The notes under the pieces are model-generated. The model worked only from the letters and a program-made list of their open reading frames with translations. It was not told the origin of the DNA and searched no databases. Positions 1-64,000 of a stretch of 64,000 nt of DNA are shown one piece after another. Position numbers and translations under genes: made by a program. Where the stretch lies: assembly GCA_018971685.1 (NCBI GenBank), contig JAGXAG010000001.1:90396-154395 (forward strand), in the 5' to 3' direction. How positions within the stretch are numbered: the first letter of the stretch is position 1; the number at the start of each line of letters is the position of its first letter. Origin of the DNA: Patescibacteria group bacterium (GTDB lineage: Bacteria; Patescibacteriota; Minisyncoccia; Phycocordibacterales; PALSA-1337).

Positions 1-4
1 GGTC

Positions 5-538
5 TTGATCGGCATATTCGCTTTGGCGGGACTCATATTCTGGTGGCGGCGCACTTCCACAGGCAAACGGTTCGACCATTTTTTGATATTGAAATTGCCG
101 GTCTTAGGATCTTTGGTCCAGGAAGTAAATGCGGCGCGAACAGCCCGCACGCTCTCGTCGTTGTTGTCGGCTGGCGTGGATGTGGTCGAGTCGATCCAAA
201 TAACCTCGGAAGTGGTGCAAAATGTGCGCTTCCGCGCGGTACTTTCGCGCGCCAAGGACGCGATCAAAAAAGGCGATTTGATGTCGAAGGTCTTCAGCGC
301 CGGAGATAATCTGTATCCGATTTTCTTATCGGAAATGATGAGCGTCGGTGAAGAGACTGGCAAAATAGGGGAGATGCTTCTGGGAGTGGCGAAATATTAC
401 GAGGATGATATTGAGATCAAAACCAAGGACATGTCTACAATCGTCGAGCCTGTTCTCATGGTTATCATCGCCGCCGCGGTCGGCTTTTTCGCGGTTTCGA
501 TGATTTCGCCCATCTACTCGCTCGTGAGCGCGATGTGA
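5..538 (+). CDS. pilC: Type IV pilus assembly protein PilC / T2SS protein F, C-terminal part (5' end lies outside the window)
   Basis: T2SSF-type motif LSSLLSAGVDVVESI; C-terminal TM helix; followed directly by pilin genes. Confidence 0.75.
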   Translation: MIGIFALAGLIFWWRRTSTGKRFDHFLILKLPVLGSLVQEVNAARTARTLSSLLSAGVDVVESIQITSEVVQNVRFRAVLSRAKDAIKKGDLMSKVFSAGDNLYPIFLSEMMSVGEETGKIGEMLLGVAKYYEDDIEIKTKDMSTIVEPVLMVIIAAAVGFFAVSMISPIYSLVSAM

Positions 539-622
539 TTCTCGGGCCCCAACCTTATTTTTTCTGTACGGCATCGGAATGCAGGAATACATACGTCCGA
601 CATGTGTTACAATTGATGCAAG

Positions 623-2416
623 ATGTGTGACAATTCTAACAAAGGCTTCACATTGATCGAAATATTGGTCGGTGCGGCGGTATTCGTGGTCATAGCCATC
701 GCGGCCTATAATGCATTCGTGTCATTATCTCAGCTCATAAGGCTCGATCAAGACAGAGTGTTGGCCATCGAATTGGCTGACGAACAGTTCGAGATCGCGC
801 GCAATATGCCATACACCAATGTCGGCGTCGAAGGCAGTATACCGAGCGGCAGTATTCCCCATATCCAAACGCTTGTCCGCGGCGGCGTCACATTCACGGT
901 CACGACCATTGTGAGGAATATCGATTTGCCTTTCGACGGTACCGCCGGAGGCGTGCCCAATGACCTGTCGCCGGCTGACAACAAACTGGTGCAAATAACC
1001 GTGTCCTGCGATACTTGTAATAATTTCCAAAATATTGTTTTGACCGGACAAGTTGCGCCCAAGAACTTGGAAGAGGCGTCGACCAATGGTTCGTTGTTCA
1101 TACGCGTTTTTGATGCCAACGGCCAGCCGGTGCAAAACGCGTCCGTCCATGTGGTCAATGTGGCTACGACTACGACAATTGTTATTGACGATGTTACCGA
1201 CGCCAACGGCATGTTGCAACTTGTAGACATTCCGCCTGGGAACAATGCATACCGGGTTACGGTGACAAAAACCGGCTACTCGACTGATCGCACTTACCCA
1301 CCCAATGATCCCACCAACCCCAATCCTTCGAAACCCGACGCAACCGTCGTCGCACAGCAAGTAACCCAGGTAAGTTTTGCAATAGATAAATTGAGCACTT
1401 TGCATTTTTCGTCGGTAACTCCGACCTGCACCCCGGTGGGTAATTTTGCTTTTAATCTTACCGGTGCAAAGCAGATAGGCCAGAATCTTCCGAAATATTC
1501 CGCAAATCAGACAACGGATGCCGGCGGAACGCTTGATCTGAACAATATGGAATGGGATTCCTATACTGTTACGCCGACAGACTCGACTCATTATTTGACG
1601 GGTGTAAACCCGTTGAATCCCGTAGCGTTGAATCCCGGAAGCTCTCAAAATATACAACTGATCGTTGTTCCGCAGGATTCTAATGCGCTTTTAGTGACAG
1701 TGAAAGATTCTTCGACAGGATTGCCGCTTACCGGCGCGGCGGTCGAACTGGCCGGTCCGGGCGGTTATGACAAGACATTAACGACCGGCCAAGGCTTCTT
1801 GTCGCAAACAGATTGGTCCGGTGGACCTGGCCAAGTCGACTTTACCGATAACACGAAATATTTTGCCGATGACGGTAATGTGGATACTTCGACAACGAGC
1901 GGAGATATCGTATTACGGAATGCCTTCGGACAATATAACCAGAGCGGCATGCTGGAGTCGTCCACTTTCGATACCGGCTCCGCCAGCAACTTCTTTTCGC
2001 TTATTTGGTCTCCTACAGATCAACCGCAGCTAGCCGGTCCGAATGCGGTAAAAATGCAATTTGCAACAAATGCCACCATTACACCGACGACCACATGGTC
2101 ATTTATCGGTCCCGACGGTACCGCAGGCAGTTATTATATCTCGTCAATCTCATCGTTAAATGCCATCCATAATGGCAATGAATATGCGCGTTATCGCGTT
2201 TATCTTTCCACAAATACGGCAACCGTCACTCCCAATGTATCCAATGTTGCCTTTACTTATACCTCGGCGTGCGTGCCATCCGGTCAGGTTATATTCACGG
2301 GACTTGCAACCGGTACTTATACCGTGACTGTTTCGAAATCGGGCTATTCCAATTTTACCGTCGCAGTGTCAGTATCGAACGGCTGGCAGGAAGAGCAGGT
2401 GTTGCTCGGGCCGTAA
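623..2416 (+). CDS. Large type IV pilin-like protein with an N-terminal prepilin cleavage/methylation motif
   Basis: N-terminus KGFTLIEILVGAAVFVVIAIAAY is a class III prepilin signal; repeated CarboxypepD_reg-like beta-sandwich segments; T/N-rich. Confidence 0.7.
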   Translation: MCDNSNKGFTLIEILVGAAVFVVIAIAAYNAFVSLSQLIRLDQDRVLAIELADEQFEIARNMPYTNVGVEGSIPSGSIPHIQTLVRGGVTFTVTTIVRNIDLPFDGTAGGVPNDLSPADNKLVQITVSCDTCNNFQNIVLTGQVAPKNLEEASTNGSLFIRVFDANGQPVQNASVHVVNVATTTTIVIDDVTDANGMLQLVDIPPGNNAYRVTVTKTGYSTDRTYPPNDPTNPNPSKPDATVVAQQVTQVSFAIDKLSTLHFSSVTPTCTPVGNFAFNLTGAKQIGQNLPKYSANQTTDAGGTLDLNNMEWDSYTVTPTDSTHYLTGVNPLNPVALNPGSSQNIQLIVVPQDSNALLVTVKDSSTGLPLTGAAVELAGPGGYDKTLTTGQGFLSQTDWSGGPGQVDFTDNTKYFADDGNVDTSTTSGDIVLRNAFGQYNQSGMLESSTFDTGSASNFFSLIWSPTDQPQLAGPNAVKMQFATNATITPTTTWSFIGPDGTAGSYYISSISSLNAIHNGNEYARYRVYLSTNTATVTPNVSNVAFTYTSACVPSGQVIFTGLATGTYTVTVSKSGYSNFTVAVSVSNGWQEEQVLLGP

Positions 2417-2435
2417 TTAATGCGATAATAATACA

Positions 2436-3038
2436 GTGACTTCTCGCGCCTTCACATTGGTCGAAGTAATAGTCGCCATTTCCATAATGGTTATCGTTAT
2501 GGTCGCCGTGGCCGCTTTTGAATACGATGTGCTCGATTATAATCGCCAATCGCAGGAATCTCTGAATAATATCACCGACGCCGAAAACATATTGAAATTC
2601 ATGATCAAGGAATTGCGCACCATGTCGCCATCGGCTTCCGGATCGTATCCTATATTAAATGCCGCAACCAGTACGATCACTTTCTATTCCGATGTTAATG
2701 GCGACGGCGTGAATGATCAAGTTAGGTATTATTTGGCCTCGACCACGCTGTACCGAGGAGTTACGATCCCTTCGGGTACGCCGCCGGTTTACAATTCCGG
2801 CAATGAAACGATCTCGATCATAGCCAATGATGTGCGCAATTCACCGTCTTTTCCGGTCTTTGAATACTTCGACGGCAATTACGACGGAACCACGGCACCG
2901 CTCTCGTATCCGCTGAATCTGGCAGTCATCAGGTTGGTCAAAGTCAACCTGACTCTGGATACTACACCGGACAGGTCGCCGTTGCCGGTAACTTATACTG
3001 CACAAGCAACCCTGCGAAATTTAAAGGATAATTTGTAG
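2436..3038 (+). CDS. Pseudopilin / minor pilin with prepilin N-terminus
   Basis: N-terminus RAFTLVEVIVAISIMVIV prepilin-type methylation motif; 200 aa. Confidence 0.7.
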   Translation: MTSRAFTLVEVIVAISIMVIVMVAVAAFEYDVLDYNRQSQESLNNITDAENILKFMIKELRTMSPSASGSYPILNAATSTITFYSDVNGDGVNDQVRYYLASTTLYRGVTIPSGTPPVYNSGNETISIIANDVRNSPSFPVFEYFDGNYDGTTAPLSYPLNLAVIRLVKVNLTLDTTPDRSPLPVTYTAQATLRNLKDNL

Positions 3039-3085
3039 AAGACGGTTCGATTTCCAATTGACTTGGTTGATCTAATTTCTAAAAA

Positions 3086-4534
3086 ATGACCAAATTTAAG
3101 TTTTTGATCAAAAACGGTAAATCATGCAAAAACGGAGACATTCTGATCTCTGTGCTAGTTTTTTCTGCGATCGCGATCACGGTAACTATTGCTTTGGTAA
3201 ATTGGGCGGCGACAGTGCTTAAGACCACACGGCTTCTGCAGGTTCGTGAACAGGCGTTCCAAATAGCTGAAGCGGGGATAGATTATTACCGATGGCATTT
3301 GGCGCATGCGCAGTCCGACTATCAAGACGGTACCGGCGTTGCCGGGCCATATGTGCACGATTTCACGGACGCGTCCGGCAATATCATAGGCCAATTCTCG
3401 CTCAACATAACGCCGCCGCCGATCGGTTCAACTATCGTAAAAATAAAATCTACCGGCACGGTCTCGTCGAATCCATCGGTGAAAAGGAGTATTTTGGCGA
3501 CAATGGCCATACCGTCTCTGGCAAAATTCGCGGTAGTAGCCAACGATAACATGCGTTTTGGCGCCGGCACGGAAGTTTTCGGACCGGTACAGTCGAATGG
3601 CGGCATAAGATTTGATGGTCTGGCTCACAACCTCATTTCGAGTTCCGAGACAACATACACCGATCCTGATACAGGGTTAACCGAATTTGGAGTTTATACG
3701 ACTGTTACGCCGCAAGATCCGCAACCGCCGGCGGCCGTGCCTTACCGCCCGGATGTGTTTATGGCGGGCAGACAATTCCCGGTGCCGGCTTTCGACTTTA
3801 CGGGACTGACTGTCGATCTGTCGCAAATCAAGGCGAACGCACAATCGGGTGGCGAATATTTCAGTTCTTCGGGTAAGCAAGGTTATCATATAATCTTGAA
3901 AACCAACGATACTTTTGACTTGTACAAGGTGAAATCTTTACAATCGGCTTCGAGCTGGTGTTCGTATTATGATAACGGCCAGGCGAATTGGGGGACATGG
4001 AGTATCAGCCAGCAGCAATTCGTCGGCAACTATCCGTTCCCGGCGAATGGATTGATATTTGTGGAAGATAATTTGTGGATTGACGGACAAATCAACGGTG
4101 CGCGGCTAACGATCGCCGCCGGCCAATTCCCGGACAATCCGACGACCAGGAGAAGTATTACGGTAAATTCGAATTTGGTTTACACGAATTACGATGGATC
4201 GGACACACTGGCGCTAATAGCGCAAGGAGATGTCAATGTGGGGCTTAACAGCGCGGACACTTTGCGAATCGACGGCGCTTTGGTGGCGCAAAACGGCAGG
4301 GTCGGAAGGTATTACTATTCTTCTTATTGCGGCTCGAATTATAAGCGGACCAGTATTACGACGGATGGGATGATCGCGACAAATCAACGGTATGGTTTCG
4401 CTTACACGGACGGCACTGGTTATCAGACGCGTGATATCATTTATGACAGTAATCTTCTTTACGGTCCGCCGCCGTCGTTTCCGCTGACCTCGGACCAATA
4501 TCAGACGATTTCCTGGCAGGAAGTAAGTCCGTAA
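3086..4534 (+). CDS. PilX-like type IV pilus minor pilin / assembly protein
   Basis: N-terminal hydrophobic segment followed by QAFQIAEAGID, resembling the PilX N-terminal domain; sits within the pilus cluster. Confidence 0.45.
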   Translation: MTKFKFLIKNGKSCKNGDILISVLVFSAIAITVTIALVNWAATVLKTTRLLQVREQAFQIAEAGIDYYRWHLAHAQSDYQDGTGVAGPYVHDFTDASGNIIGQFSLNITPPPIGSTIVKIKSTGTVSSNPSVKRSILATMAIPSLAKFAVVANDNMRFGAGTEVFGPVQSNGGIRFDGLAHNLISSSETTYTDPDTGLTEFGVYTTVTPQDPQPPAAVPYRPDVFMAGRQFPVPAFDFTGLTVDLSQIKANAQSGGEYFSSSGKQGYHIILKTNDTFDLYKVKSLQSASSWCSYYDNGQANWGTWSISQQQFVGNYPFPANGLIFVEDNLWIDGQINGARLTIAAGQFPDNPTTRRSITVNSNLVYTNYDGSDTLALIAQGDVNVGLNSADTLRIDGALVAQNGRVGRYYYSSYCGSNYKRTSITTDGMIATNQRYGFAYTDGTGYQTRDIIYDSNLLYGPPPSFPLTSDQYQTISWQEVSP

Positions 4535-4616
4535 TCGGACCTTGAATTAGACAGTGGCTGCAATTACTGTTTTGCGCGGGGCGGCGCAGAGGCCGGGACT
4601 GTGGTAATATATCGGC

Positions 4617-5381
4617 ATGAGTAATAGACGATTGGTGGTGGGAAATTGGAAAATGAATCCGGGCACGCTCGCGGAGGCAAAGAAGATTGCGCGGAAAGTG
4701 AAGAGGGCGGCGGCGGGATTGGAAAAGACGGAGGTGGTAATATGCCCGCCGTTTACTTTTGTGGCGGCGGTAAAGCCGAGGCAAAAGTCGAAAAACTTCG
4801 CATTGGGCGCGCAATCGGTGTCGGTGGAAGAAGGAGTCGGGGCGCATACGGGGGAAGTGAGCGCGGCGATGCTCTCGGATATCGGCGCGGAATTTGCGAT
4901 CGTCGGACATTCGGAGCAGAGGAAAAAGGGCGATACGGACGAAATGGTTGCCCAGCGTTTGAAGGCGGCGCTCGACGGCGGCCTGACGCCGATTGTCTGT
5001 GTGGGCGAAACGGTGCGGGACAAGGCGGGCGCTTACATGGAAGGACTGAAAGATCAGATCAAAAACAGTTTGGCCTTGGCGCCGAAGATCGCGGCGAAAA
5101 ACATCATTATCGCCTATGAGCCCGTATGGGCGATCGGCGCGAAAGAGCCGATGGTGGCGGACCAAATCTACGAAACATCGATTTTCGTAAAGAAGGCGTT
5201 TGCAGACATTTTCGGCTCGGCGAACGGCCTAAAAGTGAGAGTGTTATACGGCGGCGCGGTCAACTTCCGGAACGCTTATGAGATCATGACTGCGGGCAAA
5301 GTCGACGGACTCCTGGTGGGACGCGAGAGCGTCAACACGCCCGGATTTATCGAGCTTTTGAAGGCGGTTGATAGGATTTGA
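4617..5381 (+). CDS. tpiA: Triosephosphate isomerase
   Basis: VVGNWKMN, AYEPVWAIG and GGAV motifs classic of TIM. Confidence 0.95.
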   Translation: MSNRRLVVGNWKMNPGTLAEAKKIARKVKRAAAGLEKTEVVICPPFTFVAAVKPRQKSKNFALGAQSVSVEEGVGAHTGEVSAAMLSDIGAEFAIVGHSEQRKKGDTDEMVAQRLKAALDGGLTPIVCVGETVRDKAGAYMEGLKDQIKNSLALAPKIAAKNIIIAYEPVWAIGAKEPMVADQIYETSIFVKKAFADIFGSANGLKVRVLYGGAVNFRNAYEIMTAGKVDGLLVGRESVNTPGFIELLKAVDRI

Positions 5382-5426
5382 AAAATACGAGTTATCTTGT
5401 TTATAGATTGATTTGCCTTATATACA

Positions 5427-6554
5427 ATGAGATCAATAACTGAAATCGAATATTTCGATGGGGTTAAAATATTGGTGAGAGCGGACTTTAATGTGCCCAT
5501 AAAAAACGGCGCGGTGACTGATGATTTTCGCATAAGGACAGCTTTGCCGACCATTAATTTTCTTTGCGAAAAAGGGGCGAAAGTGATATTGATGAGCCAC
5601 TTAGAAGTCAAAGAAGGCGAAAAAGCAACACTGGCGCCGGTGGCCGAAGTGTTGAAGAAGCTTGGTCGGGAAGTCAAATTCATATCAAACATAAGAGATG
5701 CCAACGAATTCATAGACCATGAATTGGACAACGGCCAATGCGTCCTTTTGGAAAATCTTCGCTTGAATGAAGGCGAGAAGAAAAATGACCGTAAATTCGC
5801 CGAAGAATTGGCTTCGCTGGCCGACATATTCGTTAACGAGGCTTTCTCGGCTTGCCACAGGAAACACGCGTCGATCGTCGGTGTGCCCAAATTCTTGCCA
5901 AGTTATGCCGGTTTTCAGCTGGAAAAAGAAGTCAAGAATCTATCCCAAGCCTTCAACCCAGCGCATCCGTTCATTTTCATTTTGAGCGGCGCCAAATTCG
6001 AGACAAAATTGCCTTTGCTGGAAAAATTCTTGCGGATTGCGGATACGGTTTTTGTCGGCGGCGCGCTGGCTAACGACATATTCAAGGCCAAGGGCTATGA
6101 AACGGGAAGGTCGGTAGTGTCTGATGGAAGCGTTGATTTGTCGAAGTATTTAAGTAATCCGAAATTGACGGTGCCGGTTGATGTTGTTATCGAAAATAAT
6201 GAAATCAAGGCGCCGGATTTATTGGGCAAAGATGAGAAAATAGTCGATGCCGGGCCGGCGACGGTCGAATCGTTGCGCGGAAAAATAAATGCCGCCAAAT
6301 TTATTCTCTGGAACGGGCCGCTGGGGCTCTATGAAGACGGATTCACGGCCGCTACGGCCGGAGTGACGCGAATAGTTGCTGATCATACTTCCGAAAACAA
6401 AAATGTGATGTCGATCGTCGGCGGCGGCGATACGGTCGCGGCCATCGAATCGCTCGGCATTTCCGACAAGTTCACCTTTCTCTCCACCGGCGGCGGCGCG
6501 ATGCTCGATTTCCTCGCCCAAGGCAATTTGCCCGGGATTGAAGCGTTGGGCTGA
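5427..6554 (+). CDS. pgk: Phosphoglycerate kinase
   Basis: VLVRADFNVP N-terminal motif; full-length PGK (375 aa). Confidence 0.95.
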   Translation: MRSITEIEYFDGVKILVRADFNVPIKNGAVTDDFRIRTALPTINFLCEKGAKVILMSHLEVKEGEKATLAPVAEVLKKLGREVKFISNIRDANEFIDHELDNGQCVLLENLRLNEGEKKNDRKFAEELASLADIFVNEAFSACHRKHASIVGVPKFLPSYAGFQLEKEVKNLSQAFNPAHPFIFILSGAKFETKLPLLEKFLRIADTVFVGGALANDIFKAKGYETGRSVVSDGSVDLSKYLSNPKLTVPVDVVIENNEIKAPDLLGKDEKIVDAGPATVESLRGKINAAKFILWNGPLGLYEDGFTAATAGVTRIVADHTSENKNVMSIVGGGDTVAAIESLGISDKFTFLSTGGGAMLDFLAQGNLPGIEALG

Positions 6555-6557
6555 TTG

Positions 6558-6577
6558 ATGCACATGTCGGACATGTG
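6558..6577. terminator. Hairpin between the convergent pgk and HIT genes (putative bidirectional terminator)
   Basis: gcacatg-tcgga-catgtgc, a 7-bp perfect stem followed by gcgaggtttta. Confidence 0.4.
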
Positions 6578-6597
6578 CGCGAGGTTTTAGCGGACTT

Positions 6598-6981
6598 TTA
6601 TTGCACCAAAGCGGCAATAATCTTCTTTTTGTTCTCCTCAAAGTCATCTTTGTCACCATCGACTTCAGGGTTCGGAAACACCCAGATATGCGCGTGGGGA
6701 ACTTCATCGCCGACAATGCGGGAAAGAATCCAGTCAGTGCCAAAAGCTTTTTGTTGCGCCCTGGCGATCTTTTGCGCCACGGCGAAATAATCGCCAATGC
6801 CGCCTTTGCCGGTATTGGGCAGATCCCATACCCAGCGGTAATGTTTTTTCGGAATTACCTGCACATGGCCCGGCGCGCGCGGATGAATGTCTAGAAAAGC
6901 GATGAAATCGTCATCTTCGTAAACAATGTGCGCCGGAATTTCTTTATTGGCGATTTTGCAGAAAATGCAATCGGTTGACAT
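6598..6981 (-). CDS. HIT-family (histidine triad) nucleotide hydrolase
   Basis: N-terminus CIFCKI...; histidine triad HAHIWVFP. Confidence 0.85.
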   Translation of the reverse strand: MSTDCIFCKIANKEIPAHIVYEDDDFIAFLDIHPRAPGHVQVIPKKHYRWVWDLPNTGKGGIGDYFAVAQKIARAQQKAFGTDWILSRIVGDEVPHAHIWVFPNPEVDGDKDDFEENKKKIIAALVQ

Positions 6982-6987
6982 GGGTAT

Positions 6988-7045
6988 AGTATATCATGCA
7001 CCGGTCCGACCGGTGTACACCGGTCGGACCGGTGCATGATATACT
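6988..7045. repeat. Perfect 58-bp palindrome in the divergent HIT/recJ promoter region
   Basis: agtatatcatgcaccggtccgaccggtgta | caccggtcggaccggtgcatgatatact; the right half is the exact reverse complement of the left; TATACT-like ends lie 7-8 nt from each start codon. Confidence 0.9.
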
Positions 7046-7052
7046 CAAACAC

Positions 7053-8801
7053 ATGAAATATTCGATCAGGCGGCAACTTTCGAATGAAGAATTGACTAAA
7101 TTGGCGACATTTCCGCCTCTGGTGGCACATTTGTTATTTCACAGGGGAATATCAGACGGGAACGCCGCGGAAAAATTCATGGTGCCGGATTACGAACGCG
7201 ATACCCATGATCCGTTATTGCTCCAAGATGCCGGTAAGGCCGCCGCGCGTATCATTCAAGCAATAAAGAATGATGAAAAGACGGTGATATATGCAGACTA
7301 TGATGCCGATGGCATACCCGGCGCCGTTATTTTCGACCAACTGTTCAAGAAAATCGGCTTTAAAAATTATTTCGTCTATATTCCGCATCGCCACGACGAA
7401 GGATTCGGCTTGAACGAAGACGCTGTTCTCGAATTTGCGGAGCAGGGAGTGAAGCTCGCGATCACGATCGACTGCGGCATTACCGACAAAACCGCGCTCG
7501 AGCTCGCCTTCGGCAAAGGTATAGATATCATCGTTACCGATCATCACGAGCAGCCAGAAGCCGGATTGCCGCCGGCCTATGCCGTTGTCGATCCCAAAAG
7601 GAACGATTGTGCGTATCCGGACAAGAACATCTGCGGCGCCGGCGTCGCTTACAAACTCATTCAGGCCGTACTCGGCGTCGACAGTTTCGGCATAAAGAAA
7701 GGGTGGGAAAAGTGGCTGCTAGACATGGTCGGCGTCGCTACGCTCTCGGACATGGTGCCTTTGACCGGTGAAAATCGCGTTTTTTCCCATTATGGCCTGC
7801 AAGTCTTGCGCAAATCGCCGCGCAAAGGCCTGAATGAATTGCTCGGCAAGCTCAGGATCTCGAAAAAACATTTGACCGAAGATGATATCGGCTTTATGAT
7901 CACGCCGCGCATCAATGCCGCCTCGCGCATGGGCGTGCCCATGGACGCATTCAATCTTTTGTCGGCCGAAAATGACATCCTGGCGGCCAAATATGCCGAA
8001 CGCCTGGACGCCGTCAACAACGAGCGGAAAGCGGCGGTTGCGGTACTGGTCAAAGAAGTCAAACGGACGATCAGGGAACGGTATGGTGAGAATATCACCG
8101 CCGTGATCGTGCTCGGCAATCCCGTTTGGCGCCCGTCGCTCCTGGGACTTGCCGCCAACACCTGCGCCGCCGAATTCAACCGACCGGTTTTCCTCTGGGG
8201 CCGCGACGGCGGCAATATTATCAAAGGGTCATGCCGCTCCGAAGGCCGCACCAATGTCGTAGAATTAATGCGCGCCGTACCGGGCGGAGTCTTTTCCCAA
8301 TTTGGCGGGCACAAACATTCGGGCGGCTTCGCGGTATCGAACGATCAAGTATATTTTTTGGAAAAACATTTGAACGAAGCCGACGAAAAAACCAAAAACC
8401 AAAAACCAAAAATAAAGAATTCGGAACAAGAAAGCGGCCTTGGCGAAGAGGATTTCATCGACGCGGAGCTGGCTTTGGGAGCCGTTGATTGGGAATTGTA
8501 CGAAGATATTTCCAAATTGGCGCCGTTCGGGAAGGATAATCCGAAGCCGGTATTTTTATTTAGGAATGTAATGCCGGCCGAGGTCAGACGGTTTGGCAAG
8601 GGCAAAGAGCATATAGGCGTGGATTTTAAGCGCCTCAACGGTTCGCGCTTGTCGGCGATTTCATTCTTCGGCGCCGAAAATGAATGGGCCGGCGAAATAA
8701 AAACAGGAAAACCGATTGACATGATCGCTTCACTGGAAAAATCGATATTTAGGGGAAAAATCGAGCTCAGATTGAGAATATTTGATATTATTTCGTTATG
8801 A
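7053..8801 (+). CDS. recJ: Single-stranded-DNA-specific exonuclease RecJ
   Basis: DHH motifs DYDADGIPG, ITIDCGITD, IVTDHH; DHHA1 region; start taken at MKYSIRR (the ORF's upstream ATG lies inside the palindrome). Confidence 0.9.
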   Translation: MKYSIRRQLSNEELTKLATFPPLVAHLLFHRGISDGNAAEKFMVPDYERDTHDPLLLQDAGKAAARIIQAIKNDEKTVIYADYDADGIPGAVIFDQLFKKIGFKNYFVYIPHRHDEGFGLNEDAVLEFAEQGVKLAITIDCGITDKTALELAFGKGIDIIVTDHHEQPEAGLPPAYAVVDPKRNDCAYPDKNICGAGVAYKLIQAVLGVDSFGIKKGWEKWLLDMVGVATLSDMVPLTGENRVFSHYGLQVLRKSPRKGLNELLGKLRISKKHLTEDDIGFMITPRINAASRMGVPMDAFNLLSAENDILAAKYAERLDAVNNERKAAVAVLVKEVKRTIRERYGENITAVIVLGNPVWRPSLLGLAANTCAAEFNRPVFLWGRDGGNIIKGSCRSEGRTNVVELMRAVPGGVFSQFGGHKHSGGFAVSNDQVYFLEKHLNEADEKTKNQKPKIKNSEQESGLGEEDFIDAELALGAVDWELYEDISKLAPFGKDNPKPVFLFRNVMPAEVRRFGKGKEHIGVDFKRLNGSRLSAISFFGAENEWAGEIKTGKPIDMIASLEKSIFRGKIELRLRIFDIISL

Positions 8802-9286
8802 TTAAAATCTTTACGGATGGCTCGTCTCGAGGCAATCCCGGACCGGGAGGGTGGGGAGCAATAGTGCAGATCGAAAGTGAGAAGTCAAAAATGAAAAATG
8901 GCGGTGCGGCGACGAGAGAGCTGGGAGGGAGGGAAAATTCGACGACGAATAACAGAATGGAGTTAAAAGCGGCAATTGAAGCGCTAAGGTATGTTAAAAC
9001 ATTAAATATCGGCAGCGATGAAACGGTGGAAATCAATTCTGACTCGGAATATGTGGTTAAAGGCATGACGCAATGGATCTATGGTTGGAAAAGGAAAGGA
9101 TGGACAGGCAGCGCCAAGAAGCCGGTGATGAACAGGGACTTGTGGGAAGATCTCGATTTGGCCGCTTCAGGACTGAATGTTAGGTGGAATCATGTGGCCG
9201 GCCATTCCGGACATGCGGAAAATGAAAGATGCGATAAAATCGCCACCGATTTTGCCGACGGCAAGGAAATCGAACTGCAAGAATGA
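8798..9286 (+). CDS. rnhA: Ribonuclease HI
   Basis: MIKIFTDGSSRGNPGPGGWGAIV and C-terminal HSGHAENERCD motifs. Confidence 0.9.
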   Translation: MIKIFTDGSSRGNPGPGGWGAIVQIESEKSKMKNGGAATRELGGRENSTTNNRMELKAAIEALRYVKTLNIGSDETVEINSDSEYVVKGMTQWIYGWKRKGWTGSAKKPVMNRDLWEDLDLAASGLNVRWNHVAGHSGHAENERCDKIATDFADGKEIELQE

Positions 9287-9477
9287 TTTCCCCGTAACAA
9301 TATGTTCCGTTCCAACAAGTTCCAAATTGAATCGGGGATTTGGAGGTCGCCGTTTTTCATTTCGCGTAACTCCTTGAAAAGGAACACATTGTTGCGGGGA
9401 AATCATGCGTTTATCGGACAATTCGATGTTATCAAAATGTTATCAGTTCGTAATCGGACCGTAATCTCACTCTGATA

Positions 9478-9507
9478 TCGTTGATCGGATCCTGCGTTCG
9501 GGATCCG
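9478..9507. terminator. Perfect 10-bp-arm hairpin between rnhA and comEC
   Basis: gatcggatcc-tgcgttcg-ggatccgatc followed by ttt. Confidence 0.35.
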
Positions 9508-9515
9508 ATCTTTCG

Positions 9516-10946
9516 ATGAGAAAGGGAATCACAATCTTCTGGTCTGTTTTCATTGCCGCGGCGATATTGCGGTTGGCCTTTTCGTTTTATTTAACGCCGC
9601 CCTTCATAGGATCGTGTCTGAAGCGAGAAATTATCGGCACCGGTATCATAACAACCGAGCCGGAACGGAAAGAGAGCGGCCAAATATTGGTAATCAGTAC
9701 CGACTCGATAAAACCGGCAAGCACTTCAACGGAAAATATTTCTTGCGGCGCCGGTTTTCAGATCCGCGCCAAAGCGAAGCTTTATCCGCTGTATTCATAC
9801 GGCGATCGCGTGGAATTCTCCGGGAAATTGTCGCAGCCGATGAATTTTGGGAGCGGCCGCGGCAGAGCGTTCGATTATCGTGGCTATCTGGCCAAAGATG
9901 ACATATTTTACGAGATTAAAAGCGCCAGTGTTAGAAAAATCTCGAATGGCGGCGGCATGGATTCGATCACGATGTTCGTAACTTCCGCGCTCTATAAGGT
10001 CAAAAGATGGTTTGTCGGCAACCTCGAACGCTCTCTCGGCGAACCGCACGCGGCGCTGGCGGCCGGATTGGTGGTGGGCGAAAAGAGCGCGCTCGGCAAA
10101 GATCTCCTAGCCGATTTTCGGACTGTGGGGCTGATACACATAGTCGTATTGTCAGGTTTCAATATCACTGTGGTCGCCGATGCGCTACGAAGATTGTTGT
10201 CGCGCCTGCCGCGGGTCTGGGGTATATTCGCCGGCGCGTTCGGCATTATTCTCTTTGGCGTGATGGTTGGCGGCGGCGCCACGGTCGTGCGTTCTTGCGC
10301 CATGGCGAGTGTGGCACTTTTCGCCAATCTGATAAGACGCGATTACAATGTGCCGCGCGCTCTGGCGTTCGCGGCGCTCTTGATGCTCATACAAAATCCT
10401 ATGATATTGCTACACGATCCGTCGTTCCAGCTGTCGTTCCTGGCGACGCTCGGTCTCATATTGTTGTCCGGTCCGATCGAAAAACGCATACAATTCTTGC
10501 CGGAAGTGTTCGGCATACGCGGCACGGTTGCGGCCACTTTTGCGACCCAGATTTTCGTTTCGCCCTATATTCTCTATATGATGGGCCAGCTTTCGCTGAT
10601 CGGCGTGGTCGTGAATATTCTGGTCTTGCCGCTCATTCCGCTTACGATGCTTGCGGTATTCTTGACCGGCGCGGCCGGCTTCGTCCTATCGCCACTGGGC
10701 CAATTACTGGGCTGGTTCGCGCACCTTCTGCTCTCCTACGAATTGTTCATGGTCGAATATTTCGCGCGCTTGCCTTTCGCGGCTGTCTTCGTACCGGCGT
10801 TTTCTTTCTGGTGGGTGGTAGGATTTTACACGGTATTCACGATCGCATGGTTATTTACGAGAAGAAGTAATCTTTACTGCTTATCAGTCTCTAATGAGAT
10901 TGACGCTGGCGGCCGAGCCGAATTTTCCGCTCTTAGAGAATCTTGA
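9516..10946 (+). CDS. comEC: DNA internalization competence protein ComEC/Rec2 (channel domain only)
   Basis: Competence domain motif FRTVGLIHIVVLSGFNITVV; polytopic membrane protein. Confidence 0.9.
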   Translation: MRKGITIFWSVFIAAAILRLAFSFYLTPPFIGSCLKREIIGTGIITTEPERKESGQILVISTDSIKPASTSTENISCGAGFQIRAKAKLYPLYSYGDRVEFSGKLSQPMNFGSGRGRAFDYRGYLAKDDIFYEIKSASVRKISNGGGMDSITMFVTSALYKVKRWFVGNLERSLGEPHAALAAGLVVGEKSALGKDLLADFRTVGLIHIVVLSGFNITVVADALRRLLSRLPRVWGIFAGAFGIILFGVMVGGGATVVRSCAMASVALFANLIRRDYNVPRALAFAALLMLIQNPMILLHDPSFQLSFLATLGLILLSGPIEKRIQFLPEVFGIRGTVAATFATQIFVSPYILYMMGQLSLIGVVVNILVLPLIPLTMLAVFLTGAAGFVLSPLGQLLGWFAHLLLSYELFMVEYFARLPFAAVFVPAFSFWWVVGFYTVFTIAWLFTRRSNLYCLSVSNEIDAGGRAEFSALRES

Positions 10947-11043
10947 AATCCTCGAAGCTGTGTCTGTATTATGATCGTTTTTTGCCGCAAGTCAAGGCCG
11001 ATTTGTTCGGCATTTCATTCAAGGCAAAAAATAAGGCGGGCAA

Positions 11044-11643
11044 TTACTGCGAGGCGCGTTTGAAATTTTCCTCGATTACGCTCCAATTCAGATTGGCGAA
11101 GAAATCCTCGATGTATTGCTTCTTGCCCGACGGCTGATAATCGTAGACATACGAATGTTCCCACATGTCCAGCCCGAGAATAATAGCGCAATCGTTCAGC
11201 TGTCCCAGATGCTGTTCGTCAACCCACGAAACCAAGAGGCGATCGTCTTTGCGGTCGTACCAGAGCATAGCCCAGCCGACACCGCGGGTGAGGGCGACCG
11301 ACTTGAATCCTTCGAGCCAGGCATCGAATGTCGCCCAAGTTTCCTCGATCTTTTTTCTGAGCGGACTGTTTTCGGACAGATGTCCGGCGCCTCCTTCCAG
11401 CGAAGAAAAGTAGGCTTCGTGGTTGCGCATACCGTTGTATTCGAAGCTGAAGCGGCGATTGAGCTCGCCCAGAGCATAAGCGTTGCCTTGCGGGTCTTCT
11501 TTGCCGTATTTGCCGATCATTTCCAATGCGCCGTTGGCGTTCTTGACATAGCCTTGGTAGAGCTTCAAGTGTTCCTCGACGCTCTTGGCCGACATACCCT
11601 TTAATCCGGGGATTTTGAAAGTTTTTGCCGTGAATGTTTGCAT
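11044..11643 (-). CDS. sodA: Fe/Mn superoxide dismutase
   Basis: DMWEHSYVYDY metal-binding motif; N-terminal HH..YV; 199 aa. Confidence 0.9.
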   Translation of the reverse strand: MQTFTAKTFKIPGLKGMSAKSVEEHLKLYQGYVKNANGALEMIGKYGKEDPQGNAYALGELNRRFSFEYNGMRNHEAYFSSLEGGAGHLSENSPLRKKIEETWATFDAWLEGFKSVALTRGVGWAMLWYDRKDDRLLVSWVDEQHLGQLNDCAIILGLDMWEHSYVYDYQPSGKKQYIEDFFANLNWSVIEENFKRASQ

Positions 11644-11746
11644 TTAATTTTTATTTATTAGGCGGTTAATGTAATCTTATTACGACATCGCCGCGGTTTA
11701 CGCTGCAAATCCTTGAATATGTAGCGCGGCGGTTTGTTTATTCTCT

Positions 11747-12697
11747 ATGAAAATCATATCAAAACAATTCGCGATTGTCGCCGCCGCGATCTTGATAGCA
11801 TCCGGCGTCGGCGCTTATGCCTGGCGCATGGAACATCGGCCGCATGTTCTGGAAATATACGCGTTTTCGCTTGCGAGCGGCCGTTCGTATTTCATCCGTA
11901 CGCCGAACGACAAGCGCATCTTGGTTGACGGCGGCGCCAGTTCGGAAGTGATCCGCAATATCACGGAAATACTGCCTTTTTATTCGCGGCGCATAGATAT
12001 GATCATTACCACGAATTCCGACAGCAAGAATGTCGGCGGCCTGATAGACGCGCTTGGAAGATACAAAGTCGGCGAAGTGATCATCCCAAAATTCACGGCC
12101 GAATCGCTCGGCTTGGCGAGCTCGTCGGATCAGATCTATTCGACTTTTATCGATGCCGTGAATGAATCCGGAGCTCTTGTTAAGGAAGTCTCGGCCGGCG
12201 ATCTGGTTGTTTTTGACGGCGGAAATGTCGGAGATATTACCGCCGGTTATGATATTGACACCGGCAGCGATAAAGACGATCAAGCGATTGCGAGCATTCT
12301 GTTTCCCGTAAGTCCCGACTTGTTCCAGTATTCGAAAACGAGCGCGCCGGAAATAATCATGCGTTTAACTTACGGTAAAAATTCATTCTTTTTCTTGAAT
12401 GACGCTACGGTGAAAATACAAAAAGCGGTTGCTTTCCAAGGTCGGGCCTTGGAAAAAACGAATGTCCTGATCGTGTCTACAAGCGCTTTGCCGGCGAACC
12501 TGGCGGATGAGCTAACCGGCGTGATCAGGCCGGACTATCTGGTCTATTCGAAGAATACAAATGCCAGATCATCGGCATCGGCAAAAAACAAGACCACGGA
12601 TCCGCTCTACTATCTGCTGGATTCCAAAAGATTCAATATAAAAGAAAAGGGAATCGTGCGGATAATTTCCAACGGTTCGGAAGTGTCGATCGAGTGA
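11747..12697 (+). CDS. Membrane-anchored ComEC-type MBL-fold domain protein with a degenerate metal-binding motif
   Basis: Matches the ComEC C-terminal lactamase-like pattern (RILVDGGA...IDMIITTNSDSKNVGG) but TNSDSK replaces THxHxDH; N-terminal TM helix. Confidence 0.5.
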   Translation: MKIISKQFAIVAAAILIASGVGAYAWRMEHRPHVLEIYAFSLASGRSYFIRTPNDKRILVDGGASSEVIRNITEILPFYSRRIDMIITTNSDSKNVGGLIDALGRYKVGEVIIPKFTAESLGLASSSDQIYSTFIDAVNESGALVKEVSAGDLVVFDGGNVGDITAGYDIDTGSDKDDQAIASILFPVSPDLFQYSKTSAPEIIMRLTYGKNSFFFLNDATVKIQKAVAFQGRALEKTNVLIVSTSALPANLADELTGVIRPDYLVYSKNTNARSSASAKNKTTDPLYYLLDSKRFNIKEKGIVRIISNGSEVSIE

Positions 12698-12700
12698 TCG

Positions 12701-12943
12701 TCAAATAATGCCGGCGTCTCTCAGGGCGCGAAACGCACCTTTCTTTTCTATAGTGCGTAATCCTCTGGTGGAAGTGGTTATGACAACGGTCTTCTTCAAT
12801 TCGGGCACGAATACGCGTTTTTTCTGCAGATTGGGGTAACGGCGTACTTTGCCGCAAGGGTTGAATTGGGTGGCGCGGGTGCGGTTGGAATATCGTCCGC
12901 CGGTTTTCGAGCCGCGTTTGGTTATTTGGCAGATTTTGGCCAT
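12701..12943 (-). CDS. rpmB: 50S ribosomal protein L28
   Basis: MAKICQITKRG...RVFVPEL pattern typical of L28. Confidence 0.85.
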   Translation of the reverse strand: MAKICQITKRGSKTGGRYSNRTRATQFNPCGKVRRYPNLQKKRVFVPELKKTVVITTSTRGLRTIEKKGAFRALRDAGII

Positions 12944-13197
12944 GAAAGTTTATAAACAGTATGCTAGCATAAAGAAAGTGTTTTGGAAAGCACGACATTG
13001 TTTTTTGCGAATCTGCGGAACTCGCTTCCTAAATTTCTAGGCAAAAGCTCGCGGGATTGCTCGGCGCTCCGCATACGCTTTGCGCCGTAGCAATTCCGGC
13101 GAGAGCTCGCTTTTGCCAAGAAATTTATGGTCGCTCAGACAGGTCCTCGATTCGCAAAAAACGATGTCGTGCTTTCCAAAACGCTTTCTTTAACGCC

Positions 13198-13806
13198 ATG
13201 TTTACCATCATTTCAATCGTAATATTAATAATGTCCGTGATTATTCATGAACTGGCGCATGGATTCACGGCGAACGCGCTTGGCGATCCGACGGCGCGGC
13301 TTTCGGGCAGGCTGACTTTGAATCCGATAGCGCATATCGATCCGGTAGGGTCAATACTGGTGCCGCTGGTGACTTCGCTTTTCGGTTTTACTTTCGGCTG
13401 GGCGAAACCGGTGCCGTACAATCCGTACAACATCAAGAATAAGAGAACCGGCGAATTTCTGATCGCGGCGGCGGGACCGGCTTCGAATTTGTTGATCGCG
13501 ATTATCTTCGGCACTTTCATCCGTTTTGCGACCGCCGGCGCTACGACGATCACGCCTTTCATCGAGATTTCATCCTACATTGTTGTCATCAACATTATTC
13601 TGGCGATTTTCAATCTCATTCCTCTGCCGCCATTGGACGGTTCGAAACTTCTCTTTGCCATCCTTCCGAACCAATACGGCCGCACCCGCATGGTCCTCGA
13701 AGCCTATGCGCCGGTCTTCGTGCTCATTGTTGTCTTTTTCTTGTGGCAAATCGTGGCACCGGTTATTCCGGTCTTATTCAGGTTGTTAACGGGCATAGGG
13801 TTTTGA
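13198..13806 (+). CDS. Site-2 protease family (peptidase M50) membrane metalloprotease
   Basis: HELAHG HExxH motif in a TM helix, multiple TM segments, LDGSKLL; start taken at the internal MFTIISI because the upstream part of the ORF is non-coding-like. Confidence 0.8.
   Translation: MFTIISIVILIMSVIIHELAHGFTANALGDPTARLSGRLTLNPIAHIDPVGSILVPLVTSLFGFTFGWAKPVPYNPYNIKNKRTGEFLIAAAGPASNLLIAIIFGTFIRFATAGATTITPFIEISSYIVVINIILAIFNLIPLPPLDGSKLLFAILPNQYGRTRMVLEAYAPVFVLIVVFFLWQIVAPVIPVLFRLLTGIGF
13709..13795. repeat. Direct repeat copy 1 (3' end of the M50 gene)
   Basis: gccggtcttcgtgctcattgt...ggcaccggttattccg repeated at 14918-15003 at roughly 90% identity. Confidence 0.85.
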
Positions 13807-13875
13807 GCGATAATATAGCCATGGATGATGTCTTTGATGCCCAAGAATGGGACAGAGAGGTAGAGGATCCTTATC

Positions 13876-14085
13876 GTGCCCGATAACGATTATGAAGATT
13901 CGGAGCCGGACCGGATAGTATTGAAGTCAATGGCTAAGCTCATTAGTAATAATTATCCACAAGTGCCGAAAGAGAGTATCATAGGCCATTGCGAAGTGAA
14001 CAAGAATACGACATGTCCGGGAGAACGATTTTTACCGAGCTTAACCGATAAAGGGTGGAAGGAAAAATTACTGTCTCTCATTTGA
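13876..14085 (+). pseudogene. C-terminal remnant of an N-acetylmuramoyl-L-alanine amidase (Amidase_2/PGRP)
   Basis: IIGHCEV...TTCPGERF matches the Amidase_2 C-terminus; only about 69 aa are present, with no upstream domain. Confidence 0.55.
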
Positions 14086-14225
14086 ATACGATTATATGTC
14101 AATCTCCAAACTGAAGAACTACGCAATTTATTCCTCGATCTATTGACCTGATCGCGTGGGGTACGCCGGTTTTCCGGTGCACCATTTATGTTTGTCAAAA
14201 TGTCGTCGCGTGGTATCATTGCGTT

Positions 14226-14612
14226 ATGGATGAAGTCGTAAAATATTGGCTGGAAACGGCCGCTCATGATTATGAGACCATGGAAGCATTGCTAAAGACG
14301 GCCAGATATTCCGACGCCTTATTTTTCGGCCATATCATTCTGGAGAAGGCTTTTAAAGCTCTGATAGTTAAAAGGACAAAAGAACACGCGCCGTATGTGC
14401 ACAACCTATTGCAATTACAAGCTATTTCCGGCATACCGTTGAACGAGGACGACCTCAACTTGTTGGTCGAAGTGAACGATTTTAACATCCGGGCCAGATA
14501 TCCGGAGCAGAAATTGGCGTTTTACAAACAAGCCACCGAGGAATTCACGGGTGGATACATGACGCGAATCACGAATCTGTACAAAAAGCTATGTCAAACG
14601 GTGAAATCGTAA
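14226..14612 (+). CDS. HEPN domain protein (toxin component of a HEPN/MNT pair)
   Basis: HEPN-like helical protein with an R(X)4-6H-like IRARYPEQ region; overlaps the downstream MNT gene. Confidence 0.65.
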   Translation: MDEVVKYWLETAAHDYETMEALLKTARYSDALFFGHIILEKAFKALIVKRTKEHAPYVHNLLQLQAISGIPLNEDDLNLLVEVNDFNIRARYPEQKLAFYKQATEEFTGGYMTRITNLYKKLCQTVKS

Positions 14613-14905
14613 ACATTGTGAAGAAATACGGAGAAGGCCTGAGGAAAAACGGCATCGATTTCCAGGCGCTCTACCTTTTCGGTTCTTACGCCAAAGGGAA
14701 CAATAAAGATTGGAGCGACATAGATGTGGCGGTAGTGTCGGATTATCTTGACGATAAATACGATGAAGGCAGGTTTCTCCTCTGGAAGCTGACTCGCGCC
14801 GTGGATCTGCGTATAGAGCCGCACGGGTTCGCGCTTTCCGCATGGAACGATCCCAATAACCCGATGGCCCATGAGATAAAGAGCACTGGATTGAAAGTGG
14901 CATAG
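14591..14905 (+). CDS. Minimal nucleotidyltransferase (MNT) partner of the HEPN protein
   Basis: LFGSYAKG...SDIDVAV nucleotidyltransferase motif (GS...DxD). Confidence 0.75.
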   Translation: MSNGEIVNIVKKYGEGLRKNGIDFQALYLFGSYAKGNNKDWSDIDVAVVSDYLDDKYDEGRFLLWKLTRAVDLRIEPHGFALSAWNDPNNPMAHEIKSTGLKVA

Positions 14906-14917
14906 TATCAATCCAAA

Positions 14918-15003
14918 AAAGATCATTCGCCGGTCTTCGTGCTCATTGTCGTTTTCTTCTTGTGGCAGATCGTGGCACCGGTTATTCCGTTCGTTTTCAG
15001 GCT
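14918..15003. repeat. Direct repeat copy 2 (duplicate of the M50 3' end)
   Basis: Encodes PVFVLIVVFFLWQIVAPVIPFVFRLFTGTSF*, against the M50 C-terminus ...PVIPVLFRLLTGIGF*. Confidence 0.85.
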
Positions 15004-15086
15004 GTTTACCGGAACCAGTTTCTAATTTCCTTGACTTTTTGATGTTGAAGGCTATATTTAAGCCGAACCCTCAACAAAGGAGCTCG

Positions 15087-15440
15087 ATGAAAAAGAATCT
15101 TGTCGGAGTTGCGGCTGCCGGTACTTTGGTGGCACTGTTTGTCGCGATTTACAACGGTTGGTTTATCATGTCGCTTATATGCGTCACCTTTCAGGTCTCG
15201 TTGTTAATTGCGAAGAGAATGAATGACAACGAACTGCGTTATCGGTCACTCAGACGAGTTAACTCAGCGTACAGAGATCTTTTATCGTTACCAATGAATA
15301 CGGCTTACGATGAAAGGAGAAGACATATTGGCGTGTTTATGGATGAGGTAAGCAATCATCTCGCAAGATGGCCGGATGAAAAACGGTGTGGTTTTGAGAG
15401 GTGCAGATATCTTTTTTGTGAGATGGTGAATGACTGGTGA
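15087..15440 (+). CDS. Hypothetical small membrane protein
   Basis: AAGGAG RBS 6 nt upstream of the ATG; N-terminal TM helix; no recognisable domain; the upstream part of the listed ORF is a frame artefact of the duplicated M50 end. Confidence 0.35.
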   Translation: MKKNLVGVAAAGTLVALFVAIYNGWFIMSLICVTFQVSLLIAKRMNDNELRYRSLRRVNSAYRDLLSLPMNTAYDERRRHIGVFMDEVSNHLARWPDEKRCGFERCRYLFCEMVNDW

Positions 15441-15618
15441 TTTTCGAATCGCAACAGTAAGGCACGGTCTGAATCCGTCGCCTTGCTTTTTTTATTTGAA
15501 ATTGTTAGTGTATCACCACTGCTCCATAAGAGCACTTTATCAGGGCAAGAATGAGTAATCGCGGCACGCAAAACATTCAGGGACTAACGGGGCGGGCGGC
15601 GGTGAAAAAATTCAGACT

Positions 15619-16038
15619 ATGCCGACAATAAACCAACTTACGAAAAGAAACAGAAAGCGTTTCAGCCGGAAGTCAAAATCGGTCGCTTTGACGCGCACAT
15701 TCAATTCCATACAGAACCGCCCCGTTTTCTTCCCGGCGCCATTCAAGAGAGGCGTATGCGTGAAAGTCACCACCAAGACGCCGAAAAAGCCGAACTCTGC
15801 CATCAGAAAGATCGCCCGCGTGCGCTTGACCAACGGCATGGAAGTGACCGCGTATGTTCCTGGAATGGGACACAACTTGCAAGAACACGCCGTGGTTTTA
15901 TTGCGCGGCGGCCGCGTCAAAGATGTCGGCTTGCGTTATTCGATCGTACGCGGCGTGTTGGACTGCGCCGGCGTGGAAGCGAGGAGAAAGGGTAGGAGTC
16001 AGTATGGCAATAAGAGGCCGAAAGCGGCTAAGGCATAG
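15619..16038 (+). CDS. rpsL: 30S ribosomal protein S12
   Basis: MPTINQL...PKKPNSA(I)RK...VRGG conserved S12 motifs. Confidence 0.95.
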
Positions 16039-16074
16039 TTGTTATCTTTTCGCGGGAACGGCACAGATAAAAGC

Positions 16075-16545
16075 ATGAGACGCAAAATAAACATCAAAAG
16101 AGAAATCAGCCCCGACGCGGCCTATGACTCCGTGAAGCTTTCGAAGTTCACCAATTACATCATGGAATCCGGCAAAAAGACGATCGCCAGAAGCATCGTG
16201 CGAGACTGCATGGAGCAGATCAAAGAACAAGCCAAAGTCGAGAACCCGATCGAAATCTTTGAAGCCGCCTTGCGCAATACGGCGCCGATGATGGAAGTGC
16301 GCTCCAGGCGCGTCGGCGGTGCGAATTATCAAGTGCCGCGCGAAGTCAGGCCAGAAAGGAGGCAGGCGCTCTCGATGAAATGGATCATCGAAGCCGCGCG
16401 AGGCAAAAAGGGCAAGCCGATCTCGATCAAATTGGCCGATGAAATCATCGCCGCTTCGAAAAATGAAGGCGAAGCGGTCAAAAAGCGCGAGAATGTCCAC
16501 AAGATGGCTGAAGCGAACAAGGCTTTTGCACACTTCGCATGGTAG
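16075..16545 (+). CDS. rpsG: 30S ribosomal protein S7
   Basis: S7 signature ...DSVKLSKF.N.IM..GKK..A..IV; start taken at MRRKINIK. Confidence 0.95.
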   Translation: MRRKINIKREISPDAAYDSVKLSKFTNYIMESGKKTIARSIVRDCMEQIKEQAKVENPIEIFEAALRNTAPMMEVRSRRVGGANYQVPREVRPERRQALSMKWIIEAARGKKGKPISIKLADEIIAASKNEGEAVKKRENVHKMAEANKAFAHFAW

Positions 16546-16613
16546 CATGTTATAATTCGTTCAAGGCTGACGCTTTGCAAGCGTTTTAATTTTTAAGAAA
16601 TTTTAAAATTACA

Positions 16614-18779
16614 ATGAACCGAGACTACCCGTTAGAAAAAGTACGCAATTTCGGAATCATCGCCCATATCGACGCCGGCAAAACTACTACCAGCGAGCGC
16701 ATCTTGTATTACACCGGCATGACGCACAAAATCGGCGAAGTGCACGAAGGCGATACTGTCACCGATTGGATGGAACAGGAACGGGAGCGCGGCATTACCA
16801 TCACTGCCGCCGCCGTGACCTGTTTCTGGAACCCGACTTACATGGCCGGAGCCAAAAACGCCGACGGCGCGCCCGATGTTTCCAAGAAAGTGCGCTTCAA
16901 TATAATCGATACGCCCGGGCACATCGATTTTACCGTAGAGGTCAAAAGATCCCTGCGCGTGCTCGATGGCGCCGTAGTCGTATTTGACGGCGTCGCCGGC
17001 GTCGAACCGCAATCTGAGACGAATTGGCGCTATGCCGACGAAGGCAATGTGCCGCGCCTTTGTTTCATCAATAAGATGGATCGCATGGGAGCATCTTTCG
17101 AATTCTCGTACAAGTCCATTCTCGAAAGATTGAGCAAGAAAGCCGTGCGCTTTCAGATACCCATCGGTTTGGAAGGCGATCACGCCGGAGTCATCGATCT
17201 TATGAAGATGAAAGCTTATTACTTCGAAGGCGAAATGGGCAGTCAAGTCGTCGAGAAGGATATCCCTGCGGAATTGGCCGAAGATGCCAAGAAGTATCGC
17301 GCGGAAATGATCGAAAAGATCGTCGAACACGACGATGCCGCCATGAATGCTTATCTCGAAGGCAAAGAGCCGGCAACGGAAGAGCTCAAGAAGATAACCC
17401 GCAAGGCGGTCATTGAAAACAAAATGTTTCCGGTTTTTACCGGTTCGGCCCTGAAAAACATCGGCGTACAGCTGGTTTTGGACGCGGTCGTCGATTATTT
17501 GCCGTCGCCGTTGGACATTCCTCCGGTTGAAGGCATCAATCCCAACACCGGCGAAGAAGTCGTCCGCCATGCTTCCGACAGCGAACCATTCTGCGCGCTG
17601 GCTTTCAAATTGCAGAACGATCCGTTTGTCGGCGCGCTGACTTTCTTCCGTGTTTATTCCGGGACGATCGAAGCGGGCACCTACATATACAATGCGCGCA
17701 CCGGCAAGAAAGAACGCCTCGGCCGCATTGTCCGACTGCAGGCCGACAAGCGCGAAGAAGTCGCCAAGGTTTTTGCCGGCGAAATTGCGGCGGCGGTGGG
17801 CCTGAAAGACGCGCGCACTTCCGATACTTTTTGCGATGAGAACAACCCGATTACTTTGGAAGCGATCAAATTTATGGACCCGGTCGTTTCGCTTAGGATC
17901 GAGCCCAAGACCAAGGCGGACCAAGAAAAAATGGGCATGGCACTGCGCAAATTGACGATCGAAGATCCGACTTTCCATGTCTCTTCCAACCCTGAAACCG
18001 GTGAAACGATCATTGCCGGCGTGGGCGAGCTTCAGCTAGAGATCATGGTCGATCGTATGAAGCGTGAGTTTGGCGTGGAGGCGAATACCGGCGAACCGCA
18101 AGTGGCTTATCGCGAAACCATCCTGGGCACCGCCGAAGCGGAAAACAAATACATCAAGCAAACCGGCGGCAAGGGCCAGTACGGCCATGTGCGCATCACT
18201 CTGAAACATATGGAACTGTGGCCGGAAGGCGAAAAGATGCCCAAGAACATAAAGCGGTACGACGATTTCGAATTTATAAACTCCATCAAAGGCGGCGTTA
18301 TCCCGAACGAATTCATTCCGGCCGTGGAAAAAGGCGTGCACGAAGCTATGGATCGCGGCATTGTCGCCGGCTACCCGATGGTAAATGTTTCTTGCGAGCT
18401 GACTTTCGGCTCGTATCACGATGTCGATTCGTCCGAGATCGCCTATAAGATAGCGGCCTCGCAAGCTTTCCAGGACGCGGCCAAACGCGCCAAGCCGGTT
18501 ATCTTGGAGCCGATCATGAAGCTTGAAGTGGTTTGTCCGGAAAAATACATCGGCGATGTCAATGGTTCGATCGCTTCCAAGCGCGGCATGATCGAAGGCC
18601 AGAATCCAAAAGGCCAGAACATATCGATCATCGCAAAAGTGCCGCTGGCCGAAATGTTCGGCTACACTACGCAGTTGCGCTCGATGACCTCCGGCCAAGG
18701 CAGTGCCATGATGGAATTCGACCATTACGAGGTGGTGCCGGCGAATGTGGCCGAGGAGATCAAGGAGAAGAGGAAATAA
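16614..18779 (+). CDS. fusA: Elongation factor G
   Basis: [23 protein letters not shown]-domain; domains II-V; 721 aa. Confidence 0.97.
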
Positions 18780-18791
18780 GCCGGTAAAATT

Positions 18792-21698
18792 TTATAGGAA
18801 ATTTGCAATAAACCGTATCAGCTGTGTAAATACGGACATTGTAGCGTTTACTGCAGTGTTTATAAAATCAAGAATTGACTGTCCGGTCGTTGTTACCGAT
18901 GGAGCTTTTGTCGGTATGAGAATGTTCGAATTCAAGCGTCCTATCTCTGCATTGACAAGCGCCAGTGTAGCGTTGTCGAGCGTGCCCGAAGAAGTAATGC
19001 CGGTGGCGGCGTTGTTTTTTTGGAACGCCTTCAAAGCTTTTAGCGTGTTTTCGTCGAATAATCCGGTTTCGTTGCCCAGTGTTCCGGCGCCGGTTTCCGC
19101 AATTGTATATCCCAATTTGTCGAGAACAGTCTGCAATATCCGCACATCGTTGCCGGTATCTCCGAATTTGAGGTTTCTGTTTATCGGAGTCAATATAAAT
19201 TTGATGTTGTTTTGATTATTGATCGGCGGCGGTACATCGTAGTATGGGTTGTTTGTCTTGGTAATATTTGGCACAAGATTGGTTGTCGGGTTTTGCGGCA
19301 CTGTCTGCAGTACCGGAGGATTTTGATCGATAATTGCCGGTGCCGAAACGGCGGCAGTGGTAAAGATTGAGTCGCCTGAAGCCGCGATATTTCCGGAGGC
19401 ATCGGCGGAAATTATTTTGAAATGATATGTGGTGTTGCTGTTTAGGCCGGACAATAATATCTGGTGCGAGGCTGCGAATGCCGATCCCGACCAATAGGTA
19501 TTTCCGTAAACATTGGTTAGTCCGTAATCAATCCTACCGCTTACTGGCGCATCCGTGTTCCAACTTATTGTTGCCGAATAGGGACCGACCGATATCTGTA
19601 TGTTCGATATTGTGATCATTTTTTGCGCGTACGACGATGTGGGCGGGCTTATCGAACCATTGTTTATCGAAGGCGTAGAAACCGTCGCGGCCGGAGAATT
19701 TGAAGGGGAAGGGGAAGGGGAAGGGGAAGCTGTCGGACTCGGAGATGAAGAAGGATAAGGAGGCGGAGAGTTTTGCACGGTTAATACCGGCGGCAAAGGC
19801 AGATCTTGCGGCGTATTTACGGATGGGACAGCCAGCTCATAAGCGCCTATATCGAACCCCGGAGCTCCTCCCGCGTCCGGCCGCTTGTTGCCGATGAAAT
19901 CATCCGGCACTAAACTCAAAGGGGTGCCGTTATCAATAGCCGGACTGCTTGCCGGTACGGAAAATTGGCCGGCATTGGCGTTTGCGAATTGCGGATCGGC
20001 TACGATCGAATGCGCATCGAATCCGCGTTTTTGCCAGTCGGAAAAAGACCAGTTACTGGACCAATCCATTGTTCCGCCGAAGGTAAGCGGTCCCGTTGGT
20101 GAATAAAATATATTGTAATCAGAAGTGTTATTGGTAGAACTGTACGGGGCAGAAACATCCTGGACGATGAATAGCGGCACATGCGAATGGTCAGTTTGGT
20201 AAAATATATTGTTGAGAAAACTGATATTATCTATAGATTGGCGTATCGCTCCGGCATCCAACCCGTGAGCAGTGCCGGCTGAATTGTAAAATACATTGTT
20301 ATACACATCTACATAATGTGACGCCGAGATATAAAGATTGCCGTTCTCAAATATGTTGTTGCGCACGACAATGGGCTGATTCGCGGTACCGGCCGATATC
20401 TCTATCATCAGGTTTATCGGCGCTCCACCGGTTCCGTTGCCGCTAAATGTATTCCGCTCTATCGTATGTCCACCACCCATACTGTCGAACCATATGCCCG
20501 GACAAAGCTTGTTGTTTTCGACAGTATTTTTTTTGATAACCATATTTTCCAGGCCAGGTATCAATTTTATTCCGCCGCAAGCCCATTTTGCAGAAAACAA
20601 CCTATAGTTATTTGCGTTGATCGTGTTGTTATCGTAGATCGTGCCGTTTCCTTCGAGTCCAGAACCCTCGTTGCCGTTATTCGACAATATGGAATTTTTT
20701 ACCGTACAGTTGTCACACATACCGCCCAAACCCGCAAAACCGTTGTATTCCGAATCCAAAGTATCCACCACATTGTTACTGCCGCCAATTACCAGTCCGT
20801 CGTAATTGGAATACCTTACGGATATATCGGATATGTCGACATCATGTTGCGATCCGAGCATTATCCATCGATTTATCCCGACTTCAATCGGTTTGCCATT
20901 TGGGTCAGAACTATCCGGCAGCCAGACGAATAAGCGGCCGTATTGCGAGTTTGACGGGTCACTTTCATAGTAGAAATCTCCGGCGATCATATCATTTTCA
21001 CTGGTTCTAACCGAAACCATGCAAGGTCCTCCGCATTGCGCATCTTGCAAGTGATAGCCGTTCTTTTCCGAGTTAACTTCCTGCAACAGCACGGGCTGGC
21101 CGTAATCAATCGCGACTACCTGGGGCGTAAATTTCAGAAGCTGGTTTCCTGACTGCCAATTGTCGTAAGCGTACTGGTACGGATAATTATTTTGTACGAA
21201 TTTCTGCCAGTCTGTGTACCATATGTTTCCGTCAGACCTGCCGGTGTATTTTTGCCATCCGGAATCCATGCGCGCTGACATATACAGGTACGCCTGTTCG
21301 CCGGGGTACCCTGAAATGCGCGTCGGTTGTCCCGGCGTGCCGCTGATCTGGTCTGTCGCAAGGCTGTTTCCTCCGCTGGTCAAGGCGGCTTCGTCAAATC
21401 GGTATATGCCGCCTCTCAGGTATAGCGTATCGCCACCGTGCAGATATGCCGATTGCGTTGTGTCGAATGCCCTGCCGAAAGTTTTCCACGGCTTGTCTAT
21501 CGTACCGGGGTTGGCGTCGTCTCCTGACGGAGAAACATAGTATGTAGCTGATACTGACGACCCTCCAACTTGCGCCGTTTGCACTTTTGTAATTACTGGC
21601 ACATACGCATGCGACCAATAAAAAACACAACTGATTGAAATCAAAACAGCCAAAGCAACGAGAGCGGATGCATTATAAGATCGTTGGTATCTGTCCAT
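18792..21698 (-). CDS. Large cell-surface protein with right-handed beta-helix repeats, P/S/T-rich linker, FN3-like domain and C-terminal peptidoglycan-binding domain
   Basis: N-terminal signal-anchor; NNxFxN beta-helix repeats (NNIFENGNLYISAS, NNVFYNSAGTAHG); PSPSPSP linker; PG_binding_1-like DVRILQTVLDKLGY...LKAFQ. Confidence 0.7.
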   Translation of the reverse strand: MDRYQRSYNASALVALAVLISISCVFYWSHAYVPVITKVQTAQVGGSSVSATYYVSPSGDDANPGTIDKPWKTFGRAFDTTQSAYLHGGDTLYLRGGIYRFDEAALTSGGNSLATDQISGTPGQPTRISGYPGEQAYLYMSARMDSGWQKYTGRSDGNIWYTDWQKFVQNNYPYQYAYDNWQSGNQLLKFTPQVVAIDYGQPVLLQEVNSEKNGYHLQDAQCGGPCMVSVRTSENDMIAGDFYYESDPSNSQYGRLFVWLPDSSDPNGKPIEVGINRWIMLGSQHDVDISDISVRYSNYDGLVIGGSNNVVDTLDSEYNGFAGLGGMCDNCTVKNSILSNNGNEGSGLEGNGTIYDNNTINANNYRLFSAKWACGGIKLIPGLENMVIKKNTVENNKLCPGIWFDSMGGGHTIERNTFSGNGTGGAPINLMIEISAGTANQPIVVRNNIFENGNLYISASHYVDVYNNVFYNSAGTAHGLDAGAIRQSIDNISFLNNIFYQTDHSHVPLFIVQDVSAPYSSTNNTSDYNIFYSPTGPLTFGGTMDWSSNWSFSDWQKRGFDAHSIVADPQFANANAGQFSVPASSPAIDNGTPLSLVPDDFIGNKRPDAGGAPGFDIGAYELAVPSVNTPQDLPLPPVLTVQNSPPPYPSSSPSPTASPSPSPSPSNSPAATVSTPSINNGSISPPTSSYAQKMITISNIQISVGPYSATISWNTDAPVSGRIDYGLTNVYGNTYWSGSAFAASHQILLSGLNSNTTYHFKIISADASGNIAASGDSIFTTAAVSAPAIIDQNPPVLQTVPQNPTTNLVPNITKTNNPYYDVPPPINNQNNIKFILTPINRNLKFGDTGNDVRILQTVLDKLGYTIAETGAGTLGNETGLFDENTLKALKAFQKNNAATGITSSGTLDNATLALVNAEIGRLNSNILIPTKAPSVTTTGQSILDFINTAVNATMSVFTQLIRFIANFL
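19703..19730. repeat. Tandem hexanucleotide (GAAGGG)n inside the surface-protein linker
   Basis: gaaggggaaggggaaggggaaggggaag encodes the PSPSPS linker; frame-preserving. Confidence 0.8.
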
Positions 21699-21744
21699 GA
21701 TCAAGATGTTCCCTCGAGCAAAGTTTACCACAGTTTCTCTGTCT

Positions 21745-23160
21745 TTACCGCCAGTTTGAGAACCACATTCTTTGATTTAGCGCCAGATCGGAAAGCGGCG
21801 TGCCATATGTGAGGGGGCTGAAATATAAGAACGCGGCAAACGCCGATGAGATTATCACGACAATCGCAACCTTTTTAATCTTTGGCCCGAACGAATCAAG
21901 GAAAAAAGCTATTGCAAACACGCTGAATGCGAGCGCGGCTTCATAGTGATACAGAAACATGACGCGTCCTATAAGGACAAACGGCAAAAAATTTGCCAAG
22001 AATCCGACGACTATAAAGGATAGGCGTCGCCAGTCATCATCCGAAAAAGCCGAAGACCGGCGGCTTGCAGTCATCCACAGCCAATAAAGGATTAATCCCA
22101 GTGTAACGGCGCCGCCGGACCAATAAATGACCGGGTTGCCCAGATAATATATGTAAGAGTGTGGAGTTGACGGATCGCCGGAATTATTACCTTCCCAATA
22201 ATATATTGGCCGCGCCATGGTCGGCCAGGTATACCATTTGCTGGAATATGGATGAGTCGCGTTCATTGTTGCGTTGGCCTCGTACATTTCCTTGTTCAAT
22301 TCCAGGAATTTGCCGAATAAACCGAGCGGCTTTATGTTCGAATCGCCCGCATATTGATTGCCGGCCAATGTCTTTTGGAAAGAGGGGGTCATGAAAGCGT
22401 CACCTTGCCCGGAATGGGGCAGGAGGGCGAAATGGATTGCGAAACCGGCGGCATATATCGCCAAGCCAACCGAAAGATATAACGCCGCCTTCAAAAAAGC
22501 TCCTTTCAAAGCGCGCCGGATCCCGACTATCGTCGTTGCGGCCGTCCATAATTCCGTAAGCAGTATCAGTCCCAGGAATGAAAGGCCGGTCCATTTCATG
22601 TTGAATGCCAAAGCCGCCGTGATCGCCGACGCGACCAGATAAGCGATTTTCAAGCGGCCGCGGCTTTGACGATGCGAAAGGTAGAGCCAAAGAGATGAAA
22701 AGCCGAAAAGTAGCAGCATGCTGTCGAGTGAAATCATTCGCGATTGGACCAGAAGCGAATTTTCAAAGACGATCAAAAGTCCGGCCAGGAATGAAACGCC
22801 GCGCGAAAACTTCAGGCGAAGCGTGAGTAAAAATACGACCAAAGGCAATAAAGTTCCGGCGAGCGTCGGCAGGAACCGGTACCAGAGATATAATTTGTTC
22901 GAATAAGCGTCGCCGATTTTGGAATAGTCGGTTCCGTCGGAACTTATGCCCGACAAATGCCCGAAGCCGCTTATGATGAGTTTGCCCAAAGGCGGATGCT
23001 GGTCGAAATAATAATCGCCGGTAATGTAATCCGAGGCAAATCTGCCGAAATAGACTTCGTCGAAAACGGTCTGCGCCGGATAGCCGAAATAGGCGAAATG
23101 GGTAAGCGCGCTTAAAGCAAACAAAATCAGCAAACAATTTTTTGATTTATGATGAAATTT
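21745..23160 (-). CDS. Glycosyltransferase family 39 (PMT/ArnT-like protein O-mannosyltransferase-type) membrane protein
   Basis: DEVYFGRFA...HPPLGK GT39 loop-1 motif; polytopic membrane protein. Confidence 0.75.
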   Translation of the reverse strand, partial: KFHHKSKNCLLILFALSALTHFAYFGYPAQTVFDEVYFGRFASDYITGDYYFDQHPPLGKLIISGFGHLSGISSDGTDYSKIGDAYSNKLYLWYRFLPTLAGTLLPLVVFLLTLRLKFSRGVSFLAGLLIVFENSLLVQSRMISLDSMLLLFGFSSLWLYLSHRQSRGRLKIAYLVASAITAALAFNMKWTGLSFLGLILLTELWTAATTIVGIRRALKGAFLKAALYLSVGLAIYAAGFAIHFALLPHSGQGDAFMTPSFQKTLAGNQYAGDSNIKPLGLFGKFLELNKEMYEANATMNATHPYSSKWYTWPTMARPIYYWEGNNSGDPSTPHSYIYYLGNPVIYWSGGAVTLGLILYWLWMTASRRSSAFSDDDWRRLSFIVVGFLANFLPFVLIGRVMFLYHYEAALAFSVFAIAFFLDSFGPKIKKVAIVVIISSAFAAFLYFSPLTYGTPLSDLALNQRMWFSNWR

Positions 23161-23221
23161 CATGAGATAAGAGTATTTTCCCATGTTACGACCATAAATC
23201 AATTGTTGTTATAATTACTGT

Positions 23222-23956
23222 ATGCGCATATCGATAGTAATTCCAGTATTTAACGAACGGCATCGCATAGGCGTCACATTGCAAAAAATAGCCAGTTATT
23301 TTTCTTCCAGGCCGGATTTTAATCACGAAATAATTGTAGTTAATGACGGCTCTTGCGACGATACGGCGTCGATTGTCGATGGAATTTCTAAGACGGTGGC
23401 TAATATTTCGTTGATAAATCTGGGTAAAAACATGGGCAAAGGCGCCGCGGTAAAAGCCGGTATGCTTGCGGCAAAAGGTGAATACAAGTTTTTTATGGAT
23501 GCCGACGGCTCTACAGCCATAGAAGAAATTGAAAAATTATTGCCGTTTGTTTTTCAAGGTTTCCGAATAGTTATCGGTTCGCGCGGTGTGGCCGGGGCGA
23601 CGATAAAGAAAAACCAACCATGCGTGCGGTTGGTTCTCGGCAGAATTTTTCGCGCGATCGTCAATGCGATCTTGCCGGTTGGAGTAGTCGATTCACAGAA
23701 CGGTTTTAAGCTTTTTGCCGCCGAGACGGCAAACATTCTTTTCCGGAAGTTAAATACTACGGGATGGGCTTTTGATGTGGAGATATTGGCTTTGGCGCGC
23801 ATATCCGGATTCAGAGTAAAAGAAGTGCCCGTGATATGGACAAACGACGACGATAGTAAAGTTACGCTAAAAGGCATGGTAAACATGTTAGTTGAGCTGT
23901 TTCTTATCAGACGCAGTGTTGTAAAGATCAAATCCGCCAACAATAAGAGCCATTGA
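23222..23956 (+). CDS. GT2 polyprenol-phosphate glycosyltransferase (Dpm1/GtrB-like)
   Basis: SIVIPVFNE...EIIVVNDGSCDDT...DADGS motifs of dolichyl-phosphate mannosyl/glucosyltransferases. Confidence 0.85.
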   Translation: MRISIVIPVFNERHRIGVTLQKIASYFSSRPDFNHEIIVVNDGSCDDTASIVDGISKTVANISLINLGKNMGKGAAVKAGMLAAKGEYKFFMDADGSTAIEEIEKLLPFVFQGFRIVIGSRGVAGATIKKNQPCVRLVLGRIFRAIVNAILPVGVVDSQNGFKLFAAETANILFRKLNTTGWAFDVEILALARISGFRVKEVPVIWTNDDDSKVTLKGMVNMLVELFLIRRSVVKIKSANNKSH

Positions 23957-24107
23957 CAGCGGTTTCATCCGTGCTAACATGGTGTCATAGCGCAAACTCT
24001 GCGTTTTATTTGTCAATTATCAGGTCAGTTAATTAATAACAAATATTAAAAATAAAATATGAAAACTTTTTTATCTTTTGTATTTTATTTTTCATATAAA
24101 CAATAAC

Positions 24108-25295
24108 ATGGCAGCAGAATTCAATCGTTCGAAGCCCCATGTCAATGTCGGCACAATCGGCCACATTGACCACGGCAAGTCCACTTTGACCGCCGCCATC
24201 TTGGCGGTGCAGGCCAAGAAGGGCATGGCCAAAGAAAAGGCCTATGCCGATATTACCAAAGGCGGCACTGTCCGTGATGCCACCAAGACCGTCACGATCT
24301 CGCTTTCGCATGTCGAATACGAAACGCCCAACCGCCACTATGCGCACATCGACGCGCCCGGACACGCTGACTACATCAAAAACATGATCACCGGCGCCGC
24401 CCAAATGGACGGAGCCATACTGGTCGTGTCCGCGACCGACGGCGTCATGCCTCAGACGCGCGAGCACATACTGCTCGCCCGCCAAGTAGGCGTGCCGAAA
24501 GTGCTTGTTTTCCTCAACAAATGCGATATGGTCCCGGAGAAGGACCTTATCGATCTGGTCGAAGAAGAAGTTCGCGAGCTCTTGACGAAATATCAATTCG
24601 ACGGCAAAAACGCACCGGTTATCCGCGGTTCGGCCCTGAAAGCCCTCGAAGGCGACGCGGCTTGGACGGTGAAGATCGACGAGCTTATGAACGCCCTCGA
24701 CACTTTCATCCCGGAACCTGTCCGCGAAGTCGATAAGCCGTTCCTGATGCCGATCGAAGACATTTTCTCGATCGAAGGGCGCGGCACGGTCGTAACCGGC
24801 CGTATCGAGCGCGGCAAAGTCACAGTCGGCGATGAAATTGAGATTGTCGGATTCAAAGACACCAGCAAGACGACCGTTACCGGCATTGAAATGTTCAACA
24901 AGTCGCTTAAAGAAGGCATTGCGGGCGATAATGCCGGCGTACTCCTGCGCGGCACCGCCAAAGACGATGTCTCGCGCGGCCAAGTTTTGGCCAAGCCGGG
25001 ATCCGTCAAGCCGCACACCGAATTTGAAGCGGAAGTTTATATCCTGAAAAAGGAAGAGGGCGGCCGTCATACGCCGTTCTTCACCGGCTATAAGCCGCAA
25101 TTCTATATCCGCACCACCGATGTTACCGGCGAAGTAACTCTGCCTGAGAAGGTTGAAATGGTCATGCCGGGCGACACGGTCTCATTCAAGGTCAAACTGG
25201 TCGCGCCGGTCGCCTTGGAAAATCAGATGCGTTTTGCCATCCGCGAAGGAGGCAAGACCGTGGGCTCGGGTGTCGTCACCAAGGTTGTCGCGTAA
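24108..25295 (+). CDS. tuf: Elongation factor Tu
   Basis: [49 protein letters not shown]; 395 aa. Confidence 0.97.
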
Positions 25296-25393
25296 ATTTT
25301 CATCCAAAAGGCTTCCGTCGTTCACGCGCTCGATGCTACTCGTCGGGCGGTGTAACGGCGGGAGTTTTTGGAATCGAAAAACCATATTTAACC

Positions 25394-25921
25394 ATGAATG
25401 AACCAGGCAAAAATTCAACACGCAGAGAAAGTCCTCGAACAAGGACTAGGTTTTCCGCTTTCTCATTCAGTCTCTTAGCTGGCGACAGGTATTCAAGAGT
25501 CGTTGCCGAAGTGGATCGCATCAAATACGGATCGATTAAGGATGAAGTTACAGACGGAGCAGTTTTGTCTAAAGTTTTACTTGATAAAGGCTCCAAACCA
25601 ATTCCTGTGGTGTTCAACAGGTACAATTTTAAAAAGATTCTCTGGCACCACGGTTATTTCAGGTCAATCAATATTGTCGTCACGGCCAATGAATTTGAAG
25701 AAGGCGTTTACATTAAAGGCGTTGACGGCAGGCCAGACAAAATTAATCTTATTAAGAATACTGACGGCGGCTGCTATATTATTGGAGCGAATCGGTTCAA
25801 TGGTTACGGAGTAGTCACTTTTTTCGAACAGTGTGAACCGAGCCAGAAACAGCAATACCTCGCCAGTATGCGCAAGCGAGGTACACCTTTACAGGTCCTG
25901 GAGGGCGGCGGGTCCTCATAA
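25394..25921 (+). CDS. Hypothetical protein between tuf and rpsJ
   Basis: ORF only; no recognisable motif; low-complexity Arg/Ser-rich N-terminus. Confidence 0.3.
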   Translation: MNEPGKNSTRRESPRTRTRFSAFSFSLLAGDRYSRVVAEVDRIKYGSIKDEVTDGAVLSKVLLDKGSKPIPVVFNRYNFKKILWHHGYFRSINIVVTANEFEEGVYIKGVDGRPDKINLIKNTDGGCYIIGANRFNGYGVVTFFEQCEPSQKQQYLASMRKRGTPLQVLEGGGSS

Positions 25922-26011
25922 CATCTAATCCCTCTGATATCGGAGGAAATCGTGTGCCAGCGAGCCTTCCTGGCGTCAGGGCTGATGATTAAAGTGTATT
26001 CCCGGAACGGG

Positions 26012-26042
26012 CAGTTGTCAAGCGAATCGGGATCTGCTAGTA
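26012..26042 (+). promoter_or_regulatory. Putative sigma70-like promoter of the S10 operon
   Basis: TTGTCA, 17 nt, TAGTAT about 30 nt upstream of rpsJ. Confidence 0.35.
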
Positions 26043-26072
26043 TCTATTATGTTTTCATAAATATCAAAAATC

Positions 26073-26444
26073 ATGCCGACAACAAAACCGACAGTTAAGC
26101 GCGCGCCGAGAGCAAAGAAGGTCAAGGAACCGGGCGAGGTGCCGCATCTGAGGATCCGGGTAAGGGCGTACGAGCACAAAATCCTTGACGCGTCTTTGAA
26201 GCAGATTATGGACACCGCCGCGCGTTATGATGCTGAAGTGCACGGTCCGGTGCCGTTGCCGACGGAAATAAAGAAATACACCGTCAACCGCTCGTCATTC
26301 ATAGACAAAAACGCCCGCGAACAATTCGAAATGAGGGTTCATAAGAGGCTGATCGATATTATCAGCCCCGGACCGAAGGTAATCGAAGCTTTGCAAAATC
26401 TGAATTTGCCGTCCGGAGTCAATATCGATGTAAAAATGATATAA
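26073..26444 (+). CDS. rpsJ: 30S ribosomal protein S10 (with N-terminal basic extension)
   Basis: LRIRVRAYEHKILD...IKKYTVNRSSFIDK. Confidence 0.9.
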   Translation: MPTTKPTVKRAPRAKKVKEPGEVPHLRIRVRAYEHKILDASLKQIMDTAARYDAEVHGPVPLPTEIKKYTVNRSSFIDKNAREQFEMRVHKRLIDIISPGPKVIEALQNLNLPSGVNIDVKMI

Positions 26445-26475
26445 TTTCCGACGAAAGATGCGATCAAAAACAGCC

Positions 26476-27105
26476 ATGAAATTTATCCTTGGAAGAAAAT
26501 TGAATATGTCGCAAATCTACGATGAGAAAGGTGCGGCCACTCCCGTGACTTTGATCGCGGCGAAGGATAATGTCGTCACTCAATTGAGAACCAAAGAAAA
26601 AGACGGCTATGAAGCGGTGCAAGTCGGCGAAGGTTCCAGGAATGCCAGAAAGATAAACAAAGCGCAGAAAGGCCATTTTGGCGAAATGGGAAATTTCACG
26701 GCGCTGGCCGAATTCCGGACTGATGCATCCGCCAAGGGAAAGTCAGATAAATCGCCGCTCAATGTCGGCGACAAAGTGGCGGTTTCCCAATTCAAAGCCG
26801 GCGATGAAGTTATGATTAGCGCGATCTCAAAAGGCAAAGGTTTCCAGGGTGTTGTCAAACGCCATGGTTTCGGCGGCGGTCCGCGTTCTCACGGCCAGAA
26901 GCATAGCGAGCGAGAACCGGGCTCGATTGGCGGCGGCTTGCGCACCAGGGTGCCGGTCGGCACCAGGATGGCCGGCAGGATGGGAGGAGATCGCGTGACT
27001 GTCAAAAATTTGAAAATCGCGCACATTGATGCCGAAGAGGGCATTGTCTATATAACGGGCGCGATTCCCGGCAAGCGCGGTACTTTGGTTGAGATAGTCG
27101 GATGA
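26476..27105 (+). CDS. rplC: 50S ribosomal protein L3
   Basis: GKGFQGVVKRHGFGGGPRSHG. Confidence 0.9.
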   Translation: MKFILGRKLNMSQIYDEKGAATPVTLIAAKDNVVTQLRTKEKDGYEAVQVGEGSRNARKINKAQKGHFGEMGNFTALAEFRTDASAKGKSDKSPLNVGDKVAVSQFKAGDEVMISAISKGKGFQGVVKRHGFGGGPRSHGQKHSEREPGSIGGGLRTRVPVGTRMAGRMGGDRVTVKNLKIAHIDAEEGIVYITGAIPGKRGTLVEIVG

Positions 27106-27196
27106 TTACCGAGGCTAGGTATCGGTAACGGCCGCTTGACCGCGAAATAAGCCTCTGTTAGTATGTCCACACTGCTCACGGGAGCGTTTTTCTTTC

Positions 27197-27856
27197 ATGG
27201 AAGCAAAAGTATACAATCAACAGGGCAAAGAAACGGGGAAAGTTACAATCCCAAAAGGCGTTTTTGATTTGCCATGGAATGCCGACCTGGTGCACGAAGT
27301 CGTGCGTTTGATGAATTCAAATTCACGGACCAACATAGCGCATACAAAAACCAGAGGCGAAGTCCGCGGCGGCGGCAAAAAACCGTGGCAACAGAAAGGT
27401 ACCGGCCGTGCCAGGCATGGTTCGACCAGGTCGCCCATCTGGGTCGGCGGCGGCGTGCATGGCCCGAGAAATGAGAAGAATTTCGAACGCAAAATCAATA
27501 AGAAAGCTCGCGCCAAAGCGCTGCTCACCGTCCTTTCCAGAAAGTGGAACGAAGGCGAGATCATTTTCGTCGATGCCGTGAATATGTCCGAGCCGAAGGC
27601 AAAAGAAGCCAAGAACATATTGACGGGATTGTCGAAAATCAAAGGATGCGAAAAGTTGGCGACTAAGCCGAAGAACGCCGCTATCATTGCCTTGAATGGA
27701 AAATTCGCGGCGGCCGAAAAAAGCTTCAGGAATTTCGGCAATGTGTCGGTCGAGGAATTCAGGAATTTAAACCCGGTGTCGGTGTTGAACCACAAGTATT
27801 TGATCATCAGCCAGCCGGAGCCGTCATTAAAAACACTTTCGGAGAAAATTAATTAG
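27197..27856 (+). CDS. rplD: 50S ribosomal protein L4
   Basis: TKTRGEVRGGGKKPWQQKGTGRARHGS. Confidence 0.9.
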   Translation: MEAKVYNQQGKETGKVTIPKGVFDLPWNADLVHEVVRLMNSNSRTNIAHTKTRGEVRGGGKKPWQQKGTGRARHGSTRSPIWVGGGVHGPRNEKNFERKINKKARAKALLTVLSRKWNEGEIIFVDAVNMSEPKAKEAKNILTGLSKIKGCEKLATKPKNAAIIALNGKFAAAEKSFRNFGNVSVEEFRNLNPVSVLNHKYLIISQPEPSLKTLSEKIN

Positions 27857-27868
27857 AAACAAACCGCC

Positions 27869-28345
27869 ATGCCGCTTTTCGGATTTAGAACCCATAAGAA
27901 GTACGACAAAGATTTTTCGCAAGAGAAGCAGGTTAAAGCCGCGCCCGATAAGATCGAGAAGAAGACAAAACCGCGCAAAGAAACAATCAAAGCCGAAAAA
28001 TTGCCTGCGCCGAAAGTCGCTGTGGCCAAAACCAAGATTTCGGCGGCAGCGATCGTTCCGGGGGCTCATTCAAGTTCGGCCGAGGCAATAATCCGCCCGC
28101 GTATAACGGAAAAATCCGGCCTGTTGAGCCAAAACGGCGCTTATACATTCCAGGTGACAGAAAGCGCCAATAAGCAGACAATCACCAAAGCGATCGTCGA
28201 TCTGTACAAAATCAGGCCCGTCAAAGTTGCGGTTATGAACATTCCGGCAAAATCGGTTTTCGTCCGGGGCAAGATCGGCCGCGTGCCGGGAATGAAGAAA
28301 GCGGTCGTGACTTTGAAAAAAGGCGACAAAATCGACTTTGTTTAA
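27869..28345 (+). CDS. rplW: 50S ribosomal protein L23 (Lys-rich N-terminal extension)
   Basis: IIRPRITEKS...YTFQV...ANK.QIK.A...Y. Confidence 0.85.
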   Translation: MPLFGFRTHKKYDKDFSQEKQVKAAPDKIEKKTKPRKETIKAEKLPAPKVAVAKTKISAAAIVPGAHSSSAEAIIRPRITEKSGLLSQNGAYTFQVTESANKQTITKAIVDLYKIRPVKVAVMNIPAKSVFVRGKIGRVPGMKKAVVTLKKGDKIDFV

Positions 28346-28402
28346 TTATAATCAAGCTTTAAAAGTCCAGATCCCCGCTTTTGCGGGGATGACAAGAAAA
28401 TC

Positions 28403-29257
28403 ATGAAATCATACCGCCCCACAACTCCATCGCGCAGACATATGACGGTTTTGCCATTCAAGCAGTATTTGACGGCTTCGGAACCGCATAAGCCGCTGAC
28501 CAGAGGTTTCAAAAGGGACATGGGCCGCAACAGCCACGGCCGTATCACCGTGCGCCACAAGGGCGGCGGACACAAGAAACTGTATCGCATCGTCGATTTC
28601 CTTTATGACAAGAAGAATATTCCGGCCAAAGTCATGACCGTGGAATATGATCCGTTTCGGACCGGTTATATCGGCCTGGTTGCTTATAAGGACGGCGAAA
28701 AGCGTTATACGCTTTTGCCCAAGACGATGAAAACCGGCGATTCGTTCATGGTATCGGAAAATGCGGCCATAGAGACGGGCAATAGGTTGCCGCTAAAAAG
28801 TATTCCGGTGGGTACCTTCATCTTTAATATCGAAGTCAGGCCCGGTGGCGGCGCGAAACTGGTCCGTTCGGCCGGTTCATTCGCCCAAGTGATCGCCAAT
28901 GACGCCGGTTATACTCATATCAAGATGCCTTCTACGGAAGTTCGCAAAATTCATGAAAACGCTTGGGCGTCGGTAGGCGCCGTATCGAACGAAGAAAATC
29001 ATTTGGTGCATATTGGCAAAGCCGGCCGCACCCGCTGGCTGGGTATCCGCCCGACGGTGCGTGGCTCGGTTATGAACCCGGTTGATCATCCTTACGGCGG
29101 CGGCGAACAGAGGACGGGACGCGGTCTGCGCCGGTTAAAGACGATGTGGGGCAAACCGGCCGGCAAAGGCCAGAAGACGCGCACGCCGAAGAAATATTCC
29201 AATGTTTTTATCGTTTCGCGCCGCCAAGTCGGCAAGAAGAAGTCCGCGGCCGAATAA
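28403..29257 (+). CDS. rplB: 50S ribosomal protein L2
   Basis: MKSYRPTTPSRRHM...GGGHKKLYRI...HPYGGGEQRT. Confidence 0.95.
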   Translation: MKSYRPTTPSRRHMTVLPFKQYLTASEPHKPLTRGFKRDMGRNSHGRITVRHKGGGHKKLYRIVDFLYDKKNIPAKVMTVEYDPFRTGYIGLVAYKDGEKRYTLLPKTMKTGDSFMVSENAAIETGNRLPLKSIPVGTFIFNIEVRPGGGAKLVRSAGSFAQVIANDAGYTHIKMPSTEVRKIHENAWASVGAVSNEENHLVHIGKAGRTRWLGIRPTVRGSVMNPVDHPYGGGEQRTGRGLRRLKTMWGKPAGKGQKTRTPKKYSNVFIVSRRQVGKKKSAAE

Positions 29258-29392
29258 TTTTATCTCACCTCGCTATTTTCCCTGAATGTTTGGCCTTTTC
29301 GTCAAAGCAACCAAGAAAGTCATTGAGACGATAACTCTGTATATTGTCGGGTATTATTGACGGCTGTAGATAACGGCATTTGCTTTTCAGGT

Positions 29393-29400
29393 GGGGGGGG
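29393..29400. repeat. G8 homopolymer about 75 bp upstream of the surface-protein gene
   Basis: gtgggggggg in the intergenic region. Confidence 0.9.
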
Positions 29401-29474
29401 CGTACTATTAACGCCAGGAATAAAGGGCCAACATCGTAAGGCTCTATTAATAAACTGTAAGTCTATTATTTATC

Positions 29475-31031
29475 ATGAAGAAATCTTTATTTTCATTCGT
29501 TGTTCCATTGGCAGCGGTTTTTGCGTTTGCGGTAACCGTATTCATCCCGGCACCGGCAAGTGCGCAGACCACGCCGATTTGTCCTGCCGGTTACACTTGT
29601 ACGCCCATTAATCCTCAACCCATGAATTGTCCGGCGGGGTATATTTGCACGCCGACAAGCCTGCCTGCGCAAACATATTGCCATACTTTCAATACCAATT
29701 TAGGCATTGGCAGTTCTGGCGACGAAGTAGCCGCTTTGGTAAAAGTTTTGGGTATGGACGGTGAAGCGTTGGGTGTCGGCGGTTACTATAATCAATTTAA
29801 CGAAAATGTCGCATCAGCAGTCTCGTCATTCCAAGAGAAATACTCTTCAGACATTCTTACTCCAGTCGGCTTAACTTATGGCACCGGTTATGTCGGCGCG
29901 TCGACTCGGGCGAAATTGAATCAGTTATATGGATGCGTGACGACCAGCAATCAGAGTTCGCATGTAATATCATATCTTCAAGCGGCGGCCGAAGACAAAA
30001 ATATTATGCATGCCGGAGAACAAACCTGGATTTATGGATCGGGACTTTCTAGCGCTCAATATATAATGATAAACGGTCAAAGTGTGCCGATGTTACACTC
30101 TAGCGATACCTCGGTCTCGTTTTATGCGCCTTCATCGTTGCAAAATGGCACCGCTTCCATTTATGTCGGAGATCAAACTCTTTGGACAAGTAACTCAATT
30201 ACCGTTCAAACTGTAGCAAACGCCGCGAATTCTTCTTGTGCCTCCGGCCAAACATGGAACGGCACGGCGTGCGTAACAACGCAACCTTCAATCACCGTCT
30301 TGAGCCCGAATGGGGGACAGGTTTTCAATTCAGGAGGAACACTTACGGTAAATTGGAGTGCAAACAACATACCTGCGGCAGATTATTATCTATTCGTCTA
30401 CCTAAAGACCAAGCCGGATCAGATACTGGGCGGAACCGTATCCAATACCTATATTCCGCTTATGTTTAGAATCCGAAATGGAACAATGTTGACTTCGTCG
30501 TATACTACCAACATCACTTCGCCAGATACAAAAGGTGGCGGTGTAAGTCCCGGAGCGTATTATATTGAAGTTGATGCCGCTGATGAAAATGGCAATGTAT
30601 ACGCATCCGGAACAAGTAACGGAACCATTACCATTACTCCCCCAACTCCAGTGTCCGCAGTATCGCCCTCGATCACTTCGATTACCCCGACATCCGGCGT
30701 AGCGGGCGGCAAGGTACAGGTGACGCTTTACGGAACGGGTTTCATTCAGGGTACGCAAGTGTCATTCACAGGTCCGGTCGGTCCGTCGGCGACGAATACG
30801 CAAGTGCCGGCGTCGTCGATTTCCGCCGATGGAACCAGCCTGACTGTGGCTATGCCGACAACACTGACACCGGGCACTTACAATGTAAGAGTGATAAATA
30901 CTAACGGCATGAGCGCCAGAGCGGTATTCACGGTGACGCAATCGCCCAGCACGCAAACTTCCAGCATAATGGACGCACTCAGGGCGTATTGTAATAGCGG
31001 AGGCCAGTATTGCGACAGTTCGTGGAGGTAA
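29475..31031 (+). CDS. Secreted/surface protein with Cys-motif repeats, peptidoglycan-binding-like domain and Ig-like (IPT/TIG) domains
   Basis: Signal peptide MKKSLFSFVVPLAAVFAFA; CPAGYTCTP/CPAGYICTP repeats; PG_binding-like segment; TIG-like SITSITPTSGVAGGKVQVTLYGTGF. Confidence 0.6.
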   Translation: MKKSLFSFVVPLAAVFAFAVTVFIPAPASAQTTPICPAGYTCTPINPQPMNCPAGYICTPTSLPAQTYCHTFNTNLGIGSSGDEVAALVKVLGMDGEALGVGGYYNQFNENVASAVSSFQEKYSSDILTPVGLTYGTGYVGASTRAKLNQLYGCVTTSNQSSHVISYLQAAAEDKNIMHAGEQTWIYGSGLSSAQYIMINGQSVPMLHSSDTSVSFYAPSSLQNGTASIYVGDQTLWTSNSITVQTVANAANSSCASGQTWNGTACVTTQPSITVLSPNGGQVFNSGGTLTVNWSANNIPAADYYLFVYLKTKPDQILGGTVSNTYIPLMFRIRNGTMLTSSYTTNITSPDTKGGGVSPGAYYIEVDAADENGNVYASGTSNGTITITPPTPVSAVSPSITSITPTSGVAGGKVQVTLYGTGFIQGTQVSFTGPVGPSATNTQVPASSISADGTSLTVAMPTTLTPGTYNVRVINTNGMSARAVFTVTQSPSTQTSSIMDALRAYCNSGGQYCDSSWR

Positions 31032-31040
31032 AGTAATCGC

Positions 31041-31079
31041 GGTAAAACCACCACGAGGTCCGACCTCGTGGTGGTTTTT
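31041..31079 (+). terminator. Rho-independent terminator
   Basis: aaaaccaccacgaggtc-cga-gacctcgtggtggttttta, a 13-bp perfect stem plus T-tract. Confidence 0.65.
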
Positions 31080-31216
31080 ATGTTGACAAATAAGGTGTTT
31101 GCACATTTTGTACCCAAAGGTGCGAAAAAACGGTAAAAAACGCACCTTAAGGTACGAAATATGCTAATTTTAAGAAAAAATTTATAGAATAATTGAATTG
31201 ATGCTATAATCAACGC

Positions 31217-32737
31217 ATGAAAATATTCAAGCGTTTTCGGTTGAGAACTTATGTAATCGCTGGAATAATAATTCTGGTAATCGTATTCATAGCCGTGGCA
31301 AGCCGCGGATCCTCGGTATCGAACATAGAGTCCGCCGCCGTGACCAGGGGCAATATCGTCGAGCAAGTGAGCGTAACAGGCAAAGTGTCGCCGATCGACA
31401 AAGCCGACCTCGCTTTCGAGAAAAGCGGCGTAATTTCCAAAATCTTTGTGAAAGTCGGCGACAGCGTCAAGGCCGGCGACAAAATCGCGGCGCTGGACAG
31501 CGCCGGCGATCTCGCCAATCTGCAGTCGGCGCAAGCCAAACTCGACGATATGACCAGGACTTTGCGTCCCGAAGAATTGAGCGCCGAGCAGGCTAAAGTT
31601 GACTCGGCGAAAACTGCGCTGGATAACGCCAAAACCGACGCCTTGAACGCCGCGCGCGACGGATATGTCGAGACGGAAGGCGCAGTGGTAAATTATGCCG
31701 ACGCGTTCTTTACCAACCCACAAAGCGCCAATCCGACCATAAAAGTGACGACGCAGTCGCAGACTCAGGAAAATAGCATCGACGCCGAGCGCGTGGCCGT
31801 CACGGACGAATTGGCGGCGTGGCAAGCGGATTTGGCCGCGGCGACTTCGACGGATCGGGCCGCGTATTATCTATCGCGCGCGCACGGCCACCTTTCGATG
31901 ATCAAGAATTTCATGAACGATCTTTCCGGCATCGCGAACTATTTGAGCCCGGGCAATTCCGGGCTGGTGCAATCGGCAATCGATGCATATGTCGGCGCCA
32001 TGAATTCGGCGCAATCGGCGCTGAATCAGGCGATTTCCTCGGTAACAACGGCGGAAGCGGAACTGCAAAACGCTTCCGCGGCATACGACGAGGCGCGCAG
32101 CAATTTCATCCTGAAAAACGCCGGTTCTTCGCCGGAAGCGATCGCGGCACAGCAAGCTTCGGTGGCGTATTACCAGTCCGCTCTGGATAACGATGTCCTG
32201 GTTTCGCCGATCGACGGATTGGTTACGCGCGTCGATCCGAGCGATGGTGAATTTGTCTCGGCCGGGCAATCGGCGTTCTCGGTGCAGAGTTACGGCGATT
32301 ACAAGGTGGAAGCTTATGTGCCGGAAGCGGACATCGCCAAAGTGGCCTTGAATAATACCGCGGCGATCACGCTCGACGCTTACGGTCCGGATGTCAACTT
32401 TCCGGCGGTAGTTACCGCCATTGATCCGGCCGAAACGGTTCTGGAAGGCGTGCCCACTTACAAAGTCACCATGCATTTTACCCAAAAAGACGATCGCGTC
32501 CGCTCGGGCATGACGGCCAATACGGAAATCTTGACTCACGAACACGACAATGTGCTTACGATCCCCACGCGCGCCGTGGTCGACAATAGCGGCCAGAAAT
32601 CCGTGCGCGTCCTCGACGCCGACGGCAAAACTTACCGATCGGTGCCGGTCGTCGCCGGTCTGAAAGGGTCGGACGGCATGACGGAGATTATTTCGGGGCT
32701 TACGGAAGGGCAAAAGGTGGTGACTTATGTGAAGTAA
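31217..32737 (+). CDS. HlyD/MacA-like efflux periplasmic adaptor protein
   Basis: N-terminal TM anchor, biotin-lipoyl-like VKAGDKIAALD, long coiled coil, beta-barrel C-terminus. Confidence 0.8.
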   Translation: MKIFKRFRLRTYVIAGIIILVIVFIAVASRGSSVSNIESAAVTRGNIVEQVSVTGKVSPIDKADLAFEKSGVISKIFVKVGDSVKAGDKIAALDSAGDLANLQSAQAKLDDMTRTLRPEELSAEQAKVDSAKTALDNAKTDALNAARDGYVETEGAVVNYADAFFTNPQSANPTIKVTTQSQTQENSIDAERVAVTDELAAWQADLAAATSTDRAAYYLSRAHGHLSMIKNFMNDLSGIANYLSPGNSGLVQSAIDAYVGAMNSAQSALNQAISSVTTAEAELQNASAAYDEARSNFILKNAGSSPEAIAAQQASVAYYQSALDNDVLVSPIDGLVTRVDPSDGEFVSAGQSAFSVQSYGDYKVEAYVPEADIAKVALNNTAAITLDAYGPDVNFPAVVTAIDPAETVLEGVPTYKVTMHFTQKDDRVRSGMTANTEILTHEHDNVLTIPTRAVVDNSGQKSVRVLDADGKTYRSVPVVAGLKGSDGMTEIISGLTEGQKVVTYVK

Positions 32738-32770
32738 TGGATGACTTGTTTGCGTGCCTGGTGTAAATGC

Positions 32771-33862
32771 ATGAAAGATTTATTCACGCGGTCAAAATCG
32801 AATCCGATCTTGAAACCCAATCCGGATAACGGCTGGGAGTCATTGAAAGTTTATAATCCCGGTGCCATTTTCCATGAAGGCAAATATCATCTCTTTTACC
32901 GCGCGGTCGGCAAAAGCGAGGATGCTCACTCCGCCATAGGCTATGCGACTTCCGTTGACGGCGAACATTTCGATCGATATCCAAAGCCGATACTTGACCG
33001 TGAAGAAGGCAACCCCCTTGAACTCCGCGGCTTGGAAGATCCCAGAATCACGAAAATCGGAGACACATTTTATATGGCATATGCGGCATATGATGGTAAG
33101 TTACCCAGACTTTGCACTGCAGAGTCAAAAGATTTGGCAATCTGGCATAAACAGGGGATTGCGTTTAAAAATTTTGACTTTATAAGTACCGATGGCAGAT
33201 TTTGGGGATTAAAAGGAGAAGGCAAATTTAGAGTGAACGCGGCGACGAAAAAGCAAAAAAATAACTGGAGCAAATCAGGCGCTATCTTTCCAGAAAAGAT
33301 TAACAATAAATACTGGATGATTTTTAATGATCCTACGATTTGGATAGCGAATTCGGACGATGCTATAAATTGGAACCTTGCCGTCAAAGAACCGTTGATT
33401 TACTCACGAACCAGTACTGATTTATTTGACAATTTGTATGTCGAAGTCGGTCCGCCGCCGATTAAAACCAATAGAGGGTGGTTTGTTATGTATCATGGGA
33501 TTAATGAATTACATCAGTATCAATTGGGATTTGTGCTTTTAGAACTTAATAATCCGTTGAAAGTCATCTATCGTTCCAGTGGACCTATATTCGGACCAAG
33601 AGAAGAATATGAACTTGGTGGCATGGTCGATATTGTACCAGGCGTTATGGATTTGATTTGGGAAGGTGATGAACGAAAAATCAAGCTACATCTGAAAGAA
33701 GCGGAGGCGAAAGGTTTCATGCCGCAGGTCGCATTTGTTCCGGCGGCCGTGCTAGTCGATGGTAATCTGCGCTTATTCTACGGCGCCGGCGATCAATACA
33801 TCTGCACCGCAACCGCACGAATCGACGATATTCTAGCGACGATTGATTCGGTTCAGGCTTGA
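32771..33862 (+). CDS. GH130-like glycosidase/phosphorylase (beta-propeller)
   Basis: NPILKP...VYNPGAIFHEGKYHLFYRA...GYATSVDG pattern of GH130/DUF377-type proteins. Confidence 0.55.
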   Translation: MKDLFTRSKSNPILKPNPDNGWESLKVYNPGAIFHEGKYHLFYRAVGKSEDAHSAIGYATSVDGEHFDRYPKPILDREEGNPLELRGLEDPRITKIGDTFYMAYAAYDGKLPRLCTAESKDLAIWHKQGIAFKNFDFISTDGRFWGLKGEGKFRVNAATKKQKNNWSKSGAIFPEKINNKYWMIFNDPTIWIANSDDAINWNLAVKEPLIYSRTSTDLFDNLYVEVGPPPIKTNRGWFVMYHGINELHQYQLGFVLLELNNPLKVIYRSSGPIFGPREEYELGGMVDIVPGVMDLIWEGDERKIKLHLKEAEAKGFMPQVAFVPAAVLVDGNLRLFYGAGDQYICTATARIDDILATIDSVQA

Positions 33863-33887
33863 CTACTAAGCACATGGCGATATAATT

Positions 33888-34103
33888 GTGGTTATGAGTA
33901 AAATAACCATATCAAAAACCGAATATTCAAACCTAAAGAAACAGTCGAAAGCTTATAGAGTTGTCATGGCCAGATTATTCGAGTTGTTGATAAAAGATCC
34001 CGTCAAATCAGTCGTAGACGATTTTCGTAAAATCGGCCTGTATTCTGACGGATTCCTGTCCGATCTGGAAGCGGGATTGCGCAAATCTTCCTACGGTGGT
34101 TAA
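33888..34103 (+). CDS. Putative antitoxin partner of the YoeB-like toxin
   Basis: Small ORF 8 nt upstream of the toxin gene; no strong motif. Confidence 0.3.
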   Translation: MVMSKITISKTEYSNLKKQSKAYRVVMARLFELLIKDPVKSVVDDFRKIGLYSDGFLSDLEAGLRKSSYGG

Positions 34104-34111
34104 TCAACGGC

Positions 34112-34363
34112 ATGAAAATTGAACCTCTTCGGAGAGATCTTCTTGAATATTTGAACAGCCACAAGCTTGCCTCCAAATGGAAGAAGTCCGCAAGATTATT
34201 TGAGACTAATGTGCGCCATCCGTCACTTCATGTGGAATTGCTGGAGCCGAAATGGCACGGCATTTATTCTTTCAGGATTGATAAAAAATATCGCGCCCTG
34301 TTTTTCATAGTAGACGGAGCTTCTGCGGAAGTATTTCAGATTACCAATCATTACAAGAAATAA
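34112..34363 (+). CDS. YoeB/Txe-like (RelE/ParE superfamily) toxin
   Basis: C-terminal LEPKWHGIYSFRIDKKYRALFFIVDG...VFQITNHY resembles YoeB E.LK..G.WSRRI...RLVY..D....I...YHY. Confidence 0.5.
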   Translation: MKIEPLRRDLLEYLNSHKLASKWKKSARLFETNVRHPSLHVELLEPKWHGIYSFRIDKKYRALFFIVDGASAEVFQITNHYKK

Positions 34364-34406
34364 AATCGATGAAGACGGGCAATAAATTCAAGGGACTGAA
34401 AACAAA

Positions 34407-35126
34407 ATGGATATTATCGTAGCAAAAGACTTGCGAAAGTCATACAAGGATGGTGAGGCCGAGACGGTCGCTTTGGACGGCGTTTCATTCACGGTGAGGA
34501 AAGGGGAGTTCATGGCGATCATGGGGCCGTCGGGGAGCGGCAAGTCGACACTGTTGCATGTTTTGGGATTACTCGACGAGCCGACGAGCGGGCACTACGG
34601 CTTCAACGGCAAGGATACTTCCGAATATTCGCGTGACGAGTTGGCGGATCTGCGCAATCGGGAAGTTGGCTTCGTTTTCCAGGCGTTCAATCTGCTACCC
34701 AGGACTTCGGTGCTCGAGAATGTCAAACTGCCGCTTTATTATTCAGGCATCGATGAGAGCGAATGGGAAAATCTCGCCAAAAAAGCGGTTGAAGATGTCG
34801 GGCTCGGGCAGCGCATGTATCACGAACAGGCCGAACTTTCCGGCGGCGAAAAACAGAGAGTCGCCATTGCGCGGGCGCTCGTCACCGACCCGGAAGTGAT
34901 ATTTGCCGACGAGCCGACCGGCAACCTCGATTCCAAATCGGGCAAGAATGTCATGTCGATCATTCAGCACCTGAATGAAGAGCACGGCAAAACAATCGTC
35001 CTTATCACCCACGAAACTTCCACGGCCGAACATTCCGAGCGCATTATCCGGCTTCTGGACGGGAAAATTGAGAGCGATGAGAAGGTCGCAAAACGCTTGA
35101 CGGCGGATGATGAGTTTGTGAAATGA
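34407..35126 (+). CDS. ABC transporter ATP-binding protein (MacB/LolD family)
   Basis: Walker [11 protein letters not shown]-loop, signature [15 protein letters not shown], Walker [12 protein letters not shown]. Confidence 0.9.
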
Positions 35127-35197
35127 AGCGCAGGTGCCTGTTTTGTCGATCACGGTGAGCCAGTCAAATTGATTCAAGTAAAACCGAAAATTTCCAA

Positions 35198-36436
35198 ATG
35201 ACTTACAAACATATATTCAATACGGCGATCAGAGGACTGTCGACCAACCGGTCGCGCTCTTTCCTGACGATTTTCGGCATAGTGATCGGCATCACGGCGA
35301 TCATGCTGGTGGTGTCTTTGGGCGCGGGCGCGCAGGATCTGATACTCGGCCAGGTGCAGGGTCTGGGCACGAATACCATAGCCGTTATTCCCGGCAGGGA
35401 ACCGACCGGACCGTCCGATGTGACCGCCCTATACAGCGACTCGCTCAAGGACAAGGACATAACCGCGCTCACCAATAAAGGCAATGTGCCGTATTTGAAA
35501 AGCATCATGCCCGTGGTCTTCGGCGCCGGCGCTTCGTCTTACGGTTCCAATACCTATCAAGTGACCATATTCGGCGGCACCGATCTCGTCGCCGAAGTAT
35601 TCGATCTGCATCCGTCCGAAGGCCAGTTTTTTGACGCCAGCGACGTGCCGTCCCGTTCAAATGTGGCGGTCATCGGTTCCGATGTCGTCGATCACTTGTT
35701 CGACGGGCAAGATCCTGTAGGGCAAAATATCAAAGTAAAGAGCCGGAACCTGCGCGTGGTGGGCGTATTGCCCAAGTCCGGCGGCGGCACTCTCTTCAAT
35801 TTCGATTCTATGGTCATAATGCCGTATACTACGGCGCAGGATTACATTCTGGGTCAGAAATATTTCAGCCGCATAATCATACAAACCGAGACGGATGCGG
35901 AAGTGGCGGTTACGGCCGAGGACATCAAGCTCACCCTACGGGATTCTCACGGGATCACCGATCCGACCAAGGACGACTTTACGGTCCAAACACAGCAGGA
36001 TCTGGCCAACAGGCTGGGAACGATCACTTCGGCGCTCACCTGGTTCCTGGTGGCGGTGGCATCAATCGCGCTTTTTGTCGGCGGCGTCGGCATCATGAAT
36101 ATCATGCTGGTGGCGGTGACGGAACGCACGCGGGAGATCGGCCTTCGGAAAGCGCTGGGCGCGACGGATCGCGATATTCTGTCGCAATTCTTGCTGGAAG
36201 CGGTCTTGCTCACGGCGATCGGCGGAGCGATCGGGATATTCTTGGGGACGGTGTTAGCGTTCGTGATCTCGGTCGGCCTTTCGAAAGGCCTGGGCGTGAA
36301 CTGGCAGTATGTTTTCCCTTGGGGCGGCGCGCTCTTGGGTTTCGGCGTGTCGGCGCTCGTCGGTCTTGTTTTCGGCGGCTATCCGGCCAGCCAAGCGAGC
36401 AAAAAGAGTCCGATCGAGGCGTTACGGTATGAGTGA
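35198..36436 (+). CDS. ABC transporter permease, FtsX-like (MacB-type)
   Basis: MacB_PCD-like periplasmic domain plus the C-terminal four-TM FtsX domain. Confidence 0.85.
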   Translation: MTYKHIFNTAIRGLSTNRSRSFLTIFGIVIGITAIMLVVSLGAGAQDLILGQVQGLGTNTIAVIPGREPTGPSDVTALYSDSLKDKDITALTNKGNVPYLKSIMPVVFGAGASSYGSNTYQVTIFGGTDLVAEVFDLHPSEGQFFDASDVPSRSNVAVIGSDVVDHLFDGQDPVGQNIKVKSRNLRVVGVLPKSGGGTLFNFDSMVIMPYTTAQDYILGQKYFSRIIIQTETDAEVAVTAEDIKLTLRDSHGITDPTKDDFTVQTQQDLANRLGTITSALTWFLVAVASIALFVGGVGIMNIMLVAVTERTREIGLRKALGATDRDILSQFLLEAVLLTAIGGAIGIFLGTVLAFVISVGLSKGLGVNWQYVFPWGGALLGFGVSALVGLVFGGYPASQASKKSPIEALRYE

Positions 36437-36437
36437 G
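36375..36437. repeat. Left copy of the ~63-bp direct repeat (permease 3' end) bounding the DGR island
   Basis: ggcggctatccggccagccaagcgagcaaaaagagtccgatcga... repeated at 42331-42393 (44 nt identical, then 5 mismatches); both encode GGYPASQASKKSPIEALRYE*. Confidence 0.9.
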
Positions 36438-36552
36438 GCATTGTTCCAAGTTTTCTCTTTCATATAAAATAATAACGGCGATCTTAAAGACGCTTAAATT
36501 ATCCACAGGTAAATCTTAAATTCGGCGTTGTTTTTTTGTTATAATTTGATTC

Positions 36553-37572
36553 ATGAAGAGAGCGATTGTCATGATTTCTTTCGGTTCGGTATTGATTCTT
36601 ACCCCGTTTTTTGAGGTTATGGCGGCTGGGTATGGAGATACCGGTTGGGGGATAACGGCTACGGTTACCAATGCATGGCAAAGCGTAGTATGTACGGTGG
36701 GATCGTGGATGTCGATAGCCCCGGCGTATTGCGGTTATGAAGAGAAAGCGGCCAACAAACCGACAGTACCAAAGACACCGTCATTAAACACCGTCATTTC
36801 CCGTGATTCAATCGGCTCAAGGCAAATCGCCGAACCGGTTCAAACATCACGGTTTTTGTCACCGACGGTGCCGTCTGTATCAGGTAAGGCCGATATCCAA
36901 TCGATAGTGAACGAAGCCGTAGCTGTGGCTTTATCTAAACTCCAGATCCCCGCCAACCAATCGCCAAGTCCCGCCGATATCACCGGTCGCGCATCGACTT
37001 CCCCAACCAATTATGCCAATACTATTCCACCGGACATATACCGTTTTGTTTCCGATCAGGCCTCATCGAACGGTTACAGTGCAGGTCAAGCCGTATCGAA
37101 CAGTGCATCGGCCATAACCTCCGCATATACTTCCGCCATATCAGACGCCGTTACCGGCGGGCTTACCGCCTTCGATGGTTCGACTCTGCATGCGGGTACA
37201 AGCACCTTAGGCCAACTTACGGCAGGATCAACCACACTCTCAAGCCTAAATGTATCCGGAAATGCTGCCGTAACAGGCGCTCTCACTGTCGGTTCTCTGG
37301 TTTCGGGCGGTCAGACCATAGGAGGTAACTTCGGTGTTAGTGGCACGACCACCCTAGCTACTACAACGGTTAGCAATCTATCGGCTTCAACTATGAGTAT
37401 TGGTTCATTGAGCGGTATACTATATGGGAACAATGGGATTGTCGGGACTACCAGTTTGTCCAGTCTCACTTCAAACATTATATCCACACAAGGCAATACT
37501 ATAACTTCAAATATAAACGGTGTACAGGCTAGCGCCTTATTGCCGTATGCGTCGGCTTCGAGCGACGGTTAG
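36553..37572 (+). CDS. N-terminal part of the DGR target protein (signal peptide plus S/T-rich repeat region), ended by an in-frame TAG
   Basis: Signal peptide MKRAIVMISFGSVLILTPFFEVMAAG; the TAGSTTLSSLNVSG repeat continues as TAGSTTLSSLSVTG in the next ORF, in the same frame. Confidence 0.5.
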   Translation: MKRAIVMISFGSVLILTPFFEVMAAGYGDTGWGITATVTNAWQSVVCTVGSWMSIAPAYCGYEEKAANKPTVPKTPSLNTVISRDSIGSRQIAEPVQTSRFLSPTVPSVSGKADIQSIVNEAVAVALSKLQIPANQSPSPADITGRASTSPTNYANTIPPDIYRFVSDQASSNGYSAGQAVSNSASAITSAYTSAISDAVTGGLTAFDGSTLHAGTSTLGQLTAGSTTLSSLNVSGNAAVTGALTVGSLVSGGQTIGGNFGVSGTTTLATTTVSNLSASTMSIGSLSGILYGNNGIVGTTSLSSLTSNIISTQGNTITSNINGVQASALLPYASASSDG

Positions 37573-37623
37573 GTTTCCACCACCACCCAGTCATTTTCCG
37601 GTAACAAGAATTTCTCAGGATCA

Positions 37624-38457
37624 TTGACGGCAGGTTCGACCACACTATCATCGCTGTCAGTCACAGGTTCGACATCTTTGGCGTCGCTTGCAGTCAGCGG
37701 CGTTACGGCATTGTCAGGTCCTCTTACGGTCTCTCTCGGTAGCCTGTCCGGGTCTGATACTTATTATGATATGAGTAAAATAGCAAATTACAATCAAATG
37801 TCCATAAGCTCCGGACAGATACAACTGTCTCTGGCGTGGACTTGTGGAAGTCACACTCTGGTAGGCCCAGACGGTTTGACCTATGGTACTGTCGTCGGGG
37901 CTGACGGCAACTGCTGGCTGGACAGGAACCTAGGCGCTACGGAAGTAGCCACAGCCTACAACGATGCCAATGCATATGGTTACTACTATCAATGGGGACG
38001 CGGTATGGATGGCCACCAGATATCTACCAGTTTGACCACAAATACTCTATCCTCCACTGACCAGCCGGGCAACAGCAATTTCATATTGGCGCCAAGCTCT
38101 CCTTATGACTGGCGTAGTCCGCAGAATAACAATCTATGGCAAGGAGCGTCGGGAGTAAACAATCCTTGTCCGAATGGATTCCGCTTGCCGACTAACCAGG
38201 AATGGTCGAACCTGGTATCGGCGGCGGGAATTACCGATTACTCAACAGCTTTCAGTTCCTCATTGAAACTAACACTAGCCGGCGACCGCGACTACTCCTC
38301 CGGTAGTCTCAGCCCTCAGGGAGGTTTCGGTCTCTACTGGTCGAGCTCAGTCTCCGGTGCGAATGCTTTCTCCCTGTACTTCAGCTCTTCCGGGGTTAGC
38401 CCTTCGTACTCGTACTACCGGGCCTACGGCTTCTCGGTTCGTTGTATAAAGAATTGA
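37624..38457 (+). CDS. DGR variable (target) protein with a C-type-lectin/FGE-like fold and C-terminal VR
   Basis: TTG start in frame with the upstream ORF; C-terminal ...YWSSSVSGANAFSLYFSSSGVSPSYSYYRAYGFSVRCIKN is a variable-repeat copy of the TR. Confidence 0.75.
   Translation: MTAGSTTLSSLSVTGSTSLASLAVSGVTALSGPLTVSLGSLSGSDTYYDMSKIANYNQMSISSGQIQLSLAWTCGSHTLVGPDGLTYGTVVGADGNCWLDRNLGATEVATAYNDANAYGYYYQWGRGMDGHQISTSLTTNTLSSTDQPGNSNFILAPSSPYDWRSPQNNNLWQGASGVNNPCPNGFRLPTNQEWSNLVSAAGITDYSTAFSSSLKLTLAGDRDYSSGSLSPQGGFGLYWSSSVSGANAFSLYFSSSGVSPSYSYYRAYGFSVRCIKN
38277..38451 (+). repeat. DGR variable repeat (VR)
   Basis: About 170 nt homologous to the TR; 19 mismatches, every one at a TR adenine; 3' ends identical (ggcttctcggttcgttgtataaag). 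Confidence 0.85.
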
Positions 38458-38486
38458 CAATTTATCAATTTGACAATTAAAAAATT

Positions 38487-39209
38487 ATGGCGCTCTACTA
38501 CACATTGCCGATATACAAATCTAGTTACAAACTTGCTTTCTTGTTGTTCGATGCCTCTACCCATTTTGCCAGAGAGTATAAATATACTGTTGGTCAGCAA
38601 TTGAAAGACGAAGCGATGAAATTGGTTAAAAATGTGTATAGAGCCAATAAAGCTATTGATAAAAATTGTGCCATAAATGAGGCGAGAGAAAATGCGGAAA
38701 TGATACGGCTGATGGTCCGTCTGATGAAGGATTTCAATCAGCTTAGCCTGAAAAAATTCCTGGAAATCAATCTGTGCATAGAAGATGTGTCCAAGCAACT
38801 CACTTCTTGGGGAAAGAGCTTTAGGACAAAATTATCAATACCGCCTGAATCGTCTGTAGCCAGAGCCCAGACGAGCGTGCGGAGCAAATTCAATGGCCCC
38901 CTTGCCTCATCAGGCAAGGAATATCGTCCGGATCACGGATGTGTTTCGCCGTCCCGTACTCATGGGGAAGGTGCGACAAATACAGAGGCCATAATCACAG
39001 TAGCCGGCTACCGCGACAACTCCTCCGGTAGTCTCAACAATCAGGGAGGTAACGGTAACTACTGGTCGAGCTCAGTCTCCGGTACGAATGCTTTCAACCT
39101 GAACTTCAACTCTTCCGGGGTTAACCCTTCGAACACGAACAACCGGGCCAACGGCTTCTCGGTTCGTTGTATAAAGCATTTGCAAATAGCGTATGAAAAA
39201 GTCAATTAA
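38487..39209 (+). CDS. avd: Avd-like accessory variability determinant (first ~115 aa) in an ORF that reads through the TR
   Basis: Helical, basic N-terminal part (about 115 aa) at the position of Avd; the rest of the ORF is TR sequence in an open frame. Confidence 0.5.
   Translation: MALYYTLPIYKSSYKLAFLLFDASTHFAREYKYTVGQQLKDEAMKLVKNVYRANKAIDKNCAINEARENAEMIRLMVRLMKDFNQLSLKKFLEINLCIEDVSKQLTSWGKSFRTKLSIPPESSVARAQTSVRSKFNGPLASSGKEYRPDHGCVSPSRTHGEGATNTEAIITVAGYRDNSSGSLNNQGGNGNYWSSSVSGTNAFNLNFNSSGVNPSNTNNRANGFSVRCIKHLQIAYEKVN
39002..39176 (+). repeat. DGR template repeat (TR)
   Basis: Adenine-rich (AAC codons: NNQGGNGNYW...NLNFN...NTNNRAN) counterpart of the VR, immediately upstream of the RT. 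Confidence 0.85.
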
Positions 39210-40377
39210 CGACAACCCGCAACTACTTTTGAACTTGTTCAAGGCATATTATGATGCCCGTAGGCACAAGGGTTTGTCTGCCAATGTTCTGGCTTTTTCG
39301 GCTGATTATGAGAGCAAATTATTCAAACTCTATGAAGATATTCTAGATCGAAGATATGTCATAGGGCCAAGCGTATGCTTCATCGTCAATCGGCCGGTAA
39401 AGCGAGAAATATTCGCCGCCGACTTTCGCGACAGGGTTGTTCATCATCTAATATTCAATTATCTCAATCCTATAGTTGAGAGAGATTTTATAAAGGATAG
39501 TTATAGTTGCAGATTGGGGAAAGGCACTTCTTATGGCGTGCGCAGAGTTAATCATTTTCTGCATTCTTGCTCAGAGAACTATACTCACGAGTGTTGGATC
39601 ATGAAACTGGATATACGAGGTTACTTTATGTCTATGAATAAAGATATTCTATACGGCAAGGTAAAAGAAGTCGTCGATAAGGCGAGAAATATATCTTTTG
39701 ACAAGGAACTCCTCATGTATCTGGTGAATAAAGTTGTATACCACGATCCTGTCACTAATTGTCGTATAAAAGGCGACAGATCAGACTGGGTGGGATTGCC
39801 AAAATCAAAAAGTTTGTTTTTCGCCGAAAAGAACCGAGGATTTCCTATAGGGAATCTCACTAGTCAACTATTCGGGAATATATACATGAATAGGTTCGAC
39901 CATATAATAAAGGAAGATCACAATTTTAAGCATTATGGCCGATATGTTGATGATATGATCTTCGTGCATAAAGACAAGGGGACATTGGCGTCCACGATCC
40001 CGATCGTAAAAAAGTATCTTTTTGAAGAACTTGGGTTGGAATTACATACCAAAAAGATATATTTACAGCCGTCTGCTGTCGGTGTTAGCTTTTTGGGGGC
40101 TTACATAAAGCGATGGTGCCAATATGTCGGAAAAAAGACCAAGACTAATTGTTATACTAGAATCAGTAGGTGGAATTCAGAAGTTAATAAAAACAGCTAC
40201 GACAAGTTTTTATCTTCGATGAATTCATATCTTGGATTTATGAGCCAATACGATACTTATAGGCTTCGCCAGAAAGTCATGTCAAAATTAAGCCGCCAGA
40301 TTGTATCGAAACTGATCATTTCCAAAGATTTTTCTTCGATAAAAATAAATTCTGCAGCGAATACATTACGAACATGA
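39193..40377 (+). CDS. DGR reverse transcriptase
   Basis: RT domain with the IGNLTSQ motif characteristic of DGR RTs and YVDDMIF (YxDD) in the catalytic box; adjacent TR/VR. Confidence 0.9.
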   Translation: MKKSINDNPQLLLNLFKAYYDARRHKGLSANVLAFSADYESKLFKLYEDILDRRYVIGPSVCFIVNRPVKREIFAADFRDRVVHHLIFNYLNPIVERDFIKDSYSCRLGKGTSYGVRRVNHFLHSCSENYTHECWIMKLDIRGYFMSMNKDILYGKVKEVVDKARNISFDKELLMYLVNKVVYHDPVTNCRIKGDRSDWVGLPKSKSLFFAEKNRGFPIGNLTSQLFGNIYMNRFDHIIKEDHNFKHYGRYVDDMIFVHKDKGTLASTIPIVKKYLFEELGLELHTKKIYLQPSAVGVSFLGAYIKRWCQYVGKKTKTNCYTRISRWNSEVNKNSYDKFLSSMNSYLGFMSQYDTYRLRQKVMSKLSRQIVSKLIISKDFSSIKINSAANTLRT

Positions 40378-42326
40378 GAAACAAGCCATCAACAATTCGA
40401 GCGATTGTCACGACGGTTATTATACCAGCAATAGGATTTGCAATACTTTTAGGTATGACGCCAGCCATGGTTATGGCTTCCGCGACCTACTTTTCTTCCG
40501 GTACTGTCAGCTCGACTAACTTACTATCAGGCAGCACAGCATCGTCCATAAACGACTTCTATTACAACTTGTCATCTCTTCCGGGCAACTCAAGTGTTAC
40601 GGTCCAATTCAGCCAAGACGGAACAAATTGGTATTCGGCCGCCGGTACGCTCAACGCTTCCACGAGTATTTCTACCATCGGCGGGGCTACGATCGATCTG
40701 TCAGCTTTGCACTGGTCCGGTTCGTCTTTCTACTATAAGTTTACTTTCTATGCCACTACCGATCAAACCGGCACGCCGGTCATAAACGGAGTCAGAGTCG
40801 ATTATTCGACATCCGGTTCGAATGGCGGCATATTCGCCATAAATAACGGCGGCCACATAGCGGTGGGTACGACTTCTGCCCTGTCGACTCTCGACATAGC
40901 GGGCGGTACAGCCATAGGGACTTATGCCGGCACCGCCGCCGCTCCCAATAACAGTTTGATATTGAGCGGTTTTTTGGGCGTGGGTACTTCTACTCCATCC
41001 AGCAAACTTACCGTGGCGGGAGACGGTTATCTATCCGGCAATCTGACGGTCAACGGCTCGCTCAGCGTGGCTGGTTCTCTATTCCAGATCAACTCTAACG
41101 GAACTTTTACGGCGTCGAGCACGCAAGCTTCGGCGGCTACATCCACCGTATACGGCAATCTCAATGTTACCGGCAACCTGCACGGCCAGACTATTACTTC
41201 GGGCGATCTTGTATTCGCGAACGCTTTCCGGTTCACTGAAGCGCGGCTCGACGGTTCACCACAAGGTATTTTGCTCAAGAATCAGTATGGTTCGACAACT
41301 TTGTCTGTAGATGAGAACGGCAATCTAACCGTTTTGGGCGACATATGTTCCAATGGGAATGTTTCATGTTGGGGCAGATCCATAGTCGATCTGAACAGCG
41401 GCCTAGCTTCTCTGGCTTCATCTACCATGCTTGATATATCCGCCAATGCCGCTTCTACTACGAGGTCGATGTCCGAACTATCTTCAGATATCGACAAGAT
41501 CGACTGGTCTTTGAATCGTGTGTCTTCGAGGTTAGATGCACTGGCTTCATCCAGTCTGACTATGTCCGCTCTGGCCTCGGCCACCGATGCCATGGCCTCT
41601 TCGGCCGGATCGATCTTGGCTTCTTCGACATCGTTCATCCAGAGCGTATCCCAAGCCGTTAACAGCGCCATCCAGTCCACAGGTCAATGGCTTGCGAACC
41701 AAATAACGGTTGCCAAGGGTATCTTTACCGAGCTTACAGCCGGCAAGGCTGACATTCAGACGGCCAATATTCAAACGCTCTGTATCGGCCAGACTTGCGT
41801 GTCAGAGAGCCAATTCAAGGCGATGTTGGCGCACGAGAATGTGACGCCGGTCCAACCATCCCCGATGTCGGCGCAGAGCAGTTCGACGAACATTACGACT
41901 GATACTGCGACAGCTCCCGCTGCCACGACCGCTTCTACGACAATGCCTGCGGCTGTGTCGGCAGGTACCTCTATAATTGCAACTTCATCCACTGACCGGG
42001 CAGATCAGACAGCGACCACTTCTGTAGGCGTTGTTCCCGCGGCTTCTACGACATCAGCCACGATCATGGTTTCGGAAGCTTCCGGAACATCGACTGCCGC
42101 CGCGGTATCAGAGACTTCAACCACTTCAACGGCAACGGTTTATACAACTCTGCCGATCATGAGTTCGACCACTACGGTATCTGCCCCGGTTGAACCGGCG
42201 GCATCGTCCGTTTCCGAATCGTCGACCACGGCGGTCGACCGTGTTTCCGCGGCTCCCACACCAATCACAGATATGACTACCACCGGCACCGCTCCTGCGC
42301 AGGCGTCAACTTCAGCGGCCCACTAA
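40374..42326 (+). CDS. Large S/T-rich surface protein (fibre-like), co-transcribed with the RT
   Basis: N-terminal TM anchor; G/S/T-rich beta-repeat region (LTVNGSLSVAGS...); T/S/A-rich C-terminus; the ATG overlaps the RT stop (ATGA). Confidence 0.6.
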   Translation: MRNKPSTIRAIVTTVIIPAIGFAILLGMTPAMVMASATYFSSGTVSSTNLLSGSTASSINDFYYNLSSLPGNSSVTVQFSQDGTNWYSAAGTLNASTSISTIGGATIDLSALHWSGSSFYYKFTFYATTDQTGTPVINGVRVDYSTSGSNGGIFAINNGGHIAVGTTSALSTLDIAGGTAIGTYAGTAAAPNNSLILSGFLGVGTSTPSSKLTVAGDGYLSGNLTVNGSLSVAGSLFQINSNGTFTASSTQASAATSTVYGNLNVTGNLHGQTITSGDLVFANAFRFTEARLDGSPQGILLKNQYGSTTLSVDENGNLTVLGDICSNGNVSCWGRSIVDLNSGLASLASSTMLDISANAASTTRSMSELSSDIDKIDWSLNRVSSRLDALASSSLTMSALASATDAMASSAGSILASSTSFIQSVSQAVNSAIQSTGQWLANQITVAKGIFTELTAGKADIQTANIQTLCIGQTCVSESQFKAMLAHENVTPVQPSPMSAQSSSTNITTDTATAPAATTASTTMPAAVSAGTSIIATSSTDRADQTATTSVGVVPAASTTSATIMVSEASGTSTAAAVSETSTTSTATVYTTLPIMSSTTTVSAPVEPAASSVSESSTTAVDRVSAAPTPITDMTTTGTAPAQASTSAAH

Positions 42327-42330
42327 GAGT

Positions 42331-42393
42331 GGCGGCGGCTATCCGGCCAGCCAAGCGAGCAAAAAGAGTCCGATCGAAGCCCTCCGGTATGAG
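42331..42393. repeat. Right copy of the direct repeat bounding the DGR island
   Basis: See 36375-36437. Confidence 0.9.
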
Positions 42394-42682
42394 TGATTGA
42401 AATTTCGCGCGATGTCAGCCGATAAACCATTCGTGGGCCGGCACGATCTCTATTTTTGCGCCATCGAGTTCAATAACCTCTTTCCAGAAATTTATTATGT
42501 CTCTTATTTTTTCGTCGTTTTTTGTGGTCATGTTTAAGTCAAGTATATGTTACTAAATACTATAAAATAAGTCAAGTATACATGACTTATTTGTAAATCT
42601 CTCAAGAAATCCAAGTATTAAGCCATTTTTTGTCATTTTTTTATCGCAATTAATTAACAGTGACTATTATTGTGCGCATCAA

Positions 42683-43522
42683 TCAGTTCACCGAAGGCAA
42701 TACGATCTTGAAAGTCGACCCTTTGCCGGCGCCGGGAGAAGAGACCTCGATCCGGCCGCGGTGGCGGCGGACGATGGAATCGGCCAAATAGAGGCCGACG
42801 CCGAAACCTTCGGTATCAGCCGATACGGCGTTTTTGCCGCGGAAGAATTTCGAAAACAGGCGGGGGAATTCTTCCGGAGAAATGCCGATGCCTTGGTCCG
42901 AGACAGTGATGGCCGCTTTTGCGCCAATTTTGGAAACATCGACGCGCACACTTTTGCCGGGCGGAGAGTAAAGGCGGGCATTGTCAAAAAGGACCTGCAG
43001 GGCGAATTCCACGCGCGCCTTATCGACTTTGACATAAATCGGTTCGCGGTCGCATTCGACGGAAAAGAAAATATTTTTTTCATGAAAAGAATCTTTCGCC
43101 AAACCGGCGACGCGGCGCGTGAGTTCGCAGAGGTCGGTCTTTTCGAACAAATAAGCCGCCCGGGCCAGGCCGTCTGAGTCGGCCAGTTCGACAAGCGTAC
43201 CGGTCAGATCTATCAATTGGCGATTTGCTTTCGCGATCTGGCCCAAGCTCTCCAGTTTGTACGGATCCTGTTCCGCGGAGGCCATGCTCTCGATGAGCCA
43301 TTTGACCTGCGAAAGCGGTGTCTGGAATTTGTGGGCGATGATGGTGATAAACTCCTCTTTTAAGTCCTCATTTTTCCTCGAGGAGAGATTTAGCATGTAA
43401 ACAAGAAGAAAAATGAGCGCAATCGCCGCGACGAATAACACCATGACCAATGTCGAATGGTCGGCTATATAGCTTTCGATGGACAAGACCGCTTCGGCGC
43501 TCATATTTTCATTATACAGCAA
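42683..43522 (-). CDS. Sensor histidine kinase (membrane-anchored, orphan)
   Basis: H-box IIAHKFQTPLSQ; HATPase_c G-boxes GFGVGLYLADSIVRRHRG...GKGSTF. Confidence 0.8.
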   Translation of the reverse strand: MLYNENMSAEAVLSIESYIADHSTLVMVLFVAAIALIFLLVYMLNLSSRKNEDLKEEFITIIAHKFQTPLSQVKWLIESMASAEQDPYKLESLGQIAKANRQLIDLTGTLVELADSDGLARAAYLFEKTDLCELTRRVAGLAKDSFHEKNIFFSVECDREPIYVKVDKARVEFALQVLFDNARLYSPPGKSVRVDVSKIGAKAAITVSDQGIGISPEEFPRLFSKFFRGKNAVSADTEGFGVGLYLADSIVRRHRGRIEVSSPGAGKGSTFKIVLPSVN

Positions 43523-43529
43523 TGTCCTT

Positions 43530-43557
43530 GACCGGAAAACGGCGCTCTGTTAATATG
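43530..43557 (+). promoter_or_regulatory. Putative promoter re-initiating the ribosomal operon after the accessory block
   Basis: TTGACC, 17 nt, TAATAT about 40 nt upstream of rpsS. Confidence 0.3.
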
Positions 43558-43595
43558 TTTTCAAGCTCCGCAACGGGCTTATTTATTTCAAAAGG

Positions 43596-43940
43596 ATGTC
43601 GCGATCACTCAAAAAAGGTCCATTCGTGGACGAAAATCTCCTAAAGAAAATCGCCGGCAAGAAACCGGGCTCTTTGGGCGTGATCAAGACTTGGGCGCGC
43701 CGCTCGCAGATATCGCCGGAAATGGTCGGTTTTACCTTCGGCGTGCATAATGGCAAAAATCACATAGATGTGTTCGTCACCGAGGATATGGTAGGACACC
43801 GCCTCGGTGAATTCGCTCTTACCAGAAAATTCACGCGCCACGGCGGCAAAATGCAAAAGGAGATCGAAGCCAAGGCCAAAGAAGCCGAAGTGGCGGCAGC
43901 CAAGTCGGCGAAAGAAGCGGCAACGGCGGCGGCCAAATAA
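43596..43940 (+). CDS. rpsS: 30S ribosomal protein S19 (A/K-rich C-terminal extension)
   Basis: [12 protein letters not shown]...[15 protein letters not shown]. Confidence 0.9.
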
Positions 43941-43961
43941 ATCCGGCGTTATCGTATCACC

Positions 43962-44339
43962 ATGATCACCGCATCCCTCAAAAACTACCGAATATCGCCG
44001 CGAAAGATGCGCATTGTCGCAGATATGATCCGTGGCAAGAATGTGAGCCAGGCCAAGCTCATTTTGCAGAATGCGGCCAAAAAAGCCAAGCATCCTCTGA
44101 GCGACTTGGTCGACTCGGCGATGGCGAATGCCAAGCATAATTTCAAGGTTGACGCCGACCTGCTCATAGTCAAGGAAATCCGCGTCGACCGGGGCATTGT
44201 CATGAAGAGATTCCGGCCGGTATCGAGAGGTTCGGCGCACCCGATAAAAAAGAAAACCAGCCATGTCAGTATCACGCTGGCGCCGATGGCACCGTCGAAA
44301 AGCCAAAAAATCGAAAAGCCGAAAAGCAAACACCCTTAA
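43962..44339 (+). CDS. rplV: 50S ribosomal protein L22
   Basis: ARNIRISPRKMR-type N-terminus (NYRISPRKMRIVADMIRG). Confidence 0.9.
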   Translation: MITASLKNYRISPRKMRIVADMIRGKNVSQAKLILQNAAKKAKHPLSDLVDSAMANAKHNFKVDADLLIVKEIRVDRGIVMKRFRPVSRGSAHPIKKKTSHVSITLAPMAPSKSQKIEKPKSKHP

Positions 44340-44345
44340 ACTCCC

Positions 44346-45017
44346 ATGTCACACACCGTACATCCATATTCGCACAGGCTAGGGATCATCCGCGACTGGA
44401 AGAGCCGCTGGTTTTCGATGCACAAAAATTACCGCACGGCGCTCAAAACCGACATCATCATCCGTGAATTCTTGCAGGAAGAATTGCGGCCGTATTTCTT
44501 GGGCGGAGTTGAAATAGAAAGAACCAGAAAAGCGCTGCGCGTGCTGGTCAAAACTTCAAGGCCCGGCATGATCATCGGCAAATCGGGCGACGGAGCCGCC
44601 AAATTGCGCGCCAAGGTTTTGTCGCTTTTGCGCAAAAACAAGATCGATTTGGGGACGCAAGAATTCAAGCTCGACATAGAAGAAATACGAAATCCGGAAT
44701 CAAATGCGGCGATAGCGGCCATGATGATAGCCGAATCGCTGGAAAAACGCTTGCCGTTCCGGCGCGTAATGAAGCAATCGCTGGAAAAAATCATAGCGAA
44801 CAAAGATGTAAAAGGCGTGCGCATATACCTGGGCGGCCGCTTGGGCGGCGCGGAAATCGCGCGTTCTGAAGATATGAAGAAGGGTCGCGTGCCGTTGCAA
44901 ACCTTGCGCGCGGACATCGACTTTGCCCGCGAGAAAGCGCACATGGCATACGGGGACATCGGCATAAAAGTGTGGATTTACAAGGGAGAAGTGTTTAAAA
45001 AAGACCAAAATAAATAG
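44346..45017 (+). CDS. rpsC: 30S ribosomal protein S3
   Basis: KH domain GMIIGKSGDG; C-terminal domain. Confidence 0.9.
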   Translation: MSHTVHPYSHRLGIIRDWKSRWFSMHKNYRTALKTDIIIREFLQEELRPYFLGGVEIERTRKALRVLVKTSRPGMIIGKSGDGAAKLRAKVLSLLRKNKIDLGTQEFKLDIEEIRNPESNAAIAAMMIAESLEKRLPFRRVMKQSLEKIIANKDVKGVRIYLGGRLGGAEIARSEDMKKGRVPLQTLRADIDFAREKAHMAYGDIGIKVWIYKGEVFKKDQNK

Positions 45018-45019
45018 CC

Positions 45020-45445
45020 ATGTTATTCCCCAAGAAAGTCAAACACCGCAAGTGGTTCACGAAGCGCAAGCATCCGCTGAAAGAGGCGGCGCATCCGGAG
45101 ACGCGCGGCATCAAACTGTCGTTCGGGTCTTTCGGCTTGAAAGCGTCGGAATACGGCCGGGTCACTTCTAATCAGATCGAAGCGGCCAGAAAGGCGGCGA
45201 TGCATAGAGCGGGCAAGACCGGCAAAGTCTGGATCCGCGTCTTTCCGGACCATCCTTTTACTCAGAAGCCGGCCGAGGTCAAAATGGGCAAAGGCAAGGG
45301 CGATCCGGTCGGATTTATCGCGGAAGTCAAGCCGGGACGGATCATTTTCGAAATTGACGGCGTGGAATCGGCCGATGCGACCGAAGCGATGAGAAAAGCG
45401 GGCACGAAACTGCCGATCAAGACCAGGTTCGTGAGCCGAGCGTGA
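45020..45445 (+). CDS. rplP: 50S ribosomal protein L16
   Basis: [11 protein letters not shown]... Confidence 0.9.
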
Positions 45446-45466
45446 TTTTTTGCCACAATTAACATC

Positions 45467-45658
45467 ATGAAGACCAAAGAAATAACAAACAGGACGGCTG
45501 CCGATCTGGCGAAAATGCTCGCGGAGAAGCGGGAAGCTTTGCGCGTATTCCGGTTCGGCGGAGCGGGAGCGAAAACAAAAAATGTCAAGGAGGGTGCGGC
45601 GATCAGAAAGGATATCGCCAGGATTTTGACGGTTATTAACGGGAAAAACACAGGTTAA
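45467..45658 (+). CDS. rpmC: 50S ribosomal protein L29
   Basis: Size and position; L29-like helical protein. Confidence 0.8.
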
Positions 45659-45735
45659 CTTTATTTTTAAGCAATACCGGCAACACAACGCCGGATTTGT
45701 AAAAATGTCTGAATTAATGTAATATCGAGAATCAC

Positions 45736-45990
45736 ATGCCAACCGCAGAAACAACCGAAAATGAGATCAGGCGCCAAACATTCACCGGCGTCGTAACTTC
45801 CGACAAGATGAAAGATACGGCGGTTGTGACGATATCCAGATATGTGAAGCATCCGAAATACCATAAGTACCAAATGAAGAAGACCAAATTGCTGGCGCAC
45901 GATCCGGGCAACACCAAGAAAATCGGAGACAAGGCGACGGTGGAGGCGTGCCGGCCGATGTCTAAGAGAAAAGCCTTCAAGATAATATGA
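45736..45990 (+). CDS. rpsQ: 30S ribosomal protein S17
   Basis: GVVTSDKMKDTAVV...HDPGN..K.GD.V.I..CRP.SK.K. Confidence 0.9.
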   Translation: MPTAETTENEIRRQTFTGVVTSDKMKDTAVVTISRYVKHPKYHKYQMKKTKLLAHDPGNTKKIGDKATVEACRPMSKRKAFKII

Positions 45991-46358
45991 TACAACCGCG
46001 CACAATCGTAAATATCGCTGACAATTCCGGCGCCAAGATCGGACGCATATTCAAGGTGCTGGGTGCGACGAGGAAGAGATATGCCGAAATCGGCGACATC
46101 GTTGTTTTGTCGGTACAAAAGGCCGAGCCGCGCAAGACGGTCAAAAAGAAAGATGTTTTGCAAGCAGTCGTGGTCAGGCAATCTAAGCCGACGAGGAGAA
46201 AGGACGGTTCGTATGTCCGCTTTGACGAGAATGCGGTCGTGGTGCTGGAGAAGGGCAAGAAGGAGCCCTTGGCGGGACGCATTTTCGGGCCGATACCCAG
46301 AGAAATCGCGGATAAAGGATTCAAAACGATCGCGTCGAAAGCGGCGGAAATAGTTTAA
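45987..46358 (+). CDS. rplN: 50S ribosomal protein L14
   Basis: MIQPRTIVNIADNSGAK. Confidence 0.95.
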   Translation: MIQPRTIVNIADNSGAKIGRIFKVLGATRKRYAEIGDIVVLSVQKAEPRKTVKKKDVLQAVVVRQSKPTRRKDGSYVRFDENAVVVLEKGKKEPLAGRIFGPIPREIADKGFKTIASKAAEIV

Positions 46359-46362
46359 TACC

Positions 46363-46581
46363 ATGCATATCAAAAAAGGCGACACAGTCAAAATACTTTC
46401 CGGCGATGACAAAGGCAAAACCGCCAAGGTCGCCAAGGCCTTTCCAAAAGAAGGAAGGATTTTGATCGAAGGCGTGAATACGGTGAAGAAGCACGAGAGA
46501 TCGAGACAGCAAGACGGCAAAGGACAAGTGGTGGAGAAAGCAATGCCGATACGGGCTTCAAAGGTTTCAAAGGTTGGTTAA
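46363..46581 (+). CDS. rplX: 50S ribosomal protein L24
   Basis: MHIKKGDTVKILSGDDKGK KOW motif. Confidence 0.9.
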   Translation: MHIKKGDTVKILSGDDKGKTAKVAKAFPKEGRILIEGVNTVKKHERSRQQDGKGQVVEKAMPIRASKVSKVG

Positions 46582-46587
46582 AATCAA

Positions 46588-47130
46588 ATGGCATACAAAA
46601 CCACGCAAGAATTGAATAAGGATTCATTCAAGGCTTTGAAGGAAAAGCTTGCTTTGAAAAATCCGATGCAGGCGCCGAAGCTGGTGAAGGTGGCGGTTTC
46701 GAGCGGCTTCGGTTCCACCAAGGATCAGAAAAAAATCGGACTTATCGCGGACAGGCTGGCGAAGATCACGGGCCAAAAGCCGGCGACGCGCGCGGCGAAA
46801 AAGGCGATCGCGACCTTCAAGACCAGGACCGGCGATCCGTTGGCGTATCAAGTCACTTTGCGAGGCAAACAGATGCATGAATTCTTGGACCGGCTGATCC
46901 ACATCGCTCTGCCGCGCACCAAAGATTTCCGCGGCCTGCCGAGGACGGCGATCGACGCGATGGGCAATTATACTATCGGCGTGAAAGAGCACACTATTTT
47001 CCCGGAGACGGCGGATGAAGATCTGAAAGATGTCTTCGGCCTGGGGATCACGATCGTCACGACTTCGCGCGACAAAAAGGCGACTGAGGCGTTCCTGGAG
47101 CATTTGGGATTGCCGCTGAAAAGGGAGTAA
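46588..47130 (+). CDS. rplE: 50S ribosomal protein L5
   Basis: L5 family; position after L24. Confidence 0.9.
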   Translation: MAYKTTQELNKDSFKALKEKLALKNPMQAPKLVKVAVSSGFGSTKDQKKIGLIADRLAKITGQKPATRAAKKAIATFKTRTGDPLAYQVTLRGKQMHEFLDRLIHIALPRTKDFRGLPRTAIDAMGNYTIGVKEHTIFPETADEDLKDVFGLGITIVTTSRDKKATEAFLEHLGLPLKRE

Positions 47131-47209
47131 AATCGCGCTTCGTTGCCGACTTTTATGGTGTAAGAAATGTCTTTGCGGAATTTGCGCCTGACACTATAAT
47201 AGAGGAACG

Positions 47210-49198
47210 ATGACGCAAAAGGAGGCATTGGAAATATTGAAGACCGGCGCGAATGTTTTCTTGACAGGCGCGGCCGGAAGCGGCAAGACGCACATCCTGC
47301 GGGAATATTTGGCGTGTTTGAAAGAGCGTAAAATCCCGGTCGGAGTGACGGCTTCGACCGGCATTGCCGCCACGCATATGGGCGGAGTCACCATACATTC
47401 ATGGTCCGGAATAGGAGTCAAAGACCAATTGAGTGATTGGGACATAGACGAAATATCGCAGCGGGAAAAATTATCGGCCAGAATAAACGCCGCCAAAGTA
47501 CTGGTGATCGACGAAATCTCGATGCTGCACCACTATCAGCTGGACATGGTGAACCGCGTGCTCAAGTCTGTGCGCAATTCGCCGGAGCCGTTCGGCGGAT
47601 TGCAGGCGGTCGTCTGCGGGGACTTCTTCCAACTGCCGCCGGTCTCGCGCCGGCCGAGATCGTTCGACGCGGACGGGATGCTCTTTATCGACGACGATTA
47701 TGATGCGGACGGCAAAGCCAGGTTCGCGTACCATTCGCGGGCGTGGCGGGAGGCGGAGTTTGCGGTGTGCTATTTGGAGGAAAATTACAGGCAAAGCGAC
47801 GAACAATATTTGCAGGTGTTGAACGCGATCAGGAATTCCGCGGTCACCGATGAAATCGTTGAAATCTTGAAGAGTCGATTCAAGGCGGCAATTCCGCCGT
47901 CTGCTCTGCCAAATAAAGCGGTTGCCGAAGCGTCCCGCGGCACAAGTTTTTTGAGTTCCGCGACTCCGCCGCGAAGCAATCCGTCGCCGCGTTTCCCAAC
48001 CGACAAGTCCGTGTATGTCCGAGAGGGCTTGTCGGTTGCGGAAACGCCGACGGTTGCGAGCGGCATTCGCGGAACTCAAAAAACTTGTGCCGCGGGACGC
48101 GAATCTGTTACCAGATTGTATTCTCATAACGCCAATGTCGACGCGGAGAACGAGCGGGAGCTGGCGAAATTGAAAACGCCTTTGCAAAAATACGAAATGA
48201 CCGGGCGCGGCAAGAGACATTTGGTCGAAGCGCTCAAGAAGAGCTGTCTGGCGCCGGAAGTGTTGAAATTGAAAGATGGCGCCAAAGTGATGTTCGTGAA
48301 GAATAATTTCGAAAAAGGATTCGTGAACGGCACTACCGGGATCGTGAAGAAATGCACGCCGTTCGAAATCGTGGTGGCGACCGATAAAGGGCATGTGCGG
48401 GTCGAAACGGAGTCGTGGCACATCGAAGACAACGGCAAAATCCTGGCGGAAATCGAGCAGTACCCTCTGCGGCTGGCTTGGGCGATAACGATACACAAAA
48501 GCCAAGGCATGTCGCTGGATGCGGCGGAAATCGATCTGTCTCAGTCGTTCGAAAAAGGCATGGGCTATGTGGCGCTTTCCAGGGTGAAAACTTTGGATGG
48601 TCTATCGCTTTCCGGCCTGAATAAAACCGCGCTTGAGATACACGGAGAGGCGTTGGAGTACGACAAATCATTCAGGGAACAATCGGACAGAGCGGCGGCG
48701 GAATTGGCGGTTATGCCGGAAGAGGAATTGAAGAGAAGGCAAACAGGATTCTTGGGGCCGGAGCCGGCGCGCACAAATATGACCAGAAAATCCCACGCCT
48801 CGCGAAGCGAGGTACCCCCTTTTTCAAAGGGGGATTTCGCGCGGCGAGACCAGGAAACTGGTTCTGCGAATGGGTCCAGAGAACCGAAAATACCGACGAC
48901 GGAACGAACAAGGCGATTATTGGATGCCGGAATGACGGTGGGAGAAGCGGCGGCGGCCAGGGGGTTGAAGGCGGAGACTATCATCAACCATATCGGACTG
49001 ATCAAGCGCGCGGATGATTCTTGGGACATTTCGAGGTTCAGATCAATCATACCGGCCGACAGACTGGAGAAGATCATTGAAGCGTTCAACGGATCGAAAC
49101 CGGGCGCGGACGGCTTGCCGCCGCTCACTCCGGTAAAACAAAGATTGGGCGCGGGGTATTCGTATGAGGAGATAAAAATCGCGAGGCTGTTCCTGTGA
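47210..49198 (+). CDS. Pif1/RecD-family ATP-dependent DNA helicase
   Basis: Walker A FLTGAAGSGKTHIL, VLVIDEISML, GDFFQLPPV, TIHKSQGMSLD motifs; C-terminal HTH-like region. Confidence 0.8.
   Translation: MTQKEALEILKTGANVFLTGAAGSGKTHILREYLACLKERKIPVGVTASTGIAATHMGGVTIHSWSGIGVKDQLSDWDIDEISQREKLSARINAAKVLVIDEISMLHHYQLDMVNRVLKSVRNSPEPFGGLQAVVCGDFFQLPPVSRRPRSFDADGMLFIDDDYDADGKARFAYHSRAWREAEFAVCYLEENYRQSDEQYLQVLNAIRNSAVTDEIVEILKSRFKAAIPPSALPNKAVAEASRGTSFLSSATPPRSNPSPRFPTDKSVYVREGLSVAETPTVASGIRGTQKTCAAGRESVTRLYSHNANVDAENERELAKLKTPLQKYEMTGRGKRHLVEALKKSCLAPEVLKLKDGAKVMFVKNNFEKGFVNGTTGIVKKCTPFEIVVATDKGHVRVETESWHIEDNGKILAEIEQYPLRLAWAITIHKSQGMSLDAAEIDLSQSFEKGMGYVALSRVKTLDGLSLSGLNKTALEIHGEALEYDKSFREQSDRAAAELAVMPEEELKRRQTGFLGPEPARTNMTRKSHASRSEVPPFSKGDFARRDQETGSANGSREPKIPTTERTRRLLDAGMTVGEAAAARGLKAETIINHIGLIKRADDSWDISRFRSIIPADRLEKIIEAFNGSKPGADGLPPLTPVKQRLGAGYSYEEIKIARLFL
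47931..48099. repeat. Nested palindromic element inserted in-frame in the helicase CDS
   Basis: 32-nt perfect inverted arms (cgtcccgcggcacaagttttttgagttccgcg ... cgcggaactcaaaaaacttgtgccgcgggacg) flank about 105 nt that themselves hold imperfect inverted repeats. Confidence 0.85.
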
Positions 49199-49246
49199 GA
49201 GCAACTTTTTTATCAAAGGCGAAGTAATATATGTATTATAAAGGTA

Positions 49247-49843
49247 ATGACAAAAACAAACATGGCAAACAAAAATAAAGAAATATTGAAGATCGCAATA
49301 ATTATAGGTAGCACCAGGCCGGGCAGATTTGGCGACAAGCCGGCCAAGTGGATATACGAAGAGGCGAAAAGAACGGACGGGGTAGAGGCGGAATTGCTGG
49401 ATTTGCGGGATTATCCGATGCCTTTTTACGCCGAAGACCATTCGTTCAGCATGAATCCGGCGGTTTCCGACCAAACGGCGGAGAAATGGCAGGCGAAAAT
49501 CGGCGCGGCGGACGCTTTTGTCATCGTCACGCCGGAATACAACCACGGCCCCTCGGCAGTCTTGAAGAACGCGCTCGACTATGCGTACCGCGAATGGAAC
49601 GACAAGCCGGTTGCTTTCGTCGCTTATGGCAGTGTGGGCGGCGCCCGCGCGGTGGAACAATTGCGGCTGGTCGCGATCGAACTGCAAATGGCGCCGATCC
49701 GAAACGCGGTGCACATTCCGGCGCCGTGGTTCTTGGTTGACGGCAAAGGCGATCTGAAGCCGAATGCCCTGGATCCATTCAAGGACGCGGCAAAAAATAT
49801 GCTGGAACAACTGGTAAGATGGGGGAGGGTGATGAAAAGATAG
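49247..49843 (+). CDS. NAD(P)H-dependent FMN reductase (flavodoxin-like, SsuE/YieF family)
   Basis: IAIIIGSTRPGRF... and VIVTPEYNHGPSAVLKNALDY motifs. Confidence 0.8.
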   Translation: MTKTNMANKNKEILKIAIIIGSTRPGRFGDKPAKWIYEEAKRTDGVEAELLDLRDYPMPFYAEDHSFSMNPAVSDQTAEKWQAKIGAADAFVIVTPEYNHGPSAVLKNALDYAYREWNDKPVAFVAYGSVGGARAVEQLRLVAIELQMAPIRNAVHIPAPWFLVDGKGDLKPNALDPFKDAAKNMLEQLVRWGRVMKR

Positions 49844-50214
49844 ATTCAGAGCTAGATAAAGGGTGGGTACAAATTGTACATACCCTTAGCATAAACACTG
49901 CAGGAGGGACGCTGAAAGTGCTTTGTGCCAATACCGAGGGCATATTCCGCATCATTCAATCTATTCCATCGCCCAAGGCTGAGCCGTTCAAACGCTGGCT
50001 GGCGAGGGTTGGCTACGAGCGCATTCAGGAGATTGAAGACCCGGAGCTGGCCACCAAGCGCACCCGCGCCCTTTATAAAGCCAAGGGCTATGATGATGCC
50101 TGGATCGAGAAGCGCATGCGCGGTATTGCCGTTCGCGAAAAATTGACCGATGAGTGGCAGAAACGGGGGATTAGACTCTCAGGATTCGCGACCTATTGTC
50201 GTAAATTCAGTTGA
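49819..50214 (+). pseudogene. Remnant of a Bro-N/DinD-like (phage antirepressor-type) protein lacking its N-terminus
   Basis: SPKAEPFKRWLA resembles the Bro-N KPEAKxFKRWV motif; the first ~60 aa of the domain are missing; overlaps the end of the FMN reductase gene. Confidence 0.35.
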
Positions 50215-50277
50215 GTCCGCAATCCACAAGGAATTGCGGTGTGCAGATTTTATTTTCGGTATCTACACAGTTGACCG

Positions 50278-50508
50278 TTAGGTTTTGATAAAACCCTGAA
50301 AATCTTCGGCTGGAACGGCGCCCCATCCTCTGGGAACATTGTCGACGATGCTCACAGCGATAATGGAACTCTTTCCCAGCTTTCCAATTTCCGTTCGGAC
50401 CTTCTCAACAAAAGCGTCGGCTTCTTCGGTACCCTTGAGAGGACCGTAAAAGCTTCGACTCGTGCTAGAAGTTCCGACACCAGTTAGGATAAGTGCGTAC
50501 TTTTCCAT
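50278..50508 (-). CDS. Hypothetical 76-aa protein, second gene of an unknown two-gene operon
   Basis: ATG 1 nt after the upstream gene's TAA; no recognisable domain. Confidence 0.35.
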   Translation of the reverse strand: MEKYALILTGVGTSSTSRSFYGPLKGTEEADAFVEKVRTEIGKLGKSSIIAVSIVDNVPRGWGAVPAEDFQGFIKT

Positions 50509-50509
50509 G

Positions 50510-51676
50510 TTAACAAACTTCGCTAAGCGCTCCCTTGGGTAACGACCCCTGTGGCAACCTGTCCTTGCGAACTATGCACGGTCTTACCTGCACGATTTTC
50601 GGTGCGGACGGATTGTCTCCTGTGCCAGGCGCTCGCCGCCAGTGACCTCGACGGAAGTGTGCCGATATTTCGACCAGTGTTGAACGCGCACTTGAAGAAA
50701 TCACTCTGAGAGCTTCTTTCTCATCAGTTGATAACTTGTGACAGAAATCAACCGAGCAAACGAGCGCTTCCTTTGTGATAACAGTCGCGTCTTTGGTCGG
50801 ATTCGGCACTCTCTGCCAATCACTTGCATGGCTTGACTCCGAGGGCAGGGTTTTGAGATATAGGCATAAGCCCACGACAAGACGCTTAATCATTTCGAAC
50901 TCAGCGTGCTCATCGAAGTTTTCGATGCGTGTCTCGTTTGTGACCTTGTCGAAATACTCGATACCATCACTCTGCTCCTCCGTAACTTTCCCGAATGTGT
51001 ACGGGATGTACGAAACGGCGGCGAATGTATCGGCTTTCTGGTCACTTGCCTTGGCGAGTAGTTCACTCGCAGTACCCCAACGGCGTTTACTGATCGCTTC
51101 CCGAATCCGCTGACGCACATACGGGGAGATTGCAGGAATTTCGCAGTAGCCTGGCGCAAATGCACGAATGCACATGGTATCTTCCTTGCACGCAATCCCC
51201 GTCTCTCGCGAGAATAGGATGCAGTCAAGTTGATGTCCACGAGAATCGCGGATCGGCGTCTCCAGGGTGATAGCGAATGAATCGAATGGCCAAGGCACCT
51301 CATCCCAACAAATGTCAGAAAGAGAAGTGGCCATCAGAATGTGGGCGAGATCGGACGACAGATGGAACACTCGCCGGGAATACTTGGTCCAAGCAGTCAG
51401 ACTGCAGGGTAAGAATTCCAGAAAGTGACCGGCTGTCGCCACGGCCTTGCGGACCTCGTCAACTCCGACATACTTGCTGTAGTCAAACTCTTCCGAGTGG
51501 CATTTGAGCAAGTACTTGCGGAAATTGAAGGCGTTAACCAGAGGACCTTGTTCGGGTAGAACAAGGTCGGGATGTTGACCGCTTGCCCTGCTTAGGATTG
51601 ACTCCGTTTGCAGGTGAAAGCAGTAGTTTTCCCAACGGCGCAGAGCGCCTTCGAGGTGCAGAATGTTCGTTTTCAT
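50510..51676 (-). CDS. Hypothetical 388-aa protein (unknown function; possible defence/accessory gene)
   Basis: Long ORF with no recognised motifs; Cys-rich central region; sits between RhuM/Bro-N-like remnants. Confidence 0.4.
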   Translation of the reverse strand: MKTNILHLEGALRRWENYCFHLQTESILSRASGQHPDLVLPEQGPLVNAFNFRKYLLKCHSEEFDYSKYVGVDEVRKAVATAGHFLEFLPCSLTAWTKYSRRVFHLSSDLAHILMATSLSDICWDEVPWPFDSFAITLETPIRDSRGHQLDCILFSRETGIACKEDTMCIRAFAPGYCEIPAISPYVRQRIREAISKRRWGTASELLAKASDQKADTFAAVSYIPYTFGKVTEEQSDGIEYFDKVTNETRIENFDEHAEFEMIKRLVVGLCLYLKTLPSESSHASDWQRVPNPTKDATVITKEALVCSVDFCHKLSTDEKEALRVISSSARSTLVEISAHFRRGHWRRAPGTGDNPSAPKIVQVRPCIVRKDRLPQGSLPKGALSEVC

Positions 51677-51980
51677 GCTGTTTCAATGTTCTGTTCAGTG
51701 ACTTCCGAAAATTTACCTCTTGTAAGTATAGCATACTACGACATAAAAATCAAGAGCTGTCTAACAAGCTGCGGAATTATACAAGGAATTATAGAGATGG
51801 GAAAATAAATCCGGAAAATGACTGAAGCAGAACATTTTCGGCGGGTTTGGTGTAGAATATTCGCATGAATGACGAAAATGGCGAAAAAATTGATGAAAGT
51901 ATTCAGAGCGCGCCTGATAAGATGAAAAATAAATAAACTATGAAAAAGAAGCATATACAAAAGAATGTGGTGATATTCTA

Positions 51981-52154
51981 ATGGACAGAGAATTGGATGC
52001 CAATTCAGTATGTGCAAATTTTGCACATACTGCCGAGGACGGAAAAACATACCAAGTCAGATTTTATAATCTCGATGTTATCTTGTCTGTCGGGTACAGA
52101 ACCAATTCAGTACGGGCAGTAGAATTTAGGAAATGGACAATGTCCGATTACTGA
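51981..52154 (+). pseudogene. Fragment of a RhuM-family (Virulence_RhuM) gene
   Basis: DGKTYQVRFYNLDVILSVGYRTNSVRAVEFRKW matches the RhuM core (YNLDaIIsVGYRV.S..g.qFR.WAT); an upstream in-frame TAA and a premature stop after 57 aa. Confidence 0.5.
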
Positions 52155-52347
52155 AGTCCGACCTCAGTAATCCAAAAGAAAAACGATTAACTAACCGCTA
52201 TTGACGAAAACCCCCAAGGTTTGCTAGTATCAAAATACCTCAAAAAGGCAGTTTGCGAGGAAATGATTGGAAGCAGGCCGCGCGGCGGGAACGAAAAGCC
52301 GGCGGGGAGCTAACCAATCAAATTTTAATTGAGGAAATAAACAATTC

Positions 52348-52533
52348 ATGGCAACAAGCGCGATGATAGCCAGATCGGCCAAGAAGCCGAAATTCAAATC
52401 CAGAGTCGTCCGGCGCTGTTTTCGTTGCGGCCGCAAGCGCGCATATATGAGGGATTTCGACATGTGCAGGATCTGCTTCAGGGAATTCGCCAATGAAGGC
52501 ATGATTCCCGGCATCAAAAAATCGTCATGGTAA
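52348..52533 (+). CDS. rpsN: 30S ribosomal protein S14 type Z (zinc-binding)
   Basis: 61 aa; CxxC...CxxC (CFRCGRKRAY...CRICFRE). Confidence 0.9.
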   Translation: MATSAMIARSAKKPKFKSRVVRRCFRCGRKRAYMRDFDMCRICFREFANEGMIPGIKKSSW

Positions 52534-52913
52534 CAGACCCAGTATCGGATTTGATCATAAGAATCAAGAACGGCAGCGATGCCGGACTTGGTGTTGTGGC
52601 CGTGACCAAATCAAAATTGATTGAAAATATCGCGCACGCGCTCAAAAAGGCCGGCTTCGTTTCTTCGGTTGAAAAAGGCAAGAATGACCGAGAATTGGCG
52701 CTCGGCATCATCTACTTCGATGGTGCGCCGCGGATACACGGAGTCGAACGGATCTCGAAGCCGTCGCGCAGAATATACCAAAAATCGCGCGACATCAGGG
52801 GATACAAGAGCGGATTCGGCAATGTGATATTGTCCACGCCAAAGGGAATATTTACGGATGTCGAGGCGCGGAAGATGAAAGTTGGAGGAGAGGTGTTGTT
52901 TCGAATTTGGTGA
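52527..52913 (+). CDS. rpsH: 30S ribosomal protein S8
   Basis: MVTDPVSDLIIRIKNG. Confidence 0.9.
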   Translation: MVTDPVSDLIIRIKNGSDAGLGVVAVTKSKLIENIAHALKKAGFVSSVEKGKNDRELALGIIYFDGAPRIHGVERISKPSRRIYQKSRDIRGYKSGFGNVILSTPKGIFTDVEARKMKVGGEVLFRIW

Positions 52914-52939
52914 AGTTAAAGAAATTATAATTTATCAAA

Positions 52940-53473
52940 ATGGCCCGCAACGCTAAAAAACCGATAATCCTGCCGCCGAAGACCGAAGCTTCTTTTTCGG
53001 GCGGCGTGATGGCGGTCAAGGGGCCGCTTGGTGAATTGAGAATGCCCTTTAAGGAAGGCGTGAAAATAACGATCGCCGACGGCAAAATATTGTTCGAGCC
53101 GGCGGCGGATACGATCCGGGTCCGGGAATTGTGGGGCAGTTATGCGGCGCATACCAGGAATATGATCGCCGGCGTAAACAAGCCGTATGAGAAAAAGCTG
53201 GCTATCGAAGGCATCGGTTACAAGGCCGATGTCAAAGGCAATGAGTTGGTTTTGTCGGTCGGATTTTCGCATCAAGTGAATCTGCCTATACCGGCCGGAG
53301 TCAAAGTAGTGTCGGACAAAAACGGCATTGCCGTAAGCGGCATCGATAAGGAAAAGGTCGGGCAATTCGCGGCGGTAATAAGGGCGACGAAAAAGCCGGA
53401 ACCGTATCTGGGAAAAGGGATCAGGTATGCCGATGAGATTATCAGGAGAAAACAGGGCAAGAAGGCGGCATAA
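52940..53473 (+). CDS. rplF: 50S ribosomal protein L6
   Basis: Two-domain L6 pattern; position after S8. Confidence 0.9.
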   Translation: MARNAKKPIILPPKTEASFSGGVMAVKGPLGELRMPFKEGVKITIADGKILFEPAADTIRVRELWGSYAAHTRNMIAGVNKPYEKKLAIEGIGYKADVKGNELVLSVGFSHQVNLPIPAGVKVVSDKNGIAVSGIDKEKVGQFAAVIRATKKPEPYLGKGIRYADEIIRRKQGKKAA

Positions 53474-53491
53474 TATACAGACTATACGAAT

Positions 53492-53845
53492 ATGAAAAAC
53501 GCATTACAGATAAAAAATCAAAAATTCGAAAGGCGCCGCAAGAGAATCAGGGCGAAAATTTCGGGCACGAAGGAAAGGCCGAGATTGTCGATTTTCAAAT
53601 CGCATAAATATGTTTATGTACAGCTCGTCGATGACGACAATGGTTGTACGCTCGCCGCATTTAATTCAAGGAAAGTAAAGGGCAAAACGCCGGCGGAAAG
53701 AGCCAAAGAAGTCGGGTTGGGGCTTGCCAAGGAAGCATTGGCGGTTAAGATAAAAAGAGCGGTATTCGACAAAGGCGGATATCTCTATGCCGGCAAGATC
53801 AAATTGGTGGCGGAAGGGGCGAGAGAGGGAGGGCTTGAATTTTAG
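53492..53845 (+). CDS. rplR: 50S ribosomal protein L18
   Basis: RLSIFKSHKYVYVQLVDD... Confidence 0.9.
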   Translation: MKNALQIKNQKFERRRKRIRAKISGTKERPRLSIFKSHKYVYVQLVDDDNGCTLAAFNSRKVKGKTPAERAKEVGLGLAKEALAVKIKRAVFDKGGYLYAGKIKLVAEGAREGGLEF

Positions 53846-53857
53846 GCAAAAAACAAA

Positions 53858-54598
53858 ATGAAAGACGACGAAATAAAAATCGAAAATGAACAGGAAGCCG
53901 CAATCGAGGCGGTCGACTCAACAGAGCCGGTCGAATCGGTGGAGCCGACGGAACCAGTCGAAACGGCAGAATCTGCGCCGGAAACGGTAATCGCGCCTGC
54001 CGCGCCGAGAGGCAAAGTTACGATGGGCAAAAGGATGCGCGATACGGCCAGAAAGGGCGGCCGCGGCGCGCGTGCAAACGGCGGAGACAGGATGGGCAGA
54101 GAACGGGGCCGCGGCGGCGAAAACAGGGAGAGGATCAAGCCGGAATTCGACGCCAAGATGATCGACATCAGGCGCGTGGCGCGCGTGGTTGCCGGCGGTC
54201 GCAGATACAACTTCAGCGTAGCGGTGGTCGCGGGAGACGGCAAGGGGCGCGTGGGGGTGGGTTTGGGCAAAGGCGCGGACACGGCGCTCGCCGTCGAGAA
54301 GGCGACGCGTGAAGCCAAGAAACATCTAATAAAGGTCCCGCTCTCGCCGCAAATGACGATACCTCACGCTGTCGAAGCGAAATATTCGAGCGGGCGCATC
54401 ATGTTGTTCCCGGCGCGCGGCAGCGGCGTGGTCGCCGGCAGTTCGGCGCGCACGGTCATCGAAATGGCCGGCATCAAGGATATTTGCGCCAAAATAATGT
54501 CTGGTTCGAAAAATAAGGTCAACATCGCGAAAGCGACAGTCGAAGCGTTGAATAGCCTGATCAAAATGCCAAGGACTATGATAATGCCGAAAAAGTAA
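53858..54598 (+). CDS. rpsE: 30S ribosomal protein S5 (acidic N-terminal extension)
   Basis: IDIRRVARVVAGGRRYNFSV...GLGKG S5 dsRBD-like motifs; the extension contains PVESVEPTEPVET repeats. Confidence 0.9.
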   Translation: MKDDEIKIENEQEAAIEAVDSTEPVESVEPTEPVETAESAPETVIAPAAPRGKVTMGKRMRDTARKGGRGARANGGDRMGRERGRGGENRERIKPEFDAKMIDIRRVARVVAGGRRYNFSVAVVAGDGKGRVGVGLGKGADTALAVEKATREAKKHLIKVPLSPQMTIPHAVEAKYSSGRIMLFPARGSGVVAGSSARTVIEMAGIKDICAKIMSGSKNKVNIAKATVEALNSLIKMPRTMIMPKK

Positions 54599-54633
54599 AT
54601 TCTGGTTTACTCGACATGTTTAATTTATAAAAA

Positions 54634-55098
54634 ATGCAAACTCACCAACTAAAACGCAATCATCCGAACCGCAAGCGTATGATCGTGGCGCGCGGCGGCC
54701 ATCGCGGCAAGACATCGGGCCGCGGCGGCAAAGGACAGACAGCTCGCGCCGGCAACAAGCGCCGGCCGGAATGGCGCGATATCATAAAGAGATTGCCGAA
54801 ATTGCGCGGCCGCGGCGTCAATTCGCATAAATCGATCCAAACAAAGCCGGTGATTGTAAATCTGAACGCGATTGAAGAAATATTCGCCAATGGCGATAAA
54901 GTTACGCCGGCGATCCTGATGGAAAACGGCGTGATCGCGACGGTTTCCGGCAAAGTTCAGGCAGTCAAAATATTGGGCGGCGGGGAATTGACCAAAGGAA
55001 TTAAAGTAAGCGGATGCAAAGTGTCAGAAGCGGCCAAATCCAAGATCGAAAAAGCGGGCGGGTCGATAGAAATAATAAAAAGCAAAGTAGCAAGTTAA
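54634..55098 (+). CDS. rplO: 50S ribosomal protein L15
   Basis: Gly/Arg-rich N-terminus GRGGKGQTARAG; follows S5 directly with no L30 gene between. Confidence 0.9.
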   Translation: MQTHQLKRNHPNRKRMIVARGGHRGKTSGRGGKGQTARAGNKRRPEWRDIIKRLPKLRGRGVNSHKSIQTKPVIVNLNAIEEIFANGDKVTPAILMENGVIATVSGKVQAVKILGGGELTKGIKVSGCKVSEAAKSKIEKAGGSIEIIKSKVAS

Positions 55099-55101
55099 TC
55101 T

Positions 55102-56400
55102 GTGGTCAGTTGGCGGCATATGCAAGATTTTTCTCAAAAATTTATGAATGCCCTGAAAGATCCGACTCTGAGAAAGCGTATCGGTTTTACGATAATTGCG
55201 CTTGTTCTCTTCAGGGTATTGGCGGCTATTCCGATTCCCGGTGTCGATGCGGCTAACTTGGCGAAACTGCTGTCGTCGAGCCAATTGTTCGGATTTTTCA
55301 GTATTTTCTCCGGCAGCGGCCTTTCGAACTTGTCGATCGTCATGTTGGGCGTAGGCCCGTTCATCACGGCTTCGATCGTCATCCAATTGCTTACAATGAT
55401 GCTGCCTCGATGGAAAGCGCTGATGCACGAAGAGGGCGAGGCCGGCCGCATGAAATTGTCTCAGTATTCGCGTCTGCTCTCGGTGCCGCTGGCTCTCATC
55501 TCGGCGGTCGGCTTTATCGAGCTTTTGCAGTCGCAAGGCGTATTGCCGCATCTGGGTATCGCGTCATTGATTTTCAATGCGGTGGTTATCACCGCCGGAT
55601 CGACCTTGTTGATGTGGATTGGCGAATTGATTTCGGAATTTGGCGTTGGCAATGGAGTGTCGCTCATTATTTTTGCCGGTATAATTTCGCGTCTGCCGAC
55701 CGACTCTATGCAGGCTTATACAAGGCTTTCCGGCGACATGTCGCTTTTGCCGGTATACCTCATAATCCTGGCGGTTTCGGTGGTGATCGTGGCGGGAGTG
55801 GTGTATGTGACGGAGGCGGAACGGTCGGTGCCGATAACTTATGCCAAGCAAGTGCGCGGCAACAAAGTCTACGGCGGCGCGGCGACATATCTGCCGTTGC
55901 GCCTGAACCAGGCCGGCGTTATCCCGATAATCTTCGCGCTTTCGATCATAATTTTCCCGAGAATAATAGCCGGCGCGCTTTCAAAGGTGTCGAATGACAC
56001 TATCGCGAGCTTTGCCGTGTGGGTTTCGGGCGTTTTCAACAACCAGTGGGTATACGGCACGCTGTATTTCATCCTGGTGGTGGCTTTCACTTATTTCTAC
56101 ACGGCGGTTACTTTTGACCCCAAGATGATCTCCGAAAATCTCCAGCGTTCGGGCGCGTTCGTTCCGGGAGTCAGGCCGGGCGAGCACACGGAACACCATC
56201 TGGCGAACATTGTCACACGCATCACGCTGGTCGGCGCGCTATTCCTGGGCATCGTGGCGGTCTTGCCGTTCATCATCCAGGCTTTCACTCAAGGAGACCA
56301 GTCGGTCGCTATCGGCGGCACGGCATTACTCATCGTGGTTTCGGTGGTTATCGATCTCCTGAAGAAGATAGAGGCGCAAGTGGCGATGCGGGAGTATTGA
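55102..56400 (+). CDS. secY: Preprotein translocase subunit SecY
   Basis: Ten-TM protein ...LRKRIGFTIIALVLFRVLAAIPIPGVD; the true start may be an internal Met. Confidence 0.9.
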   Translation: MVSWRHMQDFSQKFMNALKDPTLRKRIGFTIIALVLFRVLAAIPIPGVDAANLAKLLSSSQLFGFFSIFSGSGLSNLSIVMLGVGPFITASIVIQLLTMMLPRWKALMHEEGEAGRMKLSQYSRLLSVPLALISAVGFIELLQSQGVLPHLGIASLIFNAVVITAGSTLLMWIGELISEFGVGNGVSLIIFAGIISRLPTDSMQAYTRLSGDMSLLPVYLIILAVSVVIVAGVVYVTEAERSVPITYAKQVRGNKVYGGAATYLPLRLNQAGVIPIIFALSIIIFPRIIAGALSKVSNDTIASFAVWVSGVFNNQWVYGTLYFILVVAFTYFYTAVTFDPKMISENLQRSGAFVPGVRPGEHTEHHLANIVTRITLVGALFLGIVAVLPFIIQAFTQGDQSVAIGGTALLIVVSVVIDLLKKIEAQVAMREY

Positions 56401-56424
56401 CTGTATAATCAGGCGGTAAGCCAA

Positions 56425-57018
56425 ATGAAACCGCAAACTTTCATATTTATCGGCAGGTCGGGCTGCGGCAAAGGCACGCAAGCGGCGCTTTTAGATAAAG
56501 CCTTGAAGAAGCAAACGCCGAAAATGCCGATTGTGCATCTCGAAACCGGCAAATTATTCCGCGATTTCATTCAAGGCAAAAATTATACGCATGAATTGTC
56601 GAAGAAAATTTATGAAAACGGCGGACTGCAACCGGAATTTTTGACGGTGCATCTGTGGTCGGATTTCTTCGCCGAGAATATGAAAGTTGACGCCAACTTG
56701 ATCATCGACGGCACGCCGCGAAAATTGGCCGAAGCTCGAATATTGCATACGGCTTTCGAGTTTTACGGGCGCGGACGGCCGAAGGTGATTTTATTGAATG
56801 TGTCGCGGAAATGGTCGGAAGATAGGATGCTCGAGCGCCATCGCGCCGACGACAACAAGCGCGATATCAAAGCGCGGCTGGATTGGTTCGACACGGAAGT
56901 GGCGCCGACGGTCGAATTCTTCAGGAACAATTCGTTTTATGAATTTTTCGACATTGACGGCGAGCGGGCGATCGAAGCGATTCACAGCGATATTGTGAAA
57001 ACGCTGGATTTGAGGTAA
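56425..57018 (+). CDS. adk: Adenylate kinase
   Basis: FIFIGRSGCGKGTQA P-loop. Confidence 0.85.
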   Translation: MKPQTFIFIGRSGCGKGTQAALLDKALKKQTPKMPIVHLETGKLFRDFIQGKNYTHELSKKIYENGGLQPEFLTVHLWSDFFAENMKVDANLIIDGTPRKLAEARILHTAFEFYGRGRPKVILLNVSRKWSEDRMLERHRADDNKRDIKARLDWFDTEVAPTVEFFRNNSFYEFFDIDGERAIEAIHSDIVKTLDLR

Positions 57019-57024
57019 TTTGAG

Positions 57025-57792
57025 ATGATAACCATCAAAACAAAAGAAGAAATTTCGATCCTGCGCGAAGGAGGCAGGCGGCACGCTGATATATTGAGAA
57101 AATTGGCGGCTATGGTAAAGCCCGGCATAAGCGCCGCGGAATTGAACGACGAGGCGGAAAGATTGATCGCGGAAGGCGGCGACAAGGCGGCGTTCATGAA
57201 TTATCGGCCGAAAGGAGCGAAACGGCCGTATCCGGCCGCTCTGTGCGTGTCGGTGAACGATGAGGTGGTTCACGGCATACCGAACGAATGCGATAAAATC
57301 TTGAAGGAGGGCGACATCGTGAGCATTGACTTGGGTTTGACGCACGAAGGACTGATAACCGATGCGGCGGTGACTGTGCCGGTCGGGCAAATATCGCCGG
57401 CATTGGAACAGCTTTTGCGCGTGACCAAAGAGGCGCTTATGGCCGGCATCAAGGCGGCCAAAGGCGGCAAGAAAACCGGCGATATCGGCGCGGTGGTCGA
57501 ACGGACGGCGGTGCCTTACGGATACGGCATCGTGGAAATATTGGCGGGACACGGGGTCGGCTATGAAGTGCATGAAATGCCGTATGTGCCGAATTTCGGC
57601 GAGCGCGGTTCCGGCGATGTTTTAAAGCCGGGAATGGTAATCGCGATCGAACCGATGTTCAATCTGGGCGGCAAGCGCGTGGTTTTGTCGGACGATGATT
57701 ATACTTACAAGACGGCCGACGGCAGTCCGAGCGCGCATTTCGAACATACGGTGCTTATTACGAAAGGGAATGCGGAGATTTTGACAATGTGA
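57025..57792 (+). CDS. map: Methionine aminopeptidase type I
   Basis: MITIKTKEEISILREGGR...; pita-bread fold metal ligands D..D..H..E..E. Confidence 0.9.
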   Translation: MITIKTKEEISILREGGRRHADILRKLAAMVKPGISAAELNDEAERLIAEGGDKAAFMNYRPKGAKRPYPAALCVSVNDEVVHGIPNECDKILKEGDIVSIDLGLTHEGLITDAAVTVPVGQISPALEQLLRVTKEALMAGIKAAKGGKKTGDIGAVVERTAVPYGYGIVEILAGHGVGYEVHEMPYVPNFGERGSGDVLKPGMVIAIEPMFNLGGKRVVLSDDDYTYKTADGSPSAHFEHTVLITKGNAEILTM

Positions 57793-57793
57793 C

Positions 57794-57941
57794 CGCACCC
57801 GAAGCAAGCGCCGCATTTCCAAGCCGTCAAGACTCGCTCCGTTACAAAGTCCGAGCGAAGATGATATATGAGCGAAGCGATTATACTGCGCTCAAACAGG
57901 TTGCCGGCTTGGAAATACGGCGCTTGCTTCGGGTGCGGCCG
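57794..57941. repeat. Long inverted-repeat (hairpin) element between map and ndk
   Basis: 34-nt arms ccgcacccgaagcaagcgccgcatttccaagccg / cggcttggaaatacggcgcttgcttcgggtgcgg (one mismatch) flank about 80 nt. Confidence 0.85.
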
Positions 57942-57982
57942 AACTCTATAATAGACGCATTACAATTCAAGAAATAAAATCA

Positions 57983-58591
57983 ATGAACACGCACCCAAAG
58001 CACGAGCGCACACTCATCATCGTCAAACCGGATGGCATTCAGAGAGGACTGATCGGCGAAATCATCAACAGGTATGAACGCGTAGGGTTGAAATTGACGG
58101 CGTTAAAAATGATGATACCGACGGCCGAAATGGTGGAAAAACACTATACGCTCGATCCGGAATGGCGTATGAAAACCGGATTGAAATCCATTAAAGGCTA
58201 TACCGACAAAGGCTTGAAACCGCCACACGCCGATCCGTTGAAAGTTACGGAAATTGTATTGGAAAAGTTGAAAGAATATTTGACGAGCGGGCCGGTTATC
58301 GCCATGGTCTGGCAAGGCGCACATGCGGCAGAGATCGTGCGCAAACTGATCGGCGGTACTGAGCCGCGTTCGTCAGATGTCGGCACCATTCGCGGCGATT
58401 TTGTGTTGGATTCTTATGCCATGAGCGACAGCGACGGCCGCGCGGTCAGAAATCTGGTCCACGCTTCCGGTTCAGCCAAAGAAGCCGAAGATGAAATCGC
58501 CCACTGGTTCAAAAAAGAAGAAATATTCGACTACAAACTGCTGGTTGAGCAGATTATTTACGAAAAGGATCTTGACGGTATCCTAGAGTGA
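57983..58591 (+). CDS. ndk: Nucleoside diphosphate kinase (long form with insertion)
   Basis: ERTLIIVKPDGIQRGLIGEIINRYERVGLKL; the catalytic His region sits after an insert. Confidence 0.8.
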   Translation: MNTHPKHERTLIIVKPDGIQRGLIGEIINRYERVGLKLTALKMMIPTAEMVEKHYTLDPEWRMKTGLKSIKGYTDKGLKPPHADPLKVTEIVLEKLKEYLTSGPVIAMVWQGAHAAEIVRKLIGGTEPRSSDVGTIRGDFVLDSYAMSDSDGRAVRNLVHASGSAKEAEDEIAHWFKKEEIFDYKLLVEQIIYEKDLDGILE

Positions 58592-58689
58592 TTTGCCGAT
58601 ATTATTCGGCGTGTGATGGGCCGAGTAATATTTACCGGTCTTGCCGTGATGTCAAACATCGTGTCGGAACTTATTTTTTGCTTGCGTTT

Positions 58690-58892
58690 CATTCAAGGAG
58701 TACTAAAATTAAATCAGGTTGCGGGAGTATAAACCCTATACCAACATATTCGGGAGGCCAATGAATGATTCGCGAGGATCGTTCTGATTCGTAGGCGCTT
58801 AGGCGCTCTATGTGAGGCAACCCACCTGTAGTAAACAGGTTATGGTACTCTCGCAATCGACAAAAAATACCCAGCGGGTATTTTTTGTTTGT
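58690..58892 (+). ncRNA. Candidate structured leader/ncRNA ending in a rho-independent terminator just upstream of a membrane-protein gene
   Basis: About 330 nt without a credible ORF; terminator aaaaaataccc-agc-gggtattttttgtttg at 58862-58895, only 28 nt before the ATG at 58923. Confidence 0.3.
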
Positions 58893-58922
58893 AGGTTTCC
58901 GTGATATCATATTAAACAAGCC

Positions 58923-59315
58923 ATGAAACAAATACGGATATATTCAATCTCGATTTTTATTTTGTGCGCGGTAATGATCGTACATTATTTAGGAATACAC
59001 GGAATGTATGCCAAATATCAACTTTACGATATTATTCCGCATTTGCTGGCGGGATTGGGCGCCGGATTATTTCTTTCAGGTTTTATTGCGGAAAGATCGG
59101 CATCATTCGGCAAGCGCCAAGGATTTATGGTCGTGGCGGCCGTTTTTGCCGTCGCCTTTTGCTGGGAAATATTCGAAATATACACCAATACGGCCGGATA
59201 TGTCTTGTTCACGCCGCAATATTATGCTGATACAGTCAAAGACATAACAATGGGCGTGCTCGGGAGCATAATCGCTGTTTTGGCGGCCAAGAAAATTTTC
59301 GAAGATGAAAGATAG
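58923..59315 (+). CDS. Small integral membrane protein (4 TM), unknown function
   Basis: Hydrophobic helices; no recognisable motif. Confidence 0.4.
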   Translation: MKQIRIYSISIFILCAVMIVHYLGIHGMYAKYQLYDIIPHLLAGLGAGLFLSGFIAERSASFGKRQGFMVVAAVFAVAFCWEIFEIYTNTAGYVLFTPQYYADTVKDITMGVLGSIIAVLAAKKIFEDER

Positions 59316-60690
59316 TCGGCGATTGACATTTTGTTCAGGCGCAGGCACGGTTACCGGCGCAAATTTTTTGCTGGAAGTTTTGAACGGCAAAAAGTTGTTG
59401 GTTGATTGCGGTTTGATCCAAGGTGAACGGTTTGCCGATGAAATAAACCGGCAGAAATTTATCTACGAACCGGCGGCGATAGATGCGCTCTTGGTGACCC
59501 ACGCGCATTTGGACCATGTCGGACGGATACCGAAGTTGGCCAAAGAAGGGTTCAAGGGGCCGATCTATTCGACGCCGCAGACGATGGAGTTGGCGCAGTT
59601 GGTATTGGATGATGCGGTTGGAATATTGGCAAATGAAGCGCGCGATGCCGGCCGCGAACCGCTGTATGGCGAGAAGGAAGTCTCGGCGGTTTGGAATATT
59701 TGGCATACGATAAATTATCACGAGCTTGCAGAAATCGTGCCGGGCGTTTCCGTGTTTTTGAAAGACGCCGGGCACATTTTGGGCTCGGCGATGGTTGAAT
59801 TTACCGTTACTTCCGCCAAATCTGACGGGGATGCGATGAAAATCCTTTTCACCGGCGATCTCGGCAATTCGCCGGCGCCACTTTTGAGAGATACCGAATC
59901 TGTCGGCGATGTTGATTATCTGGTCATGGAGAGTACTTACGGTGACCGCAATCACGAGCCGAAAGAAGAACGCTCGGCCAAATTCGAAACGATCATCAAC
60001 GAAGCCGTGAATCGGGGCGGCACGCTGGTTGTTCCGACTTTTTCGATCGACCGCACGCAGGTATTGCTTTACGAACTGAACAATCTGGTAGAGCAAGGGA
60101 AGATCAGGCCGGTTCCGATATTCTTGGACTCGCCCATGGCGATTGCCGCCACGAAGATTTACAGATCCAACGAAGCGTTATTCAATGACGAAGCGAAAGG
60201 GCAAATCGCCCGCGGCGACGATATCTTCGCGTTTCCGAAATTAGAATTTACTGTCGCTTCACGGGATTCGCGGGAGATAGAGAAACAGTCCGGCCCGAAG
60301 ATTATTCTGGCCGGATCGGGCATGTCGGTCGGCGGCAGGGTAATAGGCCACGAGGTTCACTATCTTCCGGATCCGAAAAGCACTATCCTATTGGTCGGTT
60401 ATCAGTCGACAGGTTCGCTCGGACGAGAATTGGCGGAAGGCGCGAAGAAAGTCCGCATTCACGGAGAAGATGTTCGCGTCAGGGCCCGCATCGAAACCCT
60501 TTACGGTTATTCGGCGCACAAAGACAGCGATCATTTGCTCGAATTTGTCGCGACGGCGTCTGATCGGCTGAAAAAGGTTTTTGTCGTTATGGGCGAACCG
60601 AAAGCGTCGATGTATTTGGCGCAGAGAATTAACGGGGAGTTAAAGGCGGAAGCGATGGCGCCGGAAGTCGGGACGGTTTTCGATCTATGA
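59305..60690 (+). CDS. Beta-CASP family MBL-fold ribonuclease
   Basis: MBL motif LVTHAHLDHVGRIP; beta-CASP and RNA-metabolising MBL C-terminal regions. Confidence 0.75.
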   Translation: MKDSRRLTFCSGAGTVTGANFLLEVLNGKKLLVDCGLIQGERFADEINRQKFIYEPAAIDALLVTHAHLDHVGRIPKLAKEGFKGPIYSTPQTMELAQLVLDDAVGILANEARDAGREPLYGEKEVSAVWNIWHTINYHELAEIVPGVSVFLKDAGHILGSAMVEFTVTSAKSDGDAMKILFTGDLGNSPAPLLRDTESVGDVDYLVMESTYGDRNHEPKEERSAKFETIINEAVNRGGTLVVPTFSIDRTQVLLYELNNLVEQGKIRPVPIFLDSPMAIAATKIYRSNEALFNDEAKGQIARGDDIFAFPKLEFTVASRDSREIEKQSGPKIILAGSGMSVGGRVIGHEVHYLPDPKSTILLVGYQSTGSLGRELAEGAKKVRIHGEDVRVRARIETLYGYSAHKDSDHLLEFVATASDRLKKVFVVMGEPKASMYLAQRINGELKAEAMAPEVGTVFDL

Positions 60691-60779
60691 AAATGGCCCC
60701 AGAGGCGGATCAGATCGTATGCGGCAGAGTCCCTACAACCTAACCCTCCATAACCTCCGGGGCGAAAGGCGAATGTTTA

Positions 60780-61124
60780 TTATTTTACCTCCTTAACCAC
60801 CCTTTTGAAAGCGTCGGAGTTGAACTCGGCCAGATGCGCCAATGATTTTCGGTCGAGGGCGATATTCTTTTTCTTGGCGGCGCCGATGAACTTGCTATAG
60901 GAGAGGCCGAGCGGGCGGAGGGCGGCGTTTATCTTGACATTCCACAATCGTCGGAAATCGCCCTTTTTGTCGCGGCGATGGGCGAAAGCGTAAGCGCCGG
61001 CGTGGGCGAGCGCTTCGTTCGCGGCCCTTTCGGTCTTTGACCGGCGGAAACGGAAACCTTTGGCTTGCTTCAGTACGGATCGGCGATTCTTCAGAGCGTG
61101 GACTGCTTTTTTGACTCGGGACAT
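60780..61124 (-). CDS. rplT: 50S ribosomal protein L20
   Basis: MSRVKKAVHALKNRR... Confidence 0.9.
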   Translation of the reverse strand: MSRVKKAVHALKNRRSVLKQAKGFRFRRSKTERAANEALAHAGAYAFAHRRDKKGDFRRLWNVKINAALRPLGLSYSKFIGAAKKKNIALDRKSLAHLAEFNSDAFKRVVKEVK

Positions 61125-61226
61125 TTTAGTTATTATTTCGTGCTGTCACCACCGCTAATGCGGGGGTCCAGGATTCGGTCCCGGTTTCCCGCTTTCGCGG
61201 GAATGGCATCGCACGGTGTTATTCTG

Positions 61227-61415
61227 TTAAGTGGTTGCTAAAAAACGGCTTTTAATCTTATTATCCATATTCAACATACGCATTCTGTGTTTATTGCCGC
61301 TTACCTTGGTCTTCTCTTTTGCATTGAAATGGTTTTGTCCGGCTTTGCGCGACAAAATTTTGCCCGTACGGGTTATTTTCAAGCGTTTGTTGAATGATTT
61401 GTGGGTTTTGATCAT
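61227..61415 (-). CDS. rpmI: 50S ribosomal protein L35
   Basis: MIKTHKSFNKRLKITRTGK. Confidence 0.85.
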   Translation of the reverse strand: MIKTHKSFNKRLKITRTGKILSRKAGQNHFNAKEKTKVSGNKHRMRMLNMDNKIKSRFLATT

Positions 61416-61469
61416 TTTTTCGTTATCAGGGTTTTCCGTTTTCGCGGAAAGGCATCCTCTATAATTACA

Positions 61470-62018
61470 TTATTTTCTTTCAACCATCACCGTTACGCCC
61501 TTAGGCCCTTTCATCGGTTCCTGTGATACCTTGTATTCGACCGTGATGAGCTTCATGATCCTTTCGAGGCGGCCTTTCAGGAAACTGAAGTCCATATATT
61601 TGGATCGGCCGATCAGGTATAGATCTATTTTGACGCGATCACCGTCGGCGAGCCATCCGGAGACTTTCTTGGCTTTCAATTCGAGATCATGTTCGCCGGT
61701 GCCGATCTTGATCTGAATTGTCCGCAGTTCGCTGGTGCGCGCGCGGGTCTTGGACTCCTTGTCTTTCTTTTTCTCGTCGTAAAGGTACTTGCCGTAATCC
61801 GTTATTTTGGCGACAGGCGGGTTGGCGTTGGGGGAGATCTCTATGAGGTCGAGGCCTCTTTCCTTGGCCTCCGTCAATGCCTTACCCGTAGCCATCACGC
61901 CCAAATTCTCGCCTTCGGCGGTTATGACGCGCAATTCCGGCGCCTTGATTTGATGGTTTATGCGTGCTTTTGCCACGAGGATTACTGTGTATTTATAGCA
62001 TAGGCGGTACTTTGCCAC
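61470..62018 (-). CDS. infC: Translation initiation factor IF-3
   Basis: INHQIKAPELRVI...; the real start is probably the internal GTG near 61976 (IF3 genes commonly use atypical starts). Confidence 0.85.
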   Translation of the reverse strand: MAKYRLCYKYTVILVAKARINHQIKAPELRVITAEGENLGVMATGKALTEAKERGLDLIEISPNANPPVAKITDYGKYLYDEKKKDKESKTRARTSELRTIQIKIGTGEHDLELKAKKVSGWLADGDRVKIDLYLIGRSKYMDFSFLKGRLERIMKLITVEYKVSQEPMKGPKGVTVMVERK

Positions 62019-62280
62019 AATATTGACAAATATCTATTATTGTGGCGAGACTACAACCTCTGTAAAAACAGTTATGACTGAACAACAGATACCCATTTTT
62101 GGGCTGGAAGCACTTTATAAGTCATAGGATTCTGAGAACTTCAACGAAAAACAGGATGTTCAAGAAATTGGCCGAAAACCCGAAAGAAGCTACGCTCGCG
62201 TCATATCTCGGAATGTTGTCGCACGGCAACGCTTATAAGTTGACCAAACGATTCCCGGCGGCGGTCTGAGCAGAATAACA

Positions 62281-63360
62281 CTACAACAACTTCCTCACGA
62301 ACTTGATCAAAAACTCGGGAATTTTCTCAATGAAGAATCGCCGGCGCCACTGGGGCAAGGTCACTTCGCGGCATGACGCAAGGTCTTGAATGAGTTGCTG
62401 TGCTACCGCGCGGGCAAATTCAGGGTCGAAAGAAACAAGATTGGCCTCGAAATTGTAGAGGAGGCTGATGCGGTCCCAATTCATGGAGCCGACCGAAGCC
62501 CATTCATAGTCGACGGCAATCGTCTTGCCGTGCATCATGGCGCCCTGATAGAGGAAAATCCGCGCGCCCGATTCCATCAGGGTATTGAAATACGAACGCG
62601 CTCCCAAGTCCACGGCGTAATAGTCAGACTTTTCCGGCAAAACGATCCGCACATCCACGCCCGCCTCGGCCGCTTTCTTCAAGAGGCGGATCAGCCGGTG
62701 CGTCGGCACGAAGTATGGCGTCGTCAAGTATATATGTTTGCGCGCTTGGCGGATCGCCTGAACCATGGCCGAGTAAACATGGCGGCGGCCCGGCGAAGGA
62801 TAATTGGTGAGGTACCTGAAATCGGCGCCACGATAATGAAGTTTCTTAGCCAAAGGTCTTGAATGCAATGCCCGGTCCCACATGCGGTCGAAAGCGTTCT
62901 CCATTTGCCTGGCGACAGCCCCTTCGACGCGGACATTGGCGTCGCGCCAATCTTTCGTGTGGTCGGAAACGCATATGCTTCCCGTATAGCCGACTTTGCC
63001 GTCGATGGCCAGGGTGCGGCGGTGATTGCGCAGGAACCACGAGCGCAAGCTGGGCAACTTGAAATAGCCCGGGATCAAAGTGCGCCAAAAAAGCAGTTTG
63101 ATACCTTTGGTTTTCAATTCCGCGGCTATGCTTGATCCCCACAAGGTGAAACTGCCGGCGGCATCCCAGAGAAAACGGACTTCTATCCCATGCGCCGCGC
63201 GTTCAGCGCAAACATCGAGCAGTTTCTTGCCAAAATCGTCGTTGACGAAGATGAATTGTTCGAGGGCGATGCTCTTCTCGGCTTTGGCGCAGTCGGCGAG
63301 CATAGCTTCCCAGGCCTCTTCGTTTCGGGAATATAGGGTCCATTTGGTTTCTTGGGACAT
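62281..63360 (-). CDS. Phospholipase D / cardiolipin synthase-like protein with two HKD motifs
   Basis: HRRTLAIDGKVGYTGS and HGKTIAVDYEWASVGSMNWD (HxK(x)4D). Confidence 0.75.
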   Translation of the reverse strand: MSQETKWTLYSRNEEAWEAMLADCAKAEKSIALEQFIFVNDDFGKKLLDVCAERAAHGIEVRFLWDAAGSFTLWGSSIAAELKTKGIKLLFWRTLIPGYFKLPSLRSWFLRNHRRTLAIDGKVGYTGSICVSDHTKDWRDANVRVEGAVARQMENAFDRMWDRALHSRPLAKKLHYRGADFRYLTNYPSPGRRHVYSAMVQAIRQARKHIYLTTPYFVPTHRLIRLLKKAAEAGVDVRIVLPEKSDYYAVDLGARSYFNTLMESGARIFLYQGAMMHGKTIAVDYEWASVGSMNWDRISLLYNFEANLVSFDPEFARAVAQQLIQDLASCREVTLPQWRRRFFIEKIPEFLIKFVRKLL

Positions 63361-63406
63361 GGGGATATTATAGCGGAAATATCGTTTTTGGCGTACGATA
63401 TGTTGG

Positions 63407-63853
63407 ATGACTACCCTGATCGACCACAGAAAGTCAAGGTTCGATTATGAAATCGTCGACACATTCGAGGCCGGCGTCGAACTGCTGGGCCTTGAAGTGA
63501 AATCGCTAAAGAATAAAGCCGGCTCGCTGGACGGTTCTTATGTCATCGTGCGGGGCGGGGAAGCTTACGCGATCAATGTTTTCATACCGCCATATCAGGA
63601 AAAGAATACCCCGGCCGGCTATGATCCGCGCCGCAACCGCCGATTGATATTGACCAAGAATGAGATCAAAAAATTGGCGGCGGTCGACGACGGTAAAAAC
63701 TTGACAATCGTGCCAATTTCCGTGTATACTAAGGGCGATCGAGTCAAAGTCGGCATTGCGATCGTAAGAAGCAAGAAAAAAGTCGACAAGAGGGAAACGA
63801 TCAAAAAACGCGAAGCGGACAGAGATATCGAAAGGGAAATGAAAGGTCGTTGA
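63407..63853 (+). CDS. smpB: SsrA-binding protein SmpB
   Basis: Full-length SmpB pattern (IAENRKARHDYEIL-like DHRKSRFDYEIV...). Confidence 0.9.
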   Translation: MTTLIDHRKSRFDYEIVDTFEAGVELLGLEVKSLKNKAGSLDGSYVIVRGGEAYAINVFIPPYQEKNTPAGYDPRRNRRLILTKNEIKKLAAVDDGKNLTIVPISVYTKGDRVKVGIAIVRSKKKVDKRETIKKREADRDIEREMKGR

Positions 63854-63870
63854 CATAAAATAACATAAGG

Positions 63871-64000
63871 GGATGACAGGCATAGACAATCGCCGGTTTT
63901 CGTTCGTGCGGCGGAAGCAGTATCGACTTCCAAATCCGATGCAAACCCATAAATGCCAAAACCGTTTCTCCGTATTTCGGAGTGAATGATTTCGCATTCG
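63871..64000 (+). ncRNA. ssrA: Possible 5' portion of tmRNA (ssrA), truncated by the window end
   Basis: ggggatgacaggcatagacaa resembles the tmRNA 5' GGGG.UGA..GG.UUCGAC acceptor/T-arm pattern; lies directly downstream of smpB. Confidence 0.25.

Follow-up and report, generated by a model that had tools for sequence, protein, structure and literature searches.

The M50 (site-2) protease gene of this Patescibacteria genome is followed by a small islet of accessory genes, beyond which the end of the protease gene is found a second time. We read this islet as a decayed integrative element, similar to a cis-mobilizable element (CIME), that came in through one crossover located in the terminal part of the M50 gene, and we put the probability of this reading at roughly 0.5. 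What the analysis shows is the anatomy of the islet, that both gene-end copies are foreign and of a functional type, that empty sites exist in relatives and that the site behaves as a hot spot. This architecture is well known from decayed integrative elements, and the islet is of an ordinary kind, a scar commonly left by DNA that enters at a gene end and supplies a replacement for it. In the window, by which we mean the whole 64-kb stretch of DNA that was analysed, the islet and its surroundings comprise the following features.

13198-13806, + strand: M50 (site-2) protease gene, intact, 202 aa (PF02163, 2e-15; NCBI gene call)
13706-13806, + strand: repeat copy 1, the terminal 33 codons and stop of the working M50 gene, attL-like
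13852-14085, + strand: Amidase_2 gene remnant, C-terminal ~75 codons only (phmmer, tblastn)
14226-14612, + strand: HEPN-domain gene, putative toxin, 128 aa (PF05168, E 3.5e-14)
14591-14905, + strand: MNT nucleotidyltransferase gene, putative antitoxin, 104 aa (PF18765, 1.8e-9; PF01909, 1.4e-8)
14925-15025, + strand: second repeat copy, a free-standing M50 3' end of 33 codons and TAA, within no gene, attR-like
15087-15440, + strand: ORF117, hypothetical membrane protein, a native spacer resident outside the insert (36% identity, E 3e-10, to an ORF of relative L105)
15619-16038, + strand: rpsL (S12), the conserved gene that borders the hot spot on its right

The protease gene begins at the ATG at 13198; its orthologues are 200-202 aa long and share the terminal residue of the full-length window gene, and an exact look-up of a version starting at 13189 gave no match. 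The original prediction, that DNA had been inserted next to the 3' end of this gene and that the gene end was present twice, agrees with our results, the M50 gene itself being intact. The predicted repeat of about 85 nt at about 90% identity was recovered by self-BLAST as a core of 82 nt that is 89% identical (E 5e-22); its second copy had been placed at 14918-15003, which is ~7-9 nt too far to the left, a minor error. Positions 13706-13793 and 14925-15012 are 88% identical across 88 nt, and the two copies stay in register through both stop codons (83 of 101 positions identical), with a TGA at 13804-13806 in copy 1 and a TAA at 15023-15025 in copy 2. The translation of copy 2 ends in HSPVFVLIVVFFLWQIVAPVIPFVFRLFTGTSF, followed by the stop. 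The stop codon of the MNT gene forms an in-frame stop seven codons 5' of copy 2, and this stop, together with the presence of just 33 codons, rules out a second M50 paralogue and leaves a gene-end fragment, as had been predicted.

The same arrangement is found a second time in the window, at the gene for an FtsX-type permease, and the likeness to this island, with an insert at a gene 3' end and the end present twice, had been proposed from the outset and is borne out by a 64-nt repeat.

35198-36436: FtsX/MacB-type permease gene
36373-36436, + strand: repeat copy 1 of the second island, the last 20 codons and stop of the FtsX permease gene
36437-42332, + strand: diversity-generating retroelement (DGR) island with a Ser/Thr-rich surface protein, the DGR target gene, Avd, the reverse transcriptase and a 650-aa surface protein
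42333-42396, + strand: repeat copy 2 of the second island, a free-standing FtsX 3' end that codes for the same peptide

The FtsX copies are 94% identical, lie 5,960 nt apart and each end on a TGA, and the two large ORFs of the island are Ser/Thr-rich surface proteins by sequence. In three relatives (L098, L107 and L108) the FtsX gene directly abuts a convergent histidine-kinase gene, which represents the empty site of the DGR island.

The sequences of the duplicated ends bear on the origin of the second copy. The M50 copies differ by nine synonymous and six non-synonymous codon changes (P = 7e-4 against random substitution). On a profile of the M50 C-terminus built from 119 orthologues, copy 1 scores 104.7 and copy 2 scores 101.6, as against 37.5 +/- 13.3 for randomly mutated copies, and none of 20,000 random mutants matched the score of copy 2. 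The amino-acid changes F22, V23, F27 and S31 of copy 2 are residues common among the orthologues, T30 being the exception. Copy 2 still reads as a normal M50 C-terminus, and its profile score, close to that of the working copy, argues that the incoming DNA brought its own gene end and that copy 2 is no decayed local duplication. Both M50 copies look like selected, functional-type gene ends and are foreign in nature. The terminal codons of copy 1 (TGIGF and the stop) are closer to the nearest relatives than those of copy 2; compared with the nearest of all (L082, 85% aa identity), the consensus residues lie in the middle of the stretch in copy 2 and at the extreme end in copy 1, so that the comparison gives a mosaic that favours neither copy as the native one.

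These observations bear directly on a local origin of copy 2, through slipped replication or a long duplication of the target site at insertion, after which it would have drifted as a pseudogene. Such an origin would account for direct repeats that flank the insert exactly and for a second copy outside any gene; even so, we regard it as very improbable, since the differences are mostly synonymous, the stop codon has stayed a stop, and the changes in copy 2 run mostly toward residues common in orthologues, with a profile score that equals that of the working copy. The FtsX copies likewise encode the same peptide despite four nucleotide changes, all synonymous, a result reached by 0.27% of random mutants. 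Over both pairs, 12 of the 18 differing codons are synonymous, where ~40% would be expected even if copy 2 alone drifted freely and copy 1 were kept under selection (a hand estimate; binomial P ~0.02). No transposase was found and, in all three repeat-bearing islands considered here, no terminal inverted repeats, which also speaks against this origin. A transposon or IS with target-site duplication was rejected for the same two absences, and because the copies differ in the manner of two selected alleles.

An intact, functional-looking alternative C-terminus could also be a silent cassette, with recombination swapping the C-terminal membrane segment (…VLFRLLTGIGF for …FVFRLFTGTSF) and deleting the toxin-antitoxin islet. 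Direct repeats of 64-101 nt are indeed able to recombine. We nevertheless give this idea very little weight: the swap would be a deletion and hence irreversible, the FtsX copies encode identical peptides and offer nothing to switch, and the protein collection holds no variant with a swapped end, the M50 cluster consisting of 189-aa and 202-aa start-site versions only. Since the window belongs to a metagenome-assembled genome, the assembler might in principle have joined M50 ends of two strains in series. The 1.1 kb between the copies, however, carries distinct genes, the island proteins bear accessions from further MAG records, and the structure is base-for-base the same in five independently assembled contigs (two NCBI MAG assemblies and three Logan contigs from different runs), which argues that it is not an assembly artefact; we give an artefact practically no credence.

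The cargo between the M50 repeats occupies 1,118 nt (13807-14924) and consists, as predicted, of the C-terminal fragment of an Amidase_2 gene followed by a HEPN gene and an MNT gene that overlap each other. The amidase homology begins at 13852 or 13867 (tblastn) and ends at ~14082; an in-frame stop lies at 13861-13863 and the N-terminal 95-175 codons are missing. This stretch reaches E 0.03 and 15.1 bits against Pfam Amidase_2 (gathering cut-off 26), covering profile positions 85-131 of 131, and it aligns by phmmer (E 1e-16 to 1e-9) with the last ~70-77 residues of clear Amidase_2 proteins of 170-255 aa. It is a remnant and no gene, a complete catalytic domain being absent. The HEPN and MNT genes overlap by 22 nt and, as neighbouring genes for a HEPN-domain protein and an MNT nucleotidyltransferase, have the make-up of a HEPN/MNT toxin-antitoxin system. 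As in the HEPN/MNT modules of type II/VII (MntA/HepT-like), a HEPN protein is paired with a minimal nucleotidyltransferase bearing GSx10DxD, here visible as GSx10DID (GSYAKGNNKDWSDID), and the genes overlap. They differ from these modules in that the HEPN gene comes first, in that MNT scores 41.8 bits against the NCBIfam MntA antitoxin equivalog model, under its cut-off of 60, and in that no strict Rx4-6H motif is evident in the HEPN protein, where the nearest candidate is formed by R50 and K52 ahead of H58, at spacings outside or at the edge of that motif. A promoter-like site lies ahead of HEPN at 14192-14219, in a scan for promoters and terminators that was not enriched over shuffled sequence, and Rfam gave no match on 12600-15800. 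The nearest other HEPN-MNT pair, 70% identical, is found in L092 in an unrelated context and lacks flanking repeats; the similarity of L092 to the window is limited to these two genes.

The site itself is variable among relatives. An uninterrupted M50-rpsL junction, such as had been suggested as a point of comparison, is present in L005, L008, L009, L012 and L013 with a gap of ~80-190 bp, in relatives whose M50 protein is 48-67% identical to that of the window; within the population, every available genome has the island, and neither a conspecific empty site nor an excised form was found. ORF117 has a homologue, a 127-aa ORF, at the same position in the M50-rpsL spacer of L105, so that the right flank of copy 2 is native. 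This would suit copy 2 as the displaced original end; the closer match of the terminal codons of copy 1 to the nearest relatives would not. The spacer is occupied by RelB/YafQ in L003 and HicAB in L006, and by other modules or unrelated ORFs in L001, L011, L083 and L105; most of the occupied spacers have no repeat. The ORFs of L011 had been taken for RelE-like, which Pfam did not confirm, and L084 and L086 were dropped as alternative contexts as they are identical to L083 and L085. In L003, a DUF3800 gene lies between 25-nt repeats of that genome's own M50 end and is followed by the RelB/YafQ module. Two such scars are found in the 64-kb window, and the same M50 gene bears a third in a relative, which makes the M50-rpsL junction a place where toxin-antitoxin modules land repeatedly.

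We propose the following course of events. A small integrative element would have entered by a single reciprocal crossover of the Campbell type within the ~33 terminal M50 codons, the incoming DNA carrying its own copy of these codons through the stop codon; because it carried them, the protease gene would have stayed whole after insertion and a second, unused gene end would have remained beyond the insert. The element would later have decayed, with a lysis-type amidase reduced to its last ~75 codons and the recombinase gene lost, and the HEPN/MNT pair would have persisted, being able to stabilise itself. By this account the DGR island next to the FtsX permease gene would have formed likewise. 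What we infer from these arrangements is that a single crossover took place, that a site-specific recombinase was once present, and in which order the decay proceeded. The truncation of the amidase gene argues for decay of an element, and the accessory-type cargo counts toward an integrative element, as do the native right flank and the G+C content of the spacer, which at 0.42-0.46 is lower than that of its flanks (0.48-0.57).

The original prediction had gone further and suggested a common site-specific insertion mechanism acting at gene ends, which was not supported by our searches. No recombinase or integrase was found in either island (Pfam, NCBIfam and PHROGs over all island ORFs) or among ten other unassigned ORFs of the window; no motif of at least 9 nt was shared among the repeats and island ends of the M50, FtsX and L003 cases; and the repeats are of unequal length, at 101 nt, 64 nt and 25 nt, respectively. 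Neither an intact related element nor an M50-adjacent integrase was present in ~26 Patescibacteria M50 loci (80 genome loci overall). An integron cassette was rejected on the absence of an inverted repeat at the cassette ends and of an integrase among the island and other tested window ORFs. A phage origin has no support: viral contigs gave no match to HEPN, MNT, M50 or the DGR reverse transcriptase, nor to the two longest stretches over which the repeats are identical, and PHROGs matched no island protein. The missing recombinase, intact relative and shared core, the lack of matches in viral contigs and the unequal repeat lengths count against our integrative-element reading, as do the identity of the repeats, at just 82-94% lower than is usual for att sites, the nearest HEPN-MNT pair without repeats in L092 and the presence of the island in all genomes of the population.

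Several of these points would fit an account without any dedicated recombinase, in which the spacer turns over by general recombination with DNA of related strains, for example after natural transformation; a ComEC gene lies 3 kb upstream. The left join would be homologous, within M50, and the right join illegitimate or unequal, 101 nt before the recipient's stop, so that the recipient's gene end would be left over; the repeat would stop at the stop codon since the similarity of donor and recipient ends there. We consider this account possible, though doubtful. It would explain why no recombinase and no shared core are found and why the repeats vary in length, and it is in keeping with a real hot spot in which relatives carry varied modules, most without a repeat. 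The copies differ by 6-18%, mostly synonymously, as orthologues of closely related lineages would, and the truncated amidase shows that non-homologous joins happen at the islet. Many core-gene-flanked hot spots are reportedly free of mobile-element genes. Classical homology-facilitated illegitimate recombination, which replaces or deletes recipient DNA and is not known to duplicate it, counts against this account, and so does the fact that all three repeat-bearing cases, which are independent of each other, duplicate precisely a gene terminus, the direct repeats being terminal codons that end at the stop codon. Moreover, the 25-nt repeat of L003 is very short for RecA-dependent pairing, and the donor must already have held the cargo behind its M50 stop, which merely shifts the question back. 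On the side of general recombination, hot spots flanked by core genes have been described (PMC5635113), and transformation can produce merodiploid duplications (PMC3784515).

An M50 site-2 protease and an FtsX-type permease are, to our knowledge, not among the reported targets of integrative mobilizable elements (IMEs) and integrative conjugative elements (ICEs). Such elements insert in the 3' ends of housekeeping genes, one flanking repeat holding the gene end, and CIMEs retain attL and attR after loss of the integrase (PMC5704250). The islet resembles the CIMEs, IMEs and ICEs of Firmicutes in its accessory or defence cargo, in the loss of integration genes with attL and attR kept, and in successive accretion at one site, for which the DUF3800 gene followed by RelB/YafQ in L003 may be compared (PMC5704250). 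It differs in being found in Patescibacteria, in its tiny size (1.1 kb), in having no known intact, integrase-bearing relative for the site, and in having long repeats of just 82-94% identity. Islands and prophages at tRNA/tmRNA genes or dusA (PMC4482086) likewise bring in a replacement gene part and leave a partial copy at the far end, but they have a tyrosine integrase beside the att site, which the M50 islet lacks, and the dusA target is the 5' end of the gene, whereas here it is the 3' end; the 64-kb window contains no tRNA genes. The core-gene hot spots (PMC5635113) are matched by M50-rpsL and by FtsX-histidine kinase-rpsS, which hold different accessory genes by lineage and showed no recognisable mobility genes among the tested spacer ORFs, yet replacement by flanking homology alone gives no duplicated gene ends. 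The microcin H47 island of E. coli (PMC3191183, PMC5426353) is also small, is bounded by direct repeats and encodes no site-specific recombinase, although its host is an enterobacterium; deletions between short direct repeats related to this island are ascribed to RecA-independent recombination (PMC5426353).

The islet shows how a reduced, uncultured Patescibacteria genome gains defence-type genes, which lodge at the ends of conserved genes beside ribosomal-protein operons with the target gene kept intact, and, as the DGR island shows, an entire diversity-generating retroelement can be acquired as one block, target genes included. Few mobile elements are recognised in Patescibacteria. It is conceivable, if rather unlikely, that these bacteria insert small accessory cassettes (toxin-antitoxin, DGR, DUF3800) at the 3' ends of conserved genes, and remove them again, without an element-encoded integrase, each cassette bearing a short imitation of the target's last codons. 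Insertion would then be the work either of the cell's general recombination, once DNA has been taken up, or of an unrecognised trans-acting recombinase. One candidate source of such an enzyme would be the DUF3800 gene that repeats flank in L003. An integrase-free mechanism, if true, would bear on the spread of toxin-antitoxin modules and DGRs in Patescibacteria.

The 3' end of the M50 protease gene occurs twice in the window, on either side of an islet that consists of an amidase remnant and a HEPN/MNT gene pair. A contig of the Patescibacteria MAG GCA_028865255.1 matches the window with 100% identity, and the locus is arranged as follows.

Left of the M50 gene: SOD (minus strand), a 316-aa ORF and rpmB (minus strand), in this order
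13198-13806, plus strand: M50 site-2 protease gene (202 aa, PF02163)
After the M50 gene and before HEPN, plus strand: Amidase_2 gene remnant
14226-14612, plus strand: HEPN gene
14591-14905, plus strand: MNT gene, overlapping HEPN by 22 nt
14925-15025, plus strand: detached M50 3' end (copy 2), between MNT and ORF117
15087-15440, plus strand: ORF117
Right of ORF117, plus strand: rpsL, rpsG and fusA, in this order

Repeat search, MAFFT and self-BLAST concordantly matched 13706-13793 to 14925-15012 (88% identity over 88 nt; BLAST core of 82 nt, 89% identity, E 5e-22), which bears out the recurrence of the M50 end beyond the cargo, as first proposed; copy 2 had been placed 7-9 nt too far left, and the rest of that observation was correct. 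In register, the repeat extends to both stop codons, 13706-13806 (TGA) and 14925-15025 (TAA), with 83 of 101 positions identical, and in the M50 frame copy 2 encodes HSPVFVLIVVFFLWQIVAPVIPFVFRLFTGTSF followed by the stop. The MNT stop codon lies 7 codons 5' of copy 2, and therefore only the last 33 M50 codons are present, in agreement with the claim that copy 2 is not part of an M50 paralogue. At 14903-14927, MNT shares the frame of copy 2, with one TAG and six sense codons between them, so that read-through would join MNT to a membrane helix; the shared frame is probably a coincidence. The gap between rpmB and the M50 start codon is occupied by a ~230-nt near-perfect hairpin (12967-13196; 44-nt arms with 95% complementarity and nested 19-nt arms; -87 kcal/mol in DNA folding, z = -14 against shuffles), to which other long palindromes at 57793-57938 and 9283-9406 are unrelated.

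HEPN and MNT are both clear Pfam matches. The MNT protein carries the GSx10DxD motif; against the model for the MntA antitoxin of type VII it scores 41.8 bits, short of the cut-off of 60. Pfam alone gives the amidase fragment a weak match (E 0.03, profile positions 85-131 of 131); a full phmmer search matched 45 proteins, eight of them below 1e-10, and paired the fragment with the final ~70 residues of proteins 170-255 aa long, whose Amidase_2 membership is unambiguous. By tblastn the homology starts at 13852/13867; a stop codon interrupts the frame at 13861-13863, and nothing recognisable lies upstream. What is left is therefore the last ~30% of a gene, starting ~46 nt past the M50 stop codon. 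The nearest HEPN-MNT pair beyond the window's own population is 70% identical and lies in an unrelated context. Its similarity is limited to 14211-14905, indicating that HEPN and MNT evolve together as a unit of two genes, to which the amidase piece is incidental.

The original prediction of insertion at a gene's 3' end with regeneration of that end, in the diversity-generating retroelement (DGR) island alike, is supported by the repeated ends of both target genes. The FtsX/MacB-type permease gene ends in TGA, and its final 64 nt (36373-36436) have a second copy at 42333-42396 with 94% identity; the 5,896 nt between the copies encode a Ser/Thr-rich secreted protein, the DGR target gene, Avd, a reverse transcriptase and a 650-aa surface protein. 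Three loci of related genomes present the empty site, in which FtsX is followed by a convergent histidine-kinase gene and rpsS, after 42 nt in L098 (87% at the amino-acid level) and after 3 nt in L107 and L108 (80%). The 286 nt from FtsX copy 2 to the histidine-kinase gene (42397-42682), missing in these relatives (gaps of 3-42 nt), contain a 38-aa minus-strand ORF and a palindrome, AAGTCAAGTATA...TATACATGACTT; they may be an extension of the island past the repeat or a second small insertion.

The key result is that each pair consists of two alleles shaped by selection, rather than of an end that was duplicated and then decayed. Over 33 codons the M50 copies differ by 18 nt in 15 codons, nine synonymously (stop to stop counted) and six not, a pattern that, with the frame intact, arose in 0.07% of random-substitution trials. 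Scored with a position-specific profile of the C-termini of 119 M50 orthologues, copy 1 reached 104.7 and copy 2 101.6; copy 1 with an equal number of random substitutions scored 37.5 +/- 13.3, and none of 20,000 trials reached copy 2. The replacements in copy 2 are mostly residues common among orthologues (F22, V23, F27 and S31, with T30 the exception). The FtsX copies differ at four nucleotides, every one of them a synonymous change, and they encode the same peptide (0.27% of random trials). The synonymous bias and the profile scores therefore indicate that the incoming DNA of both islands brought a genuine, selection-shaped target gene end. Target-site duplication or replication slippage followed by drift is excluded by the pattern in both repeat pairs. 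The evidence on which copy is the original points both ways: the sequence to the right of copy 2 is native, yet copy 1 ends in the codons found in the nearest relatives (TGIGF, TGA).

The order SOD-ORF316-rpmB-M50-rpsL-rpsG-fusA is kept across Paceibacteria-type genomes, and the M50-rpsL spacer is very variable in length: ~80-190 bp in five relatives' loci (L005, L008, L009, L012, L013), which supply the uninterrupted junction that had been anticipated, ~420-580 bp in L002, L004, L007 and L083, and ~1.0-2.3 kb in L105, L011, L006 and L003. A DUF3800 gene and a RelB/YafQ pair occupy the spacer of L003 (on CAVYBN010000008.1), a HicB-like (UPF0150)/HicA pair and other ORFs that of L006, and ORFs without family assignment those of L001, L011 and L105. 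An ORF117 homologue in the L105 spacer (36% identity, E 3e-10) indicates that the insert entered between M50 and a native ORF. All available genomes and contigs from the population to which the window belongs carry the M50 islet in identical form, and no M50 variant with the alternative C-terminus is on record. L003 carries its own M50 end, stop codon included, as a 25-nt repeat (5612-5636 and 6660-6684; 24/25 identical, 0/200 shuffles) that brackets the DUF3800 gene only (310 aa, PF12686 6.6e-9), the RelB/YafQ pair coming after; a further partial match to the left junction (ATAGGCCT) lies ~45 nt 5' of the second repeat. None of the other relatives' spacers examined holds an M50-end repeat. 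A gene-end repeat scan of 105 loci (~1 Mb) returned only the window's two cases and L003, besides a duplication in L012 (967-1416), where a terminator-like hairpin with a T-run (…CTCGCG…CGCGAGATTTTTT; 46 nt, 89% identity) flanks an 87-aa ORF; the layout resembles an insertion, but here a terminator, not a coding end, has been duplicated.

In all three cases, a single reciprocal crossover (Campbell-type insertion) between the chromosome and incoming DNA carrying the target gene's last codons would explain why the direct repeats consist of a gene terminus, why their right boundary falls on the stop codon, why the target gene is intact and both copies are of functional type, and why the left boundary is arbitrary. 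Such a layout is that of integrative elements targeting the 3' end of tRNA or housekeeping genes, and elements that keep attL and attR after loss of the integrase are known as cis-mobilizable elements, CIMEs (PMC5704250). A decayed, CIME-like integrative islet formed by a single crossover in the gene end is the best explanation, with a probability of about one half.

The common site-specific mechanism originally predicted was not supported. No integrase, transposase or other recombinase was found in either island with Pfam, NCBIfam and PHROGs, nor any recombinase among ten further unassigned ORFs of the window; the M50, DGR and L003 islands have no terminal inverted repeats, and their repeats and ends share no motif of at least 9 nt. 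The window has no tRNA gene, no Rfam family was found around the M50 islet, and no relatives were found in viral contigs. The lack of any recombinase, the unequal repeat lengths and the truncated amidase gene would suit a process without a dedicated enzyme, in which the spacer is a hot spot, as described between core genes (PMC5635113), renewed by general and illegitimate recombination with DNA of related strains, the M50 repeat being a by-product of a single imprecise event. We regard this main rival as the less likely reading: known homology-facilitated illegitimate recombination fits duplications poorly, and this, the recurrent confinement to gene termini and the 25-nt repeat of L003 all favour the integrative-element reading. 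The feature thus read belongs to a known kind, that of decayed integrative islets at the 3' end of genes; its novelty lies in the host group, in the genes targeted and in the recurrent use of the site ahead of the str operon as a landing pad for toxin-antitoxin modules. Its significance is modest, and would be higher if insertion were shown to take a route that needs no integrase or acts in trans.

Accessory genes also break the translation-gene blocks of the window at M50|rpsL, the fusA|tuf region, L2|S19 and L5|S8, suggesting that core-gene junctions are general landing sites in this genome. Between L5 and S8, ~5.4 kb (47131-52526) split the ribosomal-protein cluster with a PIF1-like helicase (47210-49198), an FMN reductase, a Bro-N domain protein and a 387-aa unknown on the minus strand, and no flanking direct repeat of at least 17 nt was found. 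The same junction in L107 holds three small ORFs, one of them holin-like. A ComEC-type competence gene lies at 9516-10946, 3 kb upstream of the M50 islet.

Follow-up and report, generated by a model that had tools for sequence, protein, structure and literature searches.

A patescibacterial ribosomal-protein gene cluster as a probable chain of separately promoted units holding inherited and recently added genes

Background

The canonical str-S10-spc-alpha supercluster of ribosomal-protein genes (PMC8046335, PMC6735719) is divided in E. coli and Bacillus at the str/S10 boundary, at the S10/spc boundary between S17 and L14, and at the spc/alpha boundary. A survey of 204 genomes, in the part of PMC8046335 considered here, found that operons stayed intact in 65% of rearrangements and that spc and alpha were never separated. 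The paper also describes a two-step route of break-up, in which a small insertion between operons is followed by full disconnection.

The locus described here lies in a 64-kb stretch of DNA (the window, analysed over its whole length) from an uncultured member of the Patescibacteria (CPR). The canonical gene order is kept inside each of its ribosomal-protein pieces, but the breakpoints in its clade, fusA/tuf, L3/L4, L2/S19 and L5/S14, coincide with none of the E. coli and Bacillus boundaries. The window also differs from the genomes in that part of the survey in having no alpha genes after map. Its relatives show both stages of the two-step route as described there, with a few genes inserted between units in some cases and full separation in others.

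The str-S10-spc supercluster of this clade (Paceibacteria/Taylorbacteria-like) is probably a chain of short units rather than one long operon, an inherited scaffold to which recent layers have been added in the window. The units would be rpsL-rpsG-fusA, tuf-rpsJ-rplC, rplD-rplW-rplB, rpsS through rplE, and rpsN through map-ndk, each started by a conserved extended -10 promoter of the sigma-70 type, with a short hairpin leader added at rpsS and a structured leader RNA at rpsN. Because the downstream genes would be independent of read-through, the four clade breakpoints could act as inter-operon spacers, which over evolutionary time may take in other genes and serve as sites of rearrangement.

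Gene map of the cluster

Pfam scans of the window place the 5' part of the str operon, rpsL-rpsG-fusA, at 15619-18779 on the plus strand (Ribosom_S12_S23, Ribosomal_S7 and EF-G domains; rpsL at 15619-16038, fusA at 16614-18779 and rpsG between them) and tuf, the gene for EF-Tu, at 24078-25295 (+). Three further plus-strand pieces follow: rpsJ-rplC-rplD-rplW-rplB at 26073-29257 (module A; rpsJ 26073-26444, rplB 28403-29257), rpsS-rplV-rpsC-rplP-rpmC-rpsQ-rplN-rplX-rplE at 43596-47130 (module B), and rpsN-rpsH-rplF-rplR-rpsE-rplO-secY-adk-map and then ndk at 52348-58591 (module C; map 57025-57792). An earlier note on this DNA described about 14 kb of non-ribosomal DNA between rpsJ-rplCDWB and rpsS-rplE and another block of about 5.2 kb before rpsN-map. 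The map bears this out, with distances of 14,338 bp from rplB to rpsS and 5,217 bp from rplE to rpsN. That note was also correct that infA-rpmJ-rpsM-rpsK-rpsD-rpoA-rplQ are missing after map; Pfam finds none of them anywhere in the 64 kb. Downstream of map lie ndk, an ORF for a small membrane protein, a gene for a beta-CASP RNase and, after these on the minus strand, rplT and infC. The missing alpha operon is a shared trait, map and ndk being adjacent in locus L096 as well. Module C lacks a Pfam match to rpmD, the gene for L30, an absence that is typical of CPR bacteria.

Two further breaks, at fusA/tuf and tuf/rpsJ, had been overlooked. According to Pfam, the three genes between fusA and tuf (18792-23956, mixed strands) encode a 979-aa PG-binding/Pel-like protein (-), a protein O-mannosyltransferase (PMT, -) and a GT2 glycosyltransferase (+), and the last two are found at the equivalent site in L093. 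Between tuf and rpsJ lies a 175-aa ORF (25394-25921, +) that is specific to the window and has no Pfam or PHROG match; the tuf-rpsJ gap in relatives is 10-100 bp.

Layout in related genomes

The window was compared with 21 related loci, selected by similarity and contig size (given here as L with three digits). A MacA-MacB exporter follows rplB in eight genomes including the window, often with a minus-strand histidine kinase alongside. MacAB genes occupy the L2/S19 junction in the window, L002, L005, L008, L009, L010 and L012. The order MacA-MacB-MacB is found 3' of rplB in L005, L008, L010 and L098, and 5' of rpsS in L002, L009 and L012; L098 has kept the rplB-MacAB linkage with rpsS located elsewhere. 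In L101 the cassette sits between rplC and rplD and is followed by an extended -10 motif like that in the rplC-rplD gap of the window, and in L102 a 75%-identical MacAB lies away from any ribosomal-protein gene. The kinase alone follows rplB in L095 and L099, one other gene occupies the junction in L004 and L097, and the junction is intact in L092, L093, L094, L096 and L100. Of 14 genomes, only L012 and L096 have an intact L5/S14 junction; in the other 12 it is broken or its two sides are completely separated. Between one and six unrelated genes occupy it in the window, L006, L008, L092, L093 and L094; rpsN is not within 5 kb or more of rplE in L004, L009, L010, L095 and L100; and the rpsN-map module of L097 has been relocated upstream of tuf.

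The relatives with the window-like interrupted layout have L2 proteins 67-87% identical to that of the window. The earlier note had taken the interruptions to be recent insertions into a contiguous operon, and the synteny comparison contradicts this: because relatives carry the same interrupted layout, the core interruptions are lineage traits. MacAB at L2/S19 falls in three separate parts of neighbor-joining trees (read for topology only), which fits ancestral presence with losses and repeated relocation alike. Permease identity (73-87%) follows ribosomal-protein identity across the relatives, arguing that the cassette has probably been inherited vertically.

Promoter motifs and terminators

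A strict extended -10 motif of the sigma-70 type, TTGACt-N-TGnTAnnAT (a consensus that may not be CPR's own), matches four times on the two strands of the window, compared to 0.29 matches expected. All four matches are intergenic and on the plus strand, upstream of tuf (TTGACA-N-TGCTAACAT, 23953-23980), rplD (in the rplC-rplD gap, 27136-27164), rpsS (TTGACC-17-(TG)TTAATAT, 43528-43556) and rpsN (TTGACG-18-(TG)CTAGTAT, 52201-52230). When up to 19 loci were scanned within 160 nt upstream of each cluster gene, the strict motif preceded rpsS in 17 of 18 loci, rpsN in six of nine (relaxed, eight of nine), tuf in eight of 14 (relaxed, 12 of 14) and rplD in three of 15; it preceded none of the 27 remaining cluster genes. 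Relatives with intact junctions (L093, L094, L096) also carry it. Judging from sequence, these motifs are presumably active promoters.

The earlier note had proposed putative promoters before rpsS and rpsN, and the sites are there and conserved in relatives. Its further suggestion, that re-initiation of transcription allows the insertions to be tolerated, fits the conserved motifs at these two genes, but the motifs are also present at intact junctions and probably predate the insertions. Re-initiation would thus be a pre-existing, clade-wide feature that makes the junctions permissive and not an adaptation following insertion, and the breakpoints would coincide with junctions that already bore promoters. 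Predicted terminators are found immediately 3' of rplB in L010 (20-bp stem and U-run) and L008. In the window neither rplB nor rplE is followed by a clear intrinsic terminator, and so transcription could read through into the surface-protein gene and the helicase gene described below.

The L2/S19 block

Monoderm bacteria have MacAB-type (type VII ABC) tripartite exporters, for example YknXYZ of Bacillus, and MacB of E. coli is an ATPase-permease fusion. The window cassette shares three components with MacAB/YknXYZ: a membrane-fusion protein of the HlyD type, an ATPase of the ABC family and a permease that combines MacB periplasmic core and FtsX domains. Precomputed Pfam annotation includes a BSH_YknX match. 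It differs from E. coli MacB in that ATPase and permease are separate polypeptides and there is no outer-membrane partner, and from known MacAB exporters in lying within a ribosomal-protein cluster and being split by other genes. The MacA-like protein gene is at 31217-32737 (+; HlyD_D23/HlyD_3), with orthologs 52-64% identical in seven relatives. A TGCTATAAT -10 element is immediately upstream; in L005 and L098, as in the window, a TGnTAnAAT element lies ahead of macA, and L010 has only TATAAT without the TG. The ATPase (34407-35126, +) and the MacB_PCD/FtsX permease (35198-36436, +) follow, and the permease is as conserved among relatives as L2 and S3. The kinase gene (42683-43522, -; HisKA, HATPase_c) predicts one N-terminal transmembrane helix and no sensor domain, and has no adjacent response regulator. 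Its orthologs, 43-54% identical, have the matching position and strand in L002, L005, L009, L095 and L099.

The remaining contents listed in the earlier note were likewise found, except that the GH130 gene and toxin-antitoxin (TA) pair interrupt the MacAB cassette itself, falling between its MacA and ATPase genes. This insert (32741-34363, +) consists of a GH130 phosphorylase-family gene (32741-33862) and, at 33888-34363, an ORF of 71 aa together with one for a HigB/RelE-like toxin (weak in Pfam, RelE-like in PHROGs). GC falls to 0.415 here. The insert is window-specific; L002 has GH125 at the equivalent site and L005, L010 and L098 have nothing. Directly after rplB is TIG518, a gene for a 518-aa TIG/IPT-domain surface protein, at 29475-31078 (+; Pfam TIG, inverted repeat I2, fold), with its coding region at 29475-31031 and a predicted terminator formed by a perfect 17-nt palindrome at 31044-31078. 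No ortholog occurs at the equivalent site in relatives, where L002 has a 1026-aa PKD protein.

Between permease and kinase lies an island (36553-42326, +; Pfam, TR/VR repeat D1) comprising a diversity-generating retroelement (DGR) flanked by genes for unknown proteins of 339 and 650 aa. The target gene is at 37624-38457 with its VR at 38272-38460, bAvd starts at 38487, the TR is at 38997-39185 and the RT at 39193-40377, all on the plus strand. The DGR is genuine, TR adenines accounting for 19 of the 24 TR/VR mismatches. GC is 0.42-0.45 at 39-41 kb. The island is absent from the equivalent site in all relatives surveyed, and L002 shows a 51-bp gap there. A 64-nt direct repeat (D2) flanks it on both sides: the left copy (36373-36436, +) is the last 64 nt of the permease gene including the stop codon, and the right copy (42333-42396, +) is 94% identical. 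The copies differ at four clustered, synonymous positions, which points less to a replicative target-site duplication than to recombination with a divergent copy. The 5.9-kb island thus resembles att-type islands that duplicate the 3' end of a gene and leave the coding sequence intact. In contrast to those islands, the target is a protein gene and not a tRNA gene, and Pfam and PHROGs detected no integrase or recombinase in the island.

The L5/S14 block

Pfam and PHROGs confirmed the contents reported after rplE, although of the RhuM/Bro-N remnants only a Bro-N fragment was confirmed. The confirmed contents are a Pif1-family helicase with a C-terminal HTH_40 (47210-49198, +), whose gene contains a 171-nt palindromic element (inverted repeat I1, 47930-48100); an FMN reductase (49247-49843, +); an ORF for a truncated Bro-N/phrog_15286 protein (49819-50214, +); and three ORFs of unknown function, 76, 388 and 104 aa long (50278-52050, -). 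A Pif1 ortholog is also directly 3' of rplE in L097; the other genes have no counterpart in the relatives' loci. The view that the intervening DNA is recent therefore holds for the DGR island, TIG518, the GH130/TA insert, the FMN reductase, the Bro-N fragment and the three ORFs, but not for MacAB and the kinase, and Pif1 is shared with L097.

In the order of events that we infer, the exporter, with its own promoter, would have been an early occupant, often with the sensor-less membrane kinase on the opposite strand, and located at L2/S19 in the window's lineage. The recent layers would be TIG518, the GH130/TA insertion into the cassette, the DGR island (recombined into the permease 3' end to give the 64-nt duplication), the 175-aa ORF at tuf/rpsJ and several genes after rplE-Pif1.

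Alternative explanations

It is extremely improbable that the window is a chimeric contig joining ribosomal-protein fragments to unrelated DNA, because four assemblies share its layout. The sequence is a metagenome-assembled contig and the 64-nt repeat could in principle mislead an assembler. However, four NCBI assemblies have identical L2 and permease proteins, 7 accession numbers (genes) apart; four contigs of 50-200 kb share the window's neighbours; and base composition is even across the junctions. The junction types also recur in independent assemblies, rplB-macA in L005, L010 and L098, permease-kinase-rpsS in L002, L005 and L009, and rplE-Pif1 in L097, and the independent relatives sharing junctions include contigs of 0.5-0.7 Mb. 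The reading of the earlier note, a contiguous S10/spc operon recently interrupted twice and tolerated through promoter re-initiation, is rather unlikely. The promoter-like sites before rpsS and rpsN, the flanking duplication and lower GC of the DGR island and the genes without counterparts agree with it, but for the core blocks it is largely refuted by the syntenic MacAB and kinase orthologs in relatives whose L2 is as little as 67% identical, the frequency of broken L5/S14 junctions, the Pif1 gene of L097 and the motifs at intact junctions.

Selection might instead keep MacAB and the kinase in the cluster, through co-expression, dosage, or a role involving ribosome-targeting compounds or secreted peptides. 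Ten loci have a permease of 73% identity or higher, and in nine of them the cassette is inside the ribosomal-protein cluster. More distant homologs, at 63% or below, never adjoin ribosomal-protein genes, and the permease matches the ribosomal proteins in conservation. The different junction in L101 and the persistence beside rplB in L098 point in the same direction. We consider such coupling quite unlikely, given the displaced cassette of L102 and the five relatives with an intact L2/S19 junction and no cassette; the linkage may be mere inheritance of an old arrangement. Co-transcription would not be required in any case, because the cassette has its own predicted promoter and putative terminators follow rplB in L010 and L008. 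The chain of separately promoted units remains the probable explanation.

Leader RNAs

Two of the predicted units have conserved leaders. The rpsS leader (43563-43590, +) is a hairpin, AAGCUC..GGGCUU, with a U-tract, found in 13 loci and absent from L093, L094, L096 and L100. The rpsN leader (52263-52331, +; alignment and RNAalifold) has the form GAUUGG-A-AGC-[variable hairpin]-GCU-AA-CCAAUC followed by a U-tract, with a fold z-score of -3.68. Its internal loop, an A opposite AA between two helices, is presumably unlike the S8 site in E. coli spc mRNA. The stem/internal-loop/stem form, the location in the 5' UTR of a ribosomal-protein operon (first genes S14 and S8) and a compensatory change are features shared with ribosomal-protein leaders, including that S8 site and the Rfam r-leaders (PMC7247131), and the rpsN leader may well be regulatory. 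PMC7247131 describes no leader for S14, S8 or S19, and the element matches no Rfam 15 family. The compensatory change, UU/AA to CC/GG, retains the structure. The element is upstream of rpsN in eight of nine genomes checked, and matches to its covariance model in 791 kb were solely upstream of rpsN.

The ribosomal protein cluster and its gaps

Few bacterial gene arrangements are as well conserved as the S10-spc block, and synteny of 16 S10-spc proteins is routinely assumed in the binning and phylogenetic placement of CPR genomes. In Pfam scans of all long ORFs of the window, the genes rpsJ-rplCDWB-rpsS-rplV-rpsC-rplP-rpmC-rpsQ-rplNXE-rpsN-rpsH-rplF-rplR-rpsE-rplO-secY-adk-map were found in canonical order, all on the plus strand, with rpmD (the L30 gene) as the sole absentee. 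What fails is contiguity through short spacers. The genes form a first group rpsJ-rplC-rplD-rplW-rplB (ending at 29257), a second from rpsS through rplE (43596-47130) and a third, rpsN-rpsH-rplF-rplR-rpsE-rplO-secY-adk-map (52348-57792), so that rplB and rpsS (the L2|S19 junction) are 14,338 bp apart and rplE and rpsN (L5|S14) 5,217 bp apart; spacers of 777 bp and 5.3 kb separate tuf from rpsJ and fusA from tuf, respectively. The earlier note had described interruptions at L2|S19 and L5|S14 and their gene content, and the Pfam map agrees with it on both.

The first gap contains, in order, a 518-aa TIG-domain surface protein (TIG518), a MacA-like fusion protein, a GH130 enzyme, a 71-aa ORF, a weak HigB/RelE-like ORF, a MacB-type ATPase and permease, a 339-aa ORF, a diversity-generating retroelement (DGR), a 650-aa ORF and, on the minus strand, a histidine kinase. 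A perfect 17-nt palindromic terminator is predicted 3' of the TIG-domain gene (31044-31078). In the second gap, Pif1 is followed by an FMN reductase gene, a truncated Bro-N fragment and, on the minus strand, three ORFs of unknown function; the Bro-N fragment is the confirmed part of the RhuM/Bro-N remnants proposed earlier. Overlooked earlier were three cell-envelope glycosylation genes between fusA and tuf (18792-23956) and a 175-aa ORF between tuf and rpsJ. PHROGs matches among the gap ORFs of both blocks were confined to the Bro-N fragment, the RelE-like toxin and the Pif1/Dda-like helicase, and the search for phage or integrase signals in the otherwise unassigned ORFs of these blocks added nothing to the three.

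The alpha operon genes infA-rpmJ-rpsM-rpsK-rpsD-rpoA-rplQ were correctly described as missing after map, where ndk, a small membrane ORF, a beta-CASP RNase and then rplT and infC on the minus strand are found instead; no member of the operon was detected by Pfam anywhere in the 64-kb window. An Rfam search of the whole window found no family reaching its gathering score, tRNA included.

The junctions in related loci

Window proteins were mapped by tblastn onto 21 related loci, comprising 9 GTDB species representatives reached through S3 (L002-L010), a metagenome contig found by permease search (L012) and 11 further contigs obtained by exact look-up of L2 or permease homologs (L092-L102). Their L2 proteins are 67-87% identical to that of the window, and their source names are Patescibacteria, Paceibacterota and Taylorbacteria, with Saccharibacteria in some third-party records. 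The clade is evidently large: permeases with at least 75% identity to that of the window occur in more than 120 protein clusters. Permease homologs at or below 63% identity in metagenomes, which served as a negative control, were never near ribosomal protein genes. Literature searches found no CPR-specific report of a split ribosomal protein operon.

At L2|S19, genes for MacA, the MacB ATPase and the MacB permease (the MacAB cassette) follow rplB in L005, L008, L010 and L098, the last of which has its rpsS cluster elsewhere and MacAB still with rplB; the cassette lies 5' of rpsS in L002, L009 and L012. In L101 it is located between rplC and rplD (L3|L4), and three other genes, one of them for a kinase, occupy L2|S19. 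The kinase alone is kept after rplB in L095 and L099, a single unrelated minus-strand gene fills the junction in L004 and L097, and non-ribosomal genes precede rpsS at the contig start in L003 and L006, with rplB out of view. The junction ranges from one to three inserted genes (L004, L095, L097, L101) to full separation (L098, L099), and it is intact, with spacers of 50-223 bp, in L092, L093, L094, L096 and L100. An orthologous kinase (43-54% identical), on the minus strand, adjoins the cassette in L002, L005 and L009. The spacers flanking the cassette in L010 are just 78 and 68 bp, and L102 carries a 75%-identical cassette with no ribosomal protein gene nearby.

The L5|S14 junction is intact in L012 and L096. 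One or two genes interrupt it in five relatives: two genes of unknown function in L006, a class II aminoacyl-tRNA synthetase in L008, two minus-strand genes in L092 and one ORF6N gene in L093 and L094. In L004, L009, L010, L095 and L100, rpsN is not within 5 kb or more of rplE. L100 counts as separated, as does L097, where the rpsN..map module is located upstream of tuf. The sequence 3' of rplE encodes a two-component pair in L004 and an AAA protein plus another DGR in L095. Some details of the window recur: a Pif1 ortholog (64-65% identical) follows rplE in L097 too, PMT and GT2 genes lie between fusA and tuf in L093 as well, and map adjoins ndk also in L096. The ORF6N (KilA-N/Bro-related) genes that fill the L5|S14 gap are on the minus strand (L093 14434-14970; L094 14651-15184), and the corresponding gap of the window also contains a Bro-related sequence, the truncated Bro-N fragment at 49819-50214.

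The insertions had been presumed to be recent. This does not hold for the core of both gaps, because relatives show the interrupted layout as a lineage trait; it does hold for the younger layers of the window described below. In neighbor-joining trees, read qualitatively and without bootstrap values, MacAB at L2|S19 falls in three separate parts. This pattern is compatible with ancestral presence followed by loss or relocation, with more than one move to this junction, and with an ancestral layout like that of the intact relatives followed by three entries of MacAB.

A predicted promoter motif at the junctions

The putative promoter proposed earlier for rpsS reads TTGACC-17-TAATAT with a TG extension. 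The motif TTGAC-N14-16-TGnTAnnnT was sought in the whole window on both strands, giving four strict matches in 64 kb compared with 0.29 expected from shuffles. All four are intergenic and on the plus strand, and each lies upstream of a cluster gene: tuf (at 98 nt), rplD (33 nt), rpsS (40 nt) and rpsN (118 nt). When the motif was scored up to 160 nt upstream of each cluster gene across the relatives, rpsS had it in 17 of 18 loci (also 17/18 with a relaxed -35), rpsN in 6 of 9 (8/9 relaxed), tuf in 8 of 14 (12/14) and rplD in 3 of 15 (3/15). The remaining 27 cluster genes gave no strict match, and the relaxed form added rpsL (2/3), rpmC (4/18) and one case each for fusA, rpsJ and macA. Putative promoters before both rpsS and rpsN, as the earlier note had proposed, are consistent with this distribution. 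The distribution also indicates that the junctions carrying a conserved predicted promoter on their downstream side are exactly those interrupted or broken somewhere in the clade. The motif precedes rpsS also in L093, L094 and L096, where L2 and S19 are adjacent, and in L101 it sits 3' of the MacAB cassette, before rplD. Upstream of rpsS and rplD the spacer of the motif is conserved beyond the hexamers (GGCTCTGTTA).

A strong intrinsic terminator follows rplB in L010 (20-bp stem and U-run) and a clear one in L008; none was clearly seen after rplB or rplE in the window. A TGnTAnAAT element lies 5' of macA in the window, L005 and L098, and L010 has TATAAT without the TG extension. The TGCTATAAT element upstream of macA in the window (31181-31220) ends about 9 nt before the ATG, so that transcripts of macA may have little or no leader.

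A proposed reorganization of the cluster

The best-supported explanation, based on gene order and predicted signals, is that in this clade the str-S10-spc supercluster has been reorganized as a series of short units, each with a promoter of its own. The spacers before tuf, rplD, rpsS and rpsN would behave as inter-operon regions (their promoter activity being predicted), which would gather other genes and serve as rearrangement breakpoints. The window would then consist of an inherited scaffold with several younger insertions on top. In Gammaproteobacteria and Bacilli, according to Brandis 2021 (PMC8046335), such clusters have come apart by a two-step route, with a few inserted genes first and full separation later; most rearrangements in that work spared the operons as such, and spc and alpha were never separated. 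Both stages of the route, as it is outlined there, are visible among the present relatives as small insertions and complete separations of the same units. Compared with E. coli, the breakpoints here fall inside what are single operons there, and the alpha genes are elsewhere.

A chimeric assembly could in principle place foreign blocks between ribosomal protein genes. This is contradicted by four NCBI assemblies in which the L2 and MacB permease proteins are identical and each time separated by seven accession numbers, and by the same neighborhood in four 50-200 kb contigs; in addition, each junction type recurs in the independent assemblies of relatives. An assembly artefact is thus unlikely. 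The synteny survey contradicts the idea of a purely recent double insertion. A third alternative is that history is not the cause, and that the MacA-MacB exporter and the sensor-less membrane kinase form a ribosome-linked module of this clade kept in the cluster by selection. The expression of such a module might follow ribosome synthesis, or its task might be to sense and export a ribosome-targeting compound or a secreted peptide, and the leaders before rpsN and rpsS (see below) would be new autoregulatory RNAs replacing the classical S10/spc controls. In its favor, the cassette is within the cluster in 9 of the 10 loci whose permease is at least 73% identical, even on changing junction, and the permease is conserved as strongly as the ribosomal proteins. 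Against it, the cassette has its own predicted promoter, L102 carries it at another location, and five relatives have none in the cluster. We regard this combined proposal as improbable, and old linkage is the simpler account of the association.

Rather than a new kind of system, the proposed reorganization into separately promoted units represents a variant, particular to this clade, of an evolutionary process already known. The survey shows a different architecture in a sizeable Patescibacteria clade, with recurrent breakpoints at L2|S19, L5|S14, L3|L4 and fusA|tuf, and it offers a natural test of whether transcriptional independence, and not gene function, decides where conserved clusters can break. 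It also implies that contiguity of ribosomal protein genes is unsafe as a marker of assembly quality in these lineages. The by-products of the analysis are two candidate regulatory RNAs, of which the rpsN one is a candidate new ribosomal protein leader, an island with clean insertion boundaries, and a strongly conserved predicted exporter.

The MacAB cassette and the histidine kinase

By Pfam, the permease has a MacB periplasmic core (PF12704, E=2.5e-43) and an FtsX C-terminal domain (PF02687, E=3.1e-22), the ATPase matches ABC_tran (E=1.3e-34), and the fusion protein matches HlyD_D23/HlyD_3. The window cassette therefore has the genes of a MacAB-type tripartite ABC exporter, with export itself predicted. 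The three genes are adjacent in L005, L010, L098, L101 and L102. Permease identity to the window is 73-87% across relatives and parallels that of S3 and L2, as expected if the cassette has been vertically inherited.

The histidine kinase (minus strand, 42683-43522) has one N-terminal transmembrane helix; it lacks an extracellular sensor domain as well as a response regulator gene beside it, and it adjoins a MacB-type ABC transporter in several relatives. This arrangement is reminiscent of the transporter-dependent intramembrane-sensing kinases of the Bce type. In the long-read MAG L009, macA is broken into two reading frames and so is the permease gene (3129-4629 and 7001-8240), reflecting either sequencing frameshifts or pseudogenization, and the ATPase gene is separated from the permease gene by DUF3800 and AAA genes.

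Candidate leader RNAs

A conserved element, GAUUGG-A-AGC-(variable hairpin)-GCU-AA-CCAAUC followed by a U-tract, lies between the predicted promoter and the start codon of rpsN in 8 of the 9 genomes checked, L006 being too diverged to align. It consists of an outer helix (GAUUGG/CCAAUC), an A versus AA internal loop, an inner helix (AGC/GCU), the variable hairpin and the U-tract. The sites are at 52263-52331 in the window, 15180-15240 in L008, 8789-8841 in L012, 17051-17110 in L092, 15160-15212 in L093, 15415-15474 in L094, 14641-14692 in L096 and 525-584 in L097. The alignment, which has only these 8 sequences, gives 12 consensus pairs; within it the outer helix shows a double compensatory change (UU/AA to CC/GG) in L008 and one G-U in L093. 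The fold z-score of the window sequence is -3.68. A covariance model run over 791 kb of loci matched only upstream of rpsN, recovering its 8 training sequences plus one weak match (E = 0.016) in L096, and no new members beyond the training set were found in those loci, which leaves the evidence from covariation slim. No Rfam leader family had a gathering-score match to the element in the window, and E-value searches of 52050-52400 were at chance level.

By analogy with known ribosomal protein leaders, the ligand of the RNA is probably one of the operon's own products, with S8 and S14 as obvious candidates. That it mimics the S8 site is a hypothesis; its loop geometry presumably differs from that of the helix-21 S8 site of E. 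coli. The main survey of ribosomal protein leaders gives none for S14, S8 or S19 (PMC7247131).

At rpsS, a hairpin AAGCUC-loop-GRGCUU with a U-run lies directly 3' of the -10 element in 13 loci (window 43563-43590 and 12 relatives); the four relatives whose intact L2-S19 spacers are shortest do not have it. Single-sequence folds of it are weak (4-9 bp), and Rfam E-value searches of the region gave chance-level matches only. It could be an attenuator or a 5' stabilizer.

The DGR island and other younger layers

The DGR of the window is bona fide. RVT_1 and bAvd matches (Pfam) lie beside a target gene with a Fib_succ_major C-terminal domain, and the template and variable repeats (TR and VR) form a 189-nt pair, 87% identical, in which 19 of the 24 mismatches are A-to-N at TR adenines. 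The element is part of a 5.9-kb segment comprising the 339-aa ORF, the DGR and the 650-aa ORF, which is bracketed by a 64-nt direct repeat. One copy (36373-36436) coincides with the final 64 nt of the permease gene and takes in its stop codon, and the other (42333-42396) lies just after the 650-aa ORF; they are 94% identical, and the four differences are clustered and synonymous. L002, the closest relative, lacks the segment and has a spacer of 51 bp instead. The boundaries mark this island as the footprint of a discrete recombination event at the permease 3' end, of Campbell type or site-specific. A site-specific integrative island has flanking target-derived repeats, as seen here, and an encoded integrase or recombinase, which was not found in the island; its 339-aa and 650-aa ORFs have no Pfam or PHROG match. 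A different DGR is present a few kb 3' of rplE in L095 (19618-20855), with bAvd on the minus strand and a reverse transcriptase (RT) 34% identical to that of the window, and DGRs therefore recur near the ribosomal protein cluster in this clade.

The macA-ATPase spacer is also variable. GH130 (32741-33862) and the toxin-antitoxin (TA) pair split the cassette in the window, a GH125 alpha-mannosidase (4902-6293) is found there in L002 and an unrelated 338-aa ORF (452-1468) in L012, and the spacer is empty of extra genes in six other relatives. Mannose-related genes recur in the cluster, counting these spacer occupants together with PMT and GT2 between fusA and tuf. Searches of the relatives' loci by tblastn gave no counterpart for TIG518, the 175-aa ORF, the FMN reductase, the Bro-N fragment or any of the three minus-strand ORFs. 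GC content dips to 0.42 at the TA pair and at the RT.

The Pif1 gene (47210-49198) contains, at 47930-48100 and in frame, a pair of perfect 34-nt inverted repeats separated by 103 nt, together with a second, nested inverted repeat. The L097 ortholog has no equivalent of residues 226-300 of the window protein, and the segment resembles an in-frame insertion of a small palindromic (MITE-like) element.

Follow-up and report, generated by a model that had tools for sequence, protein, structure and literature searches.

Gene content of the permease locus

The window (the whole 64,000-nucleotide stretch of Patescibacteria DNA that was analysed) encodes a 412-aa MacB-type ABC permease whose 3' end is duplicated, with a 5.9-kb block, hereafter the island, between the two copies (Table 1). 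The block comprises a complete diversity-generating retroelement, or DGR (a target ORF with its variable repeat [VR], Avd, the template repeat [TR] and a reverse transcriptase [RT]) and a conserved 650-aa surface protein. Its left end is AT-rich and non-coding, and showed no similarity to the sequence after repeat copy 2. The first island ORF, encoding a 339-aa Ser/Thr-rich protein with no Pfam, PHROG or NCBIfam match, is in frame with the DGR target ORF, and a single TAG (37570–37572) lies between them.

Table 1 Features of the permease and M50 protease loci, in coordinates of the window.
Feature	Position	Strand	Basis
M50 repeat copy A, functional tail of the site-2/M50 protease gene	13709..13806	+	repeat comparison
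M50 cargo: 69-aa ORF, HEPN (14226-14612), MNT nucleotidyltransferase (14591-14905)	13807..14927	+	Pfam HEPN, Polbeta, NTP_transf_2
M50 repeat copy B, relic M50 tail	14928..15025	+	81/98 nt match to copy A
MacB-type ABC permease gene (412 aa), anchor with duplicated 3' end	35198..36436	+	Pfam MacB_PCD 2.5e-43, FtsX 3.1e-22; NCBIfam MacB-like
Direct repeat copy 1, functional permease tail	36373..36436	+	repeat comparison; rare TTA codon
AT-rich non-coding left end of insert, 5' of first island ORF	36437..36552	.	sequence inspection
339-aa Ser/Thr-rich protein, N-terminal hydrophobic segment	36553..37572	+	ORF reading
DGR target ORF (277 aa), C-terminal FISUMP/Fib_succ_major (C-type-lectin-like) domain	37624..38457	+	Pfam 4.5e-10; TIGR02145 2.3e-14
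VR, 3' end of target	38272..38460	+	189-nt repeat, 87% identical to TR
Avd accessory protein	38487..38849	+	bAvd 1.1e-13; PHROG Avd 8.6e-17
RT-7-like structured RNA between Avd and TR	38843..38999	+	Rfam RF03028, 44 bits, E 7.7e-8, below gathering score
TR	38997..39185	+	189-nt pair with VR
DGR reverse transcriptase (394 aa)	39193..40377	+	RVT_1 1.6e-14; PHROG RT 3.3e-91
650-aa surface-type protein	40374..42326	+	tblastn, N-terminal part conserved
Direct repeat copy 2, non-coding permease-tail relic	42333..42396	+	repeat comparison; codon usage
Orphan spacer before histidine kinase	42397..42682	.	absent in L086 (gap 42 nt)
Histidine kinase, convergent with permease, right flank common to empty-site relatives	42683..43522	-	HATPase_c 5.3e-22

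The RT is of the DGR type and adjoins the TR, an Avd gene is present, and the VR forms the end of the FISUMP-domain ORF, at the 3' end of the target. Mismatches between TR and VR are adenine-biased, 19 of the 24 falling at TR adenines (A-to-N). In ordinary DGR operation, RT and Avd would copy the TR RNA with adenine errors and the copy would replace the VR, which would alter the lectin-like C-terminus of the target. The Avd match in NCBIfam lay below its cutoff; the Avd ORF runs on through the TR to 39209. RT homologues in related loci are flanked by Avd and FISUMP-type targets. The N-terminal ~200 aa of the 650-aa protein are conserved directly 3' of the RT in related CPR DGR cassettes by tblastn (L096, L100, L107, L108, L110, L116, L117, L128 and L132/133), and the protein had no family match in Pfam, PHROG or NCBIfam and none in PDB.

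The composition of the block departs from that of its surroundings. GC3 was 0.42–0.55 in all five island genes, compared with 0.62–0.72 in core genes and 0.65–0.71 in the flanking permease, ABC and kinase genes.

The duplicated permease tail and its flanks

Copy 1 forms the genuine 3' end of the MacB_PCD- and FtsX-containing permease gene. Copy 2 begins 6 nt past the stop of the last island gene, lies in a different frame and ends on its own TGA. The two are identical at 60 of 64 bases, with no mismatch in the first 45 nt (CGGCGGCTATCC...GATCGA); the four mismatches, at repeat positions 46, 49, 50 and 52, all fall within the last 19 nt (p about 0.006). They give the codon differences GAG/GAA, GCG/GCC and TTA/CTC, the last of which is a two-step change. 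Because all are synonymous, both copies encode GGYPASQASKKSPIEALRYE followed by a stop, and differences of this kind only, TTA/CTC included, are as expected for two functional orthologous tails. The longest identical run shared with the closest orthologous permease genes (74.5% nucleotide identity) was only 17–20 nt, so conservation does not explain the 45 identical bases. A 44-nt core of the repeat occurs exactly twice in the window with up to 3 mismatches allowed, and none of 100 shuffles had two matches. The repeat is real, specific and recent.

Codon usage gives the two tails a polarity. Copy 1 carries a TTA codon, which accounts for 4% of the Leu codons of core genes, and the copy 2 codons match core usage about nine times better than the copy 1 codons, a comparison based on three codons. 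Given how seldom core genes use TTA, the insert plausibly brought the functional tail with it. The last 19 nt of copy 1 (GGCGTTACGGTATGAGTGA) would then be donor-derived, and copy 2 would probably be the displaced original tail of the permease.

In L086–L089, whose permeases are 87% identical at the amino acid level, the permease is followed by 42 nt, a minus-strand histidine kinase and rpsS, with no island and with the locus otherwise colinear from rplB to rpsS. In L176 (permease 85%), a convergent gene lies 64 nt after the permease, also with no island. These relatives are ~75% identical in DNA and establish the absence of the island in relatives rather than a precise same-species empty site. 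The histidine kinase to the right of the island is 54% identical in amino acids to the L086 kinase at the same position. The orphan spacer in front of it contains two 20-nt repeats at 42535–42587 and a 38-aa ORF (42415–42531, minus strand) that had no homologues. Neither a donor genome nor a same-species empty site was found, and the reconstruction of the event therefore relies on one haplotype.

A reading made earlier from the sequence alone (the sequence-only reading) had described the recurrence of the permease 3' end after the last island gene, and this recurrence stands; its limits, given there as 42331–42393 (~63 nt, 44 identical), are corrected to 42333–42396 (64 nt, the first 45 identical). 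That reading also took everything between the copies to be a discrete insertion, for which relatives with the permease directly before the histidine kinase or rpsS were to be sought. Such relatives exist (L086–L089), and together with L176 they mark the segment between the copies as a lineage-specific insertion. The further claim that the insertion regenerated the permease C-terminus agrees with the codon usage of copy 1.

A second tail duplication and the search for recombinases

A second scar of the same form lies 22 kb from the permease scar in the same window. Here the tail of an M50 protease gene is duplicated around a cargo of three ORFs that includes a HEPN–MNT toxin-antitoxin pair. The codon differences between its copies comprise nine synonymous and five non-synonymous, conservative changes, the synonymous ones being denser toward the stop; copy B ends on its own stop (TAA vs TGA), and both tails resemble the tails of orthologues. 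Divergence is of the synonymous type at both loci (4/4 at the permease, nine at the M50 gene), as for one tail from a diverged functional orthologue. In both cases, the homology stops exactly at the stop codon, i.e. at the boundary between gene and cargo. The cargo is absent from this site in relatives, in which the M50 protease is single-copy. A stop-anchored scan of the whole window returned only the permease and M50 cases, both 3' of an intact gene.

No integrase or recombinase domain was found in the island ORFs with Pfam, PHROGs or NCBIfam. Gene lists and ORF scans, which annotate most of the window, likewise showed neither a recombinase nor a transposase. The island thus has direct repeats and no recombination genes inside, as integrase-less islands bounded by direct repeats do; direct repeats at a gene end and a restored gene are also what a site-specific element leaves. 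The island ends carry no inverted repeat, no transposase is present and the duplication is 64 nt long and imperfect, none of which is the pattern of a transposon. Scanning 87 related permease loci for a second tail revealed only tandem paralogues, and about 2 Mb of related loci did not contain the repeat core. Among 5.8 billion proteins there was no near relative of the island, the best RT being 59–61% identical. The lack of a visible integrase, remarked on in the sequence-only reading, is therefore upheld across the island ORFs, and the att-site integrative element that it implied is not: the site is not reused, the core does not recur, the best RT match is distant and the second tail duplication has a different repeat and a different cargo.

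Origin of the block

With moderate confidence, we favour horizontal acquisition of the 5.9-kb DGR block by homology-anchored host recombination at the permease 3' end, with no element-encoded integrase. Two different repeats with no integrase point to such recombination, either a single crossover or an event like homology-facilitated illegitimate recombination (HFIR), and the second duplication, with its own repeat and cargo, argues for a general homology-driven process and against a dedicated att/integrase system. The permease scar looks like a recombination scar rather than the border of a self-mobile element. The donor would have been a related organism whose orthologous permease already had the cassette behind it, so that the incoming DNA would also have brought the last codons of that permease. 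A circularised fragment may have entered by a single, Campbell-type crossover. Alternatively, in an HFIR-like event after DNA uptake, one end may have been joined by homologous recombination and the other illegitimately; ComEC, the DNA-uptake channel, is encoded in the window. By either route, the resident gene would be joined to the donor tail and the cargo, directly behind the permease stop codon, and the resident tail would be left behind the cargo as the 64-nt non-coding relic.

Both routes have precedents. Integration through gene-end homology with no site-specific enzyme has been described as Campbell-type single crossover or HFIR, the latter in competent bacteria, and in lacZ experiments circles carrying a gene end integrated by single crossover with 109–950 bp of that end duplicated around the insert (PMC3240628). 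Those events were obtained in the laboratory with plasmids, and classical HFIR usually deletes recipient DNA rather than duplicating it, which counts against this route (PMC3240628); here, the duplications are shorter (64 and 98 nt) and the donor would be a diverged natural genome. Judged from the pattern of mismatches, each route has a difficulty: a pure single crossover would need a mosaic history or later gene conversion, as the tails show no difference over 45 nt but four in the 19 that follow, and an HFIR-like event would have kept only 19 nt of donor tail.

CPR DGRs have been described as cell-encoded, and those of the cellular 'clade 2' share with this locus the RT, Avd, an adenine-specific TR/VR pair and a VR in a C-terminal lectin-like (FISUMP) domain (bioRxiv 10.1101/2020.04.01.020958). 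Related CPR cassettes also have the same order of target, Avd, TR, RT and surface protein. The present locus differs in that the limits of the cassette can be drawn around a single insertion, with relatives empty at the site and the tail of a host gene present twice, and in that the target reading frame is broken by an in-frame TAG. One CPR DGR cassette, acquired as a single block, is thereby bounded to the nucleotide, and the locus offers a concrete integrase-free entry route, in which recombination is anchored at the 3' end of a conserved neighbour gene. The toxin-antitoxin scar suggests that accessory cargo of other kinds reaches this reduced genome in the same way. As nothing here is mechanistically new for bacteria generally, the locus is of value chiefly as a documented case and for the method it suggests, and less as a new concept. 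Stop-anchored "tail relics" can be searched for with little effort and, in uncultivated bacteria, could point to genes gained recently and to the direction in which they were transferred.

Compared with homology-anchored host recombination, an att-site element has the lower probability. A CIME-like or H47-like non-autonomous integrative element, with the 64-nt copies as attL and attR and a recombinase elsewhere in the genome or on a helper element, would have integrated site-specifically into the permease 3' end and restored it. This reading, which we consider unlikely, would explain why the limits of the insert coincide with the repeats, why these have an identical 45-nt core and a diverged outer part, why the gene end is restored and why the site is empty in relatives; integrase-less islands moved by host functions are documented (PMC3191183, PMC5426353). 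The H47 genomic island of E. coli is also small, with imperfect direct repeats containing segments of identity and no integrase or excisionase, but experiments have shown it to excise and integrate, and its att sequences are found widely across strains (PMC3191183, PMC5426353), whereas the repeat of the present block is the 3' end of a protein-coding gene and, among the loci scanned, occurs in no other genome. Prophages, ICEs and islands that target gene 3' ends (of tRNA, tmRNA and protein genes, including dusA-specific islands; PMC4482086) similarly insert at a gene end, supply a replacement end and leave direct repeats, but have a cognate integrase beside att and reuse the site across many genomes, neither of which was found here. 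Against such an element stand the missing recombinase in the island and annotated window parts, the unused site in the 87 permease loci, the lack of a related island above about 60% RT identity, and the distance of 6 nt between the last gene and copy 2, which leaves no non-coding arm there. One site-specific enzyme would also not explain a second scar of different sequence.

A bolder version, to which we give little credence, is that Patescibacteria DGR cassettes are discrete mobile modules that pass from genome to genome by docking on the 3' end of a conserved gene through a short gene-tail mimic. The repeats would then be working attachment sites for a trans-acting or unrecognised recombination activity, possibly linked to RT/Avd or the 650-aa protein, and HEPN–MNT would be a second cargo of this mobilisation system.

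It is also improbable, somewhat more so, that copy 2 is the remnant of a second, tandem permease homogenised by gene conversion, the DGR having replaced the rest, so that the insertion did not create the repeat. Permease pairs are common in more distant Patescibacteria, and their tails can be alike: those in L009 share at least 85 identical nt, followed by only synonymous differences in the last 16 nt, which is the pattern of copies 1 and 2, and those in L059 share 36 nt. However, all sampled relatives with 57–87% identical permeases have one permease at the locus (single in L001–L008, L086–L093, L176, L177 and the P0008 contig), pairs occurring only at ≤55% identity. A second such event would be needed for the single-copy M50 protease, and the relic shows no decay.

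Mobility driven by the RT, in which a read-through transcript from the permease tail was copied and the cDNA integrated by homology as in DGR retrohoming, is very improbable. The island encodes no polymerase- or recombination-type enzyme other than the RT, and cDNA integration through short homology is part of DGR homing. However, the repeat has no similarity to the TR/VR or its 3' end, the HEPN–MNT insertion has the same scar with no RT, and we know of no DGR RT that copies kilobase-long templates.

That a chimeric join of strain variants produced a false duplication is scarcely credible even for sequence from metagenome-assembled genomes, because the island structure is identical in the independent assemblies GCA_028865255.1 and GCA_028870795.1 and every repeat junction, k-mer by k-mer, was found in Logan unitigs of a separate run (SRR32006840). 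With k=31, a break at the 44-nt repeat is expected, and the unitigs end precisely there. The island is present in all four contigs of the species, and a fourth assembly, GCA_028865955.1, covers the M50 locus.

The permease-tail repeat and the island between its copies

The last 64 nt of the gene for the 412-aa MacB_PCD+FtsX permease recurred, by sequence comparison, at the far side of the DGR island, and the coordinates are listed in the table below. The two copies were identical over the first 45 nt and showed four differences in the remaining 19 nt; the differing codons (GAG/GAA, GCG/GCC and TTA/CTC) were all synonymous, and TGA ended both. Copy 1 is the true end of the permease gene, and copy 2 starts 6 nt beyond the last island gene's stop codon and is in another frame. 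The limits of the homology were sharp, with CGGCGGC at the left and the stop codon at the right. The repeat described in the sequence-only reading, there given as ~63 bp, was thus confirmed, and it is not general within the window: its 44-nt core occurred exactly twice even with three mismatches allowed, no shuffle gave two matches, and the core was absent from ~2 Mb of related loci. Similarity to relatives did not polarize the two tails, because at 74.5% identity synonymous substitutions have reached saturation.

An orphan spacer of 286 nt (42397-42682) separates copy 2 from the kinase gene; the gap in the related locus L086 is 42 nt. The spacer contains a 38-aa ORF on the reverse strand (42415-42531) preceded by two 20-nt repeats, at 42535-42554 and 42568-42587, of which one is nearly palindromic as read. 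The ORF was rejected as a truncated gene, since a search of 1.84 billion representative proteins found no homologue.

Features of the two tail-duplication loci (window coordinates)
Feature	Position	Remark
Permease tail, copy 1	36373-36436	3' end of permease gene
End of putative donor tail and left end of island		GATCGAGGCGTTACGGTATGAGTGAGGCATTGTTCC
339-aa Ser/Thr-rich ORF	36553-37572	First island gene; hydrophobic N-terminus
277-aa DGR target ORF	37624-38457	C-terminal FISUMP/Fib_succ_major domain
Variable repeat (VR)	38272-38460	3' end of target gene
Avd	38487 onward
Template repeat (TR)	38997-39185	189 nt; paired with VR
DGR-type RT	39193-40377
650-aa ORF	40374-42326
Permease tail, copy 2	42333-42396	Relic tail
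End of putative resident tail and right flank		GATCGAAGCCCTCCGGTATGAGTGATTGAAATTTCG
M50 protease tail, first copy	13709-13806
69-aa ORF and HEPN-MNT toxin-antitoxin pair	13807-14927	Cargo of the M50 case
M50 protease tail, second copy	14928-15025	1,219 nt downstream

The DGR belongs to the ordinary CPR type, with TR and VR 87% identical and 19 of 24 mismatches at TR adenines; what is new is the base-level limits of an acquired DGR module and a pair of tail-duplication scars. Related CPR DGR loci show the order target-Avd-TR-RT and then a protein homologous to the 650-aa protein over its N-terminal ~200 residues, which makes the island a conserved module and not a random gene set. Family and PDB searches gave no match for the 339-aa and 650-aa proteins. 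No integrase, transposase or resolvase domain was detected in any island ORF (Pfam, PHROGs, NCBIfam), and a repeat search found no terminal inverted repeats of the island.

The 650-aa protein may represent a conserved surface protein that accompanies DGRs and has gone unrecognised. Homologues of its N-terminal ~200 residues lie directly downstream of the RT in L096, L100, L107, L108, L110, L116, L117, L128 and L132/L133, and their C-terminal parts are highly variable (450 to >1,670 aa), some with Hint-like segments. A single in-frame TAG (37570-37572), the same in all assemblies, parts the 339-aa ORF, which has a signal-like N-terminus, from the 277-aa ORF, which carries the VR domain; the two share one frame, and the TAG could mean that the target gene is broken, that the stop is read through or that there really are two genes. 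Between Avd and TR, an Rfam RT-7 RNA match (38843-38999) scored 44 bits (E 7.7e-8), which falls short of the gathering score (116.8).

The locus in relatives

The clade carries its HlyD-ABC-permease operon within the ribosomal protein cluster, with rplB on one side and rpsS on the other, and the island is an insertion relative to every sampled relative. In L086-L089 (permease 87% identical at the amino acid level) the order is rplB, PKD surface protein, HlyD, GH125, ABC, permease, 42 nt, histidine kinase (reverse strand) and rpsS, colinear with the window apart from variable slots. The insertion proposed from the sequence alone is therefore supported by sites where the kinase follows the permease with no island between them, as an absence in relatives with 74.5% identical permease DNA rather than a same-species empty site. 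L176 (permease 85%) has a convergent gene 64 nt past the permease, and L090-L093 (permease 82%) have other short cargo or none ahead of rpsS. The longest identical permease runs against such relatives were 17-20 nt, so the 45-nt identity of the two tails is not due to conservation. GC3 was 0.42-0.55 in the five island genes; the permease, ABC and kinase genes had 0.65-0.71, and ribosomal and other core genes 0.62-0.72. The composition of the island agrees with a putative foreign origin.

The operon, together with surface-protein and kinase genes, occupies 29475-43522 inside the S10 ribosomal protein operon. Its position between rplB and rpsS is kept in L086-L093 (permeases 82-87% identical), and three slots vary: TIG versus PKD protein upstream; GH130 with two small ORFs (one weakly HigB-like) versus GH125 versus nothing between HlyD and ABC; and DGR versus a Laminin_G pilin-like gene versus nothing downstream.

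A second scar and the proposed origin of both

A window-wide repeat search and a stop-anchored peptide scan revealed only one further tail duplication, at a site-2/M50 protease gene. The M50 tails match at 81 of 98 nt; nine codon differences are synonymous and five non-synonymous, the stop codons differ, and the homology ends exactly at the stop, as in the permease case. Relatives with 81-82% identical M50 genes show the order L28-M50-small ORF-S12 without the HEPN-MNT cargo, and both M50 tails resemble genuine orthologue tails. The window thus holds two anchor genes, two unrelated repeats and two unrelated cargoes in one design with no recombinase seen, as expected of general homology-driven recombination and not of one site-specific enzyme.

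Divergence between the copies grows toward the stop in both cases, from 0/45 to 4/19 nt in the permease (p about 0.006) and from 5/62 in the first to 12/36 in the last nt of the M50 tail. This fits crossovers that would have taken place upstream of a distal tail linked to the cargo, at positions that varied. The cargo-adjoining tail bears TTA Leu codons in both cases, TTA making up 4% of core-gene Leu codons, a weak hint that the current tails may have arrived with the cargo.

We infer that DNA of a related lineage, with a permease tail and a DGR cassette, recombined with the resident permease via the common tail, and that the resident tail would have stayed behind the cargo. The route could have been a circularised fragment and a single crossover, or homologous recombination at one end and an illegitimate joint at the other, 64 nt upstream of the resident stop. 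Both routes have difficulties: the plain single-crossover model needs 45-nt identity of donor and resident tails, and in the HFIR-like version the donor tract left is just 19 nt. Single-crossover products with gene-end duplications of 109-950 bp are documented, as is HFIR in competent bacteria (PMC3240628). Classical HFIR deletes rather than duplicates, whereas the permease tail is duplicated here. ComEC is encoded within the window.

The evidence is against a site-specific mobile element. The sequence-only reading had likened the island to integrative elements that restore tRNA 3' ends, and this is not favoured, because gene lists and ORF scans covering most of the 64 kb contained no recombinase, the window has no tRNA or tmRNA as integration target, the tail core is not reused in the ~2 Mb of related loci, and the second scar has another repeat. 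Around related DGR cassettes no comparable scar was found; candidate repeats came from recurring domains of surface proteins, from Hint-domain repeats or, in L171, from an AT-rich motif of 28 nt present three times. In a search for a second island copy or a donor, the closest RT matches were 59-61% identical (JGI metagenome contigs; 5.8 billion proteins), and neither source gave another copy. Islands that lack an integrase and have imperfect repeats at their ends have been described (PMC3191183, PMC5426353). An att-type element mobilised in trans is an unlikely candidate.

Somewhat less probable is a relic of a tandem paralogue followed by gene conversion. Among 87 permease loci, a repeated tail occurred only where two permease paralogues stand in tandem, and L009 shows such a pattern within the family: its tandem permease 3' ends (DOAO01000006.1, 11100-12295) share at least 85 identical nt, with an N run at the border, and the last 16 nt show synonymous differences only, which indicates gene conversion between paralogue tails. 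In L059 the shared stretch is 36 nt. Against this explanation for the island, the permease stands alone in all relatives at 57-87% identity, and the same coincidence would have to be assumed for M50. RT-mediated mobilisation of the island is very improbable; it has no support, and no RT accompanies the HEPN-MNT scar.

In 1.97 Mb of other loci, a scan for tail relics recovered chiefly tandem permease paralogues and TR/VR pairs of DGRs; a match in L122 was probably spurious. In L066 (Planctomycetaceae UBA10511), a ~60-nt near-identical tail copy lies 1.36 kb downstream (reverse strand, 14490-14551 and 15850-15911), the two copies enclosing a 263-aa ORF; this may be an analogous scar outside Patescibacteria.

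Assembly support and other interruptions

The island and its repeats are present in the Patescibacteria MAG GCA_028865255.1 and in GCA_028870795.1 with 0-2 SNPs, and the Logan unitigs of SRR32006840 contain all repeat junctions, breaking at the repeat as a k=31 graph requires. An assembly artefact as the source of the repeats is thus extremely unlikely. The M50 locus is covered by a further assembly (GCA_028865955.1). A 5,975-nt Logan contig, considered as an island circle, is the unitig between the repeat copies at k=31 and does not point to a circular form. Exact-protein look-ups with the permease, the 650-aa protein and the kinase for an island-free contig of the same species gave island-bearing contigs only. 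The window and GCA_028870795.1 differ by just two SNPs over 22 kb (39867 and 48004), neither in the VR, and no DGR-driven variation was visible between assemblies.

Between rplE and rpsN, an inserted block at 47210-52154 holds a Pif1-type helicase, an FMN reductase, a Bro-N protein, a 76-aa ORF, a weakly AcrVA2-like 388-aa protein and a RhuM fragment; no direct repeats flanking it were found. The str/S10 gene cluster is interrupted a third time between EF-G and EF-Tu (18792-24000), by opposite-strand genes for a 979-aa Pel9A-like/PG-binding protein and a PMT glycosyltransferase.
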